NCBI GenBank assembly: GCA_051294905.1
Contig: CM119372.1
Coordinates: forward strand, 5,148,001-5,208,000
Direction of reading: 5' to 3'
Length of the DNA stretch: 60,000 bases
Source of the DNA: Botryllus schlosseri
Taxonomy: Eukaryota
In this document: positions 1 through 60,000 of the stretch, one piece after another
How positions within the stretch are numbered: position 1 is the stretch's first letter
Layout of the letters: each line of letters opens with the position of its first letter
Translations under genes and position numbers: made by a program
The notes under the pieces: generated by a model
What the model saw: only the letters and a program-made list of their open reading frames with translations
Told to the model about the DNA's origin: nothing
Database searches by the model: none

Positions 1-71
1 CATGTCGCGGTATGCAAAATTATACTAACCTATAAAAGACAATAATATCCAAACAATTTTTCTGTCGTTAG

Positions 72-1112
72 GATTCACTACTTGGTCTGAGTGGGGTCTT
101 TGTTCCGATACATGCGATGGCGGGTCGCAAACTCGAAATAGGAATTGCCCTTTCGATTCTTGCGATCCAGACGCTGACGGAGACGACGTTGAACAGGCAC
201 GCTCTTGTAATACTCAGTTATGCCCGGGAGAGTGGGGTCCTTGGGGAAAATGGAGTTCGTGCACTGGGACGTGCGGAGACAGCAGCACTTCAGAAAGAAA
301 CCGAGTTTGCCGGGGAGAATCCGAGGGAAGAACATGCGCCGGCCGTAAGAGACAAGAAAAAGCATGTCCCGCATTACCGCCATGCCCTGGAATATGGGGC
401 GATTGGACCCAATGGTCTAAGTGTACGTTGACATGCGGGGGCGGAACGAGGAGCAGATCCAGAACTTGCGAAAACGGAGTGGTCGGACAAGTCGGATGTA
501 TCGGAGATACAAGTCAGAGTCAGCCTTGTAACGTTAAAATATGCCCTACTTCTTGGGGGCAATGGCAGGAGTGGGGAGAGTGTGACGGTGACTGCCAGCA
601 ATCACGTTCTAGGTAAAACTCGCAAAATGGATAGCATGGATATGAGAAACCTAAGTCGGGCTTAATTTTCGTTTCAGGGTATGCACTGGCGGGAACGCGC
701 GGAATCGAGTATGCCCCGGTTCTTCATCAGAGACCAGAGACTGCGAGAATTGCAATGGTATAAGTTTAACGAGCCTCTTCAGATTATCTAGTAACCCTCA
801 TCTATCTCGTTTCTTTAGTTGGCGATAAGTGCGAAGGAATCTTTGACGAAGTCAATTGGTGTAGGGCTATTGATCCAGTACTGTGCTTCACACCGCCTAA
901 TGGGCAGTACTGCCAGCGCTATTGCTGTGAAAGTGAGTCAGTAATTGATCCGTAAAACAACAATATATCTAAATTGCAATATATTCCTAGACTGCCAGAA
1001 CAACCCCGCTTATCAGTATTGCCTCGAACAATACCGAGAGTTTTGCGCCAGTGATACCCCCACTGGGGAAGCGTTCCGAAACAATTGCCGGGAATTCTGT
1101 GGACTGTGTTAG
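72..1112 (+). CDS. Gene A, 3' part only: TSP1 repeats + CC-type ShKT-like domain + terminal ShKT of a modular protease paralog
   Basis: Phase-compatible GT-AG exons at 72-612, 678-757, 819-932 and 991-1112. They give 4 TSP1 repeats (e.g. WSEWGLCSDTCDGGSQTRNRNC), then CEGIFDEVNWCRAIDPVLCFTPPNGQYCQRYCC, then the ShKT CQNNPAYQYCLEQYREFCASDTPTGEAFRNNCREFCGLC, ending at TAG 1110-1112. The protease domain lies outside the window and is inferred from paralogy. Confidence 0.88.
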
Positions 1113-2432
1113 TAGTTGAATTTTATAGTGATATAATGATTTTAATCGTTAATCATGTCTGAATCTTATCGTTCCTCTTCATCATTATGAATGTTATCTT
1201 ATTTGTTTTATGATGACGACTCGTTTGTTCATAATACTGTTATTGAGTGGTTCCGCTGTAGAGCTGATGCTGTCTTGTGATCTCGAAGTGAGCTGCTGCT
1301 GTGTTATCACATGAAAGAGCCCCTTTAAATAGCGCTACATGCATTGGACGAGTGGCTCTCAAACGCATGTGGACTGGTGCAGGTCCATATAAATTTTCCT
1401 GTCGGTTTGTCATATCTATTATAATTTAATATATCAATTCCAAAGTGCAAGAAGTTGGTCGCTTGTCCGTTAAATTAGAGAAATGAAAGTTAAAATTTTT
1501 CATTGATATAGAAATTTGGAATATATTTTTCTGCACGATGTCGAATTATGATCAATGTTTCATGGTTCATGGTCTAATTTGAATTAAGCGCTCATCATAA
1601 TGCTGCAAGTGCTGAACCAAACTGTCTCAAACTAGCCTACAACCCAATTAGGACCAGTGATGTGGGAATGCTAAGAATACTTTTTTAACGAAATAATTAA
1701 GTTTAAGGGCATTTCGCATTGCAGAAACTGCATCAATCTAATATCAAAATGCCGCATTAAGCGATACTAGGAATATTCTGCTTCTTCACAATTGCGAATA
1801 AAGTTGATGCATTTCTGTAAATAATGCGTATAGAAAAATATCGGGTGTGGCAATTACGGTCGCACTCTTTTCCTCCCTCTTCCCTGCCTGAGTATTACCC
1901 GCGCAAGTCAGACCTTTCCAGAGAAACCAATTTCAGACAAATCTTATCATGGCGTCAAACCAATTAATACAAATATATTAATAATGTAATACAAAGGCCG
2001 GTATATTTTCATGATCACCACAGTGACCTTGTATATGTACAAACAAGCAAAGGATATCGCGCGAAGCGCGAAGAAATTTTGTTGTTGCAAGAAATTTAGC
2101 AATCACTTTGGGGCGGTCGCAGCCCAAATTTATACCCTTACCCATACTTTAAGAACCCCTGTTTTATAGAGTACAGTTTACTTGTCGTCGAATTCTGGAA
2201 ATGTAATCCGGCATTGAGATGAGTAGGATATAGAGGACTGTAACGAGAGTCTCAGATTGCTTTGCGAATTAGAATGTATAAAAATATTTGATGACTTGCA
2301 ATTTGACTACGAGGCACAAGTCATCTTATGTTTTCCATACGTCGAGTCTGAGTCAAGCCTATCGAAGGTCGTTACAGTGTTTGATTGGAGTCGAGCCAAG
2401 TCATTCGAGAATTGTGAGTGGAGTCACCCCAT

Positions 2433-2510
2433 CGACAAGATAGCGTAATGGTTAAGCGTCCGGCTTCTTGATCGGTAGGTCGTGGGTTCGATTCCCGTCC
2501 GGGCTTCCCT
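2433..2510 (+). mobile_element. tRNA-derived SINE head or tRNA pseudogene
   Basis: A-box TAGCGTAATGG and B-box GGTTCGATTCC at tRNA spacing, but the acceptor stem is poor. Confidence 0.6.
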
Positions 2511-3465
2511 GCTTGACGCTCATGCATTACTGGGATAGCATGATTTAGAACGCCGTAAAGGCTTATAACTGCACTTCCTTGTCCAGCGGCATATGCACAT
2601 CATGCACTCATGGTATGCACATGCGCAGATCGTGTGTATGTGTATCATGAGTCGGTGTATATGCCGCAAAACATCAAGGACAAAAATAAACTACGTCCTT
2701 TTTCACCCCATCGGCAATGCAAAGACCAAGTATATGAGCGACACAGATAGACACTTGAAAGCATTGTATATGCGTGCTCATATGTACATTGTACAATCTC
2801 ACTGACCTATACCAGCTACGCACACAACAGGGTCAATTCTATAGCGAAATGCTACTAACAGGCGTATAATATACCCCCTAGAAGAGTTTCACTATGAATC
2901 AGTATTGCATCGCCAGGCTTATTACCAGTGGTAAATAAAATATACATACAGAGTTTTGAATTACTACATGCTGGTGAGAAGTGGTCGCATACGAGCGATG
3001 TGACGCCGTCACTGCGTGTGTATTTCCTATTGATGAGACGAATTGGATTCTGAGTAAGTGCCTCAAAAAGTGAGACTTCCTCCCTGATTGTATCTAACAG
3101 CAGTGTTGGGATGACTCGAGTCATGACTTGACTCGAGTCACCTTTTTCGCATGACTTGACTTGACTCGAGTCAATTTGCTAAAATGACTTGACTTGACTC
3201 GGCGTTTCAGAAATGTGAATTGACTCGTGACTCGGAGCGAAATTCACGAGTCAATTTCAAGTCATCAAGTAATCGGTGTCGATAAAAATCACATTATCTT
3301 GCATATGATCGAATTGTTAGCGAAACGCTGATGTAACCCGTGAGAGCGACCAATAATTCAATGATCGTGCGTTTTACTGAGCCTCCATTGTTCTCTCACA
3401 TTCAAATTGACCGCAAACGAAGTGATCGAAGCTTACAGCTTGCGATGCCGTAAAACTAGCATAGT

Positions 3466-5045
3466 AAGTGTTGGCCCTACGAACGGGGGAGGGGGGGTCT
3501 GGGCGAGACTTACCGGGGGGCCCCCTATAAGTAGGGTTACCATATTTCAGCAACCCAAATTCGGGACACTCTTTAGCGCACTCACCAGCAACGCTTTGCT
3601 CATAGACCCGAGGTTGTCACGGTCCGGTTCAGGAGTATGTGGCTGTGTGTTGTGTAACCGGGACCGAAAGCACCTGTTTTAGCCCCCTCCCGCCCAAATA
3701 AACAATGATTTTGAGCCCACACTATGGGGTAATCGATGCAACATCTGGGCGACTCCGCCTCCAATTTGAAAATGTTCCGTGGCCCAGATCAGAATTTTAC
3801 AATATTAAGCTGCCGAAGGCAGCATAACGAGAAAAACTAATAGCTACGCCCGTAAGGGCGTAGTACAGAGTTTCCGCAATGGATTCACCACAGTTCTTGT
3901 TCAGATTTAAGACATGATATAATATATACATTTAAGATATATATATATTGGTAGGAATTTAGTGAACAAGACATTCTGGTGTTTTAGCCAAAGGATCTTC
4001 ATCCGTAAGCTGTCAGAGGCGGGCTTGACCCTACCGACAAGAATTCAAAGCATGGGTGCTTTGGGTAGATATTATGTAACATAAAATCTGGGAGTAAATA
4101 GGATAAAGAGTTCTTATGGGAAGATAAAGTATAAATAAAGGTAAAGTCATAATAAGGAAATAATATTAACAAAATAATTTATAGTATAAGCAGAGGGTAA
4201 TAATATAGTAGCATGAATATGACTCAGTCCAAAGCAACTCTACCATAGCATCTCACGTCGTCAGGGGTGGTAAAGTTGTAGGAAGGGCGTATTAGCCTCT
4301 CCTTTTCTGTAGCAAATACCGGAAATGCTTACGGCAGAGGGACTATAACAATTTTGATTGAGTTTAAATAAATGAGCTTGTATGGGGGGTGAATTTCAAC
4401 GAAAATGGTCGATTTCAGATAGTATTTTAAAATACTTCTAATTCGAAATCAGACAAAAGCAATACATTTTGAAAAGAACTAGTTTCATACTTTAGGATTC
4501 TGCAATGAAAAAATTTTGGAAAATTTTGTTAGTTCAGCAGTACCTTACGGCCTTAAAAAGCGGGACGTTTGACTGACTGGTCGGGACGCCGGGACAAGAC
4601 GTTAAAAATCGGGACTATCCCGCCTAAAACGGGACGTATGGTAAGCCTACCTATAAGTATCTATCCGTAACTTCTGGGGGGCGGAGCCCCCTTCCACATC
4701 GATTATTATTATCTATCTTTCACCACCGCCAAAGGTTTGCCCAGGTGCTGGATTCGGCCATGTCTATTTTGCATGTGTGCAAGGATAGACTACATCAAAA
4801 CTAAGTAATTCTACCGCATGCAGAGACGTGATTATTATCGGGATACGGGACTTTTCTTACAAATGCAGTAATTTGATGATGATTGACACATCTGTACGGA
4901 ATCATATTCTTGCTTGGTGCACGGATTGCCATGTTTAATCGTCATTCTCCTTGAAAAAAGCGCAAAATCCAAATAGGGGGGCCCCTTCGACCAGGGGGGG
5001 GGGGCGCGTAACCGCTCACCTAGCCCACCCCAAAAGCCACCACTG
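3466..5045. mobile_element. MITE nested in 3101-5626
   Basis: Imperfect TIRs (AAGTGTTGGC/GCCACCACTG) and near-identical TSD AGCATAGT/AGCGTAGT. Confidence 0.65.
3532..4649. mobile_element. hAT-type MITE (TAGGGTTACCATA ends), third nesting level
   Basis: TIRs TAGGGTTACCATA/TATGGTAAGCCTA, TSD CCTATAAG on both sides, CGGGAC subterminal repeats. Confidence 0.88.
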
Positions 5046-6068
5046 AGCGTAGTGAAGTAACCTCATATCAAAATTTCTGTTCCATGTTCTTACATCAACA
5101 AAACCTCTTGTTTTGATGAAATTGAATTCGAATATAGTTTATATATAGTTGATCCCCAACCATTGGCGCAGGCTCGAATTTTACCATATCAATTTGTGAA
5201 TGGGTAATGTATTGCATCTTATCAATTCGTTACTCTATTCTCTATTTTGGCTGGTAACTATAAACTGAGGCTAACGTAGTTTGCAGTTCTACGTATATTT
5301 GAACGATACAGCGCCTTCTTGCGTGTATATTTAAGTCTGTATTCGTTCATCGGTTCAAAATCAATGACCACTCAATCTATGTATTTCTGACAGCTAGCAA
5401 AATGCAATGACGTAATCAAGCCTCATACTTCGAAAAGGCAACTTGACTTGAATTGTGACTTGACTTGACTTGACTCGACTTGACTCGAGTCACCTCCAAA
5501 AATCGAGTGACTTGACTTGACTCGAGTCACTTTCGAAAATCGATTGACTTGACTTGACTCGAGTCAAAATGTGCAATGACTCGAAATGACTCGTGACTCG
5601 AAGGTAGTGACTTGATCCCAACACTGTCTAACAGTAGCAGCTAATCTAGAAGCGAAGATTGTCGGAATTCTAGTCCCAAATTCGGGCGCGGAAAACGAAA
5701 TCAATTTGTTAACAAATACCATACCGAAATACATTCTTCAAAGAAAGGGTCACCGACCCCCGACCCGATTTGAGATTTCGGAAGAACGCTTAGTAAAGCA
5801 TTTTGAAATGCTGAAATTGATTGGACTTTAAGAATATTGTTGTTGCTGTTCAAAATAAGCTATGCCCTAATGTGCCCAACATCACTGTTCCTCACTAGCT
5901 GATGGGGCTTCGCCGATGATAATAGCATTCCATGGCGGGATAATTAGCTGATGCGGGCCCGGCTGATGCAAAGGGGCAAATTGCCTTTACTTGAAATGAC
6001 TGAGTCATTGCCAAGACCGAGACGCTTAGAAAACGACTTGGGGACTCCCCACAAGATTAAGTTTACGA

Positions 6069-6649
6069 CTGTGATGAGCGGATAGTGCTTTTCGATACTC
6101 CGAACCCCTCCGACAACTTTAGTCTCTGAGGCAATCTCCCTCCGACTCCGAAGAGCTCAATCCCAGACTCCAAGATAATCCGAAGAATCTCGTCCAGTCT
6201 CGTCAGTCTGCCTTGCTAAATCACTAGGTTAAGATAGCTCATCGCCAATCATACCATTATAACCAGTTTTATATCATCAGAGTGGCAAGCAAGGTACACT
6301 GGGCAATGTGTTTTACTAAATAGATGTGATAATATGGTTGGCCATATAGTATTGTCTACTCTCCACTGGAGTGCATTGCATTGCAGTGCAAATGGCTGAT
6401 TTTTATAAACTTGGCAATCCTTTTTGCATGTTACCCGTCACATTACAATTTTACAAGGTGTAAACTGCTGGTGTTTTGGTTTGTAATCAATAGTGTCTTC
6501 TGGTCAGAGCTATCCAAAGATATCGGGGGCAAAAATTACAACACTCCGAAAAAATATCTGTAGTAAACTCCGACTCCGCTCCGAGTGTCACAAAATCGGC
6601 AAAACTCCGCTCTGAATACACTCCGACTCCGCTCCGATGCTCATCACTG
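6069..6649. mobile_element. hAT-type MITE with ACTCCG subterminal repeats
   Basis: TIRs CTGTGATGAGC/GCTCATCACTG and TSD GTTTACGA (6061-6068, 6650-6657). Confidence 0.85.
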
Positions 6650-7399
6650 GTTTACGAGGAGATCGTTTTCCAGCAAGTATAGCCTACCGTGTATGGTTAA
6701 CCGCGCTAACCCCAATATAGATTCTTAGTCACTGAAAATTGTTGTCAATTATCGTGCGCTGCACACAGTTCCAATAGCAGAAAAATGATGATCATGATTT
6801 TTTTGTAGGAATATACAATTTCTTTTGCGGTAACAATGTGCGGCCCATGTTAGAGAGCACAGCGTTGTACTGATGTGAATTTTGTAAAACGTGGTTGCCT
6901 GGGTGGCCTATATTAGGCTATCTCCATATTGAATTCATGCGGCCCGCGTTCTCTACAAAATTTGAAAAGTGACCTGTGTCCTATTTTGAGTTGGCGATCT
7001 CTGATTTAGAGACTGTACAATGTACACGTACAGTACACTTTATACAGTACACTGGACGTACGGTGAGCATATCAGAAATTGCAATGAGTGTCGAAATGTT
7101 TTATGAATTCGAATCACTAGGTGCAAATATTTTTACACGTTGAATGGCAACGATTTGACGATTTGCTTTGGTACGTGCTACGTTGTATCTCAGGGATATA
7201 TTGACCTGAACATTCCCGATTAGCGGTTATAGCGCTACTTCAATCGTTATTATACCTCTTCCTCAGAGAACACAACAGACTTTGGCCGTATACAGTCTAT
7301 ACACATTATTCAATCGCAACAGCAGATAATGTCCGTTGTTTCCGGTGATCTATTACGAGCGGCATCTCATGTAATTTACTATTCCACCTCAAACCGCGT

Positions 7400-7830
7400 T
7401 ACGTGAGAACAAGCGAAACCCGACCTTTCAGTTTTTCGCGTAGAGTCATTTTACGGAAGTGAGTTTCACATTTGCGGTGCGACATTCAGAACTGTTTGTT
7501 CAATAGCGACACGTCACTTTTGCTGCTCACTTGAAGCACACCTAAGCATAAATTTGCTCCAGGCCGTCCTTCACGACTTGGTGACATCACATTGCGAATA
7601 TAGTATGCGTCTCTCAAAAACACATCAGATATGGAGAGCTGGACTTGCATGGTCCGCATTGGAATCATTTCTATCGCTTCAAGATACATTATATTATGAA
7701 TGGTGGTTACAAGAATGAGCATTTTTGACCGCAGCATCATATTTATTCCTGTATTCGTTGAGAAAGAGTTACGAAGGCAACAGTTTCTTCCATGTATTCC
7801 GATATATTCAGCTTGGCGTTTTGAGGATAA
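7400..7830 (+). promoter_or_regulatory. Conserved upstream block of gene B (homologous to 30515-30910)
   Basis: Colinear matches to the gene C upstream region: AAGYGAAACCCG..TTTCAGTT, CG(G)AAGTGAGTT, TGACATCACATWGCGAATA, TTTCYATCGCTTCAAG, GCATCAT..TTTATTC. Regulatory function is inferred. Confidence 0.55.
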
Positions 7831-9170
7831 ATGTATTCTTTATTGTTATTGTAATTAATCATAAGGAGAGTGTCGCTTATCAACACAATCGATCTCGTGC
7901 CTATGCCAGGAGAATTTTAACGGTGTCGGTTTACACTATCCGTTCATGGTTCGATATAACAATAACTCATGCGAAATATGACAAATAGGACGACTAGTTG
8001 TAGTAATTTCGAAACCGCACGGGGATTAAATGTTATAGAAAGGATAGTCTTTCACAATCAATATCCCCAGAATATTGTAATACTTGACAAGGCGTAGCAT
8101 GCACTGAATATAGTTTAACATACATTTAACCGAAATTTTCAAAAAGTAGGACATTTAGGCGTTCTCCGAGGACATTTTCAAAAATGTCAAAAAAGAGGAC
8201 AAATCCTCCTGGAAGTGGACGTATGGTAACCCTAGTATTGAGCAATAAGCATTCAGCCTGCGATGGCCTGAGCGCAGGCCAACACGGAAAAAAGTAAAAA
8301 AAACAGCAAAAAAGTCGATTCCAATCAGATGGAATATCAGCGAGACATGGAGCGATTAAAGTACCAATATAATCGATAACATTTACTTCTGCAACGCGTG
8401 ATTATAGAATGGTGACAAAAATTGAAACATAGTGTCCTATTTGGTGTGGACACAGCGAGATCGAGCGGCTCGCTGCATTTGGGTAACGTCATTCATTCCA
8501 TTTGACCAAATGCAACTTTACGTTCCCAGGTGGGTGTCTGATCTCAAAGACTACTCCAAATCGCTTTGGCACCTTCTTATCTTTCATTGTATCGCAGTCT
8601 TGTGATTTTTGAAGTGATGAAATTTTATGAATAAACTTGAACTTGATATATTTTGTGAACAACAGTCGTCAGATATCTCGATCGATGTGGTAAATTGAAT
8701 CAGTTCTAAAGCTGAATGAAATTCGCGTAGTCATAGCATCTATATTCAAGTTCACATTTTAGTTTTACGACTATACTGTTCGCTATGTCGTACATACAAA
8801 ATGAATCATTAGATCAATTGCCCGTTAAAGAGGCTTGAACATTTACGTATTGTAGAACATGTTGTTCTACGTGTTTACTGATCCCATGGGTTCAGAGACG
8901 TCCATGCTGGTTGTAATGATACGGAAGAATACTTAAGGGGTTGGGGGTCGAGTTAAGAGGGATTCACACTTCTTCAAAATCGAGTTTCACCGGAATTGGG
9001 AACACATTCGTTCACCTTGATTATTCAACCAGAAAGTATAAATTACTTTGGTGGTACATTACAAAACAAAATCGCATCATCGAGTACTTACGTCGCTTTC
9101 TACCTGAAAAGTGCTCTTGGCCGCAATTTGCACCATGTCACACTGGAGACAGGTTTCGCCATCCAAGGAG

Positions 9171-12100
9171 ATGAAAGGGAGGTTAGCAAACATTTTATCA
9201 GGCTTTAAACTTGAGAAATATCAAAATCCCTCATTTTGTCTAGGGCAGTGCTTTTCAACCTTTTTGAGCTTCATTCGCACTATTTTTGTAAAATAAATTT
9301 CATTCGCACAAACTAGCCGAATATTGTTATACAAAAAGAAAGATGAAAATATAACATTTATTTGTTCAGATGTGCAACAAATTGGCCACTGGCGTAACCA
9401 GGGAGGGGTGAAAGGGGCGGTCGCCCCCCCCCCCCAATTTTTGATTTTTTTTTTAAATCAATAGATATTACAGTATTTTGGCGTAGATGTATGTAACCTC
9501 AAATTTTTCTTCGCGCTTCGCGCGATTTATTGTCCGTTTATTTCTTGATTTTAATATCGGTATCACGAAAAAAACTCTTCCGCAAATACCCATTGAATTT
9601 AGCTGCATTCTCTATTATGAAAATACAACAGTACCAGTAGATACACTACAGTAGCCCGAGGTCGTTGGGTTGATTGAGTCTATAGGAGTGTCAGTTCAGT
9701 ATGGGGGTTGGGGACTGATAGCTCCGGCAACTTCCGTTCGGGACAAACGAATATATATAAAGTAGGCTACATCCGACTCCGCAAGTGCGCTTCCAAAATG
9801 ATTGACGGCCATAAAACCTACCCATGTATTCCGAAAGCCTTCGAGAAACATTTTCGGGTGCTTAAATGGCTGCATGGCGGCTAATGATCCTGTTCCTGCA
9901 ATCAGACCCCTCCAACATAAATGCGACTTGCACAGGAAAATAGCACCACCTCACGTTAAAAAGTGCTGATTTGAAATTGAACGAGTCTGATCAAAGGAGT
10001 TCTATTATTTGGTCTGATTTGTATCAGCGATTTCAATCTTTAAAGTATAGCGTCAATCTGTACCAGAGGTTACGAACTAACCGCGTGCTTCAACGAAGTG
10101 ATAAGAATGGACACCACTTGCTCGTATAGACGAACCAATATTATTGATCAAATTAATCCTTCACTTATTAAAAAAACATTTACGTTCTGCGCAACTATGG
10201 CCGAAATTCAGACTGATTGTTCATTAGGGCTCTTCAAAAATGACTTTTTTTCTCAAATCGTACTGGCTACTTGATAAAATTGTTAGGTTACCTAATTTAA
10301 GCCTACGTACAAAATTTGGTTCAATTCCAGCAAGTAACCGCTTTGTTACAGGAGAAGAAAGTTTCTATTTATTATATAAAAATAAATAATAAAAAATTTG
10401 AAAATTTTCTGTTCACCCCGTGAAAGTGTTAGGCTGCCTATAGAAACGATGCTCACCAAGTTTGGTTCAATTCCAACCAGTGGAAGCGGAGTTATTGCCG
10501 TCGAAAAATTTGGATTTGAATAAAATAGTATTTACGGTGAGCACAACTATAATAAATAAACAAAGAATCGGTCACCGTAAATACTATTATTTTCAAATCC
10601 AAATTTTTCGACGGCAATAACTCCGCTTCCACTGGTTGGAATTGAACCAAATTTGGTGAGCATCGTTTCTATAGACAGCCTAACACTTTCATGGGGTGAA
10701 CAGAAAATTTTCAAATTTTTTATTATTTATTTTTATATAATAAATAGAAACTTTCTTCTCCTGTAGCAAAGCGGTTACTGGTTGGAATTGAACCAAATTT
10801 TGTGTGTAGGCTTAAATTAGGTAACCTAACAATTTTATCAAGTAGCCAGTACGATTTGAGAAAAAAATCATTTTTGAAGAGCCCTATTGTTCATCACTTA
10901 ATGTCAGCGATTTGGGCTCGTCCGCGAGACGACCACCTAATACAAGCTTAGTTGGAAACTGGAAACTTCTATCGGGTATATATGTGTGTGCGATGTTTCC
11001 ACGGAAGACCTCCCCTAAAAAAAATTGTTTTTTTCTGGCTACGACTTTACGTGTGCGTGATCTCTTGAGTGGTGACAGCTTTCTCCGCAAGTCATGAAGT
11101 AACAGCAATAAATGACAACTGTCCTGTCCGGCGTCCGTCCACCCTCTAGAACAGGGACGGCCAACCCGGGTCCCGCTAGAAGGTTTTGAGTGGCCCGCGG
11201 GTTAATTCTCGAAATTAATAATATTATCGAAAAATAAATTACCAAAACCAAATAACCAAATTTTGTTTAGCTTGACCGCGAAATTTGGGATTTTGACGAC
11301 TAAATTATCAGTTTCGGCGCATTGGCGTAGCCAGGGGCCAGCCACATTTTTCGTAGATCGTCCTATCTAATGTACAATATTTCGCTCGGCTAGGTCGGGG
11401 ATCCACCAAAAGTCTTCATGACACAATTGTTATGGATTTTGATACGTATTAATATGAGTATTGTTTTCACCGTTACCTATTATCCGGTACTCTCCTATCG
11501 GAAGAGTAAAAAAAGGCTCATCAACATTCATATATAGTTGAAGATGTATAATTAAGTGCCCCTGAATGTTCGATGACACCACTTCCATCAACACTGCCAG
11601 TAAATCTGATAATGAAAACGTATTTGCAATATGCAAATAACAATAAAAGTAACCAATTTCATTCATTAACCAAGAAAAATTTTCGCGCTTCACGCGAAGG
11701 TGTTGTCGTCGGGGTTTTCCACAATCATCATATTATCACTAGGGCGATTTTTTTTGACATGTCAAAAAAAGTCAAAATTAGGTCAAAATTGTAGCGTTAG
11801 GTCAAAATTTGTCAAAATTGTTTACAAAATCAGACATTTTTTGACCTCTACATTTCGTTTGTATCGTAGATTTTGCGCTGTGTGTGAACTTATCATTTGA
11901 TAATTTACAGCCTGTAGCCTACTTTATAGGCCTACCGTTGTAAACGGCCCATCGTCTGCTCATTGTGAATCATAAACGGTCAAATGAAACAAATAGTGAC
12001 ATGGTTTTATGGTCAACGTACCGCAATATCCTAACTGAAGCAAGACTGCTTGGGCATTGCATGGTTCTTACATCAAGAAGCGCAAGCTGAAAAATAGTGA

Positions 12101-15100
12101 TATAGACAACATTGTCAGAATGAAGCAACACGGTGCATCACCAGCAAGCAGTGTGCACACAACTTCAGTGTTGTGAGCTAACAACTGCTGCTGTTGAACG
12201 TTCTTTCTCCATTCTTGGCAAGCTACTTGGTAAGAACAGACACTTTCTACCCGAGATAGCGCAGTGGTATAATCCGCGACTGCAACACCAATGGGTGTGG
12301 GTTCGATTCCGACCGAGGTCGACTTCATAATTCCGATGGCTAAGTGTTGGGTGTTTACCTAGGCTCCGCCTCGCCACCTCATCCGCGTAAGCGGTGTCTT
12401 ACAAAAAAGCCTACAGGTGGACCGTGCTATATGTTGGCAGTTACGGAAAATAATGAAGAATATCGGCCTGGTGTAAATGACCATAGTAGTTGACAAACAC
12501 CATGAATACCACAAAACAAACAAACAAAACAAACACTTTTTACCCGAGAATGTAGGAAAGTGTCTTTCGTTGTACTACAACAAATTTTAATTATTCCACC
12601 ATAATACGTAATGTAACTACTGCAATTCTTCATAGGGCCAGATTTCGTTAAAATACTAGTTTTTTCATGTAAAAATGTGTCAGTTTTTTAGCCAAAAACG
12701 TTCTTTCAGGCCAATCTACTTTGTAAGGACAGACAGTTCCAACCAGAAATGAAGATAAGTAGTACAATTTTAACATTATGTGCGAAAACACCTAATTTGC
12801 ATACGTGAGGTCAAAATTTGGTCAAATTTCATTTTTTTTAGGTCAAAAAAAGTCAAAATTTAGATTTTTTAGGTCAAAATCATCCGTTTTTTAGGTCAAA
12901 AAAAAAATCGCCCTAATTATCACATCATGTCTATGAATGGAATATGTATATAACGATCGCCCAAAATGTTGTGTTAATCATCCAATAAGGGCCCAAGTCC
13001 ATCGTTTTTTACATATTTTTCTTTATCTTTAAGGTTCATTTACGTCATCGAATTTTTCGCCCCCCCCCAAATATTTTTTCTGGCTACGCCCTTGAAATTG
13101 GCTAATATGTATCTTAAGCTAGAGTTGCCATACATCCGGAATTTCTCGGACATGTCCGAATTTCACTGAAAAATCTGCGTCCGGGACCGAGAGGAATTTC
13201 TAAAATATGCCTAAATATCCGGAATTTTGAAGGCTTGAAGCAGGCTCAAAAGTCTTTCTTAACTCAACATAAACAATATTATTTTCAAGCAGATTTACGC
13301 TATTCAAAATTGTTCTTCGGGCCGCGCGCGAGTTAATGCAACGTATACTGATATTAGTATGGGCACCAGGCACCACCATCGCCAAAAATGCAATCGAAAT
13401 AAATATAAATAACCATCATTTACTGAAATAAGTCTGATTGTAAAACCCTTCTCGGCCCAACAAGTTTTTGGGTTTTGTACAAGAACGTCTACTAGTGCTT
13501 GGATATAGTCAGGTCTTGAAATCTGTTCTGAACTCCATCCAAAATACAACGTATTATTCACGAGTGAAAAATGCTTGCTGGAAGAAATCGATTTTGAGAG
13601 CTGACAAAAAGGTCTGGGAGACTACAGTATAGGCCTATGTGGAAAGGGTGAAAAACCCACTTATTTGTGTTGAGGCTCGCTACCTGATGATACGTTGCTC
13701 CAACTTTTTTTTCGATTTCCCATTTTCTGTCTTGCGGGTAGGCCTATGTGGGAAGAGCAAATAAATTCACGATACTGTGTGTTCTGCTCTTTAGCTCAAT
13801 CTATCTTGAGAATTCATAACAGTTTAATACTAATAATAGTTTTTTGGACTACCACCAAAATCAGAGTTTTTGTGGCATCTCGCGACCAGAGCCTCACCCA
13901 TGAAAAGGAATTCATTTGTAATACTACAGTAGTACGCTACGATTTTACGAACGTGTATGACATAAAGAACTCGCACACCACAATTCTATCCAACACAGCT
14001 CTACAAAATATGTCTGACGTACGCGATTTCAAATTAGGGTGAATTAAATTCTTCTGCCTGTCGCAGTTGTACTACTGTCTACTCAGATCGCAAGAACGGG
14101 ACTATTCCGTGCCGACAACGGGGCATATCCATATCGAATGTTTATGTTCGACGTCAAAACTTTACGTCTTCATGTGACCCGACGCTGAAGTGGTTGGCCT
14201 CGAAATGAACATAATTTTTTGCAATAAAGTCAACAAACATTACATGCATATTAGCAGATAGCTATCATACTAGCAGATAGCCCTTGAATTTCCTATAAGG
14301 TTTATTTGAATTATTCCAGGTCAGAAAAAGTACCAATTATTGTTCACTATTTTCATTCGCACCCATCCGCGATTTTCATTCGCCCCATTCGCACCACCTT
14401 CGTCATTCGCACTGCAATTTTTTTCATTCGCACAAGTGCGAACCGTCACACAGGTTGAAAAGCACTGGTCTAGGGTAATGTTAATTTTACTTCAATTACT
14501 CATGGGCCACATGGAAGTTTCTGGAAGCGGTACGTGCGCTGTACAAAATCGACATGTAGACAGTACTATTGAAATTTCCATTAATTTTCCAGAATGCACT
14601 GACATAAGCCCAAGTATTTGCCACTCGATTGGGTCGTTTTGTGATCGCGAACCATACAAATCGTACGCAAGAAGGAACTGCCCCATTACATGTAAACAGT
14701 GCCCCGAAGGTGCTCTTGGTTGTTCCTGATGCATTAAACTAAACTATAATGAGGTACGTCTGTATTCTTACCTAGACTTGGACCCTATCGGACTGTGTCG
14801 GAATGATACAGTTTGTGATCACGAATGTGCCGTCGCGGATGAAACGAAAAAATATTGCTCATGCTATCTGGGATACGAATTAGTTGGAACCGGCGAATGT
14901 CGAGGTAAATTCTTCAAATATAATCGAAAATTACCGTTTTATGTTTGGATGGATATATAGATGCATTATAGTATAGGCTTAAATAATGCCGTCATATCAC
15001 ATGAATGTCGACATTTAGGTACCGATTAATACTTCGTATATATTGGCCAGCATAATATTCAGTACGTAGATAACAACAGGGGCTAAGGTATATTTAATAT

Positions 15101-18100
15101 AAACACAGCACATACATGAAGCAGCGGTTTATATCGAAAAACCCCGTACCTTTAAATTGAGATGAGTCAACAATGGACGCTAATCAACGTTAGGGTTGCA
15201 TTTAAAACAAATGGTAGTTTAAAACTCTTTGTTTAAAACATGTTCAAGCAGTAATTGTGTAAATACTTTCCAAAAAACATGTTGTATTAGCCTACGGACA
15301 ATGACCACCCGATATAGCCGACGTATATCGATATGGGATGGTTGGAACCCCCCAACTAGTCGGTTCAACAGCTATAGTACAGATATTTCATCAAAGGACT
15401 TATATTTACCATATATTTTTAATTGTCAATGCCAATCCACTATGGCGTCACTATTGGATATTCGTGACGACGTGGCCTAAAAATATCTTTAACCAGGACT
15501 ACATCGTCTTGCAGCATGATTACGGTCAGCGGTCATCATCATCAGAACATTCATTTCGTACCAATCATCTATATATCTACGCACTATAGCTGTCGAACGG
15601 ACTATTTCGAGGGTTCCAACCATTCCATATACAGCTTATCGGGTGGTAATCGTCGTCCGTAGGCTCATACAACATGTTTTTGGAAAGTATTTACACAATT
15701 ATGGCATAATTCTACAGCTTGAAAAATATTTTTATTGAATTTGTTTAAAACACCGTTTGTTTTAAATGCAACCCTAACTATATGCGTACGCATATAAATA
15801 TATCCGAATATTACAAATCAAATGCAAAACTTATAGCGGTTAATTTCCGAAAACACACAATACATTTAGTATGCTTTAAACTTGCAATGGTTATTTTAGA
15901 TGTCGACGAATGCAAACTGCCTATACCGGCATGTAATATAGGGAACTTTTGTGTCAACTCGCCGGGAGGCTTCGCGTGTGAAAGCGTGCAGTGTATAGAC
16001 GACCCCACCGCAGTGCCATACATGGGCCGACCAGAATGCTGTAGGAAAGAGCCCGGTAAGGTTATTTTCCAGTAAAATTGATTTACCAATTCGACGTAAA
16101 CTTCGAACGATGTCTTTCGACTTGGAGTCATAATTTCACATCGCTGCTTATTCCGCCAGTTAATGCACCCTGTGGAATAATTCGAGCAAAATCAGTGCGA
16201 CGAATTGTCGGAGGAAACTACTCTTACGCCGGCCAGTGGCCGTGGCAGGTGGGCAAATTTGATCTTAAAGTGATATGAATTGCACCATTCTATTTTCTCA
16301 ATTTTCTCTAAAGATATTGATGTACACCAACAGAGCTGTCATTTGCGGAGGAACATTGCTCAGCAACAATTGGGTTCTAACGGCAGCCCATTGTTTCAGG
16401 TTGGTTCATATTTCATTTCGAGAGACCTGTGCACATAATTGTCTTATTGAGTTGATGCTGTAGTGATCATTCGTCGAATACGGTGGTGGAATTGCACGCC
16501 GGGGTCCTCGAAGTGGATGAGTTGCATTTGGCACGAGTCCAGACCAGAAAACCGAAGAGGGTAAGTTAATTCCGTCTGATGTGTTGTTTTGAATTGTATT
16601 ATCAACACGAAGTCTCAGGCAAAACTATCGGTTCCACAGTATTTCATAAATGATAGCGCGATGCCATCCTCTGATACAACGTCCAGGTTATTCAATTGGC
16701 ATCTAAAATTACTACGTCACAGATATAGTAAAATCTGTGACAGGATATTGCAAACGGCAGCAAGGCACGAATGATGTCTTGAAATATTCCATAACAAAGT
16801 GTAGGACATGTAAGGACCAGTCCATTTATTTTCAGATCATCACATATTTTGGTCCCTCTGAGACAGGGGTCGGAAGCCTTTTTCGTCAAAGGATCGAGCC
16901 ATATTCACCCTATATTGCAATTGCCATTTCACTGTGATGTCACAGTTAATGATTCGTGAATCGTGACCTCATGGCTAAAAAACATCAGCAACAAAACAAG
17001 CGCTGGGAAGTTATTGGGGCGCCGACAAGCGTGGCGTAACAGTGCAGATGGTGTTATAGTTGTCATAGGGATAATAGTTCTATATATCCTTGAGACCTCG
17101 TTGCAAATTTCATGCATTCATTCATTCCAAACAAAATTCATCAATTAACCAAAATTTTCATCTCGCTTTGCGTGAAATATACCGACGATATATTAAGGGT
17201 TTGCATGAATGCAGTGGTTACTATTCATCTAAAATGTGTTTATTACGCTTCATGTGCGTACTTTTAGACAGAAAAATCTTCGTTAACACAGTTCGATCAC
17301 ACTAGATAAGGGTTTCCCGACAAAATATTTCGAGCTAGGTATTATTGCAGCACACTGCGTCTCGAAATCCGGAAGCGTGGTTCTATACTGCTTTTTAGAG
17401 TGACAGCCATTTGTACAGTAGACATGATATAAAGCAGGGGTGGGCAATTATTTTCCTCCGCGGGCCAAATGAAAAAAATAAATACGTTGGCGGGCCGAGT
17501 GAAATTTTTTAGCTATATTCTCCAGCGTATTTTAATTCTATTTCTAAATTACATTCCTAATAAATGCTACTCAGTGAATCTGTTGATATTAGGTAATGAG
17601 AAAGTGACGGTTGATTAAAAAATATCTATGTGCGGTCATGATTCGTAACATTGTTAAACATGATACATTTTTGCTCTCTTAAAACCCCTATCCACGTTCT
17701 TCTATTATGAATTTAAAACAGTGGTTCTCAAACTTTTTCAGGCACGCCTCTTTTATGATAGTGGACAATTTTCGAGCCCCTCATCATGATATTACAAAAC
17801 ACTAAAAAGTGCAACCGGAATGCTGGTAATCCCAATAGATAGTTTGATAGCATGGAAGATTATGGCTGTTAATAAGAAAATTGTGACATAATAATCGGAT
17901 AATACACAAAGCAACAACTATAAGCTGGGTTTATATCGCGCGGACCGCGAAAAAATTTTTCAATAAACTTCGGCTTCGCGCCACCCCTCTGATGCTTTCA
18001 CGTCTCTCAGTTTGAGAACCATTGTACTGAAATGTATATGCAATAGTACAAAGCTTATTTTCTTGGTCGCTGCCTTCCGAGCAGTGCGCAGCTAAAATGA

Positions 18101-21100
18101 ACTTTATGTTGAACGAAGCTTGCAGTTTTTCTGAACTTCGCCCTCCCTTGACTGAGTGTTTTTTCGTGTTTTTGTCATAAGACCGACTTTGGTGAAATTC
18201 TTAATCTCGGCGTCATGCTCGGAAAAAACTGAAAGGACGGGTTTACCTCTGACTCCAGTGTTCTAAATTCTAAACTTAAACCTTGTTTGAATTTCAGTTT
18301 CGGCTTTCTTTTTTGGGCATGACCGTTAATCGTTTGTGTGCTGATAGATATGATGAGTGATATAGTATTCGCAAGCACTGATTGACTTGTTTTACGAATC
18401 AGTGATTTGGAACATATCACGTAGCAAATTGAAACTCATATACCGTATAATGCGTTAGTTGACAATGGCAACTAGGAAGGTTTGAACTAAACTATATCAA
18501 AAAAGCGATTTCTTGTGTCTTCAATTGCTACTCATACTTTGCCACCTTGCCTTTATATTGAATCTGGACTACGCATGCGTAGGGAAGCGTTATCGTGGCA
18601 CATTATTGAACATGCTTCAAAGTAAACGAATTTCCTGTTCATTTGATATAGTCAGTTTTAGTCATTCAAAAAGCAAGTTTTATTTTTGAATTCCAAGCAA
18701 CCTTTCGCGGGCCGCACAGAATAGCTTCGCGGGCCGCACTTTGCCCAGGCCTGATATAAAGCTTTCTATTAGAATGATTATACCTTTGTTTTCGAGAACT
18801 ACAAAATACAACGTCACCGAATCGGGCTGTGTGCATTGGGCTTGGAATATGAGCCCTTTCCTAACAGGTGCAATAAGAACCTTGATTTGATCCCGAAAAT
18901 ATAGTGCATACAATTAAATTAGTCGAGTGGTCAACGGGCGCGATGCGTGAAATATTTCCAATAGTCAATTCCAAACCAGAAAAAATCGACTGGACTTGGA
19001 CCTCTACGGCTCTACCCCGCCGTCTTTAGTACAGTCCTTGAAATTTGGGGTGGGGGAGTGCAGACCATGCAAATTTCCAAAAGGGGCGCTGGGAGAAATA
19101 AAAGTTAAGAACCACTGATCTAGGCACATCCTGGCCATTGTAGCCATGGCCACAGTAGTCTCAAAACACCATGAATACAACAACCATTCAGTATAGTAAG
19201 GTGCGCGAAATGCTCATTTCTTTTTAGTTTATCACATACCCTGGATGGGACAAGAGTATGTTTCAAATCAACGATATAGCTCTGATAGAACTAGATAGCC
19301 CAGTCACTTTCAATGATTATATATCGCCAGTGTGTTTACCTAACGGAGAAACAGTTAAAACTGGAACAACGTGTTTCGCTGCTGGTTGGGGGATTACCGG
19401 TATGACAACATTGTTCCAAATGCGATCAAATAATTGTACCACATAACCATATCATTTTAGGTCAAGACGAAGTGCTGCCCTCCACAATGCAGCCATCCAC
19501 ATTTCTTCAGCATGAGAGTCTGCAAATTGTTGATCGGGAAAAATGTGAAGAGAGTTATAAAAACAACAGGTTAAGAGTTAATGAGACAATCATGGTCTGT
19601 GCGGGATACGACGAAGGTCACAAAGACGCCTGTTATAAAGGTGTGGTATGCACAATTGCACATGCGCATCAAATAGTCACTCATCAAAAAGAATCGTTCA
19701 CTAATTGCAGGAGACTCCGGCGGTCCCTTAGTTTGCCAACGCTGCGACAGTTGCGGTTGGTTTGTCGCGGGAGTCATTTCGTTCGGAGGTAGATGCGCAC
19801 AAACGGGGAAATACCGAGTGTACACTGATGTAATGTACTATGAAGATTGGATAGCGAGAGAAACCGGAATTCACTTATCGAAGACCAACACTTGTACAGG
19901 ACCACGTAAGTTTAATGGTTGTCAACTACGTAGTACATACCTATCATATACATACTCTTTCGTGGTAATGAATCCATGGGATGCATTCACAGAGCTCACG
20001 AATTGGAGTGAGTGGTCCCAGTGTCCGACAACGTGCGGATACAAAGCCATTAAGAAGAGAACAAGGCGATGCCTCCATAAGGGTCAAAATAGCTCTGGTT
20101 GCGTTGGAGTGTTAAAGGATCAAAAGCAATGCCCCAGAAAGCCATGTCCAAGTATGGTATTATGTATAATGGCGAGGAATAGCGTCATTATCACTATTGT
20201 CACCACGTGATATTCAGGACTCAGCTCGTGGAGTGTTTGGACGCCCTGCTCAAAAGAGTGTGGCTCAGGCATTCAAAGTAGAGTAAGAGAATGCTTTCAC
20301 GGAGAGCTTGGTCTCGAGGAGTGCCCAGTGTCAGGATCTTTTCAGATTACAGTAAGTTGATATGCGATGAGAGTCAATTGGATGATCCCTGTAATGCTAT
20401 GCGACAACGATCGCAGAACAATCATAGCAATGTTCTCATTCAGAAATGTAACACAATGCCATGTGCAAAATGGGGAAATTGGGACACCTGGGGCCAGTGC
20501 TCGCAAACTTGTGACAGTGGAAAAAGGAAGCGGTCACGTAGTTGCATGAATACATTACCAGGCCAGAATTGCCTTGGCAAGCCCGTGGAGGAAGAGTCTT
20601 GCAATACTGCAGCGTGCCCCAGTAAGGCTTTCGTAACATTCCACACATATCAATGCCAATCTACTATATACTACTGACGTGATATTGTAACACCTGCATT
20701 TATAAAGCCATGTAGTCGGTGGTACATGGTGCAGCCAGACTCACAAATCCAATTCGGCTAATCAGGGGTTCTCAAAGGGTGGGCCACAGGAGCATTTGAG
20801 GTGGGCCACAAAGCTATTTAGAAATTTTTTGAATTATTGTAAGTTCAGCGATATTTGTTATCTTAAACGCTAAAAATATATTCATAAAGCTTTTCACCCG
20901 ACTCTGATAAGACGCAGTGGCACATATGGAGTCAGAATGTACAACTAGAAAACGGGATGGGCAAACGGCGTCTTTTTCCACTGGTTATGAAAACCTACGG
21001 CTAACCCCATCAAAAATAATTTGGAGTATATAATAACTGGACGGTAATGCTGAAGTAACCAAGCACTCCGGTAGGATCATATGTCATATGCCGTTGAAAG

Positions 21101-24100
21101 GGGTGTGCAATAAACTCGAATGAAGTGCCATTGATGTATAGATTTACTGTACTTCGGCAGGTCGTATTATTGTAAGATAAAAATACCAATAATTGCAAAT
21201 TATTAGCAACTTCTGAAGAAGGTATACTGCACCACCGCAACGAATCGTAATGGATTGAGGATTTGGCGGAGCGCATTAATCTTTGAAGTCGGTTTAAAAT
21301 GTCCGGCCTGGAAATCATTGTACATAATGTAAGAGTCACATGAAATAATGGTATCACTGGATTGGATCGCAACTTTAGTTGGTTTGGTACAAGACATACA
21401 ATGTACATTGTACAGCATGCATGATAAAAAACTACTTCTCCACTTCTCTGTAGTACCCCATTCATTAATGGATTATTCGATGCTGGCCCAGAATGATTAT
21501 ATTATTCCCACAATTGTGGAACTAAAACCCCAATCACACATTGTATTTCGCGACGCGAAGGGAGAAGAGGACGATCATAATATACAGTGCAGATTTAGCC
21601 TGTGATGGGCCGTAACTGCCGCACCTAAACCCAAAATTGGGGGAGATTGAGGGGGTCCAAGGTTATTTCGTTGGTCGTTTGTTGGAGGATATTCATTCAA
21701 CTTGAAAATTTTCTTCGCGCTTCCTGCGATTTCATGTCCCGAGAGATCTACATTTAAAAATCATCCGTATATTAAGAGTAAAATGCGCATATTTTAGGGA
21801 AATGGGTATATCGGCACCATCGGTTAACACGCATTAAACGGGATTATTGCTCTAGGATAAGATGTGGGCCACAGCATACTTTCAAACCGGACATTGGGTC
21901 ACGGCCAAGAAAGGGCTGAGAACCCCTGGGCTAGGCCAATTTCCTAGTTTTTGATGACGCCGCGGGCCGCGGCATCAATAATAGGGATATTCAGTGTATA
22001 ATTTCCAAGGAGGTCTTATTTGACGGAAGCTTGCAGACAGGCATTCCACAAGCATCGCGAGAATGTAATTTACTATTGTATTGACAAGAAAAAAATTACA
22101 TTTTCAAATATTTGAATAAAATTGTTTTGCGCAGGGCATAATTTGTTAAAATATTGAGTTATAGACATCATGCAGGACGATGCATCATCAGGCTGTCGGG
22201 CTCTAAAATTGCAGTTAGTGGACCTTTGACGTGGCACAATTTTATGTAGAATATTTTAAAATCTACTGAAGATTGATCTGATATCAGAGCATTTGAGCGG
22301 TGGAGCCTAATCCGGGTTTTGATATAGTCTTAATAAGTGGGCTATGGTCACTGTCAAAGTCAAATGAAATCAGCGTAAGATTTTGCCTACGATTATAATT
22401 GGAACATATCAATAACAAGTTAATTCTTAACCTTAGCGATCGTACCCCTCGTGCTTCCAATCAGATTTCTCGTAGCCCCTGTTCATTTTCAACACAATTT
22501 TTGATGGTACCTACATTAAAATCAGAAAAACCTATTTCCATAAATTCGCGCGTAGCGCGAAGACCATTTTCTCGTTGAATAAATTTGCCAAAAAAAATAC
22601 TCCGCACGCTGTAGGCCTAATTCCACAATACATCTCGCACCCACTAGTGTGATGCCCGAATGGGTCTACGGGTCCTGGTTAAGAACCCCTAGAATAGAAA
22701 TGTCCAATCGCCGATGAATTCATTGGTGTTGCAGCTATGGAGCAGCGTACTACTACCTTACTCGACACCGATAATAACATAACTAAAGAGAACAAACAAC
22801 ACCCAGCATGTAACCAATTATACATTACGGGCGTCTGTAGGATTACCAAGTCACCGTTCCGATTCGCAACTCCTTCTCTGATTTTAACGTTTCACCCGAC
22901 TCAACTCGAATTATTTTTATTTAATCATCAAGTCAATCCGAAATCGAGTAATTTTACGAACGGTCGCACCAAACCAAATCACAATTTTCAGTCAAGAATC
23001 ATCAACGGGTCCTGTTTTATCATCATGAACTAGAGAGTGACGTAATAGCTGATTTTCTATACCGCATGATAGCTTTTAAAAGTGATGTGTTGTGTAGTTT
23101 GTTGAGATTTCAGTGGTTTTATAGTAGTTTTAGGGCGAACTTTTACGTTCTTATATCTAAAAAAAGATATATGACACTTGAATATTTTGTCGAATACTTG
23201 AAAGCGAGAGTTACGATATGATGTTCTCAATTTGCGAGCCATTCAACAAAAATGTCATTACGCCGCCAATGCCTAATCTGTCGCTGATTGCACTAAGCAG
23301 TAAAACCTGCAATCATAGAGAATGCACTCGTAGACTGTAGGTGTAGGCGTTATTACTAGTAATAGAAAACAACGATTCCGGTCTTTGTCTTCAGCCATAT
23401 TCAACATACTTCAGCTTTCAGTGATTGGACGACATGGGGACCATGTACCAAGACGTGTGGGAGCGGTGAACAGTCGCGCTCCAGAACATGTTTTCACACA
23501 CAGAATCCACTTGACTGTGTAGGAGATGCATCTCAGACACGATTTTGCATCGAGAAAGTATGCCCTGCCAAAAGGAGCAGTTGGACGGCCTGGTCGTCAT
23601 GTAGTATGACATGCGGAGATGGGGTCAGGGAGAGAAGTCGCAGTTGCCAGGTTAATGCGATAATGATGCTATTGCAGACAGAATTTGTATTTTACCATTT
23701 TAAATATACCAGGGCGGGAGGACAGTTCAGGCGACCTGTAATAATGGACGAGAAAAAAATTACGAGAACTGCACGACGACACCATGTACTTCGCAATGGT
23801 CGGCCTGGGAGCAATGGCAGGAGTGCACGCAAAGTCATTCATTTAGAATTAAACCCCGTTTCAAATCTACATGTGTGATTCAATTACAGCATGTGGTAAA
23901 GGTGTGAGGCGTCGTGTAAGGTCATGCACAGGTGCCGAGGTTGGTCAAGCGGGATGTGTCCCATTTTCCAATCACGTGGAAAATGAATCGTGCAATGAGC
24001 AGGAATGCGAAGGTCTGATGTGTATAATTAATTTCACATGCTGCGAATTGGTATCTAAACGGATTCCTCGATACACAGAATGCGTGGACTTCTACGAAGA

Positions 24101-25833
24101 TTATTGTGGCAATCAATTCAACGAGGCAACCTGCAATCAGTATCCAGATTTTGCCGCCAGATACTGTAGAAAAACCTGCAACCGATGCACTGGTTAGCAT
24201 TTCACGCATTTCCTGACCTGTTCTGTGCAGGTCTATTAAAATAGTTTTTGGATTAGGGGCAGTGAAGTTCATGAAAAACATCATGCAATCGCGGTTATAA
24301 AAGTGACTTGCATATGTCGGTCCCGATCATGGCATGGTAGAGGTACGGACGTACGTGCATGTGAGACACCATGTACGGATAGGTAGAACTCTGCTAACCG
24401 CTAAACTAGGGTGCGCAACCCGCGACCCACCGAGAAAATTTATGCGGCCCGCGAAGGGGCGCCAATTTTGAAGAGTGTGCGATGCGTAATTTAGCATGGT
24501 CTGGTAGCTCAAGTGGCTAAGAGGGAGCAAATACCACTACGATGTATATGCCGACTTCGCACATGAATATTTTGACAAAATTTATTTGGGCGATTTGCCT
24601 TGAGCTATTCACGATTGCTACGTATATAGTTCGATTTCGACTTCTATTGACAAGTCTCGACATCACCAGACATTGGACGATCAGGATTAATGTATCGATG
24701 TAATCGATTACCATTGCATTGACAAATATGGAAGGGACAAAGCACAGCATTTCTGCGGTTGCATGCTTGCAATCTCGCAGAAAGTTTCGATCGGACTTTT
24801 TAGCTTGTGAACAAAAACATTCACCAGTTTCACTATCAGTGGTAGTCTCGACATTTAAAAAAGATTCAATTCAAGCAGCGTGATGTCGTTCTCTCTCTAC
24901 GAGCCATAGCGCTGGTGGCGATTACGCATATTCTTTGTTCACCTTTCTCGCGTTTATATTTACCTATCATTTGCAATTAAGCCTTCTTGAATAGACTCAG
25001 CTCGTTGACGAAACATCAGTTGTTGGTGATTTTAGGATGTCACATAGATAATAGAAATCTTACATTGCATCTTACGTTCATTTGGTTCTATGCTCCTATC
25101 TACATTTGGATCGTATTTTAGGGTTCGAACTAATATATTTCAATAAACTAGTTGGAAAGTGTTCGAATTACAATGATTAGTACCGTCTACCAGAAAGCAA
25201 ACCATTATAGATGCAAAGCAGTCGGTTACGATTACTCGGAAACGCTATAATGCTCGAAATGGATTACGTCTATAAATCACGACCACCCCATCTCTGGACA
25301 TCATCGTTATGATTTCTAATTAAGTGATGAGCCTTACAACTACTAAAAATACTACGTGCGTCTCTTCATTTTAGGGTGACATTTACCTAGCCCGCTTGTA
25401 AAACAAGGTTGCACAGATCTACACCACTGCACCAGACATATGACGATGGGAAATGATCGGAACCAGGTCTGTTCAGAAATAGCAAAGAAACCTCGAGAAT
25501 GATAATGACTATCAAAACAATAAAACTCCAAGATATGCAGCCCCACAAGATGTTGAAACCCTATGTAATTTCATGATGAATATTCTTGCCAAACCTCCAG
25601 GCCCGGTGTATTGCTACTCGGTCCATAATGAAGAATCCTGCAAGCGCTATTGTTGCGTCGAATCCAGAATCAATCCCAACCGGAATTAATATCAATATGT
25701 CAATTTCACAGGTTGTCAGGACAATCCAGCTTATTCGTATTGCATCGAGTCGTACCGAGAGTTCTGTTCCAGCAGGTCACCCACCGGAGAGTCATTCCGA
25801 AGTAATTGCCGGAAATTTTGCGGACTTTGTTAG
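9171..25833 (+). CDS. Gene B: secreted ShKT-EGF-cbEGF-trypsin-(TSP1)x6-ShKT-ShKT modular serine protease, possibly decaying
   Basis: Exons: 9171-9181 and 14474-14529 (signal MKGRVMLILLQLLMGHMEVSGS), 14593-14709 (ShKT), 14776-14904 (EGF), 15900-16055 (DVDEC cbEGF), 16160-16248 (RR|IVGG), 16314-16399 (TAAHC), 16464-16560, 19228-19399 (NDIAL), 19461-19640, 19711-19905 (GDSGGP), TSP1 exons 19993-20151, 20218-20351, 20444-20621, 23415-23649, 23713-23833, 23890-24012, ShKT 24079-24192, terminal ShKT 25712-25833. All are phase-compatible. Confidence 0.87.
10225..10886. mobile_element. Foldback MITE, near-perfect 662-bp inverted repeat
   Basis: Arms of about 316 bp (10225-10540 and 10572-10886) around a ~31-nt loop. 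TAGGGCTCTTC ends and TSD TTGTTCAT. The empty site is visible at about 52082. Confidence 0.95.
11740..12915 (+). mobile_element. hAT deletion derivative carrying a transposase C-terminal dimerization remnant
   Basis: TIRs TAGGGCGATTTT/AAAATCGCCCTA, TSD ATTATCAC, GTCAAAA subterminal repeats. Encodes ELTTAAVERSFSILGKLLGKNRHFLP..ENVGKCLSLYYNK (hAT ERxFS motif). Confidence 0.88.
12257..12532 (+). mobile_element. tRNA-derived SINE with (CAAA)n tail
   Basis: A-box TAGCGCAGTGG, B-box GGTTCGATTCC, CAAA-repeat tail and a 17-bp TSD ACACTTTYTACCCGAGA. It is absent from the sister element at 28592-29239. A 3' fragment occurs near 19150-19185. Confidence 0.85.
15191..15776. mobile_element. Foldback-type MITE with long imperfect inverted arms (gene B intron)
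   Basis: TAGGGTTGCATTTAAAAC/GTTTTAAATGCAACCCTA ends, with inverted similarity extending about 190 bp. No clear TSD. Confidence 0.8.
17435..18753. mobile_element. hAT (Charlie/Buster-like) MITE with nested MITE 17719-18024
   Basis: CAGGGGTGGGCAA/TTGCCCAGGCCTG TIRs, GCGGGCC subterminal motifs, TSD ATATAAAG. Confidence 0.85.
20763..21928. mobile_element. hAT-type MITE (CAGGGGTTCTCA ends)
   Basis: TIRs CAGGGGTTCTCA/TGAGAACCCCTG with TGGGCCAC subterminal repeats. TSD imperfect. Confidence 0.7.
25601..25660 (+). pseudogene. Decayed penultimate exon of gene B (CC-type ShKT-like)
   Basis: Reads GPVYCYSVHNEESCKRYCC, homologous to gene A exon 819-932. It lacks a phase-1 GT donor, and read-through hits TAA. 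Its N-terminal half (HDEYSCQ) appears to lie upstream in another frame. Confidence 0.55.
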
Positions 25834-26303
25834 CAGTTGAATTTAGCAGCGATGATAAGATTGTAATCATTAAACGTTTAAATTGCACTGTCAATCCGTG
25901 TGATTATTAACTGTGGTTTCTGAGCAGATATTTCCAGACAGGCAATCCTGCAGAGTAGATTATATGAGCTTTAGAGTCATCGTGATCTCGGAGTGTCATG
26001 TTATCATTCGAGCCATTGCATAGCACGATGACTGCTAAATAGCTAGCGCATATGCTGTAAGAGACGTATAACGTTCTACACTACATTTGCTAAAATACGC
26101 CGTCACCATATATTTCAGGTCTGGATATTGTGTATAAGAAGGCTGAATGAAACCTGTGAAAAAGGCTCGAATACTTACGTTAAACAGTATTTAACCGACT
26201 GGTTCTCACCATTTTCCAACCTTACCTTAGGGGAGCCTCACATTTTCGCTGAGCCATAAAAGTTGAAATGTACCACATTCTATATCTAACTATGCATCTA
26301 ATG

Positions 26304-26915
26304 CAGGGGTGTCAAACTCAAATTGGGTAGCGGGTCGGATTCGAGCCTTCAATCGCTCGCGGGCCGGACAAGTAAACTGATTCCAAAATGTTACCTCCTG
26401 CCCTCACTTTTCACTTGAATACTTTATTATCTGGCATATATAAATAATACAAGGATCATAGGGTTTTATTCTAGCAAGTCGCAACACTTTTATTCGCAAA
26501 CAATGGAATTGGCAAAACTACGATGACTGTATGGTTGAATAGTTAAGAACCGGTTAAACAGTGACGCTAACGACGATATAAATTGCCATATTTCTATGCT
26601 CCAATTTGCTTAAGTCGTAATATGCCGTTAGCTATGCGCTGTGAAGAATACAAGATATTTAACTGTAAACGCGGACGTTGGTGGAATTCGGTTTAATATT
26701 ATTAAATCGTAAGTAGAGTGAGACCACAACGTCTCGTGGTTATAATGTGGTCTATGAACATTTGCTGTCTTGATGGAATATAGGGAAGTAATTCCTGCAA
26801 AAATTTCAAAATTTGTTGCAAATGTGCTGGATAATGTAAGAATTTTTCAATCTGCTCAGAATTGCTTCGCGGGCCGAATGAAATCACCTGGCGTGCCGTA
26901 TGTTCGACACCCCTG
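26304..26915. mobile_element. hAT MITE (CAGGGGTGTCAAAC family), sister of 54381-55243
   Basis: TIRs plus TSD ATCTAATG. Appears nested in an older element at about 26197-27130 (TSD ATTTAACC). Confidence 0.88.
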
Positions 26916-28591
26916 ATCTAATGTATTACTATAGATCACTAGTACACAAAATGAACTGTTGACCAACTGAGTGTGAAAAAAAACATACATATTATAATAT
27001 GATTTTCACACAAAACAAAAACATTATAATGAAAATTTATTGGAAATCAGTGTTCCCTTTCCGATACCAGTTCTATACTCTACCTCTTCTAGATCAGAAA
27101 TGCGAGGTTACACCGGCTAAGAACCACGGATTTAACCTTTCTGTGCAGCATCATTTTTGTACAGCAAGTTAGGCAGTTTGCATGGAACAAATATGATTTG
27201 ATAATTGTGAAGTATCACGGAAAGTAATGTGCATGCATTGTGCGTGTCCGGTCGAAATCTATCGAACGCAGTCAATTCACGAGCTTGGATAGTTACAAAA
27301 ATCTGTAATACGATTACTTTTACAAGTGAGGAAATGACAACAGTTTATCACTTAGATCCCAAAAGATATACAAAACAACGGATAGTATCAGAGACTCGGG
27401 CCTATAGTCTATATTTCTGAGCATTCGAAATCCGTTGACACTACCCGACAGTGAAATACAGATCAATACTAAAATGTTGTTTCTTGAAGCAATTCCTAGT
27501 TGACGTTATGCAGCACATGGGCTAAGAATGAAGAAGATTAAATGTCATCGTCGATCGTGTCTCGTTGCAAAAACATATGTAGCAACACGTCTGCGTCATG
27601 GATGCATCATCGCTGATATTTTGTCAACAATGAGTATGCTGGTCGCTGGCGCGTTTATGATCACCAACCCGTATGCATCATGTGATGCGAGTATTTTTAT
27701 TTGATTAACAAAAGCCTGTCGTCATGCATGTATGTTCCAGATGGAAGTTTTGGTTCAAAAATAAGGATTGCCGCAGCATACATATTCAAGAAATAAAAAT
27801 CTGATATTCACTTGCATGACACGAACAGTCGAACATGTTCCCTATGTATGAATGAAAATAGGATTACTAACTACGGAGACTATTAGATCGAGATGGATAT
27901 TTAAAATTTATAATTCAAATGTTGGAGTAGAAACAGGAACCACGTCCCATCGTTTAAGGCAAGGGTGGCCATCATTGTTGACCAGCGGGCTACTTTTGGT
28001 TTTGCAAACCATTGCCCGGGCCACTAATTACTTTTTTATTCGAGATAAAATAGGTAACGGTGAACGGAAGACTATTCTTGCTACGCAACAACATCGTTGA
28101 CATTAATGTCATGATGAATCAGTGCGTCAAAGCTAACGAATGAATTCGGTCAATAATATCGGTACTTGCATATATTGCGGGTCACATTATGTATCGCGGG
28201 GATTGCAATGACAGAAGTATTCGGGTTCCAGACTACCTGCTCCTCCCCAAAAAGTTTAAATGTTGATTTATCTCAATTATCCTGCAAACGTCATTCAACT
28301 TGTTCAAAAATCAGCGGTAGGCTAATGTAAACCACAAAACGATGCTTTTCTAAAAGAAACGTTGCGCTCCTGTGCTCTAATTATGATGTGGTCTCAGATT
28401 GAAGTTGATAGTGTGAAAAATATTTTGTAAATAGCCATATTCCTCAGAAAGCCACCGTGTCTGAACTTACAATCAATTGCAATTAGTTTGTAATGCACAA
28501 TAGGATATTTTATCTCAAGCGGCCCTTCTGCGCATGTGATCCCTGAAGTTTTAGACGTTATTAGTTCAGAAATCATAAACTAGGTAATCAA

Positions 28592-29239
28592 TAGGGCGAT
28601 TTGTTTGATATTGCAAAAAAAAGTTGAAATTTTGTCAAAATTGTAGCGTTAGGTCAAAAAATTGTTTACAAAGTCAAAATTTAATTTGGCATTTACAGCT
28701 TATAGCCTGACGGCCCATTGTCTGCTCATCGTCAATCATAAACGGTCAAATGAAACAAATAGTTGACATAGTGTTATGCTCAACGTACCACAATATCCTA
28801 ACTGAAGCAAGACTGCGTGGACACTGGTTCTTATATCAAGAAGCGCATGATGAAAAATTGTGATGTAGACAACATTGTCAGAATGAAGTGTCAACAGCAG
28901 TGTATACGCATCTAACAACTGCTGCTTTTGAACGTTCTTTCTCCATTCTTGGTAAGCTACTTAGTAAGGACAAAAAATTTCAACCCGCAAATATAGAAAA
29001 GTATATCTTTCGTTGTATTACTACAAATTTTAACTATTTCTACCATAATGCGTAATGTGACTACAGGAATTCTTCATCGGTCCAAAAGTTTTTTCAGGCA
29101 AGGACAAACAGTGTCAACCAGAAATGGAGAAAAAGTATTACAATTATAACAATATGTGCGAAACTGCCTAATTTACATATATCAAAATTAAGTTTCAGTG
29201 CAAAATCTTCCGTTTTATCAGTTCGAAAAAATTGCCCTA
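28592..29239 (+). mobile_element. hAT deletion derivative, sister of 11740-12915 without the SINE
   Basis: TAGGGCGATT/AATTGCCCTA ends, TSD GTAATCAA/GTTATCAA, same ERSFSILGKLL remnant. Confidence 0.82.
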
Positions 29240-29321
29240 GTTATCAATCACTTTGCATATTTATAAATTTCGTGGAGCCCTTGTTCAGAACCACATGGTT
29301 AATTGTTAAGAGTCGTTTGAA

Positions 29322-29745
29322 TTAGGGTTGTCATATTTTAAGATCCGAAAAGGAGAACACTTTTAACAACAAAAGTTACATTAGCGGACCAGAAAACGGG
29401 TAATTTTTGCGACCAATGTTATATGGTTGACGAATAAGGTAATTTTTCCAACTTGACTCCCGATAAGACCCTCTTCCACGTACAATCGGTTCGTGTTGAC
29501 CTTTTTGTAGTCAACCTATCTGCGATCGTTGTTTACTGCGTAATTTTCTTAAATTACTTCGAAATTTTCTTAAATTTCGTCGTAGTCCAGTTTTCCCGTC
29601 TCTTATGACGTTTTTAGTTGTCGTTGTACCGTCGCCTAGCTCTCAAACCAATGAAAAAGTGGACATTTGATAGTCCTCGGAGGACATTTTCCATTTCGTG
29701 AAAAAAGAGGACAAATGCTCTTAAAATGGACATATGTTATCCCTA
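29322..29745. mobile_element. hAT-type MITE with GAGGAC subterminal repeats
   Basis: TAGGGTTGTCATAT/ATATGTTATCCCTA ends. Related fragments at about 8140-8234 and 52293-52600. Confidence 0.7.
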
Positions 29746-30514
29746 CTTAAATTGACTATAATATCAATACGCCACACTTGTAATGGTGACGTCAAAACGT
29801 ATATCACCGCATGAAAATCCCAATAGTACACGAATTCAGCAGTAGTCAATCAAAGGGTTATTAAAATCAACATGGTACGCCGGTCTTAAAGCGATGGCGC
29901 GTAATATACGAATATTACAGTCGTGAAGTAGCGCGTGTTGATATGACAGCGAGAGGTGATGCAACATGAGCGGCATTTAATTTCGGAAAACAATGGTTTC
30001 ATATGTATTTTCTCTTACCATGATGATGACGGGATTTATCAGATTCCTACCGAGTACATTAGAGGGTGATAAATCCCCTCATTAATTATAACCAATACCA
30101 GTTACCAAGCCGGAAGTCGGACAAGTGGTCAGATATTGGTCATAGTTGACCGCACGAAACAAGGTATTAAATAATATGAAATTTTTAACTTCACTATCAG
30201 TTTTCGATGCTATAAAGAGACGAAAGTTATTATATTATTATATAACTTAGCAACGAATAAGGACTGTATACATCTTTTTGCTGATTGATAAACAATGTTG
30301 CGAAATTCAGGTTTGGAACGGCCCAGCTAGTATCTATGCCATGGTCATATATATATAGTTTTCCCAAAAAGACCGCACGCGATATTCGCCGTACATTTAT
30401 TCATCACAGCGCCATTATAATGTTTAATGTTTGTTATTTTCGATGATGATTTGCAAGCGTCAGCGATTGACTATATTCTGTACTTGATTATTTCACTCTT
30501 GGACAACAGTTCGT

Positions 30515-30910
30515 GAGGACAAGTGAAACCCGGACTTTTCAGTTATCACGTCAGGTAATTTTACCGAAGTGAGTTAACATCATCTGTACTTTATCGATAT
30601 TTTCACTTTCTTTTGTTGGCGAAGTGCCCGAAGCAGCAATTTGTTCAAGACTATACCTGGCGACGGCATGACATGACATCACATAGCGAATAACGTAGCC
30701 GGCATGTTTCGAGACACTGGTTCTGTAGTGAAGGAATTGACCCACAAGAGAAATATTTCCATCGCTTCAAGTTGCATCGCGGTTATAACAACAAGCATTT
30801 GAGGCTTTGGCATCATTTATTCGTGAGCTTGTGATGAGTGTTGCAAGATAAAGACACACATCTTCATATTGTGATGTTGGTCGTTTAATCAGCTTGTCAA
30901 ATCAAGGTAG
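30515..30910 (+). promoter_or_regulatory. Upstream regulatory block of gene C with IRF/ETS-like motifs
   Basis: Homologous to 7400-7830 and immediately 5' of ATG 30986. Contains AAGTGAAAC, TTTCAGTT and TTTTCACTTTC (GAAAGTGAAAA on the minus strand). Confidence 0.55.
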
Positions 30911-30985
30911 TGAGTTATATTTTTAATCCTGTTTACGTCTGTTCTAGCATTTAGTTAATTACTTCAAACGACGGATTGGCTTACA

Positions 30986-36146
<5,161 letters not shown>

Positions 36147-36588
36147 AAAGATGTACTTCTAACTTACTGCAATTCGTATGCTCGCAATTTAGTCTGATAT
36201 AGTTTATGAGTTTATCGTGATTGTAATAGATATAGTGACCAGGGGGATATACATTTCCTAATCGACAATATTATTTGTTTACTCGTCATATTGTGTGTCT
36301 TACCTACTAGATTTTCACCATGTGATATGCACTGTTTCAGTCTTTTGTAACTATTTTATAAGAGCACGCAGTCATTACAAACATTTATCTATACACGCCT
36401 ATGCTATATATATATGATTGGTCAGGCATTACGACAGGAAAATCTTGATTTTCAAAAACTAGCATGTATGACGGTCACAAAGTAGCGTATATAGGTAAAT
36501 CTTCGTTAAGCGAGGGGTAAATTTTTCCCACTCACACGACAACGTCAGTGTTTATATGCTGTTCAGGAATAGTAGAAGCTTAACACAT

Positions 36589-36650
36589 AGCGTACTAGCA
36601 GAATTTTGAATTACCTGTAAGCGTACTAACAGAATTTTGAATTACCTGTA
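36589..36650. repeat. 31-bp tandem duplication
   Basis: AGCGTACTARCAGAATTTTGAATTACCTGTA x2. Confidence 0.85.
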
Positions 36651-38272
36651 AAATGGTCATTTTTTCGTAAGGGACGGTATTACAAAACCCACGCAGAGAG
36701 GCCAATAACAGGATTCACATTTGACCATATTCGTAGCCAGAACTAATATTTTGAAAGTACAGTGGACATTTTAGGGAGCGGTTATATCTTTTATTTAATT
36801 TAAAAAATTGTGAAAAATCAAAAAGCACATTATTCCCGTCTAATGATTCCGGAATTTCGCAATTTAGTGAAAACAGGAATTTGTGACAACATTTTAAGGT
36901 AGTCCTATCTTTAAGATCTTAAACTTTGAATTAAGTACTGAACCACGAGTCTTGGGTGAGTTTTCAAATGACGCTGTCAACAAATATAGTTCTAGAGCGT
37001 AGCCCAAATCAAACAGACCCAACTAAACGTAAAACTCCTTCGGTGAGACGCATGTCTCCTTTCACGAGGTGCAATATTTTCCTCTGTGAATTGCATTTGT
37101 ATCACAGGGGTAAGATTGTAATCTACGCCCCGTTGTGTTCTGGCGCGGAGGTGGTTGGCGCCGAAGGGCAGGTGCCTAATAGTGATACTTCGCCGGTTGC
37201 ACGACCACAGACTAATGCATCCAATAATCCGAAAGCGTTCCTATAATTCCATCGTTTTCTCGTAATTTCGAATACAGACAGATTCAATTCAGTAACGTAT
37301 GCTGTAGTTTTCGGGAGGGGTTACGCACATCAAAACTTAGTAAAAAAATACCATCCCAAAATCGCGCGGAGTGCGAAGAAAAATTGTTGGAAAAAGTTGG
37401 ATATATCTGTCCTAAAATACTCTTATTTCATGTTCATCATGCAGGGAGAGAGCACGCAGCAGTTATAGTCCAAATATATTATCAATTGATGTAACGAGAT
37501 GAACATGAATTCTAGAAATGCGGTGCAGATTTCTGCCGAATTCGGTTAAATGAACTAGTGAACGAATCATTATGGTTCAATTCCTACAAACAATGAAGTA
37601 TATTTTGGCGTCGGTTTGATAGACAGAGAGAGAGGGAGGGAGGGAGGGTGAAAGAGTGCAACCGCGTGGCGTTCCGGTTATTTTGTAGCGGGAAGACATA
37701 AGCCTACTCCACGCCACCTTGAGGTGAATTCTCACAAAACGTCGTAGTGGAACGAATAGGACATATCGACGGAGGCGGTGAACGGTTGAAATTACGTCTG
37801 ACTTGGATATGATGCCTGTTCAGTGTTCAGACGAGCCAATACCGAAGTGATAGCAATTCGCAAACGTGCATAATGCATTGGCCTGCCTTTTCGCAAACAT
37901 GCAGATGCGGTATAAGAACAAGATTACGATAATAATATGATTTCGGAATCTGCGAGTCATGGTGTCATGGGATTTCAACTTCGCGATGTGCAGTGATGGT
38001 TTCTTAATGACAGTACGTGCCAGGCGTCGTCGAATGAGGACAAGCTGTGTATAACAAATATCTGAGACTGCACACTGCACAGTTACATTTTTTTATGTTT
38101 TGGAGAGATGTCTGACATTCGCACCTCATAATCGATAACGAACTATCACACAAGATTTCGGTCTAGATTTGCTCCGACGAAAATATCGAGACAGAGTGAA
38201 CATGGTAACACATAAATTTGGACAATGTCGTTTTAAAGTGAACATTTTTGAGTCAAATGCTTCAATTTAGTT

Positions 38273-39473
38273 CAGTGGTTCTTAACCTTGCCTCCAGCGC
38301 CCCCCAAGGGGCGATTTGGATTTTGAGGGGCGGAAATGCTCAGGGGGCGATATGGGGGACGCTGGGTTCAGGGGGGAGGTGTGGGGGGCGCTGAAACAAA
38401 ATGTCTTCGCAGTAGATGGTGTAGTATAGTAAAAAAAATTTCAAAGCAAATTAACATTCGACAAAACATGTCAAATCTCGAATTTTTTCGACGATGTATG
38501 CTACATATGTTTTCTCAAGAATTACACATCATTTTTTGGCGATTTATACAAGTTTTTACTTTTTTTCGCGCTGCGCGCGAATTACCGTTGCCAAATTTTT
38601 GGTTATTGGTACCCTTTCCCCACGACAAAATACGCATTATTTATCGAAAATAGAAATAGGCATTTCGGCGTCGGCCATTACCACGCCACGATGCACGAAG
38701 ACATATGAAGTTTCGGCCCATATGGGACTCTGAGAAGAGTGCCAAAACATCGTCAGTGAGAAAACCTTAGCTGAAAAGGATTTCCCTCATTTCCATATAA
38801 ATATGTCTAATTGTGCTTTGGGGCCTAAATGGCGCGTGCCGAGTTATCATGTCGAGACAATCTGAACCCCACAGGACAAATAACATCCATCAGAGAAAAA
38901 ATATTTGCCAGTGAAGAAATACCAATTTTGAATCGTGTGCTTATTTTAATTTAGTACGTTTATGCGATTTCAATATCTTTTGACCATATAGCGGATAGGT
39001 GGTCACGAAATAACAACATGCAACGAAGTAATTGTTCCAACTGGCCCGCGCGAATATGTTTAATTATTAATTACGTGCCCTACATTTTCCAAGACAACAT
39101 CTCAATCAGCGCTGCCGGTAAATTTTATTACGCAGGCTGAGATGATAAATAATTATAGCGATATATACATATGCAATTACCAGTATTCTTAAGCGATTCA
39201 TTCATCAATTATAGAAAACTTTCGCGCCTAGGCGACCAAGCCACATAAACTTTGCTCAACATCGAAATCACGCGACGCAAGGGTCTTGGGGGCGATACCC
39301 ACAGAAGTTTGGTTTATCACCCTATCGGGGCCCAAGACCAACGTTTTTAGGGGGCTGACGAAGTGCTGTTACGGCCCTACCTCTTACCCTCAGTCCTTAA
39401 AATATGGGGGGGGGGGCTAGAGGACGGAAAGTTTTGAAAGGGGGCGCTGGAGGAAAAAGGTTAAGAACCACTG
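38273..39473. mobile_element. hAT-type MITE with G-rich subtermini
   Basis: TIRs CAGTGGTTCTTAACCTT/AAGGTTAAGAACCACTG and TSD ATTTAGTT. Confidence 0.9.
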
Positions 39474-39564
39474 ATTTAGTTGGATAACAAGTCCAATAAC
39501 CGATTTTGTTGTATAGTTCAGGTTTATACACGGGGTGAATCAGATGACTCAAATAGCTTATCAG

Positions 39565-40481
39565 TAGGGCAAGTTTTTGCAACTTTTGCAATTTTTTTTT
39601 ACAGCTTCCGACAGTTTCCTAGATACTCAGAATCTATGTACTTTGATGTTCTTTTACACAGCTTGGAGGGATTATATAGTGCAACTTTTTTCTATTTTTC
39701 ATACCAATTTTTACTGCAACTTTTACCAAATGTTGCGTCAAAACGTAAAGGAGTGATTTAAAAACATGCTATAAATTATTTTTAGTATGGTTCTATTCTC
39801 TTTGATTTGCATAACAAAGAGCTATATGATGGGTTAGCTGCATCTCACTGCGTTGTCCATGACACAATGGCTTGCAAGCAAGGAGTTCAACTACCGCTGC
39901 TAAGCACGACCGTGTCCGAACAGTATGTAAATAGATCGCTTTATTAATTCTGCCATTTAAATTTGAGATAGTTTCCCATTTTACGAACGCCCAGGCGAGA
40001 CCGCCGAAAATTACATTTTCACTGGGTCACCTTAATCAGGCTGTTATGGATTTTGTTGAAGTAGCCAAGAGTGAGCTTTTCTGCAACGCCTTAGGTCAAG
40101 TTTGCTTACCTAGGGGGTTTGGGGTGGGTTATTCGACTTTTTAGGGGGAGGTGGTTATCGCTATGCTGCTTGGCTTTGTTGGAGAAAATTATTCCCGCAT
40201 CGCGTAATTTTCTTGGTGTGTACCGGGAAAAATATTATTTTGGGCTTTCCATGGCCTACTAAAAACTAGTAGGCCATGGGCTGTCTCACCAGAATGTCCG
40301 TGAAATGGCAAAGTAACAAATTTTGACGGCTCTGCAGGAACTAGGTTATACAACGGAACCTTTTGAGTATCTCCTACCCAGTTTATTCAACAAAAATTAT
40401 AAATGCAACTTTTTACTGCAACTTCTGTCAAATTTAAGTGCAACTTTTCTCGCGATTTTACTGCAACAAAAACTTGCCCTA
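39565..40481. mobile_element. hAT-type MITE with TGCAACTTTT subterminal repeats
   Basis: TIRs TAGGGCAAGTTTTTG/CAAAAACTTGCCCTA and TSD CTTATCAG. Confidence 0.9.
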
Positions 40482-41594
40482 CTTATCAGTAATGAATATA
40501 AATTTACCGAGGCTTATCGCAGCAAAGTTATTATTATTAACAAACATCATATGCCGTTTTTAATCCCCCAAACCTATATCATATCGTTGAAATAAAGTGT
40601 CGACCAAGGTGTTGACCGAAGGTGAAATGGTTCATACCGAAGTAATCTGTTCTCTAATGCGTGGCATTACTTGACGGAAATCTCCTGCCGATGTAAAATA
40701 TCATCAAAATTATATTATTGCATATAATCTCCGAATATAGGTATTGTTTATTTTTCGAGAATAGGAAGAAACCACCACTTATTTAGTTCCGATGACGTTA
40801 ACAATAAGTGAAGGGCAACCTCTTTATCGAGTTCCACAATGACATTCTTTCTTACGCCTGCCCCCGCAATAGGTCTTTTGCACCCAGTGATATCTGCTAG
40901 TGCATCAAGCTGATGTATACTAGTTTGAGTAATTCATGTGATTTGATTTGAGTTGACGCTTTGTTATTATTCTCAGGTAGGCCAAATCATCATGACATTG
41001 CACGACGCACATTATGTAATATAATACTCGATGTAATAGCAGTAAGTCATTTTCTGACGAATTAGGCAAAATGTCGTGTTGGTGGTAATTGTTCATTAGG
41101 TTTGACCAATCTCATATCCTCTGTGAGTCACACAGTTGACTATGAAACCGATACTTTCCGCATTCAACCCAACACCGAAATTACCCAGTCGAAATTACGC
41201 GAAACCACAGGTAAACCGCGCGACAGACCATCGACATACCAACAAGTGTGTTCATTTAAAGCAATATAAATATATACACTTGATATGAGATGACGATCAT
41301 GAAATAGAAGCCGAAGCTAATGCGATTTATTTTTGAAGCGATATGACGCGAATTTTGGTTGATAACATGCAATCAGCAGGCTAGTCTAACGTTAGTTTCG
41401 ACCACCGATCACCCGGGGCACTATATGATACAGGGTTCGAGTTCACCTGAAGAATCGGAGAGGTTCTAGTAGAAATTAAACGCAGCTCCATACCAATTGC
41501 ACGTATTCTATTTCATTAAACAAGAAAGACATCAGAAATTGTCTAACGCAAATGACAAAGGGATTGTAATTTTTCGTATTAGTAAAGAGAAGAG

Positions 41595-44500
41595 ATGAAC
41601 ATACGTCTTGCGATCACAGGAGCAGTATTAGGGATTTTCCTATTAGGGGCCCACAGGATAACTGCAGGTAAATATACTGGTCTAAGAAATAAGGCTTGAC
41701 AGTTATTACGATATGAATACAGCCACACCAGCAGGACCATGTCCCGAAGAACAAGCTTTTTGTGCAACAGTCGTGGGAGTGTGCGATAGCGAAGAAACAA
41801 AGAAATTATGTCCGCTAACTTGCGACGCATGTTTGCCTTCGAGTAAGGTTCAACGAAAGATTTCCTACAAGTCGATGGTATTTTTAATGGCAATTTGTTT
41901 GAAAAATCCCAGTATGCCAAGACTGCCAGCAGAATTGTACTTTGTATGACGACGGGAAAGAGTACGCATGTACGTGCAACAAAGGATACAAACTTGACGA
42001 AGACGGCGTAAGCTGTTCAGGTTCTACTAATACCATGGTTTGTAACGGAATATTTCCCTAATTAACAGATGTTGATTTAGATATCAATGAATGCGCGGAA
42101 AGCCCGCATATCTGTGGGCAAGAGGACGTTTGTCAGAATCATGTAGGCAGTTTTGAATGTAAAGCCGACAAATGCAAAGTATATCACCACAAAAATTATG
42201 TAAGATCTTATTCCTATCCCGCCGAATGCTGCAAAATGTCGAAAGGTAAATAATAATGATTTTCTCGAAGAATGGTATCGTTCCAATCGAATAACTGCGT
42301 GTTTCTGCATCTACTAGGAAAGTGCGGACAAAATAATCAAAACAGAAACTCACGGGCACTGCGAATTTCCCACGGAGAGAGTGCTTCAGCTGGGATGTGG
42401 CCTTGGCATGTAGGTTCTTGTTCGTTTCGTGGTGTTGGCAGTAATCTTACGGTTAAGACTCAAGTGCACGATCTGCATTAAAGTGCATGGATTATATTAC
42501 TAACACAAATCGAGATGCTGTGGATGAAAAATGTTTCCTTCTATATGTCACCAACCTGGTAAAAATATTTTTTAAAAAGTGAAACAGCAATCACTACCTA
42601 CGATGTAAAATTACGAAGGAGGATTGAATGCGCGAGGATATGACATTATACCACATGTCACAAATATCTTTCTTAGAATGCGACATACTCAATGTACTCC
42701 ATTCATAACAGGGGCCGGTTAGTCATACCATGCGTTTTCTTATTCCTATACAGGCAATGATCATCATGAAAGATCAATTGTGTGGTGCAGCTCTAATAAG
42801 CGATAATTGGATTGTCACCGCAGCACAATGTTTCAGGTTGGTTATTTTGATTTAGGGAAAACTTGTGTTTAAAAATCATTTCCCTGTATCGCATAGGTCA
42901 ATTAGAAATGGAAGGCGCGTAAACGGCATCGAAGTGCTATTTGGCGTAGTTGATCGGAACCGACTGGATAGCCATACAAGTCAGGAGCGGCAAATTATTC
43001 AGGTGAGAAGCGTGTGTCATTATGTCGAGATGCAAGATTAGCGTTTAGTTGCGGGAATCCATGTCACCAAGAGCCATCTCCAGGTACGCAGTCGAGCATA
43101 ACATGTCCAGTCCACAGTGTTAGCGCAATTTAAATCAATATAATTTTATTGCAATTTAAATCAAAATAATTTTATTAAGGTCTTTAAGCATAGCAAGTTT
43201 AAATTTCCTCTGCACGACATCGCTGTCGCAAAGCTTGATCGCCCGATAAAAGAAAGTGAGTTCGTTAGACCAGTATGTCTTCCAAATGGAGAAATGCCCA
43301 AAGTCGGTACTCGCTGTTTCGCAACGGGCTTCGGAGTAACAGGTCAGCTCCTCCTTCTTATTATTTTAATTTGACTTTATAAATTTCAAAACGCTTCGCA
43401 GGACCGGGTGTGTTTAATCCGTCTGAAGAGCTCCAGCATGTTGACCTGCCAATAACTGACATCACGGCATGCAGAGAAGCGTACAAAGGCTCGCCGAACA
43501 AAGTTAACACGAGATCTATGATGTGCGCAGGAGGCGATAAAATAGGAAAAGATACATGCTTGGGTAAATGAGTGTCACCGTGTCAAAAATTACAAATTGC
43601 CTCTGCCTATTGTATTATTGTGACAATCGATAGCGATCGATCTACACCCGTCATAAGTGTCCAAACAAATGATCAAATTATGTCCATATCCCTAATTCTT
43701 GACATTCAAATTCATACTGATTTTTTATCATTCCTTTTTTTGTAGAAGAGTGATGGGATCTTTACCGTAACGTTATATTTTCTAAGAAAAGCTAAATTAT
43801 AGTCAAGACCGCAAGAAGAACTTTACATCGTTGTGTCACTTACGAACCCATATAGCATTTTCCACCGCGCCAAGAGGTCGGCATCTGCAGACTGAGATAC
43901 TAAGGCGGGGTGGGCAACCGGCGGCCGTAGAAGGATATTTGTGCGGCGGTAGATACGTGATTCAATTAGTATGTGTTGACGGCCGTCGACATGCAAATTG
44001 AATTTACGAATTGACTCCTGAATTTTTGATAGATTTATAATTATCTTAGAATTTTCTCCCATGTAGAAATACCAACTTGGAATCGTGTGCTCCTCATAAA
44101 ATTAAATTTGTTTCTGGCACGTTTGGTAGATTCCAATATCTTTTTCACAATACCGACAATCCTGATTGGAGGTCAAGAAATAACAGCATGCAACAAAGTG
44201 ACAACGATTGGCCCACCCGAAGATGCACCATCATTTATAAGTTGCCGAAAATTTCCGAAAACACTCCATCAATCAACTCTATACCGGTGAATCTGATTGA
44301 ATGGGCAGAGAAAGGATAAATATGTGACAGTAATATGTGAAACTACAGATATTAATGACGAAATGCATTCGTGAAGCTGAAAAATTTTTCGCGCTTCGCG
44401 AGATCATATAGCGGATCACGGTCACTATTCATAACATGAACATTGAACACTCGCAATTTCGGTGCGTATAGTTATCAGATATGAAAAGTAGGTTAGTCCG

Positions 44501-47500
44501 GGGTTCACAGAAAATGAGCATGGACAGTTTAACACAGTGGTTCTCAACCTTTTTGTCTTCGCGGACCCCTTTCGGACCGTGACGGACCCCCGCGGACCCC
44601 CACGACGTTTTAGATCAAATCTAGCTCAAATATCGTGCAATCGTCAACTGTCTCGTGCAAATGATAACTGTAGGCTTGGTGATGAACAGCAACAAAATGA
44701 GTCTTCTTGAGAATAAGATCATATGATCATACTATTCACGTAGAAATTGGGTTGACTATTATTTCAAAGCTTATTCTGCAACTGCATTTTTTGAAATAAG
44801 TGGTCGTGTCTTGAAAATCCGCCCCTTAGCTTTGATATGGACGAGTTGTGGTAGTGGTGTAGAATGCAATTATAACGCTTAACGCTTCCGACGACACATT
44901 CGGGGCATGATCGCAACAAACATGGCACCAAAATTGACAAACAAATTCATTTAATGAGGATATAACGTCACGCCTGGCCATCTAGCAGCTTATCATGAAG
45001 TTATTATGGAAGTAGTGGCTGTGTATATCACAGGAGAAAATGGATTTTTGTAAACATTTGAAAGTCACCGTGATTGACCTTACTCATCCAATATTCTTTC
45101 CCAATCCCCACCAAAACATCTCTAAACAGCAAAATGTTTGTATCAGTAGGTTATTGGCAATTTAGCAATTAAAATGATTCTGCACTGTAGGATATTTGAT
45201 CTCAAATGACTATTCCGTTGATCTGGGCACTGGAGTTTTACTAGTAATGAACCGAAACTGCCTCGTGATTTGCCGAATTTAAAAAAAATACAAATTAGGT
45301 TAATAAATATTTCGAGGCTTCGCGGACCCCCTGAAAATGCTTCGCGGACCCCCAGGGGTCCGCGGACCACCGGTTGAGAACCGCTGGTTTAACATTTGGC
45401 GTCCGTCTAGTTTAGTACGACTATGCCCTGGAATGCGGCCGTACTCTATAAATAAATAATCGAAATGCGGCCTTGAATAGCAAAAAGGTTGCCTTCCCCT
45501 GTACTAAGACATTCAAATTCGCTTTCTAATGTTCAAGGTGACAGTGGAGGGCCATTGGTGTGTCAGCGATGTGATAGCTGTGATTGGTATCTGGCTGGTA
45601 TCACTTCATTTGGGTCGAAATGCGGTTCATCAAATAGTAGGCCTGGAGTGTATACAGAGGTCGCATATTACGAAAACTGGATTGCGTTAAGGACAAAAGA
45701 AGTAAAGGCGAAAAAAGGTTCTTGCAGGCCAGTTCGTGAGTAGCCGCGAGACTTATAAATATATGGCTATATATCTAAGGATGAGTGATTCATTCAGAGT
45801 GGTCCCCATGGGGTGACTGGACAAATTGCGATACATCTTGCGGTGGAGGCACCAAAACTCGAATTAGAGTGTGCTCCGATAGAAGCGCGGTAGGACTTCC
45901 AGGCTGTCTTGGAAATTGGTTCGACAGCCAATCCTGCAACACGCAGCCATGTGGAGTAGGCCCGTGGTCTGAATGGTCGGATTGCTCGGAAACGTGCGGC
46001 GGGGGACAGCAAACGAGGGCAAGGAAATGTGACGCCATCAGATGCAGACAAATTACAACGGATAGTCGTGTGAATACATAAAATACATTGCATTAATCAC
46101 AGTTCTCGGTATTCAGCTCTGTCTAAAATGTACAGGTCTGTAATGAGCAGACGTGCCCACAATGGGGTCGGTGGTCACGTTGGACAGCGTGTTCTCGAAG
46201 CTGTGGAGGGGGCACAAGAAGTCGAAGTCGGTCTTGTGAAAACGAAATCAATGGCGTGTGTGGCGGGCCGCGGAGCGTCACTGAGAACTGCAATGAAGGT
46301 ATACCAAAGAGGTTTCATCTATCAATCAGAGATTAAAATTAGGCTGTATATATTTCAGATCCGTGTTCAAAGTGGGATAACTGGTCCAGGTGGACCGAGT
46401 GTAATGAAGTGTGTGGTGGAGGCATACAGATATCTAAGAGAGAGTGCGATGGGGGTGTATCTGCTGTGGACTGTAAAGGAAAGGCTGAACGATCACGGAA
46501 ATGTAACACACAGCCATGTAAGTTACAACGAGAAGATTTACGAGAAACACCTCGAAATCGTAACCATTGCTTTTAGGTACGTTTACCGACTGGAGTGACT
46601 GGACAGAGTGCTCAACGTCATGTGGACCTGGAATGCAAGAAAGGCAACGATCGTGCCGGAAAGGAACATGTAGACCGGACGACTTTGGATCGTTAAGAAG
46701 GGAAACTAAGAGTTGCAATCTCGTGGAGTGCACTGGGAGATGGTCTGAATGGGATTCATGGAGTCAATGTACAAAGTCCTGCGGCGGTGGAGTACAAACG
46801 AGATCAAGATCGTGCGAACGTGGACTAAGATGTTCAGAAGGCGTAGGAAACCAAGAGCGGGAATGCAGCATGAACGCATGCATTGGAGAATGGTCGAGCT
46901 GGTCACAATGGTCACCGTGTGACGCAACGTGCGATTCGGGGAGAGCTGTCAGAAGTAGAAATTGCGACGACGGGATAGATTGTCCCGGAAAATCACAACA
47001 GAGTAAGGAATGCATGTTGAAACCCTGTTCGAAGTGGTCGCCGTGGACGCAATGGTCCGAGTGCGACCGCTCGTGCGGCGACGCTAACAAAAAGCGGCAA
47101 AGATACTGCGAGCATGGAGATGAATGCAGAGGGGAAAAGGAACAGACAAAAGAATGTCTGTATAAAGAGTGTCCTACATGGTCAATGTGGACCGAATGGT
47201 CACCGTGCTTGGTTACGTGCGGCGGTGGACTGACTAAACGGGAAAGAACTTGCCTGAATGGTCCCGGGTGCGTCGGAGACAAAGAGGGTTTCGAAATATG
47301 CAACGAAAAGTCATGCGAAACGTGGTCTGTTTGGACTGAATGGTCACAATGTGACGCTACCTGTGGAAACGGAAATCGTGTAAGGACGAGATCATGCCAG
47401 AATGGAGAGAGTTGTGCTGGAGTTCCGAAACAGACAGAGGCATGTCAAATCACACGCTGCCCAACATGGTCCGATTGGTCTGACTGGTCCGCATGTTCGA

Positions 47501-50500
47501 AGACATGCGGTAAAGGGGAAAGATCTAGAAACAGGTATGTGCTACGCAGTGGTGGCTTTTGGGGTGGCCGAGGTGGGCGGAAGCCCGGGGCCCCCTGGTC
47601 GAAGGGCCCCCCTCTTTGGTTGTAGCGTTTATTTCACGGGTTGTAGCGAATAGACGTGGAAATCAAGAATATTGTTATTAAAGTCTCATATCACGACAAT
47701 CATGAAGTCTCTGCATGCCTGTTAAATTGGTAGGCTTTTTAGGGGGGTCTGGGGGGGCGGAGGCCCCCAGAAACTTCGATTACATACTTATAGGGCCCCC
47801 CGGATGTCTCGCCCAGCCCCCCCCCCAATCGTAGGGTCACCACTGGTGCTACGTTTTCTCTTGGAGAGTACAGTCCGGCTATGCTTACTGCTGTAGACCA
47901 TAAACCGTGAGATATATCAGTCATGGCCAGGCCGTGTTATTTTTGCCATGTGCCGAAAATAGCCAATTTTTGGCATTTGTCAGATTTTATTTTTGGCAGT
48001 TTAGGCATCGCCAGGAATTTGTATTTGTATACTCGAATTAACGAAGTGAAGCACTGTATAGTTTAATACTTCATACCAAACGAAAGTCACAAAACGTGCA
48101 GTATACACTTTGTGTCATCAAACAGCGACAATAAAAACCGGATTGACAACGGTGTTGGAGATTCAATTCACCAAATTCAAAAAACGACCGACTGCTTCTG
48201 CGCAATATCGAATCCGAATAGTCGATTCGATTTGCGTGCATAATTTCCTGCATTCACACAGATCACAATACCACTTATGATAACAATTCAAAATCACTGC
48301 TGACACATTTTAATCTCAGACCATCACTCGCCAACTGATGTTCCGAAATCACGAGTGGCTTCAATATTCAATATAATATGAAAAAATATCCAATGGGCTA
48401 ACAAAAAAAAACACTAAAGGGCCGAATATTTGCAAGCCTGTGTATGGTACGCTTTTTGACGCCGGAGGCACTTTGCACTGTATAAGTGGGTATGTTCAAC
48501 TGTTCATTGATGAAACTATATATATCCCTATTGTCCAACGGGACACAGTTTATCAGTGCACCGTATGCTGACATTTTCATTAACAAGTTGAAAGTAAATG
48601 GAATTATATATACGTATTCGGCTAAATGCAGCATGGGTCGCGCGTGTCGGCTACATGAGGTCACAAAGCTGTGACAACAGAAAATACCTCGTCGTTGAGC
48701 TATACACCCGATATTTTCATTCCTACAACACAGATCCCTTGGACGGTAGACCGTGGCCTTCAGAAGGAATCACGCCGTTAGCGGACCTCAATTTAGGAAT
48801 TTAGTAATACACACTCGTTTTGTCACTTCATGTAGACTCATTTCAATACTTGATGAAATTTCTATCTAAAACGTTTGTAAAAATCTATATTTTCAAAAAG
48901 CCTTATTTTTTTGGCTTTTGAATTTTTTTGGCAGTTTTGGAATCTGGTTCCCGAAATGCCAAAAATAACACGGCCTGGTCATGAGATTTTAGTTGGCTTT
49001 AACTGGTTCGAAAATCACGATTTGAACAGTCATCGAAAAATAATCTATGTAGGTACCGAAACTGTGTAGAATCGAAAAGTTAAGTGCTCAAAATATCTGT
49101 GACAGAACATAACTAATAACACCGAAAGGATATTATGAAACCATATCGCGGGATTTTTACAATGGGGAATTAAAGTATTATGGTGAATCCCGGATAATTT
49201 GATTACGAAATGTAGGCTATGCCTGGATAAATGAAATACAGACAATTTGCGTTTTATCTATCCATATGTCATTATACAGAACGTGCAACGTATTTCTTAA
49301 TGAGGATGCTAAATGCGTTGGAGACAACCAAGAAACGCAAGAATGCTCCACTGAAATTTGCCCAAGTAAGCGCATTTACGTTATCAAATTCGTCATTCGC
49401 ACGTCAACTACGACATGTTAAATACATAGGTCAATGCGACGAGCTCTGCGTAGAGCGAGTTAAGGTTGGAGCATGCAGAATATACAGAGACTGGATTTCT
49501 CGAATTTGCCATCCTGATTGTTGTGGTGAGAATTGCTCCAAGTTATTACATTGAAATAGATTTTCATGCCGTCACCACACTTGTATATCGCGCCAGCCAA
49601 TAGCATGAGTTATAAATAGACTTGAGTTCGATTGGAGATATGGATGGTAATTGTAACAACGAAAATAGCGACAGATGACGCGTATCAGTCAAGTCGATCG
49701 AATCATATTGATCGTATGTTACATTGTTGCAGGCTGCGACACGGAACTAACGAAAAATGACATGAATTTATGAATGCGTATTTAACAAAGTGTCAAATTT
49801 CTGTTACACTCAATGACTCGACTAGTTATGTGTTGTTTGTCGTATTTTTTGCGATTATACCCGATTGTGTCGTCGGAAGCGTAACACGTTATTATTACAT
49901 TCGCCACCACTTATCTTTGTGGAAATGGATTTTCGGCACTCGTTCATATCAAATCGAAGGCGCGGATTTTCAAGACACGACCACGTATTTCAAGAAATGC
50001 AGTTGCAGAATTCGCTTTGAAATGATAAAAGTCAACCCAATTTCCACATAAATAGTATGATGTTATTTTCGAGAAAAGTCAGTTTGTTTCTCTTTATCAC
50101 TATAGCCTACAGTTGCACAAGACGGGTGACGATTGAACGATAACACTGTGCTCCGTTTGAAAAGTATTTCTCAAAGGTCAAATACGTTTTAACTGTTTTC
50201 GAATCAATTTTTTGCGCTGAACTCAAAAATGCAAACAGTTTTTTTCAATCAGGTCAAGTTTTTTCTTCATCACATATTCAATTATGCTAGCTTTGGTCAT
50301 TATTGTACATGTACAAAAATAAATTAGGTTCTGCGGTAGCTTAATTGGTTATGCATGTTGTAAATTTTTGCAAGATGGTATTTTTATTTGAATTTAAGGT
50401 ATTTGCCATGACAGCCGTTTTAGATACTACTAAAATATAATAACACAGTTTAAATAAAGGCACTTACAACCAACCAAGCATAATTTTGTTCAATGGCGCT

Positions 50501-53500
50501 CAACCTAACAGAAGAAGGTATATATTGATATGTTACACTGTAGACACGTAAACACTTTTAACATCACAAATGTGTTCTGAATGCGAAATCCTTGCCAACG
50601 TCAATGTGTGAAGTGTGAAATGGAAACGAAGTATTCAAAATAGCTTAACAAAGTAAGCGTTGTGCGGAACCTATGATAAATTAAACTGATACTGAAACTG
50701 ATACTGATATTCCTACGATCAATACAATCTCGCACCCCTTTCTCGTGATATTACGAAATATTAAAGAGAGAAATCAGATCGCTGGCAATCTCAACGGATA
50801 GTTTGATGGCATTGAAGGCTATTGCTATTGAGGAGAGAATTCTCAAATATTAAATTCGGACAATAGACGATATACAATAGATATACCATGGGCTGGAGGT
50901 AAATCGCGCGAAGCGCGAAAAAAATTCAGTGAACAGCGATTTTGCGCCCTCCACTTTGAGAACCACTGCTACAGGGAATGGTCTTCGTCATAATTGAAAT
51001 ATTTTCTAAACTTTTCATCATAGCATCATTGCTAAATCCTTTTTATGACGTCACAAATCTCAATCGCATAACCCTGAAAGCCGCAGTTTTCGGACATTCA
51101 GAGGCAATTTGCCAAAAATCTTGACCTGATTGAAGAAAACGGATAACAGTTTTGGATTCAGCATCAAAAAGTACACTAAGAACCGTCAATACTTTAGCGA
51201 CCTTAAAATTAACGCAGCGCAGTGTAATTGAAGTAAATTTGAACTAAAACTTCGGGGGTCCGCGCATTGGCGGAGCCAGGGGGGCGAAAGGAGCGGTCAC
51301 CCCAAAAAAAATGTTTGGAAAATTTTCGTAAAATCAATAGATATTACAGAATTTTGGGGCAGATGAATGCAACCTAAAATTTTTCTTCGCGCTTCGCGCG
51401 ATCTAGTGTCCATACAAGTCTTGTGTTTTATTATCGGTATCCTGAAAAAAATTTCTTCCGGAAATACCCGTTATTGAATTTAGCTGCATTCTCAATTATG
51501 AGAATACAACAGTACCAGTAGATACACTAGAGTAGCCCGAAGTCGTTGGGTGGATTGAGTCTAGGGGTGTCAGTTCAGTTTGGGGGTTGGGGACTGTTAG
51601 TTCCGGCAATTTCCGTTCCGCGACACAGGAAGACATATAAAGTAGACAACATGCGAGTCATCCGCAAAGTGCGCTCCCAGAATGATTGACGGCCATAAAA
51701 CCGACGCATGTTTTCCGAAGCCTTCGATATAGATTTTCAGGTACTTAAATGGCTGGCGCCTAATGTACTCAGCCCCTTCCGACATAAATGCGACTGGCAC
51801 AGGAAAATATCGCCACCTCCCGTTAAAAAGTGCTAATTTGAAGTCGCACGAGTCTGATCATAGGAGTTTTTTTTAATTTGGTCTGGTATGTCTCAGCGAT
51901 TTCTATCTTTAAAGTAGCGTCAATCTTTACCAGAGGTTACTAAATAACCGCGCTTCAACGAAGTAATTAATAAGAATGGACACCACTTGCTCATATAAAC
52001 GCAACAATATCATTGATCAAATTCTTTCATTTATAAAAAAAATTTCACGCTCCGTGCGACTAGGCCCGAAATTCACACTGATTGTTCATCACTTAATGTC
52101 AGCGATTTGGGCTCGTCCGTGAAACGATCGCCTAATACAAGCCATAGTTGGCAACTGGAACTTTCCATAGGGTGTGTGTGTGTGCGCCTGTGCGTCTAAG
52201 ACTCGTTCGTATGTATAAAGGGTAGTGATGAAATTGCCCACGACAGGATGTACGGTTCTGCGAGGTGTTCCCACAGGGTTGCTCCCTTAAACTAGGGTTA
52301 TTATATTTTGGAATCTGGAAAAATGGACTCTTTTATCAACTCAGAAAAGTTAGTTGATCAAAATTGAAATCAGTCAATTTCGCTATTTCTGCTGAGAAAT
52401 TTGGTAAGATGACTAAAAAAAAGGTAGTCGTTTTCGATCGAACCACGAATTTCGTATTTAGCGTTATTTATGGCCATTTTCACTCGAATCTATACATTAT
52501 CTTAGCTGTAAAAGCTGTAAAGGAGGACTTATTGCCAGAAAGGAGGACATTTAGGCGTCCCCGGAGGACATTTTCAAAAACCTGAAAAAGAAGGACCCTA
52601 AACTCATAAAAAATTTGCCCCCCCCCCCCCGAAAAAAAAATAATTCTGGCTTTGCGTGTGCGCGATCGCTTGAGTGGTGACAGATTTTTTCGCAAGTCAT
52701 GAAGTAACAGCAATAAATACCAACTGTCCCGTCCGGCGCTCACCTTCTAGAAACTCGAAATAGTCTTGCCTTGTGGTATGAACATATAGTTCAGGATGTA
52801 TAATTAAGTGCCCTGAATGTTCGATGACACCACTTCTATCAGCCCTACCAGTAAATCTGATAATGAAAACGTATTTGCAGTATGCAAGTAACAATATAAT
52901 GAACCAATATAATTCATGAACAATGAAAAATTTTCGCGCCTCGCGCGAAAGTGTTGACGCCCAAGTTTTCCGCAATCATCATATTATCACATTACTTCAT
53001 GTCTGTGAGTAAAATATATGTAAAACGATCGCCTCAGATATTGTGTTAATCATCCAATAAATGCCCAAAACCATCGTTTTTTACCTATTTTTTCCTTATC
53101 TTTAAGGAGGGGGTCTTTTACGTTATCGAATTTTTCGCCCCCCTCAAATATTTTTTCTGGCTACGCCCTTGGGTCCGCGGGAGTCCTTAACCGTCCAAAA
53201 GGGGTCCGCCAAGACAAAAAGGTTGATAACCACCGCGTTACAACAACTATAACGTTGACCCCTTAACCAAGGGGTGGCCAACAAGTGGCACGCGGGAAGC
53301 TGCGGCACACATGTCGCCCACGATAAGATTTTGAGTGGTATGCGGGGTTATTCTCGAAATTAGCTATAATATCAAAAAATATATATTACCCAGGTAATTT
53401 ATTGTGAACTAACAACGCCAACCAAAGTTTAATTAGTCTGACCGCAAAAGTTGGGATGTTGATGACTAAAATATCAGTTCCGGCGCATTTGCCTAGCCAG

Positions 53501-55492
53501 GGGCCAGCCGCATTTTTCGTAGATTTTTGTATATGACCATTTGGCCATAGAGTAGAATATTTCATGGTAGACTTATTTGACTTGATATTTTTCTTAGCAC
53601 TTCGCGCGATGTATTGCCACTCGAAGTCTTGCTTTTAGTATTGGAGCCCCCTCCATAAAATTCAAAATTTAAAATACCCCCAATTTACAGTATAGAGTCG
53701 AACTATAATCGCGACTTCGCGTCAGAACTGATAGACGCATGTACACCGATATCTTCGATATTGATATCCAAGCGTCGAATAATCCCGCCCTTGTCAAATG
53801 AGCCCAGAGGTATATAGAGGAAGAGACTCGCAATATATCCAAGTAACATTATTATTGACCGAATTCATTCAATAACTATGAAAAATTTCGCGCTCTACGC
53901 GGCCACGGCATCCCTGCACCCTGGGTTTTCATGACATGACGGTAATCTATTTGGATGCGTAGTAATATAAGTCTTGTTTCACCGTTACCTAATCCGGTTC
54001 GCTTCTATCTGACGACTTAAACCGGTCATCAATATTCAAGTGGCCCGCGCAACGGTTCGTAAATCGCATGTGGCCTGTGGGCCGAAAAGGTTGGCCACCC
54101 CTGTCTTAACCTTATGCCTGCTGATCCGGTGACGCCTGTCGCGAAGGAGAAATTTGTTTTAAGTTACCAGTGTCCTGTTGCCCACAACTTGCTCGATAGA
54201 CGAGGACCCACTTCGGTTCATTAAAGGGGGCCAGTGCCGCGCTCGTCCCGAAACCGTTTCCGGATCAGATATCAACACGTCAATTTAAATTCACGATGCA
54301 GTCAGCCACTATCAGACATCATTACGTCCCCTACCAAATGAATACCGATTCAGATATTGGTTATATCCGTTACCATAGACCAGGGGTGTCAAACTCAAAT
54401 TGCGTCGCGGGCCGGATTCAAGCTTTCAAATCGCTCGCGGGTCGGATCAGTTAACTGATTCCAAAATGTTACCTTGTGCTCTTGCTTTTCACTTGAATAC
54501 GTTAAAAGCATATATAGATAATATGCGGATCGGTTTTTAAATTAGGAGTAGCAAGTCGCATAACCTCTATTCGCGAACAATGTGATTGGCTAAAATACGA
54601 TGATTGCCAGTTGAATACAGTTAAGAACTGCTGAAACAGTGGCGTTAACGAAGATTAGTAGCCACATTCTGTGCTCCCTTTGATTTAGTCGTAGTCTGGC
54701 GTTGGCCCTGCATATGGCTTGCGAGGAATACAAGATATTTAATAGGAAACGCGGACGTTAGAGTTTGGTTTATTATTATTAAACCACGAGTCCGGTTTCT
54801 CTGATGTCTGGGGATATATTGGGTCGAAATTGACACAGCAGTGCGACCATAAATCTTTCAATTATATTTTGTGCCACTATTATATTTTGCCTGTCTATAA
54901 CGGTTCCGCATTGGCGTTTTCGCTTCTGTTGAAGAACTATCTTTTTGGTCCATATTTGAATAAAACTACGAACTTAGTGTGCACATTTTGCCTTCTTGAC
55001 ATTGGATGTTGATTTCACCGACTTGTTACTATAGTGGTAACTAGAGTGAAACCACAGCGCTGTAGTCGGGTAATGGGCATTATAAATATGGAAGTATTTC
55101 CTGCAAAATATCTCAACATTTGTCACAAATTTGCTTGAAAATCTATATAAGAAAATTCAATCTACTCAGAATTGCTTCGCGGGCCGGATGAAATCGTCTG
55201 GCGGGCCGGATGCGGCCCGCGGGCCGTATGTTTGACACCCCTGCCATAGACTGTTCCTAATCATCTTCAATGAATTATTAATATTAGCCAAATTCAATCG
55301 GTTGAGCATCTGGGTTCGACATATCTTTAGTAAACTTAAGCCAGGTAATACGATTAAATAACATATTTACGGTGTACAGGTCCAGCACATTGCCGGGATG
55401 AATCACCTCGATGCCAAGAGGCTGCAGCAGCAGGATATTGCGGCGATCCCAGCGTTTTACAGAGCTGCCTGGTGTCATGCGGTCTATGTTAG
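41595..55492 (+). CDS. Gene D: secreted ShKT-EGF-cbEGF-trypsin-homolog(H57Q)-(TSP1)x11-ShKT-like-ShKT protein, probable pseudo-protease
   Basis: Exons: 41595-41667 (signal [24 protein letters not shown]), 41723-41842 (ShKT), 41913-42020 (EGF), 42081-42245, 42318-42409 (LR|ISHG), 42754-42836 (TAAQC), 42897-43002, 43180-43342 (HDIAV), 43402-43563, 45538-45736 (GDSGGP), TSP1 exons 45798-46069, 46136-46298, 46359-46517, 46577-47534, 49280-49364, then 49430-49524 and terminal ShKT 55380-55492 ([33 protein letters not shown]). Confidence 0.9.
43125..43176. repeat. 26-bp tandem duplication abutting a gene D splice acceptor
   Basis: GCAATTTAAATCAAWATAATTTTATT x2, followed by AAG|GTC. Confidence 0.85.
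43906..45501. mobile_element. hAT MITE with nested MITE, in the intron preceding GDSGG of gene D
   Basis: CGGGGTGGGCAACC/GGTTGCCTTCCCCTG ends and TSD TACTAAGG/TACTAAGA. Confidence 0.8.
44535..45386. mobile_element. hAT MITE with GCGGACCCC subterminal repeats
   Basis: CAGTGGTTCTCAACC/GGTTGAGAACCGCTG ends and TSD GTTTAACA. Confidence 0.9.
47547..47845. mobile_element. Short GC-rich MITE 12 nt downstream of a gene D splice donor
   Basis: CAGTGGTGGC/GTCACCACTG ends and TSD GTGCTACG. Confidence 0.85.
47928..48977. mobile_element. MITE with TTTTTGGC subterminal repeats
   Basis: TIR CAGGCCGTGTTATTTTTG/CAAAAATAACACGGCCTG and TSD GTCATGGC/GTCATGAG. Confidence 0.85.
50144..51224. mobile_element. Chapaev3-like (CMC group) non-autonomous transposon
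   Basis: CACTGTGCTCCGTT/AACGCAGCGCAGTG ends with extended subterminal inverted similarity (TTCAATCAGGTCAAG) and a 3-bp TAA TSD. Confidence 0.7.
51265..53171. mobile_element. Second copy of the 9387-13094 element
   Basis: Same TIRs, TSD GGTCCGCG. Lacks the foldback and hAT/SINE insertions. Confidence 0.9.
53269..54103. mobile_element. hAT MITE (GGGGTGGCCAAC ends)
   Basis: TIRs plus TSD CCTTAACC/TCTTAACC. A related fragment lies at about 11151-11530. Confidence 0.8.
54381..55243. mobile_element. hAT MITE (CAGGGGTGTCAAAC family)
   Basis: Perfect TIR CAGGGGTGTCAAAC/GTTTGACACCCCTG and TSD CCATAGAC. Confidence 0.92.
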
Positions 55493-57431
55493 TATCTGTT
55501 TGTGCTACCTTACATCTAGAGCTAACTCTGTACAAATAATATTTTTTCGTACATTTTCATTGAATCTCTCTTTTTTCCGAATACATACTGTCGACGAAGG
55601 CCTCATGAAATTCAGTCAAGATGTGATTTAACAGCAGACTTTCCAATGTTTAGGATATGATGCAAATAGATGCGTAGAAACGATTGAGTGATTTCTTGAG
55701 TTAAAACACCAAAGTGATAAGAGGTATCACGGTGTGAGTGGACGTCATCAACGCACAGGGGCATTTTAAGTGGGTGTATCGTACATCGCAAGATATACCA
55801 CGTTAATGGGTAGTGCCAGAGACCGCATTACGAAAGGCCTATAAAGAGCTATCACCATAAATAGATAGGTTTATCGTTCAGTCCCTGGTTGACCGAATGT
55901 ACAAATATACGGTGCAACGTTGATCTCAAGTCTACCCAGCTTGGAAGTTATTTTATTTTATAAGTAGATTACGCAGCCGCTTACCAATGAAGAGTCCAAC
56001 TTGGGATACCTATGCAGTTATTCGATCAGATTTTATTCAACAAGCAGAGCTTAAACAGTTTAACATAGCCTACTCTAAACTTGCTCATCTTTATTACGAT
56101 TAGTATTACTACAGGTTCAGTGCATTGCGTGGAGTGCGGTGTTTGAGTTTTGAGTGAATACTATAAGTGTGAACCGTTCCGAAAAAGATTGGCAAGCTTT
56201 GCGCTATATAGCAGGGCTGGGCAAACTGGGGCTCGCGAGTCGCATGCGGCTCTTTGCGCCTTTGATTGCGGCTCTTTAATAATTGCACATGCGCTTCGAT
56301 ATTTTGCTAGAGAAATTTAACCTGATTATAAATTGATTCATTCTTTCACGTACTAATAATATGTGTATCTTTCCTTATGGTTTACGGCAGGGTTACTATA
56401 TTTTTGTGGCTTAAATTCCGGATACTCTTTAGCGCCCACTAGCGGGTTTTACAATGGGTGTGAATACATTGTCAGTCAATATGACGTCACACTAGCTTCG
56501 CCTATTATTCGTATACACTATACAGGAATGGAGTGGAACATAGGTTCTGAATTGGGCAACAAATTTCTTCGCGGGTCGGACGCGGTCGTCTGGTGGACCT
56601 TATCCGGTCCGCCGGTCGTGTACTTGACAGCCCTGCTATACTGTTAGATCGGCACGGTTATCTGGCAAACACTTGTTGGATAATCCCGCCTGTGCGAAAA
56701 ATTATCCAGACGACAGATTTCGCCTACTCGGAAAGGGTCGCTCACACTTTCATTTGTGCGCCTTGGAGTCGACTTTTATCAAAATACACCAGCCAAGGCT
56801 GTGTCAACAAAAAGAGTTCGTGTATCATCTAAAAATAGTACATTGAACGCTCTCGTATTCGACATTTCGTGCTGGTGACGTCATATTTTGTGTTACGATT
56901 GTTGATATACGCTGTTCTTTCGAATTCTCTACTAGTTGCTGACGATTACCCCTGACGAGTGTCAGCCGAAAATATTCGGGTTCATTTTAATATGAATATA
57001 CTATTCAATTATCTGATTGTGTGTTGTAACCAGGTCCGAAACAGCATTTTCAGTCCCCTTCCGCCTCAGAAAAGCACTGATCTTGGGCTCACCATAGGGT
57101 AATCGATGCAACTTCTTGGGGGCTTACTATATGCATCTGGTTATCACATTTTGTGAATGAATTCTGTCAATAATATCGGTTCTTCCATATACTACTACAA
57201 AATGCACTGGCAGGTTGCACATGCGGTGGTTTCAAACCGTTTTTGGTCGCGACCTCATTTCTAATTTGAAAATGTTCGGTGGATCAGCTCAAATGGATAG
57301 CTTGATGATTACAGTAAAAGTTCAGTTTGCCCAGACTTACTCACGGCCTATTTTGGAAGCTGATAACATCCAACATCGTCGCGATCCCCAGAATAAAGGC
57401 AAACGACCGCCAGGTTTAGAACAACCTAAAG

Positions 57432-58531
57432 CAGTGGTCGGGAACCTATGGCTCTTTTGGGTATAAGATATGGCTCTTTGAGAAATTTTTAATTATGTAC
57501 TTAATTGATCAATATTGCAGCAACTTGTTAGTATATTTTCATGGCGGCGAGAATAATTATTCTTATGGCAGCACAAACATGTCTTTGAGAGGTCAAGACA
57601 GTGGGGGTTGTATGCGGGTTTGGAGGCACTCACCGCCCTAACTAACACCACTCGCTAATTCGATCTACCAACCATCGCTCGCCTAGCAATCTTGGATTGA
57701 ACGATACCTTGATTGAGGAAAGAGAATAGCAGACATGGCGACACTTGTAGGACAATGCAGTTTTCAAATACAAAATTGTCTTCCTTAGTTCCTGATCTAC
57801 ACCGATAAATAAAATGCCTCTGAAGTGACATTCACAATTACAAATTCAAATTCAAATTAAAAACAGCGCTTTACCTATACTTTTTCTTGGTTGGTTATTA
57901 GCTTTTTAGCACCGCCGTAAAATGTAAGTGTGTGACGCAACGTTACGTTACGTTACGTCGAATATTTTGTAAGTCCATTAATACTTAGATTTTCAGTATC
58001 AGCGCGACAATTACATTTGATTGATATCAGTGATTATAAATTTTAGGCTATTTACGATTAGTTGCGCTGTCACAGGTGAGGCCTGACCCGCCTGTGCCTA
58101 ATCTGAGTCTTACCTCTCCTTTCGTGCTTTATTTTATTTATATTAATATGTAAAAATTCCGTGATTTTGGAAATAAAAATGTTCAGAATCTAGTCATTCA
58201 TGAACATCGATAGAAGATACTAATAGTAATAACCATTGAAGGGTTCACAAATTTCCTTCACTCATCCCTGACGACATCTGAGGCACTGCCTCACTTGCCT
58301 CCCATAACCCTACGTCACTGCTGTAGTGACCATGACCATGTTTGGCTCCACCTACGCATGTGGGCAGAAAAATATGGCAAACACTACGAATCCCATATAT
58401 TAGTGCTACCAATACGTCACGGATGTTTAATTGTGCCGTAACAGTTGATTGACATATATGGCTCTTTGGGAGTTGAAATTGAAAATATTTGGCTAATATG
58501 GCTCTTGGTCGAAAAAGGCTCCCGACCACTG
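57432..58531. mobile_element. hAT MITE with TATGGCTCTT subterminal repeats
   Basis: CAGTGGTCGGGAACC/GGCTCCCGACCACTG ends and TSD ACCTAAAG. Confidence 0.9.
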
Positions 58532-58614
58532 ACCTAAAGCATCCAAACAGCCTTAACCAACTCCAGGAATAAACCATTATCAGATATTTGTTATTACGAT
58601 TAGACTTATTTCAG

Positions 58615-58911
58615 TAAATAATGGTTATTTATATTTATATTTGATTGAATTTTTTGCGAGGACGGTGCGTGGCCCCCATTATTATCATTATCCGTCGGAC
58701 TGAATCGCGCGAAGCGCGAAGAACAATTTCAAATTATATAAATCTGCTTAAAATTAATAATGTTTATGTTAATTTACGAAAAAAATTTGAAACTACTTCA
58801 AGTCTTCAAAATTCCGGACATTTAAGCATATTTTCGTATTTCCTCGCGGACGCAGTTTTTCCAGTGAAATTCCGGACATGTCCGGGAAATTCCGGACGTA
58901 TGGCAATCCTA
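58615..58911 (-). mobile_element. One-ended MITE fragment (CCGGA subterminal repeats), sister of about 13120-13420
   Basis: Reverse-complement similarity to 13120-13420, ending in TATGGCAATCCTA. Confidence 0.7.
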
Positions 58912-59160
58912 GTTTACGCAAGTCTTGTAAATTTAGGCGGAGGTGGCACTACAAGGTTAGAACTTTGCAGTCGAACTCTTGAATCGAGTTTACAAACGTT
59001 TCACCCGCATCATTGGATGCCTGGTCATCACTATATGATAAATCATTGTGTTCAACAATTACCTTAATAATTAAATACGCCAGCGCAGGTCACAATCACT
59101 TCCGGGTTAGCAATGGTGAATACGGCTCTTCCATTTGCATTGTAAAGGCTAGCAATAACT

Positions 59161-59800
59161 AAAGGGGTCGGGAACCTTTTTTATCTAAAGAGCCATATTG
59201 GCCCTATTTTTTCCATTTTAACTCCCTAAGAGCATACATGTCAATCAATTGTTACGTCACAATTGAAATTTCGAACTATCTACATGGGATTCGTCGTGTG
59301 CGCCACATTTTCTCTGTAAAAACTCGTACTAATCATGCTGGTTGCCTTATTCAAGCTGGAGCTTGAAATCTGAGTTACGAGAACGTAGGTTCGTCGTTAT
59401 GCTCCTTTAAATGCGAGAATCCATGATCACATGCGTAGGTGGAGCCAAACATGGTCACTACAGCAGTATATATTCATACCCACTTTAAGCTGTGCTACAT
59501 CGGTGACGTCGGTTCAGGAGAGACAAGTGAGGCAGTCACCTCACCTGTCGTCAAGATGAGTGAACGAAAATTGTGAAACGTTCAATTACTATTGGTATTT
59601 CCTATCGATGTTTAGTTCATGAAGGACAAGATTTTGAACATTTTTCTCCCAAAATCACACAATTTGCATATTTATTGTCCGAAAATAAAGCGCGAAACGA
59701 AAGGTAAGGCACAGGCGGGTCAAGCTTCGCCATTGGTAACGCTAGTCATCGTAAATAGCTTAGAATTTAGTTTAACTGATGTTAATCGAATGCAGCTGTA
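59161..59800. mobile_element. Related copy of 57432-58531 in opposite orientation
   Basis: Starts AAAGGGGTCGGGAACCTTTT. Inverted matches include ACATGCGTAGGTGGAGCCAAACATGGTCA, CAAGTGAGGCAGT and AGGCACAGGCGGGTCA. The right end is not defined. Confidence 0.7.
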
Positions 59801-60000
59801 ACGATTCCGAAAATCTAAATACTGGTCGTCTTCTCAATCCTCAAAGTATTCGGTAGTAACAGATAATGTTTATCGCCGATGCTACCAATCAAGAACGTGG
59901 ATAGCTATGACGCTGTTTGTAATTCGAGTTTGAAATTGTGAATGCAACGTCCACGGCAGTTCATTTCGCGCCGTAGATCAGGAAGGCAATGTGTATTTGA

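Follow-up and report, generated by a model that had tools for sequence, protein, structure and literature searches.

The stretch of DNA analysed here (the window, 60,000 nucleotides from Botryllus schlosseri) contains most of a four-gene tandem cluster belonging to a tunicate family of mosaic S1 serine proteases, which are predicted to be secreted. The paralogs, A to D, lie head to tail on the + strand. The reading that we favour, with a probability of about 0.6, is that the cluster would encode proteases anchored to matrix, by analogy with known proteases that carry TSP1 repeats, accompanied by non-catalytic paralogs; this appears likelier than a cascade in which neighbours activate one another.

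Gene models, domain content and transcripts

A Pfam profile search of 150 of the 169 selected + strand ORFs of the window found parts of a Trypsin domain in 10 of them; 12 matched TSP_1 (E<=3e-7), four matched ShK and five gave EGF-type matches, and these matches fall into four blocks. Gene models were obtained by spliced protein-to-genome alignment with ascidian templates, admitting GT-AG introns only. The templates thread B, C and D one exon after another, with GT donors and AG acceptors throughout (17/17 in B, 16/16 in C and 16/16 in D), and the models are open over 1307 aa in A and over the lengths given in Table 1 for the other genes. The paralogs share the layout signal, ShKT, EGF, cbEGF-like module, S1 protease, TSP1 string, cysteine module and ShKT, with 15 TSP1 repeats in A, 6 in B, 6 in C and 11 in D according to motif counts. 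The original prediction of four head-to-tail paralogs with this layout and 6, 6 or 11 TSP1 repeats is borne out by the Pfam blocks and the complete open models. Its claim of common intron positions and phases through the protease domain also holds, the columns and phases being identical in B, C and D (1,1,1,1,0,2,0,1,1,1) over the span that opens with the ShKT exon and closes with that domain. Three genes had been taken as complete; B, C and D are so, and A too is a full gene, beginning upstream of the window. In the models an exon of A starts at 72 and D reaches its stop codon at 55492, which are the predicted ends of the array.

The model of A has 26 exons from window position -9773 to 1112, starting some 9.8 kb before the window. 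The protease domain was modelled from this upstream DNA, its exon lying 2.8 kb before the window, and the part inside the window (72..1112) encodes four TSP1 repeats, the last one split by an intron, a six-cysteine CC module and the terminal ShKT. The predicted order in B is a possible signal, ShKT, EGF, cbEGF-like, S1 protease, six TSP1, ShKT and ShKT; the signal peptide is short and weak, and the start codon and first coding exon are predicted only. C has the order signal-ShKT-EGF-cbEGF-like-S1 protease-6 TSP1-CC module-ShKT, exons 1-2 (30986-31020, 31081-31121) being predicted only, and D has signal-ShKT-EGF-cbEGF-S1 homolog-11 TSP1-CC module-ShKT. The last intron of D spans 5.85 kb (49526-55379) and the junction with the last exon is predicted.

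The Trypsin profile of S1A chymotrypsin-fold peptidases (PF00089, cut-off 20.6) gave 21.1-50.3 bits on 10 ORF pieces, all from B, C or D, and TSP1 (PF00090) matched 12 ORFs with 31-203 bits (cut-off 21.6). WxxW and CSxTCG motifs occur in the TSP1 repeats; group-1 TSRs are known to be C-mannosylated and O-fucosylated at such motifs. ShK (PF01549, cut-off 20.9 bits) was assayed on 12 exon pieces: four exceeded the cut-off (B N-terminal, 26.6; B internal, 21.1; C N-terminal, 24.2; D C-terminal, Table 1), three fell under it (A C-terminal, 14.0; B C-terminal, 19.1; D N-terminal, 13.9), and the remaining five, namely the C C-terminal piece, the three CC modules and the relic in B, gave no ShK match. 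The six-cysteine ShKT pattern, ending in C-x3-C-x2-C, is present in every N- and C-terminal module. In the predicted ShKT(-like)/ShKT cap, the terminal module has this cysteine pattern; B ends in two ShKT modules, and the penultimate CC module, with six cysteines ending in C-x3-CC, has no Pfam match. EGF_CA exceeded its cut-off of 27 in D (34.5) and remained below it in B (25.3) and C (21.2), cEGF exceeded its own (26.6) in C (27.4) and D (29.1), and the first EGF is matched by the FXa_inhibition and cEGF models. No families other than Trypsin, EGF-type, TSP1-type and ShK were found in the window ORFs or among the precomputed Pfam matches of the relatives.

Transcripts were taken from the cDNA-like runs X1 and X4, selected because C is in them; each run contains spliced C contigs and spliced D contigs. 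For C, a single 2154-nt contig (X4 record 14) includes the exons for cbEGF, protease and TSP1 and joins 34364-34558 to 34620-34876, and X4 record 16 runs from the last protease exon of D into its first TSP1 exon. X1 records 1, 4 and 5 agree with the X4 contigs, and the single 958-nt exon 46577-47534 of D is covered by X1 record 5 and X4 record 17 (46577-47530/47534). The exon models, for which a check by transcripts had been advised, are hence supported at this junction in C and D, contradicting for these two genes the possibility that transcripts do not join the protease to the TSP1 exons.

Table 1. Positions of the genes, exons and critical residues in the window (+ strand)
Feature	Position	Content or basis
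A, last four exons	72-612, 678-757, 819-932, 991-1112	Includes stop; Pfam and model
B	14478..25833	18 exons, 817 aa; predicted model
B protease exons	16160-16248, 16314-16399, 16464-16560, 19228-19399, 19467-19640, 19711-19905	Pfam and model
B Tyr-Lys between Cys191 and Gly193	19634..19639	Alignment table
B chymotrypsin position 226	19815..19817	CGA = Arg; alignment
Relic of ancestral CC module exon, in last intron of B	25549..25654	
C	30986..36146	17 exons, 792 aa; spliced contigs X1 record 1, X4 record 14
C protease exons	32512-32597, 32667-32752, 32815-32923, 32990-33152, 34116-34277, 34366-34560	Pfam and model
C cut site	32552/32553	KR↓VIGG
C triad	32742-32744, 33026-33028, 34371-34373	His57, Asp102, Ser195
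C pocket	34265-34267, 34470-34472	Asp189, Gly226
C TSP1 exons	34620-34876, 34942-35110, 35179-35560, 35622-35707	Six repeats; Pfam and model
Degenerate copy of C exons 14-15 and the intron between	37654..38067	
D	41595..55492	17 exons, 1038 aa; X4 records 16, 17 and X1 records 4, 5
D codon 174, third residue after Arg↓Ile cut	42370..42372	CAC = His, ISHG
D position of His57	42826..42828	CAA = Gln; context Thr-Ala-Ala-Gln-Cys
D TSP1 exons	45798-46069, 46136-46298, 46359-46517, 46577-47534, 49280-49365	Eleven repeats; Pfam and model
D terminal ShKT exon	55380..55492	Includes stop codon; ShK 22.7 bits, cut-off 20.9

Catalytic sites of the four proteases

The zymogen sites are RR↓IVGG in A and B, KR↓VIGG in C and R↓ISHG in D, and Asp194 and the flanking cysteines are present. 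The His57/Asp102/Ser195 triad is complete in A, B and C, not in D, and the trypsin-type residues Asp189, Gly216 and Gly226 are found in A, C and D; B differs. Judged from these residues, A, with its triad and Asp189/Gly226 pocket, is an ordinary trypsin-type enzyme and C a canonical trypsin-type zymogen, both predicted to be active.

In B all three residues of the triad are intact. A single residue occupies the place between Cys191 and Gly193 in the other 25 proteins of the alignment table, so that B carries a one-residue insertion in the oxyanion loop, and position 226 is Gly in the 18 intact database family members as well as in A, C and D. Because of the remodelled 192-193 loop and Arg226, the specificity or activity of B is probably changed, even though the triad is kept.

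D retains Asp102, Ser195, Asp189, Gly226, Asp194 and the Arg↓Ile site. The Gln57 codon shows no difference among the 40 variant rows listed from a table with 226 more, and codon 174 reads GGC (Gly, ISGG) in X4 and X15 contigs (variant rows 42371 and 42372). Since Gln57 breaks the triad, D would be unable to use the normal charge relay and is predicted to be a protease homolog, without the normal enzyme mechanism; most likely it would bind without catalysing, as a decoy, competitor or cofactor. In the protease-domain tree its branch is long (0.95, versus 0.54 for its Styela partner P0084), and residues change at 13/30 of the D variant sites versus 2/9 in C, among the variant sites listed; both features could reflect relaxed constraint instead of a new role. 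The intact trypsin site of C, the loss of His57 in D and the altered oxyanion loop and S1 pocket of B had all been correctly anticipated, and the models and the catalytic-site comparison support active and inactive paralogs lying side by side, in modular proteases that are presumably secreted.

Dead-site members recur in the family, as in Clavelina P0159 (Ser195Ile) and P0161 (Ser195Arg), and a fifth copy, E, with a dead site lies on another contig of the Botryllus schlosseri genome. Gln57 of D and the loop insertion and Arg226 of B occur in none of the 20 database members compared.

Family relationships and history of the cluster

Collinear full-length relatives were found in Ciona intestinalis (Q8T3A0, named "Putative coagulation serine protease", LOC100185217, LOC100176289 and LOC100175024), C. 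savignyi, Styela clava (P0084, "hemicentin-1-like", and P0121, "ADAMTS adt-1-like") and Clavelina lepadiformis (LOC143446070 and LOC143446071). These ShKT-EGF-EGF-S1-TSP1 proteins have the same domain order as the Botryllus paralogs, are collinear with them starting at the N-terminal ShKT and reaching into the TSP1 string, and have in common with them an extra-cysteine stretch just past Ser195; the number of TSP1 repeats differs within the family (6 to 15 in the Botryllus cluster). In Ciona, and likewise in Clavelina, members share a chromosome-sized contig. The Logan transcript P0063 aligned over 18-791 with P0076 and over 19-693 with P0084. From 10 clusters looked up, the seven named ones that are collinear from the N-terminus are all tunicate (7/7), and the protease domains form a clade with 100/100 support (96/99 in another tree). 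The architecture had been called atypical and its putative cascade possibly lineage-specific; the search showed that the architecture is neither new nor confined to Botryllus, and already widespread within tunicates, which had been named beforehand as a refuting outcome. The gene family is catalogued in other sea squirts, and the literature searched yielded no functional study or description and no biochemical or expression-site data for any member.

The protease-domain phylogeny, also suggested originally, separates old A/B and C/D lineages. A and B group together (100/100) with Styela P0121 as sister, D joins Styela P0084 with moderate support (91/79), and C groups with the Logan transcripts P0063 and P0076. 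A/B has its own ortholog in Styela, as D probably does, so the cluster is old. The DNA of A and B is collinear, introns included, at 70-88% identity, with dS 0.70 and an overall dN/dS of 0.20, which is 0.16 for the protease domain; B arose more recently, as a tandem copy of A, and has been shortened. The relic CC exon of B has lost one cysteine and has no in-frame splice option with a positive donor score. Downstream of C, the segment 37654..38067 has 66% identity with 35265-35705 over 451 aligned positions and is interrupted by stops in every frame; it is what remains of a partial duplication. The history of the cluster is one of old duplications (A/B type versus C/D type), followed by the younger duplication of A to B, exon loss and relic exons.

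Proposed working and comparison with known systems

According to the anchored-protease reading, the zymogen would be secreted and subsequently cut after Arg, the N-terminal ShKT-EGF-EGF piece being held on by the usual pro-region-Cys122 disulfide. The TSP1 tail, as in ADAMTS and in the ascidian Tast proteases, may anchor the enzyme to matrix or cell-surface glycans or proteins, and through this anchoring Arg/Lys cleavage would be delivered locally.

The original prediction instead envisaged a dedicated extracellular cascade, acting in immunity, clotting, tunic remodelling or fertilisation, in which C (or, as considered here, also A) would activate its neighbours at Arg↓Ile/Val and the inactive homolog would be a cofactor, on the model of the arthropod clip-domain proteases and their SPH. 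P1 is Arg at the four zymogen sites and the Asp189/Gly226 pockets of A and C fit Arg, but Arg at P1 suits any trypsin-like activator and confers no neighbour specificity. Active and inactive members adjoin, Clavelina LOC143446070 and LOC143446071 (active and dead) are numbered consecutively, and C and D contigs occur together in both runs, selected for their C content. However, the paralogs are old, with separate Styela orthologs, so that adjacency reflects duplication history and need not mean joint function, and neither a clip domain nor any other known cascade-pairing module was found with Pfam in the window ORFs. Such a cascade is considered unlikely.

It also seems improbable that B, D (and E) are decaying duplicates on the way to pseudogenes, with A and C as the only functional proteases. 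The absence of His57, the long branch and the non-synonymous proportion among the listed variant sites of D would fit this, as would the relic exon, the unique active-site cleft changes and the absence of eight of the A exons in B, and the degenerate C fragment indicates that gene decay does happen in the cluster. Nevertheless, the frames of B and D are open over 18 and 17 exons with GT-AG at all splice sites, their TSP1 repeats retain all the cysteine and tryptophan motifs, the exon losses of B are in frame, the dN/dS of A-B is low enough (0.20) to argue against decay, and correctly spliced transcripts of D are present in two runs. Finally, that adjacent but separate protease and TSP1/ShKT genes were merged in error, as the automatic names of the relatives (hemicentin-1-like, ADAMTS adt-1-like, SCO-spondin-like), guided by the TSP1 part alone, might suggest, is contradicted by the single C and D contigs, which reach beyond the protease/TSP1 junction by over 190 letters either way, by the intron-free Logan transcripts P0063 (a 2765-nt contig) and P0076, which encode the whole layout, and by the continuous phase of the junction in all four models, and is very improbable.

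The putative anchored proteases resemble several known systems. They share with the vitamin-K-dependent proteases (factors VII, IX, X and protein C) the EGF-EGF-protease order and the Arg↓Ile/Val site, and the old Ciona "coagulation" name probably stems from this resemblance; here ShKT replaces Gla and a long C-terminal TSP1 tail is added. Membership in that group was rejected, as there is no Gla match in the window ORFs and factors VII, IX and X are absent from the best 60 PDB chains by sequence, where plasma kallikrein, factor XI, enteropeptidase, membrane-anchored proteases, prostasin and acrosin appear. The arthropod clip-domain cascades with SPH likewise combine active and dead homologs in one family and use Arg-type zymogen sites, whereas the dead sites arose from different substitutions; clip-domain membership was rejected, since Pfam gave no CLIP match in the window ORFs and the N-terminal region is filled by ShKT-EGF-EGF. 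In ADAMTS a group-1 TSP1 run follows the protease and a small six-cysteine module closes the protein, as in the Botryllus paralogs, and the TSP1 strings of papilin and properdin resemble their tails; the last module of D has a weak PLAC match (18 bits, under the cut-off). Identity with ADAMTS, hemicentin or SCO-spondin was rejected in the absence of reprolysin/disintegrin, VWA/Ig or other core domains from the window ORFs and the relatives' Pfam lists, and the "ADAMTS-like" names of the relatives are misnomers.

In the ascidian Tast proteases, as described in passages of PMC9265791 and PMC11673157, a tunicate protease domain is also followed by TSP1 repeats, and Ciona has four contiguous Tast2 genes on one chromosome. 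The Tasts, however, are astacin zinc proteases rather than S1; they are membrane proteins of type II that lack a signal peptide, and the passages report neither EGF nor ShKT in them. Comparable too are the cnidarian trypsin-ShK and trypsin-TSP_1-ShK proteins of a domain survey (Babonis et al., bioRxiv 10.1101/645952), the latter combining, like the Botryllus paralogs, S1, TSP_1 and ShK in one secreted protein, although they are known only as a row of the survey, which reports no EGF pair. The cnidarian and tunicate combinations are likely to reflect independent domain shuffling.

Gene models and domain layout

The window (G000:C2:5148001-5208000, within a 495.5-Mb assembly) has a G+C content of about 40%, and its open frames are all short, which is usual for intron-rich animal DNA. 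Of the 612 plus-strand stop-to-stop ORFs of at least 30 aa, 169 were selected (those with four or more Cys or with a length of 62 aa or more) and 150 were scanned against Pfam. The matches, with Trypsin pieces in 10 ORFs, TSP_1 in 12 (E<=3e-7), ShK in 4 and EGF-type families in 5, fall into four blocks that are 30-57% identical to one another by paralog BLAST; another 16 ORFs, 13 of them minus-strand and 3 plus-strand, matched no Pfam family. A protein search with the last protease exon of C retrieved ascidian proteins built in the same way, among them P0063, which has 792 aa and matches that exon at 79% identity, and P0076, both encoded by intron-free Logan transcripts. Gene models were built with our own spliced protein-to-genome aligner on ascidian templates, setting the 5' exons by eye and refining B on A.

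Features of the protease cluster, in window positions
Feature	Position	Strand	Description
Four blocks of Pfam matches	~29-1109, 14310-25830, 31138-36143, 41686-49551	+	Pfam on ORFs
Gene A	begins upstream of the window	+	26 exons, 1307 aa; model after adding 20 kb of upstream DNA
Gene B	14478-25833	+	18 exons, 817 aa; predicted model, open frame, GT-AG introns 17/17
Gene C	30986-36146	+	17 exons, 792 aa; model, open frame, GT-AG introns 16/16
Gene D	41595-55492	+	17 exons, 1038 aa; model, open frame, GT-AG introns 16/16
True ShK exon of B	24079-24192	+	counterpart of the internal ShKT in A and in Styela clava P0121
Relic CC-module exon of B	25549-25654	+	inside the last intron of B; one cysteine and the splice donor lost
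Degenerate duplicate of C exons 14-15 with the intervening intron	37654-38067	+	66% identity over 451 aligned positions

A genome search with a protease exon gave exactly four matches on the contig, the fourth lying 2.8 kb upstream of the window. As A thus resolves as a complete gene of 26 exons, the original prediction of four head-to-tail paralogs is correct. Its layout is ShKT-EGF-cbEGF-protease (RR|IVGG, intact site), ten TSP1, ShKT, five TSP1, a penultimate six-cysteine module ending C-x3-CC (the CC module) and ShKT. For the start of A, a far-upstream signal-peptide exon proposed by one template was set aside and the nearer ATG exon, common to A and B, is favoured as the putative start. 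B, C and D have identical intron columns and phases from the ShKT exon through the end of the protease domain, and one additional intron interrupts the signal peptide of C. The predicted TSP1 strings of 6, 6 and 11 repeats in B, C and D agree with Pfam and motif counts. Among 12 pieces of the small cysteine modules, the ShK profile scored above the Pfam cut-off in 4, below it in 3 and gave no match in 5; the CC modules had no Pfam match, so that "ShKT-like" is a description only.

The spacers and introns hold further elements. An isolated short ORF at 7865-7978 (+), between A and B, gave a weak EGF_3 match (18 bits, below cut-off); it may represent either a leftover EGF exon or a chance match. 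Two weak, sub-threshold matches, one in the A-B spacer to the dimerisation region of hAT (16.9 bits, 12124-12327, +) and one in the B-C spacer to zf-RVT (21.7 bits, 26963-27169, +), are probably remnants of transposons. In the genomic run X15, contig depth reaches thousands, against about 60 elsewhere, with many repeat-type joints at 32902-33535, 37974-40509, 43680-45581, 47484-48117 and 48752-50000; high-copy repeats fill the spacer between C and D as well as the large introns of both genes.

Transcripts and catalytic states

Four sequencing runs were compared with positions 31000-50000, covering most of C and D. The contigs of X15 include introns, which identifies it as genomic, and those of X1 and X4 skip introns and are therefore cDNA-like; the raw RNA-seq run X23, whose depth did not exceed about 3, gave no usable joints. 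For C, X1 record 1 joins 34111-34275 to 34364-34558, and X4 record 14 (2154 nt), which carries the cbEGF exon, the last protease exon and two TSP1 exons, joins 34364-34558 to 34620-34876. For D, 45537-45735 is joined to 45798-46020 in X4 record 16 and 45798-46069 to 46136-46298 in X1 record 4, and the 958-nt exon 46577-47534 is whole in X1 record 5 and X4 record 17. Transcripts joining protease with TSP1 exons, proposed earlier as a check on the architecture, were thus found for both genes in cDNA-like contigs, and the two parts belong to a single transcript in C and in D. Both genes occur in X1 and X4, runs picked for containing C.

Codons and alignment bear out the predicted catalytic states, with C intact, D lacking His57 and B altered near the oxyanion loop and S1 pocket (chymotrypsin numbering). 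C has His57, Asp102, Ser195, Asp189, Gly226 and the cut site KR|VIGG. In D, Gln (CAA, 42826-42828) occupies the place of His57, while Asp102, Ser195, Asp189, Asp194, Gly226 and the Arg|Ile site are kept; the Gln57 codon showed no difference among the 40 variant rows listed of 266. Codon 174 of D (42370-42372; rows 42371 and 42372) is His in the assembly ("ISHG") and Gly in both the RNA-like X4 and the genomic X15 ("ISGG"), so this site immediately behind the activation cut is polymorphic. B has an intact triad, but position 226 is Arg, and Tyr-Lys stands where every other compared protein has a single residue. Neither Gln57, the insertion of B nor Arg226 occurred in the 20 database family members compared, two of which, P0159 and P0161 of Clavelina, have lost Ser195. 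Directly after Ser195, all family members, including those of Ciona and Styela, carry a Cys-Gln-Arg-Cys-x-Ser-Cys stretch (34374-34410 in C and the paralogous sites of A, B and D), which may form an extra family-specific disulfide.

Relatives and history of the cluster

The close protein relatives of the window genes are all ascidian, which marks the DNA as that of a sea squirt. With the whole of P0063 as query, collinear relatives turned up in Ciona intestinalis, C. savignyi, Styela clava and Clavelina lepadiformis, among them Q8T3A0 of Ciona intestinalis, named "Putative coagulation serine protease". An exhaustive HMMER search added further collinear representatives: of 10 clusters looked up, 7 were named and collinear, all seven tunicate, and two more collinear clusters were nameless; the other high scorers were fish polyserase-like or TSP1-rich proteins. 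The ESM Atlas yielded generic S1 clusters only (0.85-0.88).

Two protease-domain trees were built, the second leaving out P0189, P0155, P0163, two ovochymase domains, P0090 and the duplicate P0134. The family clade has 100/100 support. A and B pair (100/100), their sister being Styela P0121; P0063 and P0076 fall with C, and Styela P0084 with D (91/79). No closer D ortholog by which the Gln57 change could be dated turned up in a search, P0391 being a Ciona-type member. An unlinked fifth member, E, lies on contig C1 (G000:C1:30280675-30297911, loci L015 and L016) as the sister of C on a long branch; its partial model comprises six TSP1 repeats and a protease domain whose site is degenerate (R|IFRG, Asp189 absent, the 192-194 loop shortened, Asp194 replaced by Asn).

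The DNA of A and B aligns collinearly, introns included, at 70-88% identity, and their proteins are 75.5% identical (dN/dS 0.20, dS 0.70). Exons 14-17 and 22-25 of A are missing from B, both losses being in frame. The relic CC exon of B was rejected as coding, all 19 in-frame options having poor sites. The degenerate copy of C exons lies 1.5 kb downstream of the stop codon of C and has stops in every frame. The cluster combines an ancient split with a more recent duplication, in which exons were lost in frame, and it retains relic exons; overall, it is old and evolves through birth and death of copies.

Function and comparison with known systems

The observation behind the original prediction held in nearly every detail. 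Of its interpretation, extracellular proteases mixing active and inactive forms stand; novelty and lineage specificity were overstated, given the collinear members in Ciona, Styela and Clavelina, and the cascade stays a hypothesis. The genes are best read as a tunicate family of putatively matrix-targeted trypsin-type zymogens and non-catalytic paralogs. This large family, which seems to be confined to tunicates, is of a known but functionally unstudied kind rather than a new kind of system. Its members are hidden in databases under misleading automatic names (hemicentin-like, ADAMTS-like, SCO-spondin-like), and the window offers a clean, partly RNA-backed anatomy of four of them. Catalytically dead, otherwise intact members arise repeatedly and genes turn over, and the family is therefore a reasonable candidate for extracellular proteolysis in tunicate blood, tunic or gametes, none of which is known to have a vertebrate-type clotting cascade; it is also a natural case for how pseudoproteases evolve.

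A bolder proposal is that tunicates evolved their own matrix-anchored system of TSP1-tailed zymogens and repeatedly, independently killed regulatory paralogs, with the cluster as a working protease/pseudoprotease unit; we consider this unlikely, at a probability of roughly 15%. Killed forms were seen in D (His57Gln), in E (Asp194Asn and a deletion in the loop) and in other ascidians (Ser195Ile or Ser195Arg). The dead paralogs would keep an intact, activatable substrate-binding cleft and might act as regulators, being traps, cofactors or competitors for Arg-containing targets, in haemocyte defence, tunic turnover or egg-coat processing.

The literature search found no paper on the tunicate family and no match for LOC100185217, Q8T3A0 or "putative coagulation serine protease", an earlier description in Kulman 2006 or Jiang & Doolittle 2003 being possible. 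The 60 solved chains that match the protease domain best in sequence belong to plasma kallikrein, factor XI, enteropeptidase, membrane-anchored proteases, prostasin and acrosin, and none to factors VII, IX and X, whose Gla domain is absent here; the "coagulation" label therefore reflects the EGF-EGF-protease order only. Unlike clip-protease systems, the window genes have no clip domain by Pfam. A review mentions, in general terms, that ShKT occurs together with EGF, with TSP repeats or with trypsin-like domains (PMC6409789). The nearest functional analogy is with the ascidian Tast proteases, described in PMC9265791 as an astacin domain with TSP1 repeats and four contiguous genes in Ciona. Were the cluster a working protease/pseudoprotease unit, it would parallel both the SPH-assisted cascades of arthropods and the EGF-EGF-protease clotting factors of vertebrates, yet would have been built independently of either.

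Follow-up and report, generated by a model that had tools for sequence, protein, structure and literature searches.

The window analysed here is a 60,000-nucleotide stretch of Botryllus schlosseri DNA that carries gene B on its + strand. The coding part of exon 1 (9171..9181, +) reads M K G plus AG, its equivalent in the sister gene A being M K W plus AG, and is followed by the original intron 1 (9182..9243, +), which is intact, 62 nt long and scores 6.1 at its donor and 7.1 at its acceptor. Exon 2 (14474..14529, +) has 56 nt as in gene A, encodes the hydrophobic core of the signal peptide and holds an in-frame ATG at 14478, and exons 3-18 (14593..24198, +) encode ShK, EGF, a trypsin-type protease, TSP1 repeats and ShK, open throughout. 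A TATA-like hexamer at 9037..9042 (+) may serve as core promoter. An additional upstream in-frame ATG lies at 9135..9137 (+); it was rejected as the ancestral start, since gene A has no ATG at the matching place and the conserved start is the one at 9171. The assembly contains a single match to the exon-1 region and no second haplotype of it.

Two copies of an 8-bp target site duplication (TSD), identical at 8/8 positions (GTCTAGGG), are found at 9238..9245 (+) and 14468..14475 (+), and the element between them (9246-14467) is 5,222 bp long, its two ends being inverted repeats identical over 16 bases. As the TSD contains the acceptor AG, each side of the nest carries one AG, at 9242-9243 on the left and a weak one at 14472-14473 on the right. 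When the element and one TSD copy were deleted in silico, the 62-nt GT..AG intron (9182-9243) and the frame MKGR/VMLILLQLLMGHMEVSG were both recovered, as the first-pass annotation had proposed. The empty state is present in gene A (L092), directly upstream of the window, which is complete (1,313 aa) and in which an exon 1 reading MKWR is followed by a 65-nt phase-2 intron with a single acceptor, GTCCAG/GG, aligning with the left part of gene B and then with gene B exon 2. The first intron of gene C is also of phase 2, as had been claimed, and 60 nt long; given its presence in genes A and C, intron 1 predates the insertion. Hence the insertion of a nest of about 5.2 kb exactly on the acceptor of the signal-peptide exon is real. 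The 8-bp duplication copied the AG and not the intron signals upstream of it, so that the left AG retains the complete 62-nt intron and the right duplication holds the AG only, in agreement with the earlier reading.

The nest consists of an outer hAT and four later insertions, four levels deep. The outer non-autonomous element (9246..14467, nest included) has 16-bp terminal inverted repeats (TIRs) at 9246-9261 and 14452-14467, and its own sequence (9246-9386 and 13103-14467) amounts to 1,506 bp. The second-level hAT-like element (9387..13094, 3,708 bp) has an 8-bp TSD (9379-9386 / 13095-13102), and its junction is spanned only at the gene B locus among 40 scored matches. Two third-level elements, each with an 8-bp TSD, are a palindromic MITE of 662 bp (10225..10886) and a hAT-like element of 1,176 bp (11740..12915). 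The fourth level is a SINE-like repeat with a tRNA-like head (12257..12528, +), flanked by a 21-nt duplication alike at 19/21 positions, in which ARAGORN called no tRNA gene. The longest stop-free frame of the nest has 122 codons. MITEs usually measure a few hundred bases, and the outer element, which the first-pass annotation had taken for one, exceeds this length with about 1.5 kb of its own sequence; the inner 662-bp palindrome alone fits.

The ends of the outer element are high-copy: a first look gave 1,606 candidates for one end and 1,411 for the other, of which 40 were scored per end, and whole copies of the family span 1,809-4,557 bp, nests included. In 12 stretches examined, 9 copies show both ends, and 8 of these are flanked by a perfect 8-bp TSD. 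The target sites show TA at positions 4-5 in 44/58 flanks and YAG at positions 4-6 in 24/58, a preference that accounts for the gene B acceptor having been struck. Buster-family non-autonomous hATs such as Drosophila Mar are described (PMC3517528) with an 8-bp TSD, a TIR of 5-27 bp and the target nnnTAnnn. The outer element resembles Mar in its 8-bp TSD, short (16-bp) TIR, nnnTAnnn target, high copy number and lack of a coding frame, and is thus predicted to be a non-autonomous Buster-type hAT, a clade placement drawn from the target signature only. It carries 15 private changes in 971 positions and is hence at most 1.5% diverged; this age is an upper bound. Its open right-end frame was considered as a sequence selected at gene B and rejected, the same frame being open in 7/29 other copies, including 3 of the 4 closest.

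Splice sites were scored with a matrix built from four genes, whose 66 introns are predicted rather than proven by RNA; 56 of these introns measure 55-138 nt. The left AG of gene B scores 7.1 (64th percentile among the 66 local acceptors). The right AG had been claimed to be weak and indeed scores -2.4, under all 66 local acceptors (lowest -0.4), with other AGs 11 and 20 nt upstream, the nearest of which is closer than in any of the 66. An AATAAA (9292..9297, +) follows 48 nt past the left acceptor and is present in 28/29 family copies. Read-through from the left AG had been predicted to enter a MITE and stop after about 24 codons; the stop is there, at 9314-9316, but after 23 codons and in an element that is not a MITE.

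The explanation that we tentatively favour is that gene B is a young trap allele that still leaks and is tolerated thanks to its intact sister gene A, the insertion probably weakening the gene rather than killing it. A Buster-type hAT entered a good target match, which was the 3' splice site at the end of intron 1, and its 8-bp duplication provided a second AG without upstream intron signals. Splicing probably still begins with the intact 62-nt intron, and many transcripts would consequently enter the left end of the element, where the AATAAA and the stop may act as a natural gene trap. A minority of full-length protein could be made through the weak right AG, or else by a second splice from a left-end donor to a right-end acceptor, for which several routes are in frame; a start at ATG 14478 could provide a further minority product. 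Such an allele would be tolerated because gene A adjoins it intact and gene B had already drifted at its substrate pocket. The later elements may have accumulated in what was new junk DNA, at gene B itself or before the unit moved there.

The drift concerns the peptidase S1 domain, for which PF00089 (Trypsin) is over cut-off in two exons and in which AAHC, NDIAL and GDSGG are present. In a trypsin-like peptidase the open pocket for basic residues has Asp at its base and Gly in its walls. Where 6/6 outgroups, gene A and the two solved chains shown have Gly in the (P/Y)GVYT motif, gene B has Arg, and this change together with one extra residue before GDSGG departs from an open basic-residue pocket. 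At sites fixed in at least 4/6 outgroups, 7 changes fall on B, all in exons 9-11, and 1 on A (p = 0.07), and with a looser threshold 17 on B and 6 on A (p = 0.035). Several TSP1 exons of gene A are lost or absent in gene B, whose exon 10 carries an insertion of 5 residues without counterpart in gene A. Mosaic proteases of the ShK-EGF-trypsin-TSP1 type are found in other tunicates (Clavelina lepadiformis P0001; Ciona intestinalis P0006 and P0015; Ciona savignyi P0002) and share with gene B the domain order, a short signal peptide and the motif past the catalytic serine, whereas the extra residue before GDSGG, two Gly-to-Arg changes in the pocket wall and the exon-10 insertion set gene B apart. 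A title search, covering a minority of subscription papers, returned no publication on this family.

It is possible, though rather unlikely, that the insertion is silent, exon definition by the 56-nt exon 2 and the 63-nt downstream intron selecting the right AG so that the nest is merely intron and the protein is unaltered. The intact reading frame is consistent with this, no donor scoring >3 is found within 229 nt past the left AG, and repeat-filled introns of 1-2.8 kb are common in the gene cluster. A further argument comes from a patch in gene B (15799..16847, +) that is 86-98% like gene A, compared to 70-78% elsewhere, and is probably an A-to-B conversion tract. It carries in intron 8 a second dead-end acceptor (16834..16835, +; score 9.6), a copy of the gene A intron-8 acceptor that is older than the intron-1 insertion, while gene B's own acceptor lies at 19226-19227. 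Gene B has stayed open for ~0.077 substitutions/site despite the acceptor at 16835, which is already skipped or tolerated (P(none) under neutrality <=2e-8); the spliceosome may therefore be efficient at bypassing acceptors that have no partner, a point in favour of the silent reading. However, the right AG ranks under every local acceptor and has its two upstream AGs, 33 competing AGs scoring at least 5 lie between 9244 and 14325 (35 in all with 2 counted as ends), and the left AG, unlike 16835, has the AATAAA downstream, a motif also present in 6/9 other long introns of genes A-D. An 8-nt repeat at 16839 / 19231 was considered as the TSD of a second insertion and rejected, as no TIR accompanies it, the window has 4 occurrences of the 8-mer and the repeat at 16847 extends further left in 14 other copies; the gene A comparison makes it a conversion end.

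Similarly improbable is a null allele caught early, with all transcripts trapped and gene B becoming a pseudogene, or the allele segregating at low frequency, the time for decay having been too short. The anatomy around the left AG would suit such a trap, as would the low divergence of the element (<=1.5%) and five duplications that are all perfect or nearly so, and the pocket changes and missing TSP1 exons may be added, together with a dN/dS of 0.36 (95% 0.18-0.71) inside the patch, the youngest segment. Against it stands a pairwise dN/dS to gene A of 0.18-0.20 overall and 0.18 (0.13-0.23) outside the patch. Furthermore, the 785 codons and 17 introns show no stop, frameshift or broken GT/AG, meaning 2,355 nt without a disabling change while four further insertions accumulated (P 0.014-0.17). 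If gene B had been dead since the insertion (15/971 age), 3.6-4.3 disabling changes would be expected and the probability of none would be 0.014-0.028, rising to 0.12-0.17 at half that age; these sums are slightly low, 105 stop-making sites having been used compared to 123-134 computed. Completed gene inactivation, one of three outcomes that the first-pass annotation offered side by side, hence finds little echo in the undamaged codons and the low dN/dS, in an insertion too young for a strong test, and because the element age is an upper bound a recent null allele would still fit. That annotation mentioned neither the AATAAA past the left AG nor gene A, nor the in-frame routes by way of the element ends, nor the older dead-end acceptor of intron 8. 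Gene B's own protein was not found in protein collections: one search gave 0 of 8 candidates, another gave 17 of 80, every one of which came from a different species or had no name, and a third gave 10 weak hits (29-42% identity). An exact 25-nt exon-2 pattern had no match in metagenome contigs, and a search of sequencing runs, which listed 24, gave no RNA run as containing the sequence. The run X5 (67 million letters), whose type is not recorded, contained 0.63 of the words, compared to 0.61 expected from exons alone, and is a lead only.

Quite improbable is a removal of the nest in two steps, the old intron being spliced to 9244 and then the GT of the left TIR to the AG at the right TIR's inner edge, so that a scar of 24 nt (MKGRAVEKHWSRVMLILL...) would stay behind in frame. 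It requires a 4-nt exon or recursive splicing and a donor, in the left TIR (9248..9253, +), that scores 1.4. The route is open nonetheless and preserves the hydrophobic core; its acceptor at 14454 (AG at 14452..14453, +, inner edge of the right TIR) scores 2.8 and exceeds the one at 14474, and a GTGCT donor is required by gene B's own intron 3 (3.7). In-frame routes through the element ends are 9247>14454 (+8 aa), 9247>14325 and 9287>14320, the last next to a strong acceptor-like AG (14318..14319, +; computed score 8.1), and their donors, at 1.4 and -2.2, are at or under the bottom of the real range (lowest real donor 1.0). The donor hexamer is kept in 29/29 and the acceptor in 25/29 family copies, but this conservation is explained by their location in the termini. 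PMC3443670, PMC11282704 and PMC12130899 describe intron gain by transposons, or introners, with the TSD supplying a splice-site copy and a latent donor and acceptor near the element ends. The gene B element is like introners in its TSD-supplied splice-site copy and in candidate latent sites near its ends, and unlike them it struck the acceptor of an existing intron (genes A and C have it) and created no new intron position. On an equally doubtful extension, this abundant hAT family, whose latent TIR sites would leave 24 nt (2 + 14 + 8-bp TSD) open in 2/3 frames, would be a proto-introner steered to YAG sites, the gene B nest being removed by recursive or micro-exon splicing with 8 residues added to the signal peptide. 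No second case and no family-wide introner-like pattern were found among the 58 flanks scored, a small part of >1,400 candidates; of the three best look-alikes for further acceptor insertions, L109 has no exon, L110 lies inside an intron of ~147 nt and L111 has no left end in its stretch. Least probable of all is a dispensable exon 1, with exon 2 reached from another 5' end (a promoter in the nest, an out-of-frame splice with re-initiation, or a spliced leader, as trans-splicing occurs in tunicates) and a start at ATG 14478, which has G at -3, retains the hydrophobic core and has parallels in a gene A Met in the same stretch and in gene D, which starts inside its own signal exon, but would give a product without a basic residue before the core and with ~17 residues to the first domain, and no upstream ATG exists in the element's open right-end frame.

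In maize, Ds and dSpm insertions are reportedly removed from the transcripts of the host gene by splicing, so that the alleles are leaky. Gene B is like Ds in that a hAT lies in a gene with several predicted competing splice routes near its ends, their donors scoring 1.4 and -2.2, and that partial function is proposed; most of the maize insertions lie in exons and were established from cDNA, whereas gene B has a four-level nest at an intron-exon boundary known from sequence alone. A search of titles and abstract openings, reaching a minority of subscription papers, returned no publication on a transposon duplicating an existing acceptor. As an accident the gene B insertion is instructive but of an ordinary kind and, as far as the sequence goes, it is a single insertion allele of a redundant paralog. 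Through their preference for TA/YAG targets Buster-type elements come to land on acceptors, and two-step in-frame removal, if true, would connect ordinary hAT elements with introners. For an animal with short introns, this locus offers a clean natural experiment on how splice sites are chosen, pairing twice within gene B a strong, near, partnerless acceptor with a weak, far acceptor that has a partner, with gene A as the untouched control.

In gene B the acceptor of the first intron is split by an inserted element. An identical 8-mer is found at 9238-9245 and at 14468-14475, and the sequence between the two copies (9246-14467) carries 16 identical terminal bases in inverted orientation. Removal of the insertion in silico restores a 62-nt intron (9182-9243) and an open frame, as the first-pass annotation had proposed, and the empty state is observed in gene A, where the context around the ATG and the GTTAG donor are both shared with gene B and where a 65-nt intron ends at a single acceptor, GTCCAG/GG, before a 56-nt exon 2. 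On sequence comparison, gene A is a better confirmation of the predicted exon 1 and of the insertion point than gene C.

The window (G000:C2:5148001-5208000 in an assembly of 495.5 Mb and 219 contigs) contains a tandem cluster of mosaic serine-protease genes, the best named relatives being those of Clavelina and Ciona, and the animal is accordingly a tunicate in all likelihood. All gene models are predictions, assembled manually on the basis of GT/AG sites and open frames. Gene B has 18 exons and 785 codons from the ATG at 9171 (797 from 9135) with no internal stop, gene C would encode 752 aa and gene D was modelled for its 5' half. Gene A (1,313 aa), whose start lies 9.9 kb before the window in the fetched stretch L092, is the sister of gene B, with 70-78% DNA identity across most exons. 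Pfam searches of seven gene B exons returned ShK, EGF_CA (below cut-off), Trypsin twice, TSP_1 and ShK, one of the seven giving no match. Another, more distant protease paralog starts just past the window end (about 3500-9280 of stretch L095). The gene D start codon lies inside the signal-peptide exon (41583-41667), 12 nt after an AG that resembles an acceptor and has an in-frame stop, and its first intron is seemingly in the 5' UTR, unlike in genes A, B and C.

Both ends of the outer element are high-copy in the assembly; among 12 fetched stretches nine have both ends, eight of these with a perfect 8-bp TSD. The family flanks show TA at positions 4-5 in 44 of 58 and YAG at positions 4-6 in 24 of 58, matching the nnnTAnnn target signature of Buster-family hATs as given in PMC3517528. 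Because of this preference, an acceptor of the form CTAG/GG would be a preferred target of the family, and the rare landing on a genuine acceptor would require no special mechanism. There are four levels in the nest: the outer element, with 1,506 bp of its own, holds a second-level hAT-like element of 3,708 bp, which in turn contains a palindrome of 662 bp and an element of 1,176 bp, the latter with a SINE-like repeat inside. The 8-bp duplications are perfect for all four DNA elements. Among 40 matches scored per junction, the three inner junctions are spanned at the gene B locus only, which fits assembly in place, although a unit already complete when it moved in by cut-and-paste would give the same picture. 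In a comparison with the three nearest relatives of the outer element, 15 of 971 sites carry substitutions private to it, which sets a maximum for its age; two of these relatives have the same TSD and count as one event.

Related copies were seen elsewhere. Stretches L098 and L099 hold near-identical copies of the outer element on C7, 13 kb apart on opposite strands with an 8-bp flank in common, reflecting either an inverted segmental duplication or a single event copied. In stretch L110 (5768-7798) an antisense family copy lies in a short intron that would measure about 147 nt when empty and is flanked by two open exon-like frames. The interval 36745-39520, between genes C and D, is a 74-90% relative of the second-level element with other insertions at other places, and gene B intron 4 contains a palindromic MITE-like element (15189-15778).

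The scoring matrix for acceptors was derived from 66 further introns in the predicted genes A-D, with leave-one-out scoring. The left acceptor (9242-9243), which retains the entire old intron at modal length, scores 7.1 (64th percentile of the 66) and is followed by AATAAA at 9292 and a stop at 9314. The right acceptor (14472-14473), suspected earlier to be weak, does score below all 66 others (-2.4), and its closest upstream AG is nearer than for any of them. It is also outscored by acceptors in the right end of the element at 14320 (8.1), 14325 (5.1) and 14454 (2.8), all out of frame if spliced directly to exon 1. If the left AG is used first, several two-step routes with an open frame become available; the shortest would add eight residues, and the donors they depend on are weak (1.4 and -2.2). 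A route from donor 9288 to exon 2 would terminate in a stop overlapping the ATG at 14478 (14476-14480). Spliced RNA of an empty allele is indistinguishable from 9181>14474 unless the genotype is known.

A second, older dead-end acceptor is present in intron 8. Gene B is 86-98% like gene A over 15799-16847, with dS and intron distance both 0.15 against a dS of 0.66-1.43 elsewhere. This patch aligns with L092 3162-4275 and 6594-6642 in a conversion-like pattern from gene A to gene B, and its end shows microhomology in a 5'-truncated repeat. The hAT nest of gene A intron 8 is missing from it and is therefore later than the patch. The patch stops 12 nt into an A-type exon 9, and at 16835 it leaves a copy of the acceptor of gene A intron 8, which scores 9.6 and lies 275 nt from the donor; gene B's own acceptor is at 19227. 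The frame from 16836 stops after 33 codons unless the weak donor at 16869 is used, which would give an in-frame 33-nt exon. Gene B has stayed open since the patch, where neutrality expects 18-21 disabling changes if the donor was the ancestor of gene A; hence this strong dead-end acceptor did not kill the gene.

We tentatively favour, from the sequence, a reading in which many transcripts are trapped at the left AG and some correct protein would still be produced. Leaky spliced Ds alleles are classical, and the gene B allele may work like these or like other alleles with a splice-site-supplying transposon. It differs from an introner, since its intron predates the element. Duplication or provision of splice sites by transposons is well documented (PMC3443670, PMC11282704 and PMC12130899); in the open-access literature no paper was found on duplication of an existing acceptor by a transposon. 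That the insertion is silent seems unlikely, and a null allele equally so. Survival past 16835 is the main argument against the null allele and speaks for either efficient skipping or in-frame detours. The two dead-end acceptors differ in that AATAAA comes 48 nt after 9243 and not for 640 nt after 16835. Gene B has no disabling change; had it been dead as long as the element is old, 3.6-4.3 would be expected (probability of none 0.014-0.028), and with half that time the probability of none is 0.12-0.17, which lends modest support to continued function. Pairwise dN/dS between genes B and A is 0.20 over 778 codons (bootstrap 0.16-0.25), a value that mostly records the long pre-insertion period. 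Self-removal of the element, with a 24-nt scar, is very improbable, and translation from the ATG at 14478, a start that retains the hydrophobic core, is about as improbable.

Speaking against continued function, the protease domain has drifted further in gene B than in gene A. At sites that are fixed in four or more of six outgroups gene B has 7 changes and gene A 1 (p = 0.07), and 17 and 6 at a looser threshold (p = 0.035). Those of gene B include, by the usual pocket numbering, two Gly-to-Arg changes and one additional residue at the substrate pocket. Within 19461-19905 the extra residue precedes GDSGG, the Gly-to-Arg changes fall at two pocket-wall positions, a Gly close to the base of the pocket is replaced by His, and five residues are inserted. 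The protease may be inactive or re-specified. Furthermore, several gene A TSP1 exons are missing from gene B; the gene A TSP1 and ShK exons without counterpart lie at L092 8025-8817 and 9769-10000 and at window 72-1113, and no remnant of them was found in the 2.8-kb intron 14 of gene B. Judged by these features, gene B looks like a diverging copy that would be partly dispensable.

Follow-up and report, generated by a model that had tools for sequence, protein, structure and literature searches.

A probable pseudo-protease with Gln at position 57 in a tandem trypsin-TSP1 gene cluster of Botryllus schlosseri

Serine protease homologs with a changed His57

His57 is the general base of trypsin-like serine proteases, and its loss lowers activity by several orders of magnitude. 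HGF has a Tyr at position 195 and carries kringle and PAN domains. The replacement of His57 by Gln is itself well known and is one of the usual ways in which serine protease homologs arise. In Tenebrio molitor, Gln is described as the commonest replacement at His57, occurring in 55 of 125 homologs; a sentence about position 57 in the same paper prints ‘H195Q’ (PMC11172050). HGF has Gln534 and Asp578 at positions 57 and 102, and its binding to MET depends on the Val495-Asp672 bridge (PMC11399343, PMC13194640). Among viper venom serine protease homologs, His57 is reported as the most often changed triad residue, with Arg in 13, Asn in 2 and Gln in 1 (PMC3123349). For the ascidian ShK-EGF-trypsin-TSP1 family studied here, no published description or function was found in our search, and supplementary gene lists may name members. 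Botryllus allorejection libraries are rich in trypsin-family proteases, and the family is not described in the accessible text of that report (PMC2527998); the accessible part of PMC3390340 deals with other proteins.

Gene D, the fourth of five tandem paralogs (A to E), lies in the 60,000-nucleotide stretch of Botryllus schlosseri DNA analyzed here (the window) and has Gln at position 57. It is like SerPH562 of T. molitor, a homolog with a Q-D-S triad, in its trypsin fold, predicted secretion, Gln57 and retained Asp102 and Ser195 (PMC11172050). However, gene D encodes a 1,014-residue EGF/TSP1 mosaic with a single lesion and has an intact-looking probable ortholog, and its pocket residues 189, 216 and 226 are Asp, Gly and Gly, compared with Gly, Ile and Ser in SerPH562 (PMC11172050). 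The HGF beta chain shares with gene D Gln57, Asp102 and, as predicted for gene D, the activation cleavage and the bridge between residue 16 and Asp194 (PMC11399343, PMC13194640). Unlike HGF, gene D has kept Ser195 and has EGF and TSP1 arms; no kringle or PAN domain was found in the scanned gene D exons, where EGF and TSP1 were, or in its likely Styela ortholog P0026, which was scanned whole. Since Ser195 is kept and kringles are absent, we place gene D outside the HGF family; by analogy, it may resemble HGF beta in how it works, through a retained cleavage switch. The viper homologs resemble gene D in that His57 is the residue changed, and in them such changes arose several times within a family of active paralogs; they are single-domain venom proteins from an unrelated context (PMC3123349).

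The gene D model and its protease domain

The predicted gene model and the residues used below are as follows (positions in the window).

41595..49773, + strand: gene D, predicted model with 17 exons, CDS of 3,045 nt, 1,014 aa
41595..41667, + strand: exon 1, ATG and a hydrophobic, signal-peptide-like segment (judged by eye)
41723..41842, + strand: exon 2, six-Cys ShK-like module (weak label)
41913..42245, + strand: exons 3-4, EGF-like and calcium-binding EGF modules (Pfam cEGF/FXa_inhibition E 3e-7, EGF_CA E 2e-7)
42318..42409, + strand: exon 5, linker Cys and activation site Arg15 (42362-42364) / Ile16 (42365-42367), Ser17, His18
42754..42836, + strand: exon 6, Cys42, Ala44, Gln57, Cys58 (Pfam Trypsin E 2.6e-6, profile positions 21-44)
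42826..42828, + strand: codon CAA in exon 6, Gln at the His57 position (TAAQC)
42897..43002, + strand: exon 7, protease-domain loops, 60s-80s
43180..43342, + strand: exon 8, Asp102 (43216-43218) in HDIAV (Pfam Trypsin E 1e-8)
43402..43563, + strand: exon 9, Asp189 (43551-43553), Thr190, Cys191, Leu192
45538..45735, + strand: exon 10, Gly193, Asp194, Ser195, CxRCxxCxW insert, Ser214, Gly216, Cys220, Gly226 (Pfam Trypsin E 2e-11)
45798..49365, + strand: exons 11-15, TSP1 array with 11 WxxWxxC motifs (predicted exons)
49430..49773, + strand: exons 16-17, short Cys-rich tail and stop (predicted exons)

The reading frame is without a stop over all 17 exons, and the introns are GT..AG in 16 of 16 cases. 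The encoded domains are, in order, a signal peptide, an ShK-like module, EGF, EGF_CA, the trypsin domain, about 11 TSP1 repeats and the Cys-rich tail, with the TSP1 and tail portion accounting for about 590 of the 1,014 residues. Pfam Trypsin (PF00089) scored above the cut-off in all four protease exons scanned (exons 5 and 7 were outside the scan), and exon 14 alone matched Pfam TSP_1 in 7 stretches with E 1.6e-59. Exon 2 alone had no Pfam match, and the equivalent module of the paralog-family protein P0095 matched ShK with E 8e-4, just under the cut-off. A 299-bp element at 47547-47845 (within 47539-47853), which ends in 8-bp terminal inverted repeats and has a target duplication of 8 bp, was judged hAT-like by eye; it lies 4 bases past the splice donor of exon 14, which appears intact.

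Gene D is transcribed and spliced. None of the matching runs was listed as RNA; X8, X12 and X13 were taken as RNA runs by guess, and the GT..AG joints in them show splicing. Joints for introns 1-8 were found in X8, with that of intron 2 in two forms and that between exons 1 and 2 at 41664-41720, and five of these eight introns were also joined in X13. Loose ends of contigs from both X8 and X13 run from exon 9 into exon 10, and two raw reads of X23 cross intron 3. In X12, one contig of 3,394 nt agrees with the predicted mRNA length (145 + 3,045 + 204). Few raw reads matched: 13 in one set of 12.9 million records and 4 in another of 22.2 million.

The initial annotation had read codon 42826-42828 as CAA (TAAQC) in gene D where genes B and C have AAHC, and had described Asp102 (HDIAV), Asp189 and Ser195 (GDSGGP) as kept in an open multi-exon frame; both observations were confirmed in the sequence. 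Gene A, just upstream of the window, also reads AAHC. The interval 42754-42836 is exactly exon 6, with AG and GT at its ends, and the GDSGGP of exon 10 has Asp194 at 45540-45542 and Ser195 at 45543-45545. CAA was present in all four sequencing runs matched to exon 6, which come from four studies, in Logan contigs that drop rare variants and would let a rare His allele escape detection. In a narrow match of exon 6, the spliced contigs of X8, X12 and X14 had no differing letters over 42754-42838; position 42828 was read from this match because differences near piece ends go unlisted in the wider one. Run X12 is filed under another organism label; its exon match is exact, and it was not counted as a distant species. 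The genomic contig of X5 spans 42723-42874 with two differing letters: a silent change at 42804 and a second, unlisted one that, under the listing rule, should sit near an end of that span. Since the X5 allele diverges from the assembly just downstream of exon 6, CAA is common to distinct haplotypes. No second genomic copy with His was found, and the 1.3-kb region matches the 495.5-Mb assembly once.

An assembly error or a rare allele, which the initial annotation had named as a possible refutation, or a correction by RNA editing is a negligible prospect for a codon one base away from CAC and CAT: CAA in four of four runs, including three spliced contigs and a divergent allele, speaks strongly against it, the region is single-copy in the assembly, and A-to-I editing of CAA cannot yield a His codon. 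The His57Gln change in gene D is real.

The remainder of the protease domain was compared with relatives at the 46 columns that are invariant in 16 relatives with an intact triad. Gene D differs at three of them, Gly18His (polymorphic), Gly44Ala and His57Gln. For the intact-triad members, leave-one-out counts give 0-4 differing columns, and each of two old homologs differs at 11. With three departures, one of them in the triad, gene D has a nearly intact domain with one catalytic lesion. It keeps Arg15, Ile16, Gly19, Cys42, Cys58, Asp102, Asp189, Cys191, Gly193, Asp194 and Ser195, and likewise Ser214, Gly216, Cys220 and Gly226, so that the trypsin pocket of Asp189, Gly216 and Gly226 is complete. 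At position 192 gene D has Leu, whereas Gln, Arg or Lys is found in each of the 16 intact relatives. Gene D thus has the trypsin domain, Asp102, Ser195, the activation switch and the pocket of an active S1A peptidase, and lacks His57; by its triad substitution it is an S1 serine protease homolog as defined in PMC11172050.

The N-terminus R|ISHG, encoded at 42362-42376, had been put forward as a further departure from the canonical form. The motif is present, with an unusual Ser at position 17 and with His or Gly at position 18 by allele (the X13 allele changes His18 to Gly, giving R|ISGG). However, it carries little weight as an additional sign of inactivity, because Ile16 and Asp194 are both present, Arg15 and Gly19 are kept and His18 is allelic; the activation switch requires Ile or Val at position 16 and Asp194 (PMC13194640).

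Among His-exon matches in this genome, 27 of 29 had His, one had Gln (gene D) and one had Ser, in a sample biased by a query that favors His-bearing motifs (42 matches found, 30 fetched, 29 parsed). Loss of His57 is uncommon in this His-favoring sample. A trypsin-like exon other than that of gene D has Ser at the His57 position (L055, G000:C2:7826886-7826942, minus strand). At L013 / L035 (G000:C1:30287859-30288044) His57 is kept and Asn is found at Asp194, a possible zymogen-locked homolog.

Relatives, selection and the age of the change

The nearest named relatives of gene D come from Styela clava, Ciona, Clavelina and Phallusia, with Styela closest. The Styela clava protein XP_039268384 (P0026, ‘hemicentin-1-like’/uncharacterized) was the top match among 17 relatives for all four gene D segments searched (N-terminal, protease, TSP1 and tail). 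It has RIIGG and an intact His-Asp-Ser triad, and it is 46% identical to gene D in the protease domain. P0026 and the Ciona, Phallusia and Clavelina members have the same domain order and the same CxRCxxCxW insert as gene D, although Pfam finds 8 TSP1 stretches in P0026 compared with about 11 motifs in gene D. By its domain order and the CxRCxxCxW after GDSGGP, gene D belongs to this family, for which the label ascidian ShK-EGF-EGF-trypsin-TSP1 mosaic is our own coinage. Styela genes matching A/B, D and E are on contigs that all have the length 25,587,678, probably one contig.

Trees grouped gene D with P0026 and the pair gene C/P0095, leaving the internal order open (support 94/95 and 86/94, neither starred), and a clade of D and P0026 was neither recovered nor rejected (p-AU 0.42). 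End branches were 0.90 for gene D, 0.44 for P0026 and 0.35 for gene C. The closest relative found is a fragment, P0020, which is 74% identical in exon 10 and 55% in exon 11 and is without the His exon. P0020 has Ser226, which weakens the claim of a conserved Arg/Lys pocket and leaves binding of Arg/Lys substrates, proposed in the initial annotation, as a possibility, and together with Leu192 in gene D it suggests that the gene D pocket may be drifting.

Closer orthologs were sought by four routes, whose blanks are weak because entries from this genome or from close ones may be missing. Exon 8 compared with longer proteins gave no ortholog with a His exon among 3 candidates; for the long TSP1 exon, none of the best 120 of 348 matches exceeded 41% identity; and proteins of 26-84 aa yielded no candidate for a 48-aa frame that includes exon 6. 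Metagenome contigs contained 80 loci with a best identity of 65%; 10 were examined, and the five that were ascidian-like are distant paralogs, with His57 in 4 of 4 where the His exon was seen.

His57 is kept in all 18 other family members aligned. As these include the likely Styela ortholog, the loss seems lineage-specific. The simplest reading is that the gene D line lost His57 after separating from Styela and that its variable sites changed faster. The retention of Ser195 and the pocket might simply mean that little time has passed since that loss.

Selection on gene D was examined through variants within the species. The 18 exonic variants comprise 12 silent and 6 replacement changes over 240.5 silent and 830.5 replacement sites (binomial p 7.6e-5), in a partial list from which differences near piece ends and 5 rows are hidden. 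The resulting pN/pS, computed by hand, is about 0.14 overall and 0.13 for residues 171-357 (9 silent, 4 replacement). Five of the 18 variants were taken from joint or loose-end strings, and most of the 18 were each seen in a single contig; they are phased with CAA in X5, X8 and X12 only. No stop or frameshift was found in the 17-exon model or among the listed exonic variants. The excess of silent variants points to purifying selection, in line with the initial annotation, which had called the gene maintained and named dN/dS as a gauge; the spliced contigs agree. Gene D looks maintained, on variant evidence that is good and not final. In intron 5 (42410-42753), one X13 contig had 23 substitutions and 6 gap letters in 301 bases, a high allelic divergence.

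The neighboring paralogs differ in state. Judged by their sequences, genes A and C look active. Gene B (19461-19905) has an intact triad with Gly226 changed to Arg. In its model, Cys191 and Gly193 have an extra residue between them and five residues are inserted ahead of the Gln156 region; its end branch is 0.14, compared with 0.025 for its twin A, and it may be inactive or decaying. The fifth paralog lies beyond the window.

L025:3365-9600 (G000:C2), about 3-10 kb past the window end: gene E, His57 kept; Asn102, Ser194, Thr195; no Arg-Ile activation site

The Styela counterpart of gene E, P0246, keeps His-Asp-Ser and lacks the activation site and Asp194. Gene E looks like an older, zymogen-locked pseudo-protease. 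Since E and P0246 are both without the activation site, pseudo-proteases would be old in the cluster and gene D a second, younger case. Trans-complementation between D, which lacks His57, and E, which lacks Asp102 and Ser195, was considered and rejected as geometrically implausible.

Possible roles of the gene D product

The product of gene D is very probably a pseudo-protease. This reading, which the initial annotation had called probable, fits best, as the change is real, occurs in all data sets checked and lies in a transcribed, spliced gene that looks maintained. For its role, we favor with moderate confidence a secreted pseudo-protease that would be switched by cleavage and would bind partners instead of cutting them. 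The precursor would be secreted and then cleaved behind Arg15 by a trypsin-like enzyme, with the products of the neighbors A or C as candidates. A bridge from the new Ile16 to Asp194 would give the pocket the ordered form it has in active proteases. Attack by Ser195, lacking the general base, would be inefficient, and catalysis would be negligible. The ordered cleft could thus serve as a cleavage-dependent binding site, acting as a decoy for inhibitors or substrates or as a cofactor, and the TSP1 array would hold the protein on matrix or cell surfaces.

Selection could also be directed at the fold and at the TSP1/EGF arms, with the cleft idle. The gene D product would then be a structural or adhesive matrix protein working through its EGF and TSP1 arms, the protease domain being a folded spacer with catalytic residues that have not yet decayed. 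The large share of TSP1 and tail residues is consistent with this, as are the long gene D branch, Ser226 in P0020, and Ser17, Leu192 and the polymorphic position 18 in gene D; gene E also shows that the family tolerates a complete loss of the switch. However, although its branch is about twice that of P0026, gene D retains 43 of the 46 invariant columns, among them the non-structural Arg15, Asp189, Asp194 and Ser195. We therefore regard a mere spacer as unlikely, although it deserves serious consideration.

Much less probable is a weak or highly selective enzyme, which would cut slowly, form a long-lived acyl complex or use a His supplied by the substrate. Ser195, Asp102, Gly193 and the S1 residues are all intact, and a Tenebrio homolog with a Ser-to-Thr change in its triad is described as having low but detectable activity (PMC11172050). 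Yet His101 of gene D is no substitute, since relatives with an intact triad have His101 too, and Gln would occupy the space that a substrate His would need. The size of the effect expected from losing the general base also argues against residual cutting. No literature on H57A and substrate-assisted catalysis in trypsin was found in our search.

It is equally hard to regard gene D as a redundant gene that was disabled recently and is turning into a pseudogene, and we consider this improbable. The single base that separates CAA from His, the tandem array with its active-looking A and C, the apparent decay of B and the low raw-read counts would all fit such a gene. Against this, CAA is common to divergent alleles, silent variants outnumber replacements 12:6, the model and the listed variants are free of stops and frameshifts, and the X12 contig fits the full mRNA length.

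Beyond the favored cleavage-switched binding protein, a bolder proposal is that the gene D product, once cleaved, is a covalent trap that acts slowly, or a protease that cuts a single His-bearing target with substrate assistance, and so regulates the active enzymes of its own five-gene cluster. On this proposal Ser195, Asp102, the oxyanion hole and the Arg pocket would be kept because they are still used. We hold it to be a long shot.

The substitution is ordinary in itself, and its value is that of a clean test case. A domain with a single lesion and a probable Styela ortholog that looks fully active form a natural before/after pair for the origin of a pseudo-enzyme. The five-gene cluster adds a graded series, in which A and C are intact, B is likely decaying, D is without His57 and E is without Asp102, Ser195 and the activation site. 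In the whole genome, exon 10 had 104 matches, and the His motif was found in 12 of 14 fetched stretches, with His in all 12. More tandem trypsin clusters with the CxRCxxCxW insert were seen at G000:C9 (16.9 and 23.0-23.3 Mb), C12 and C4.
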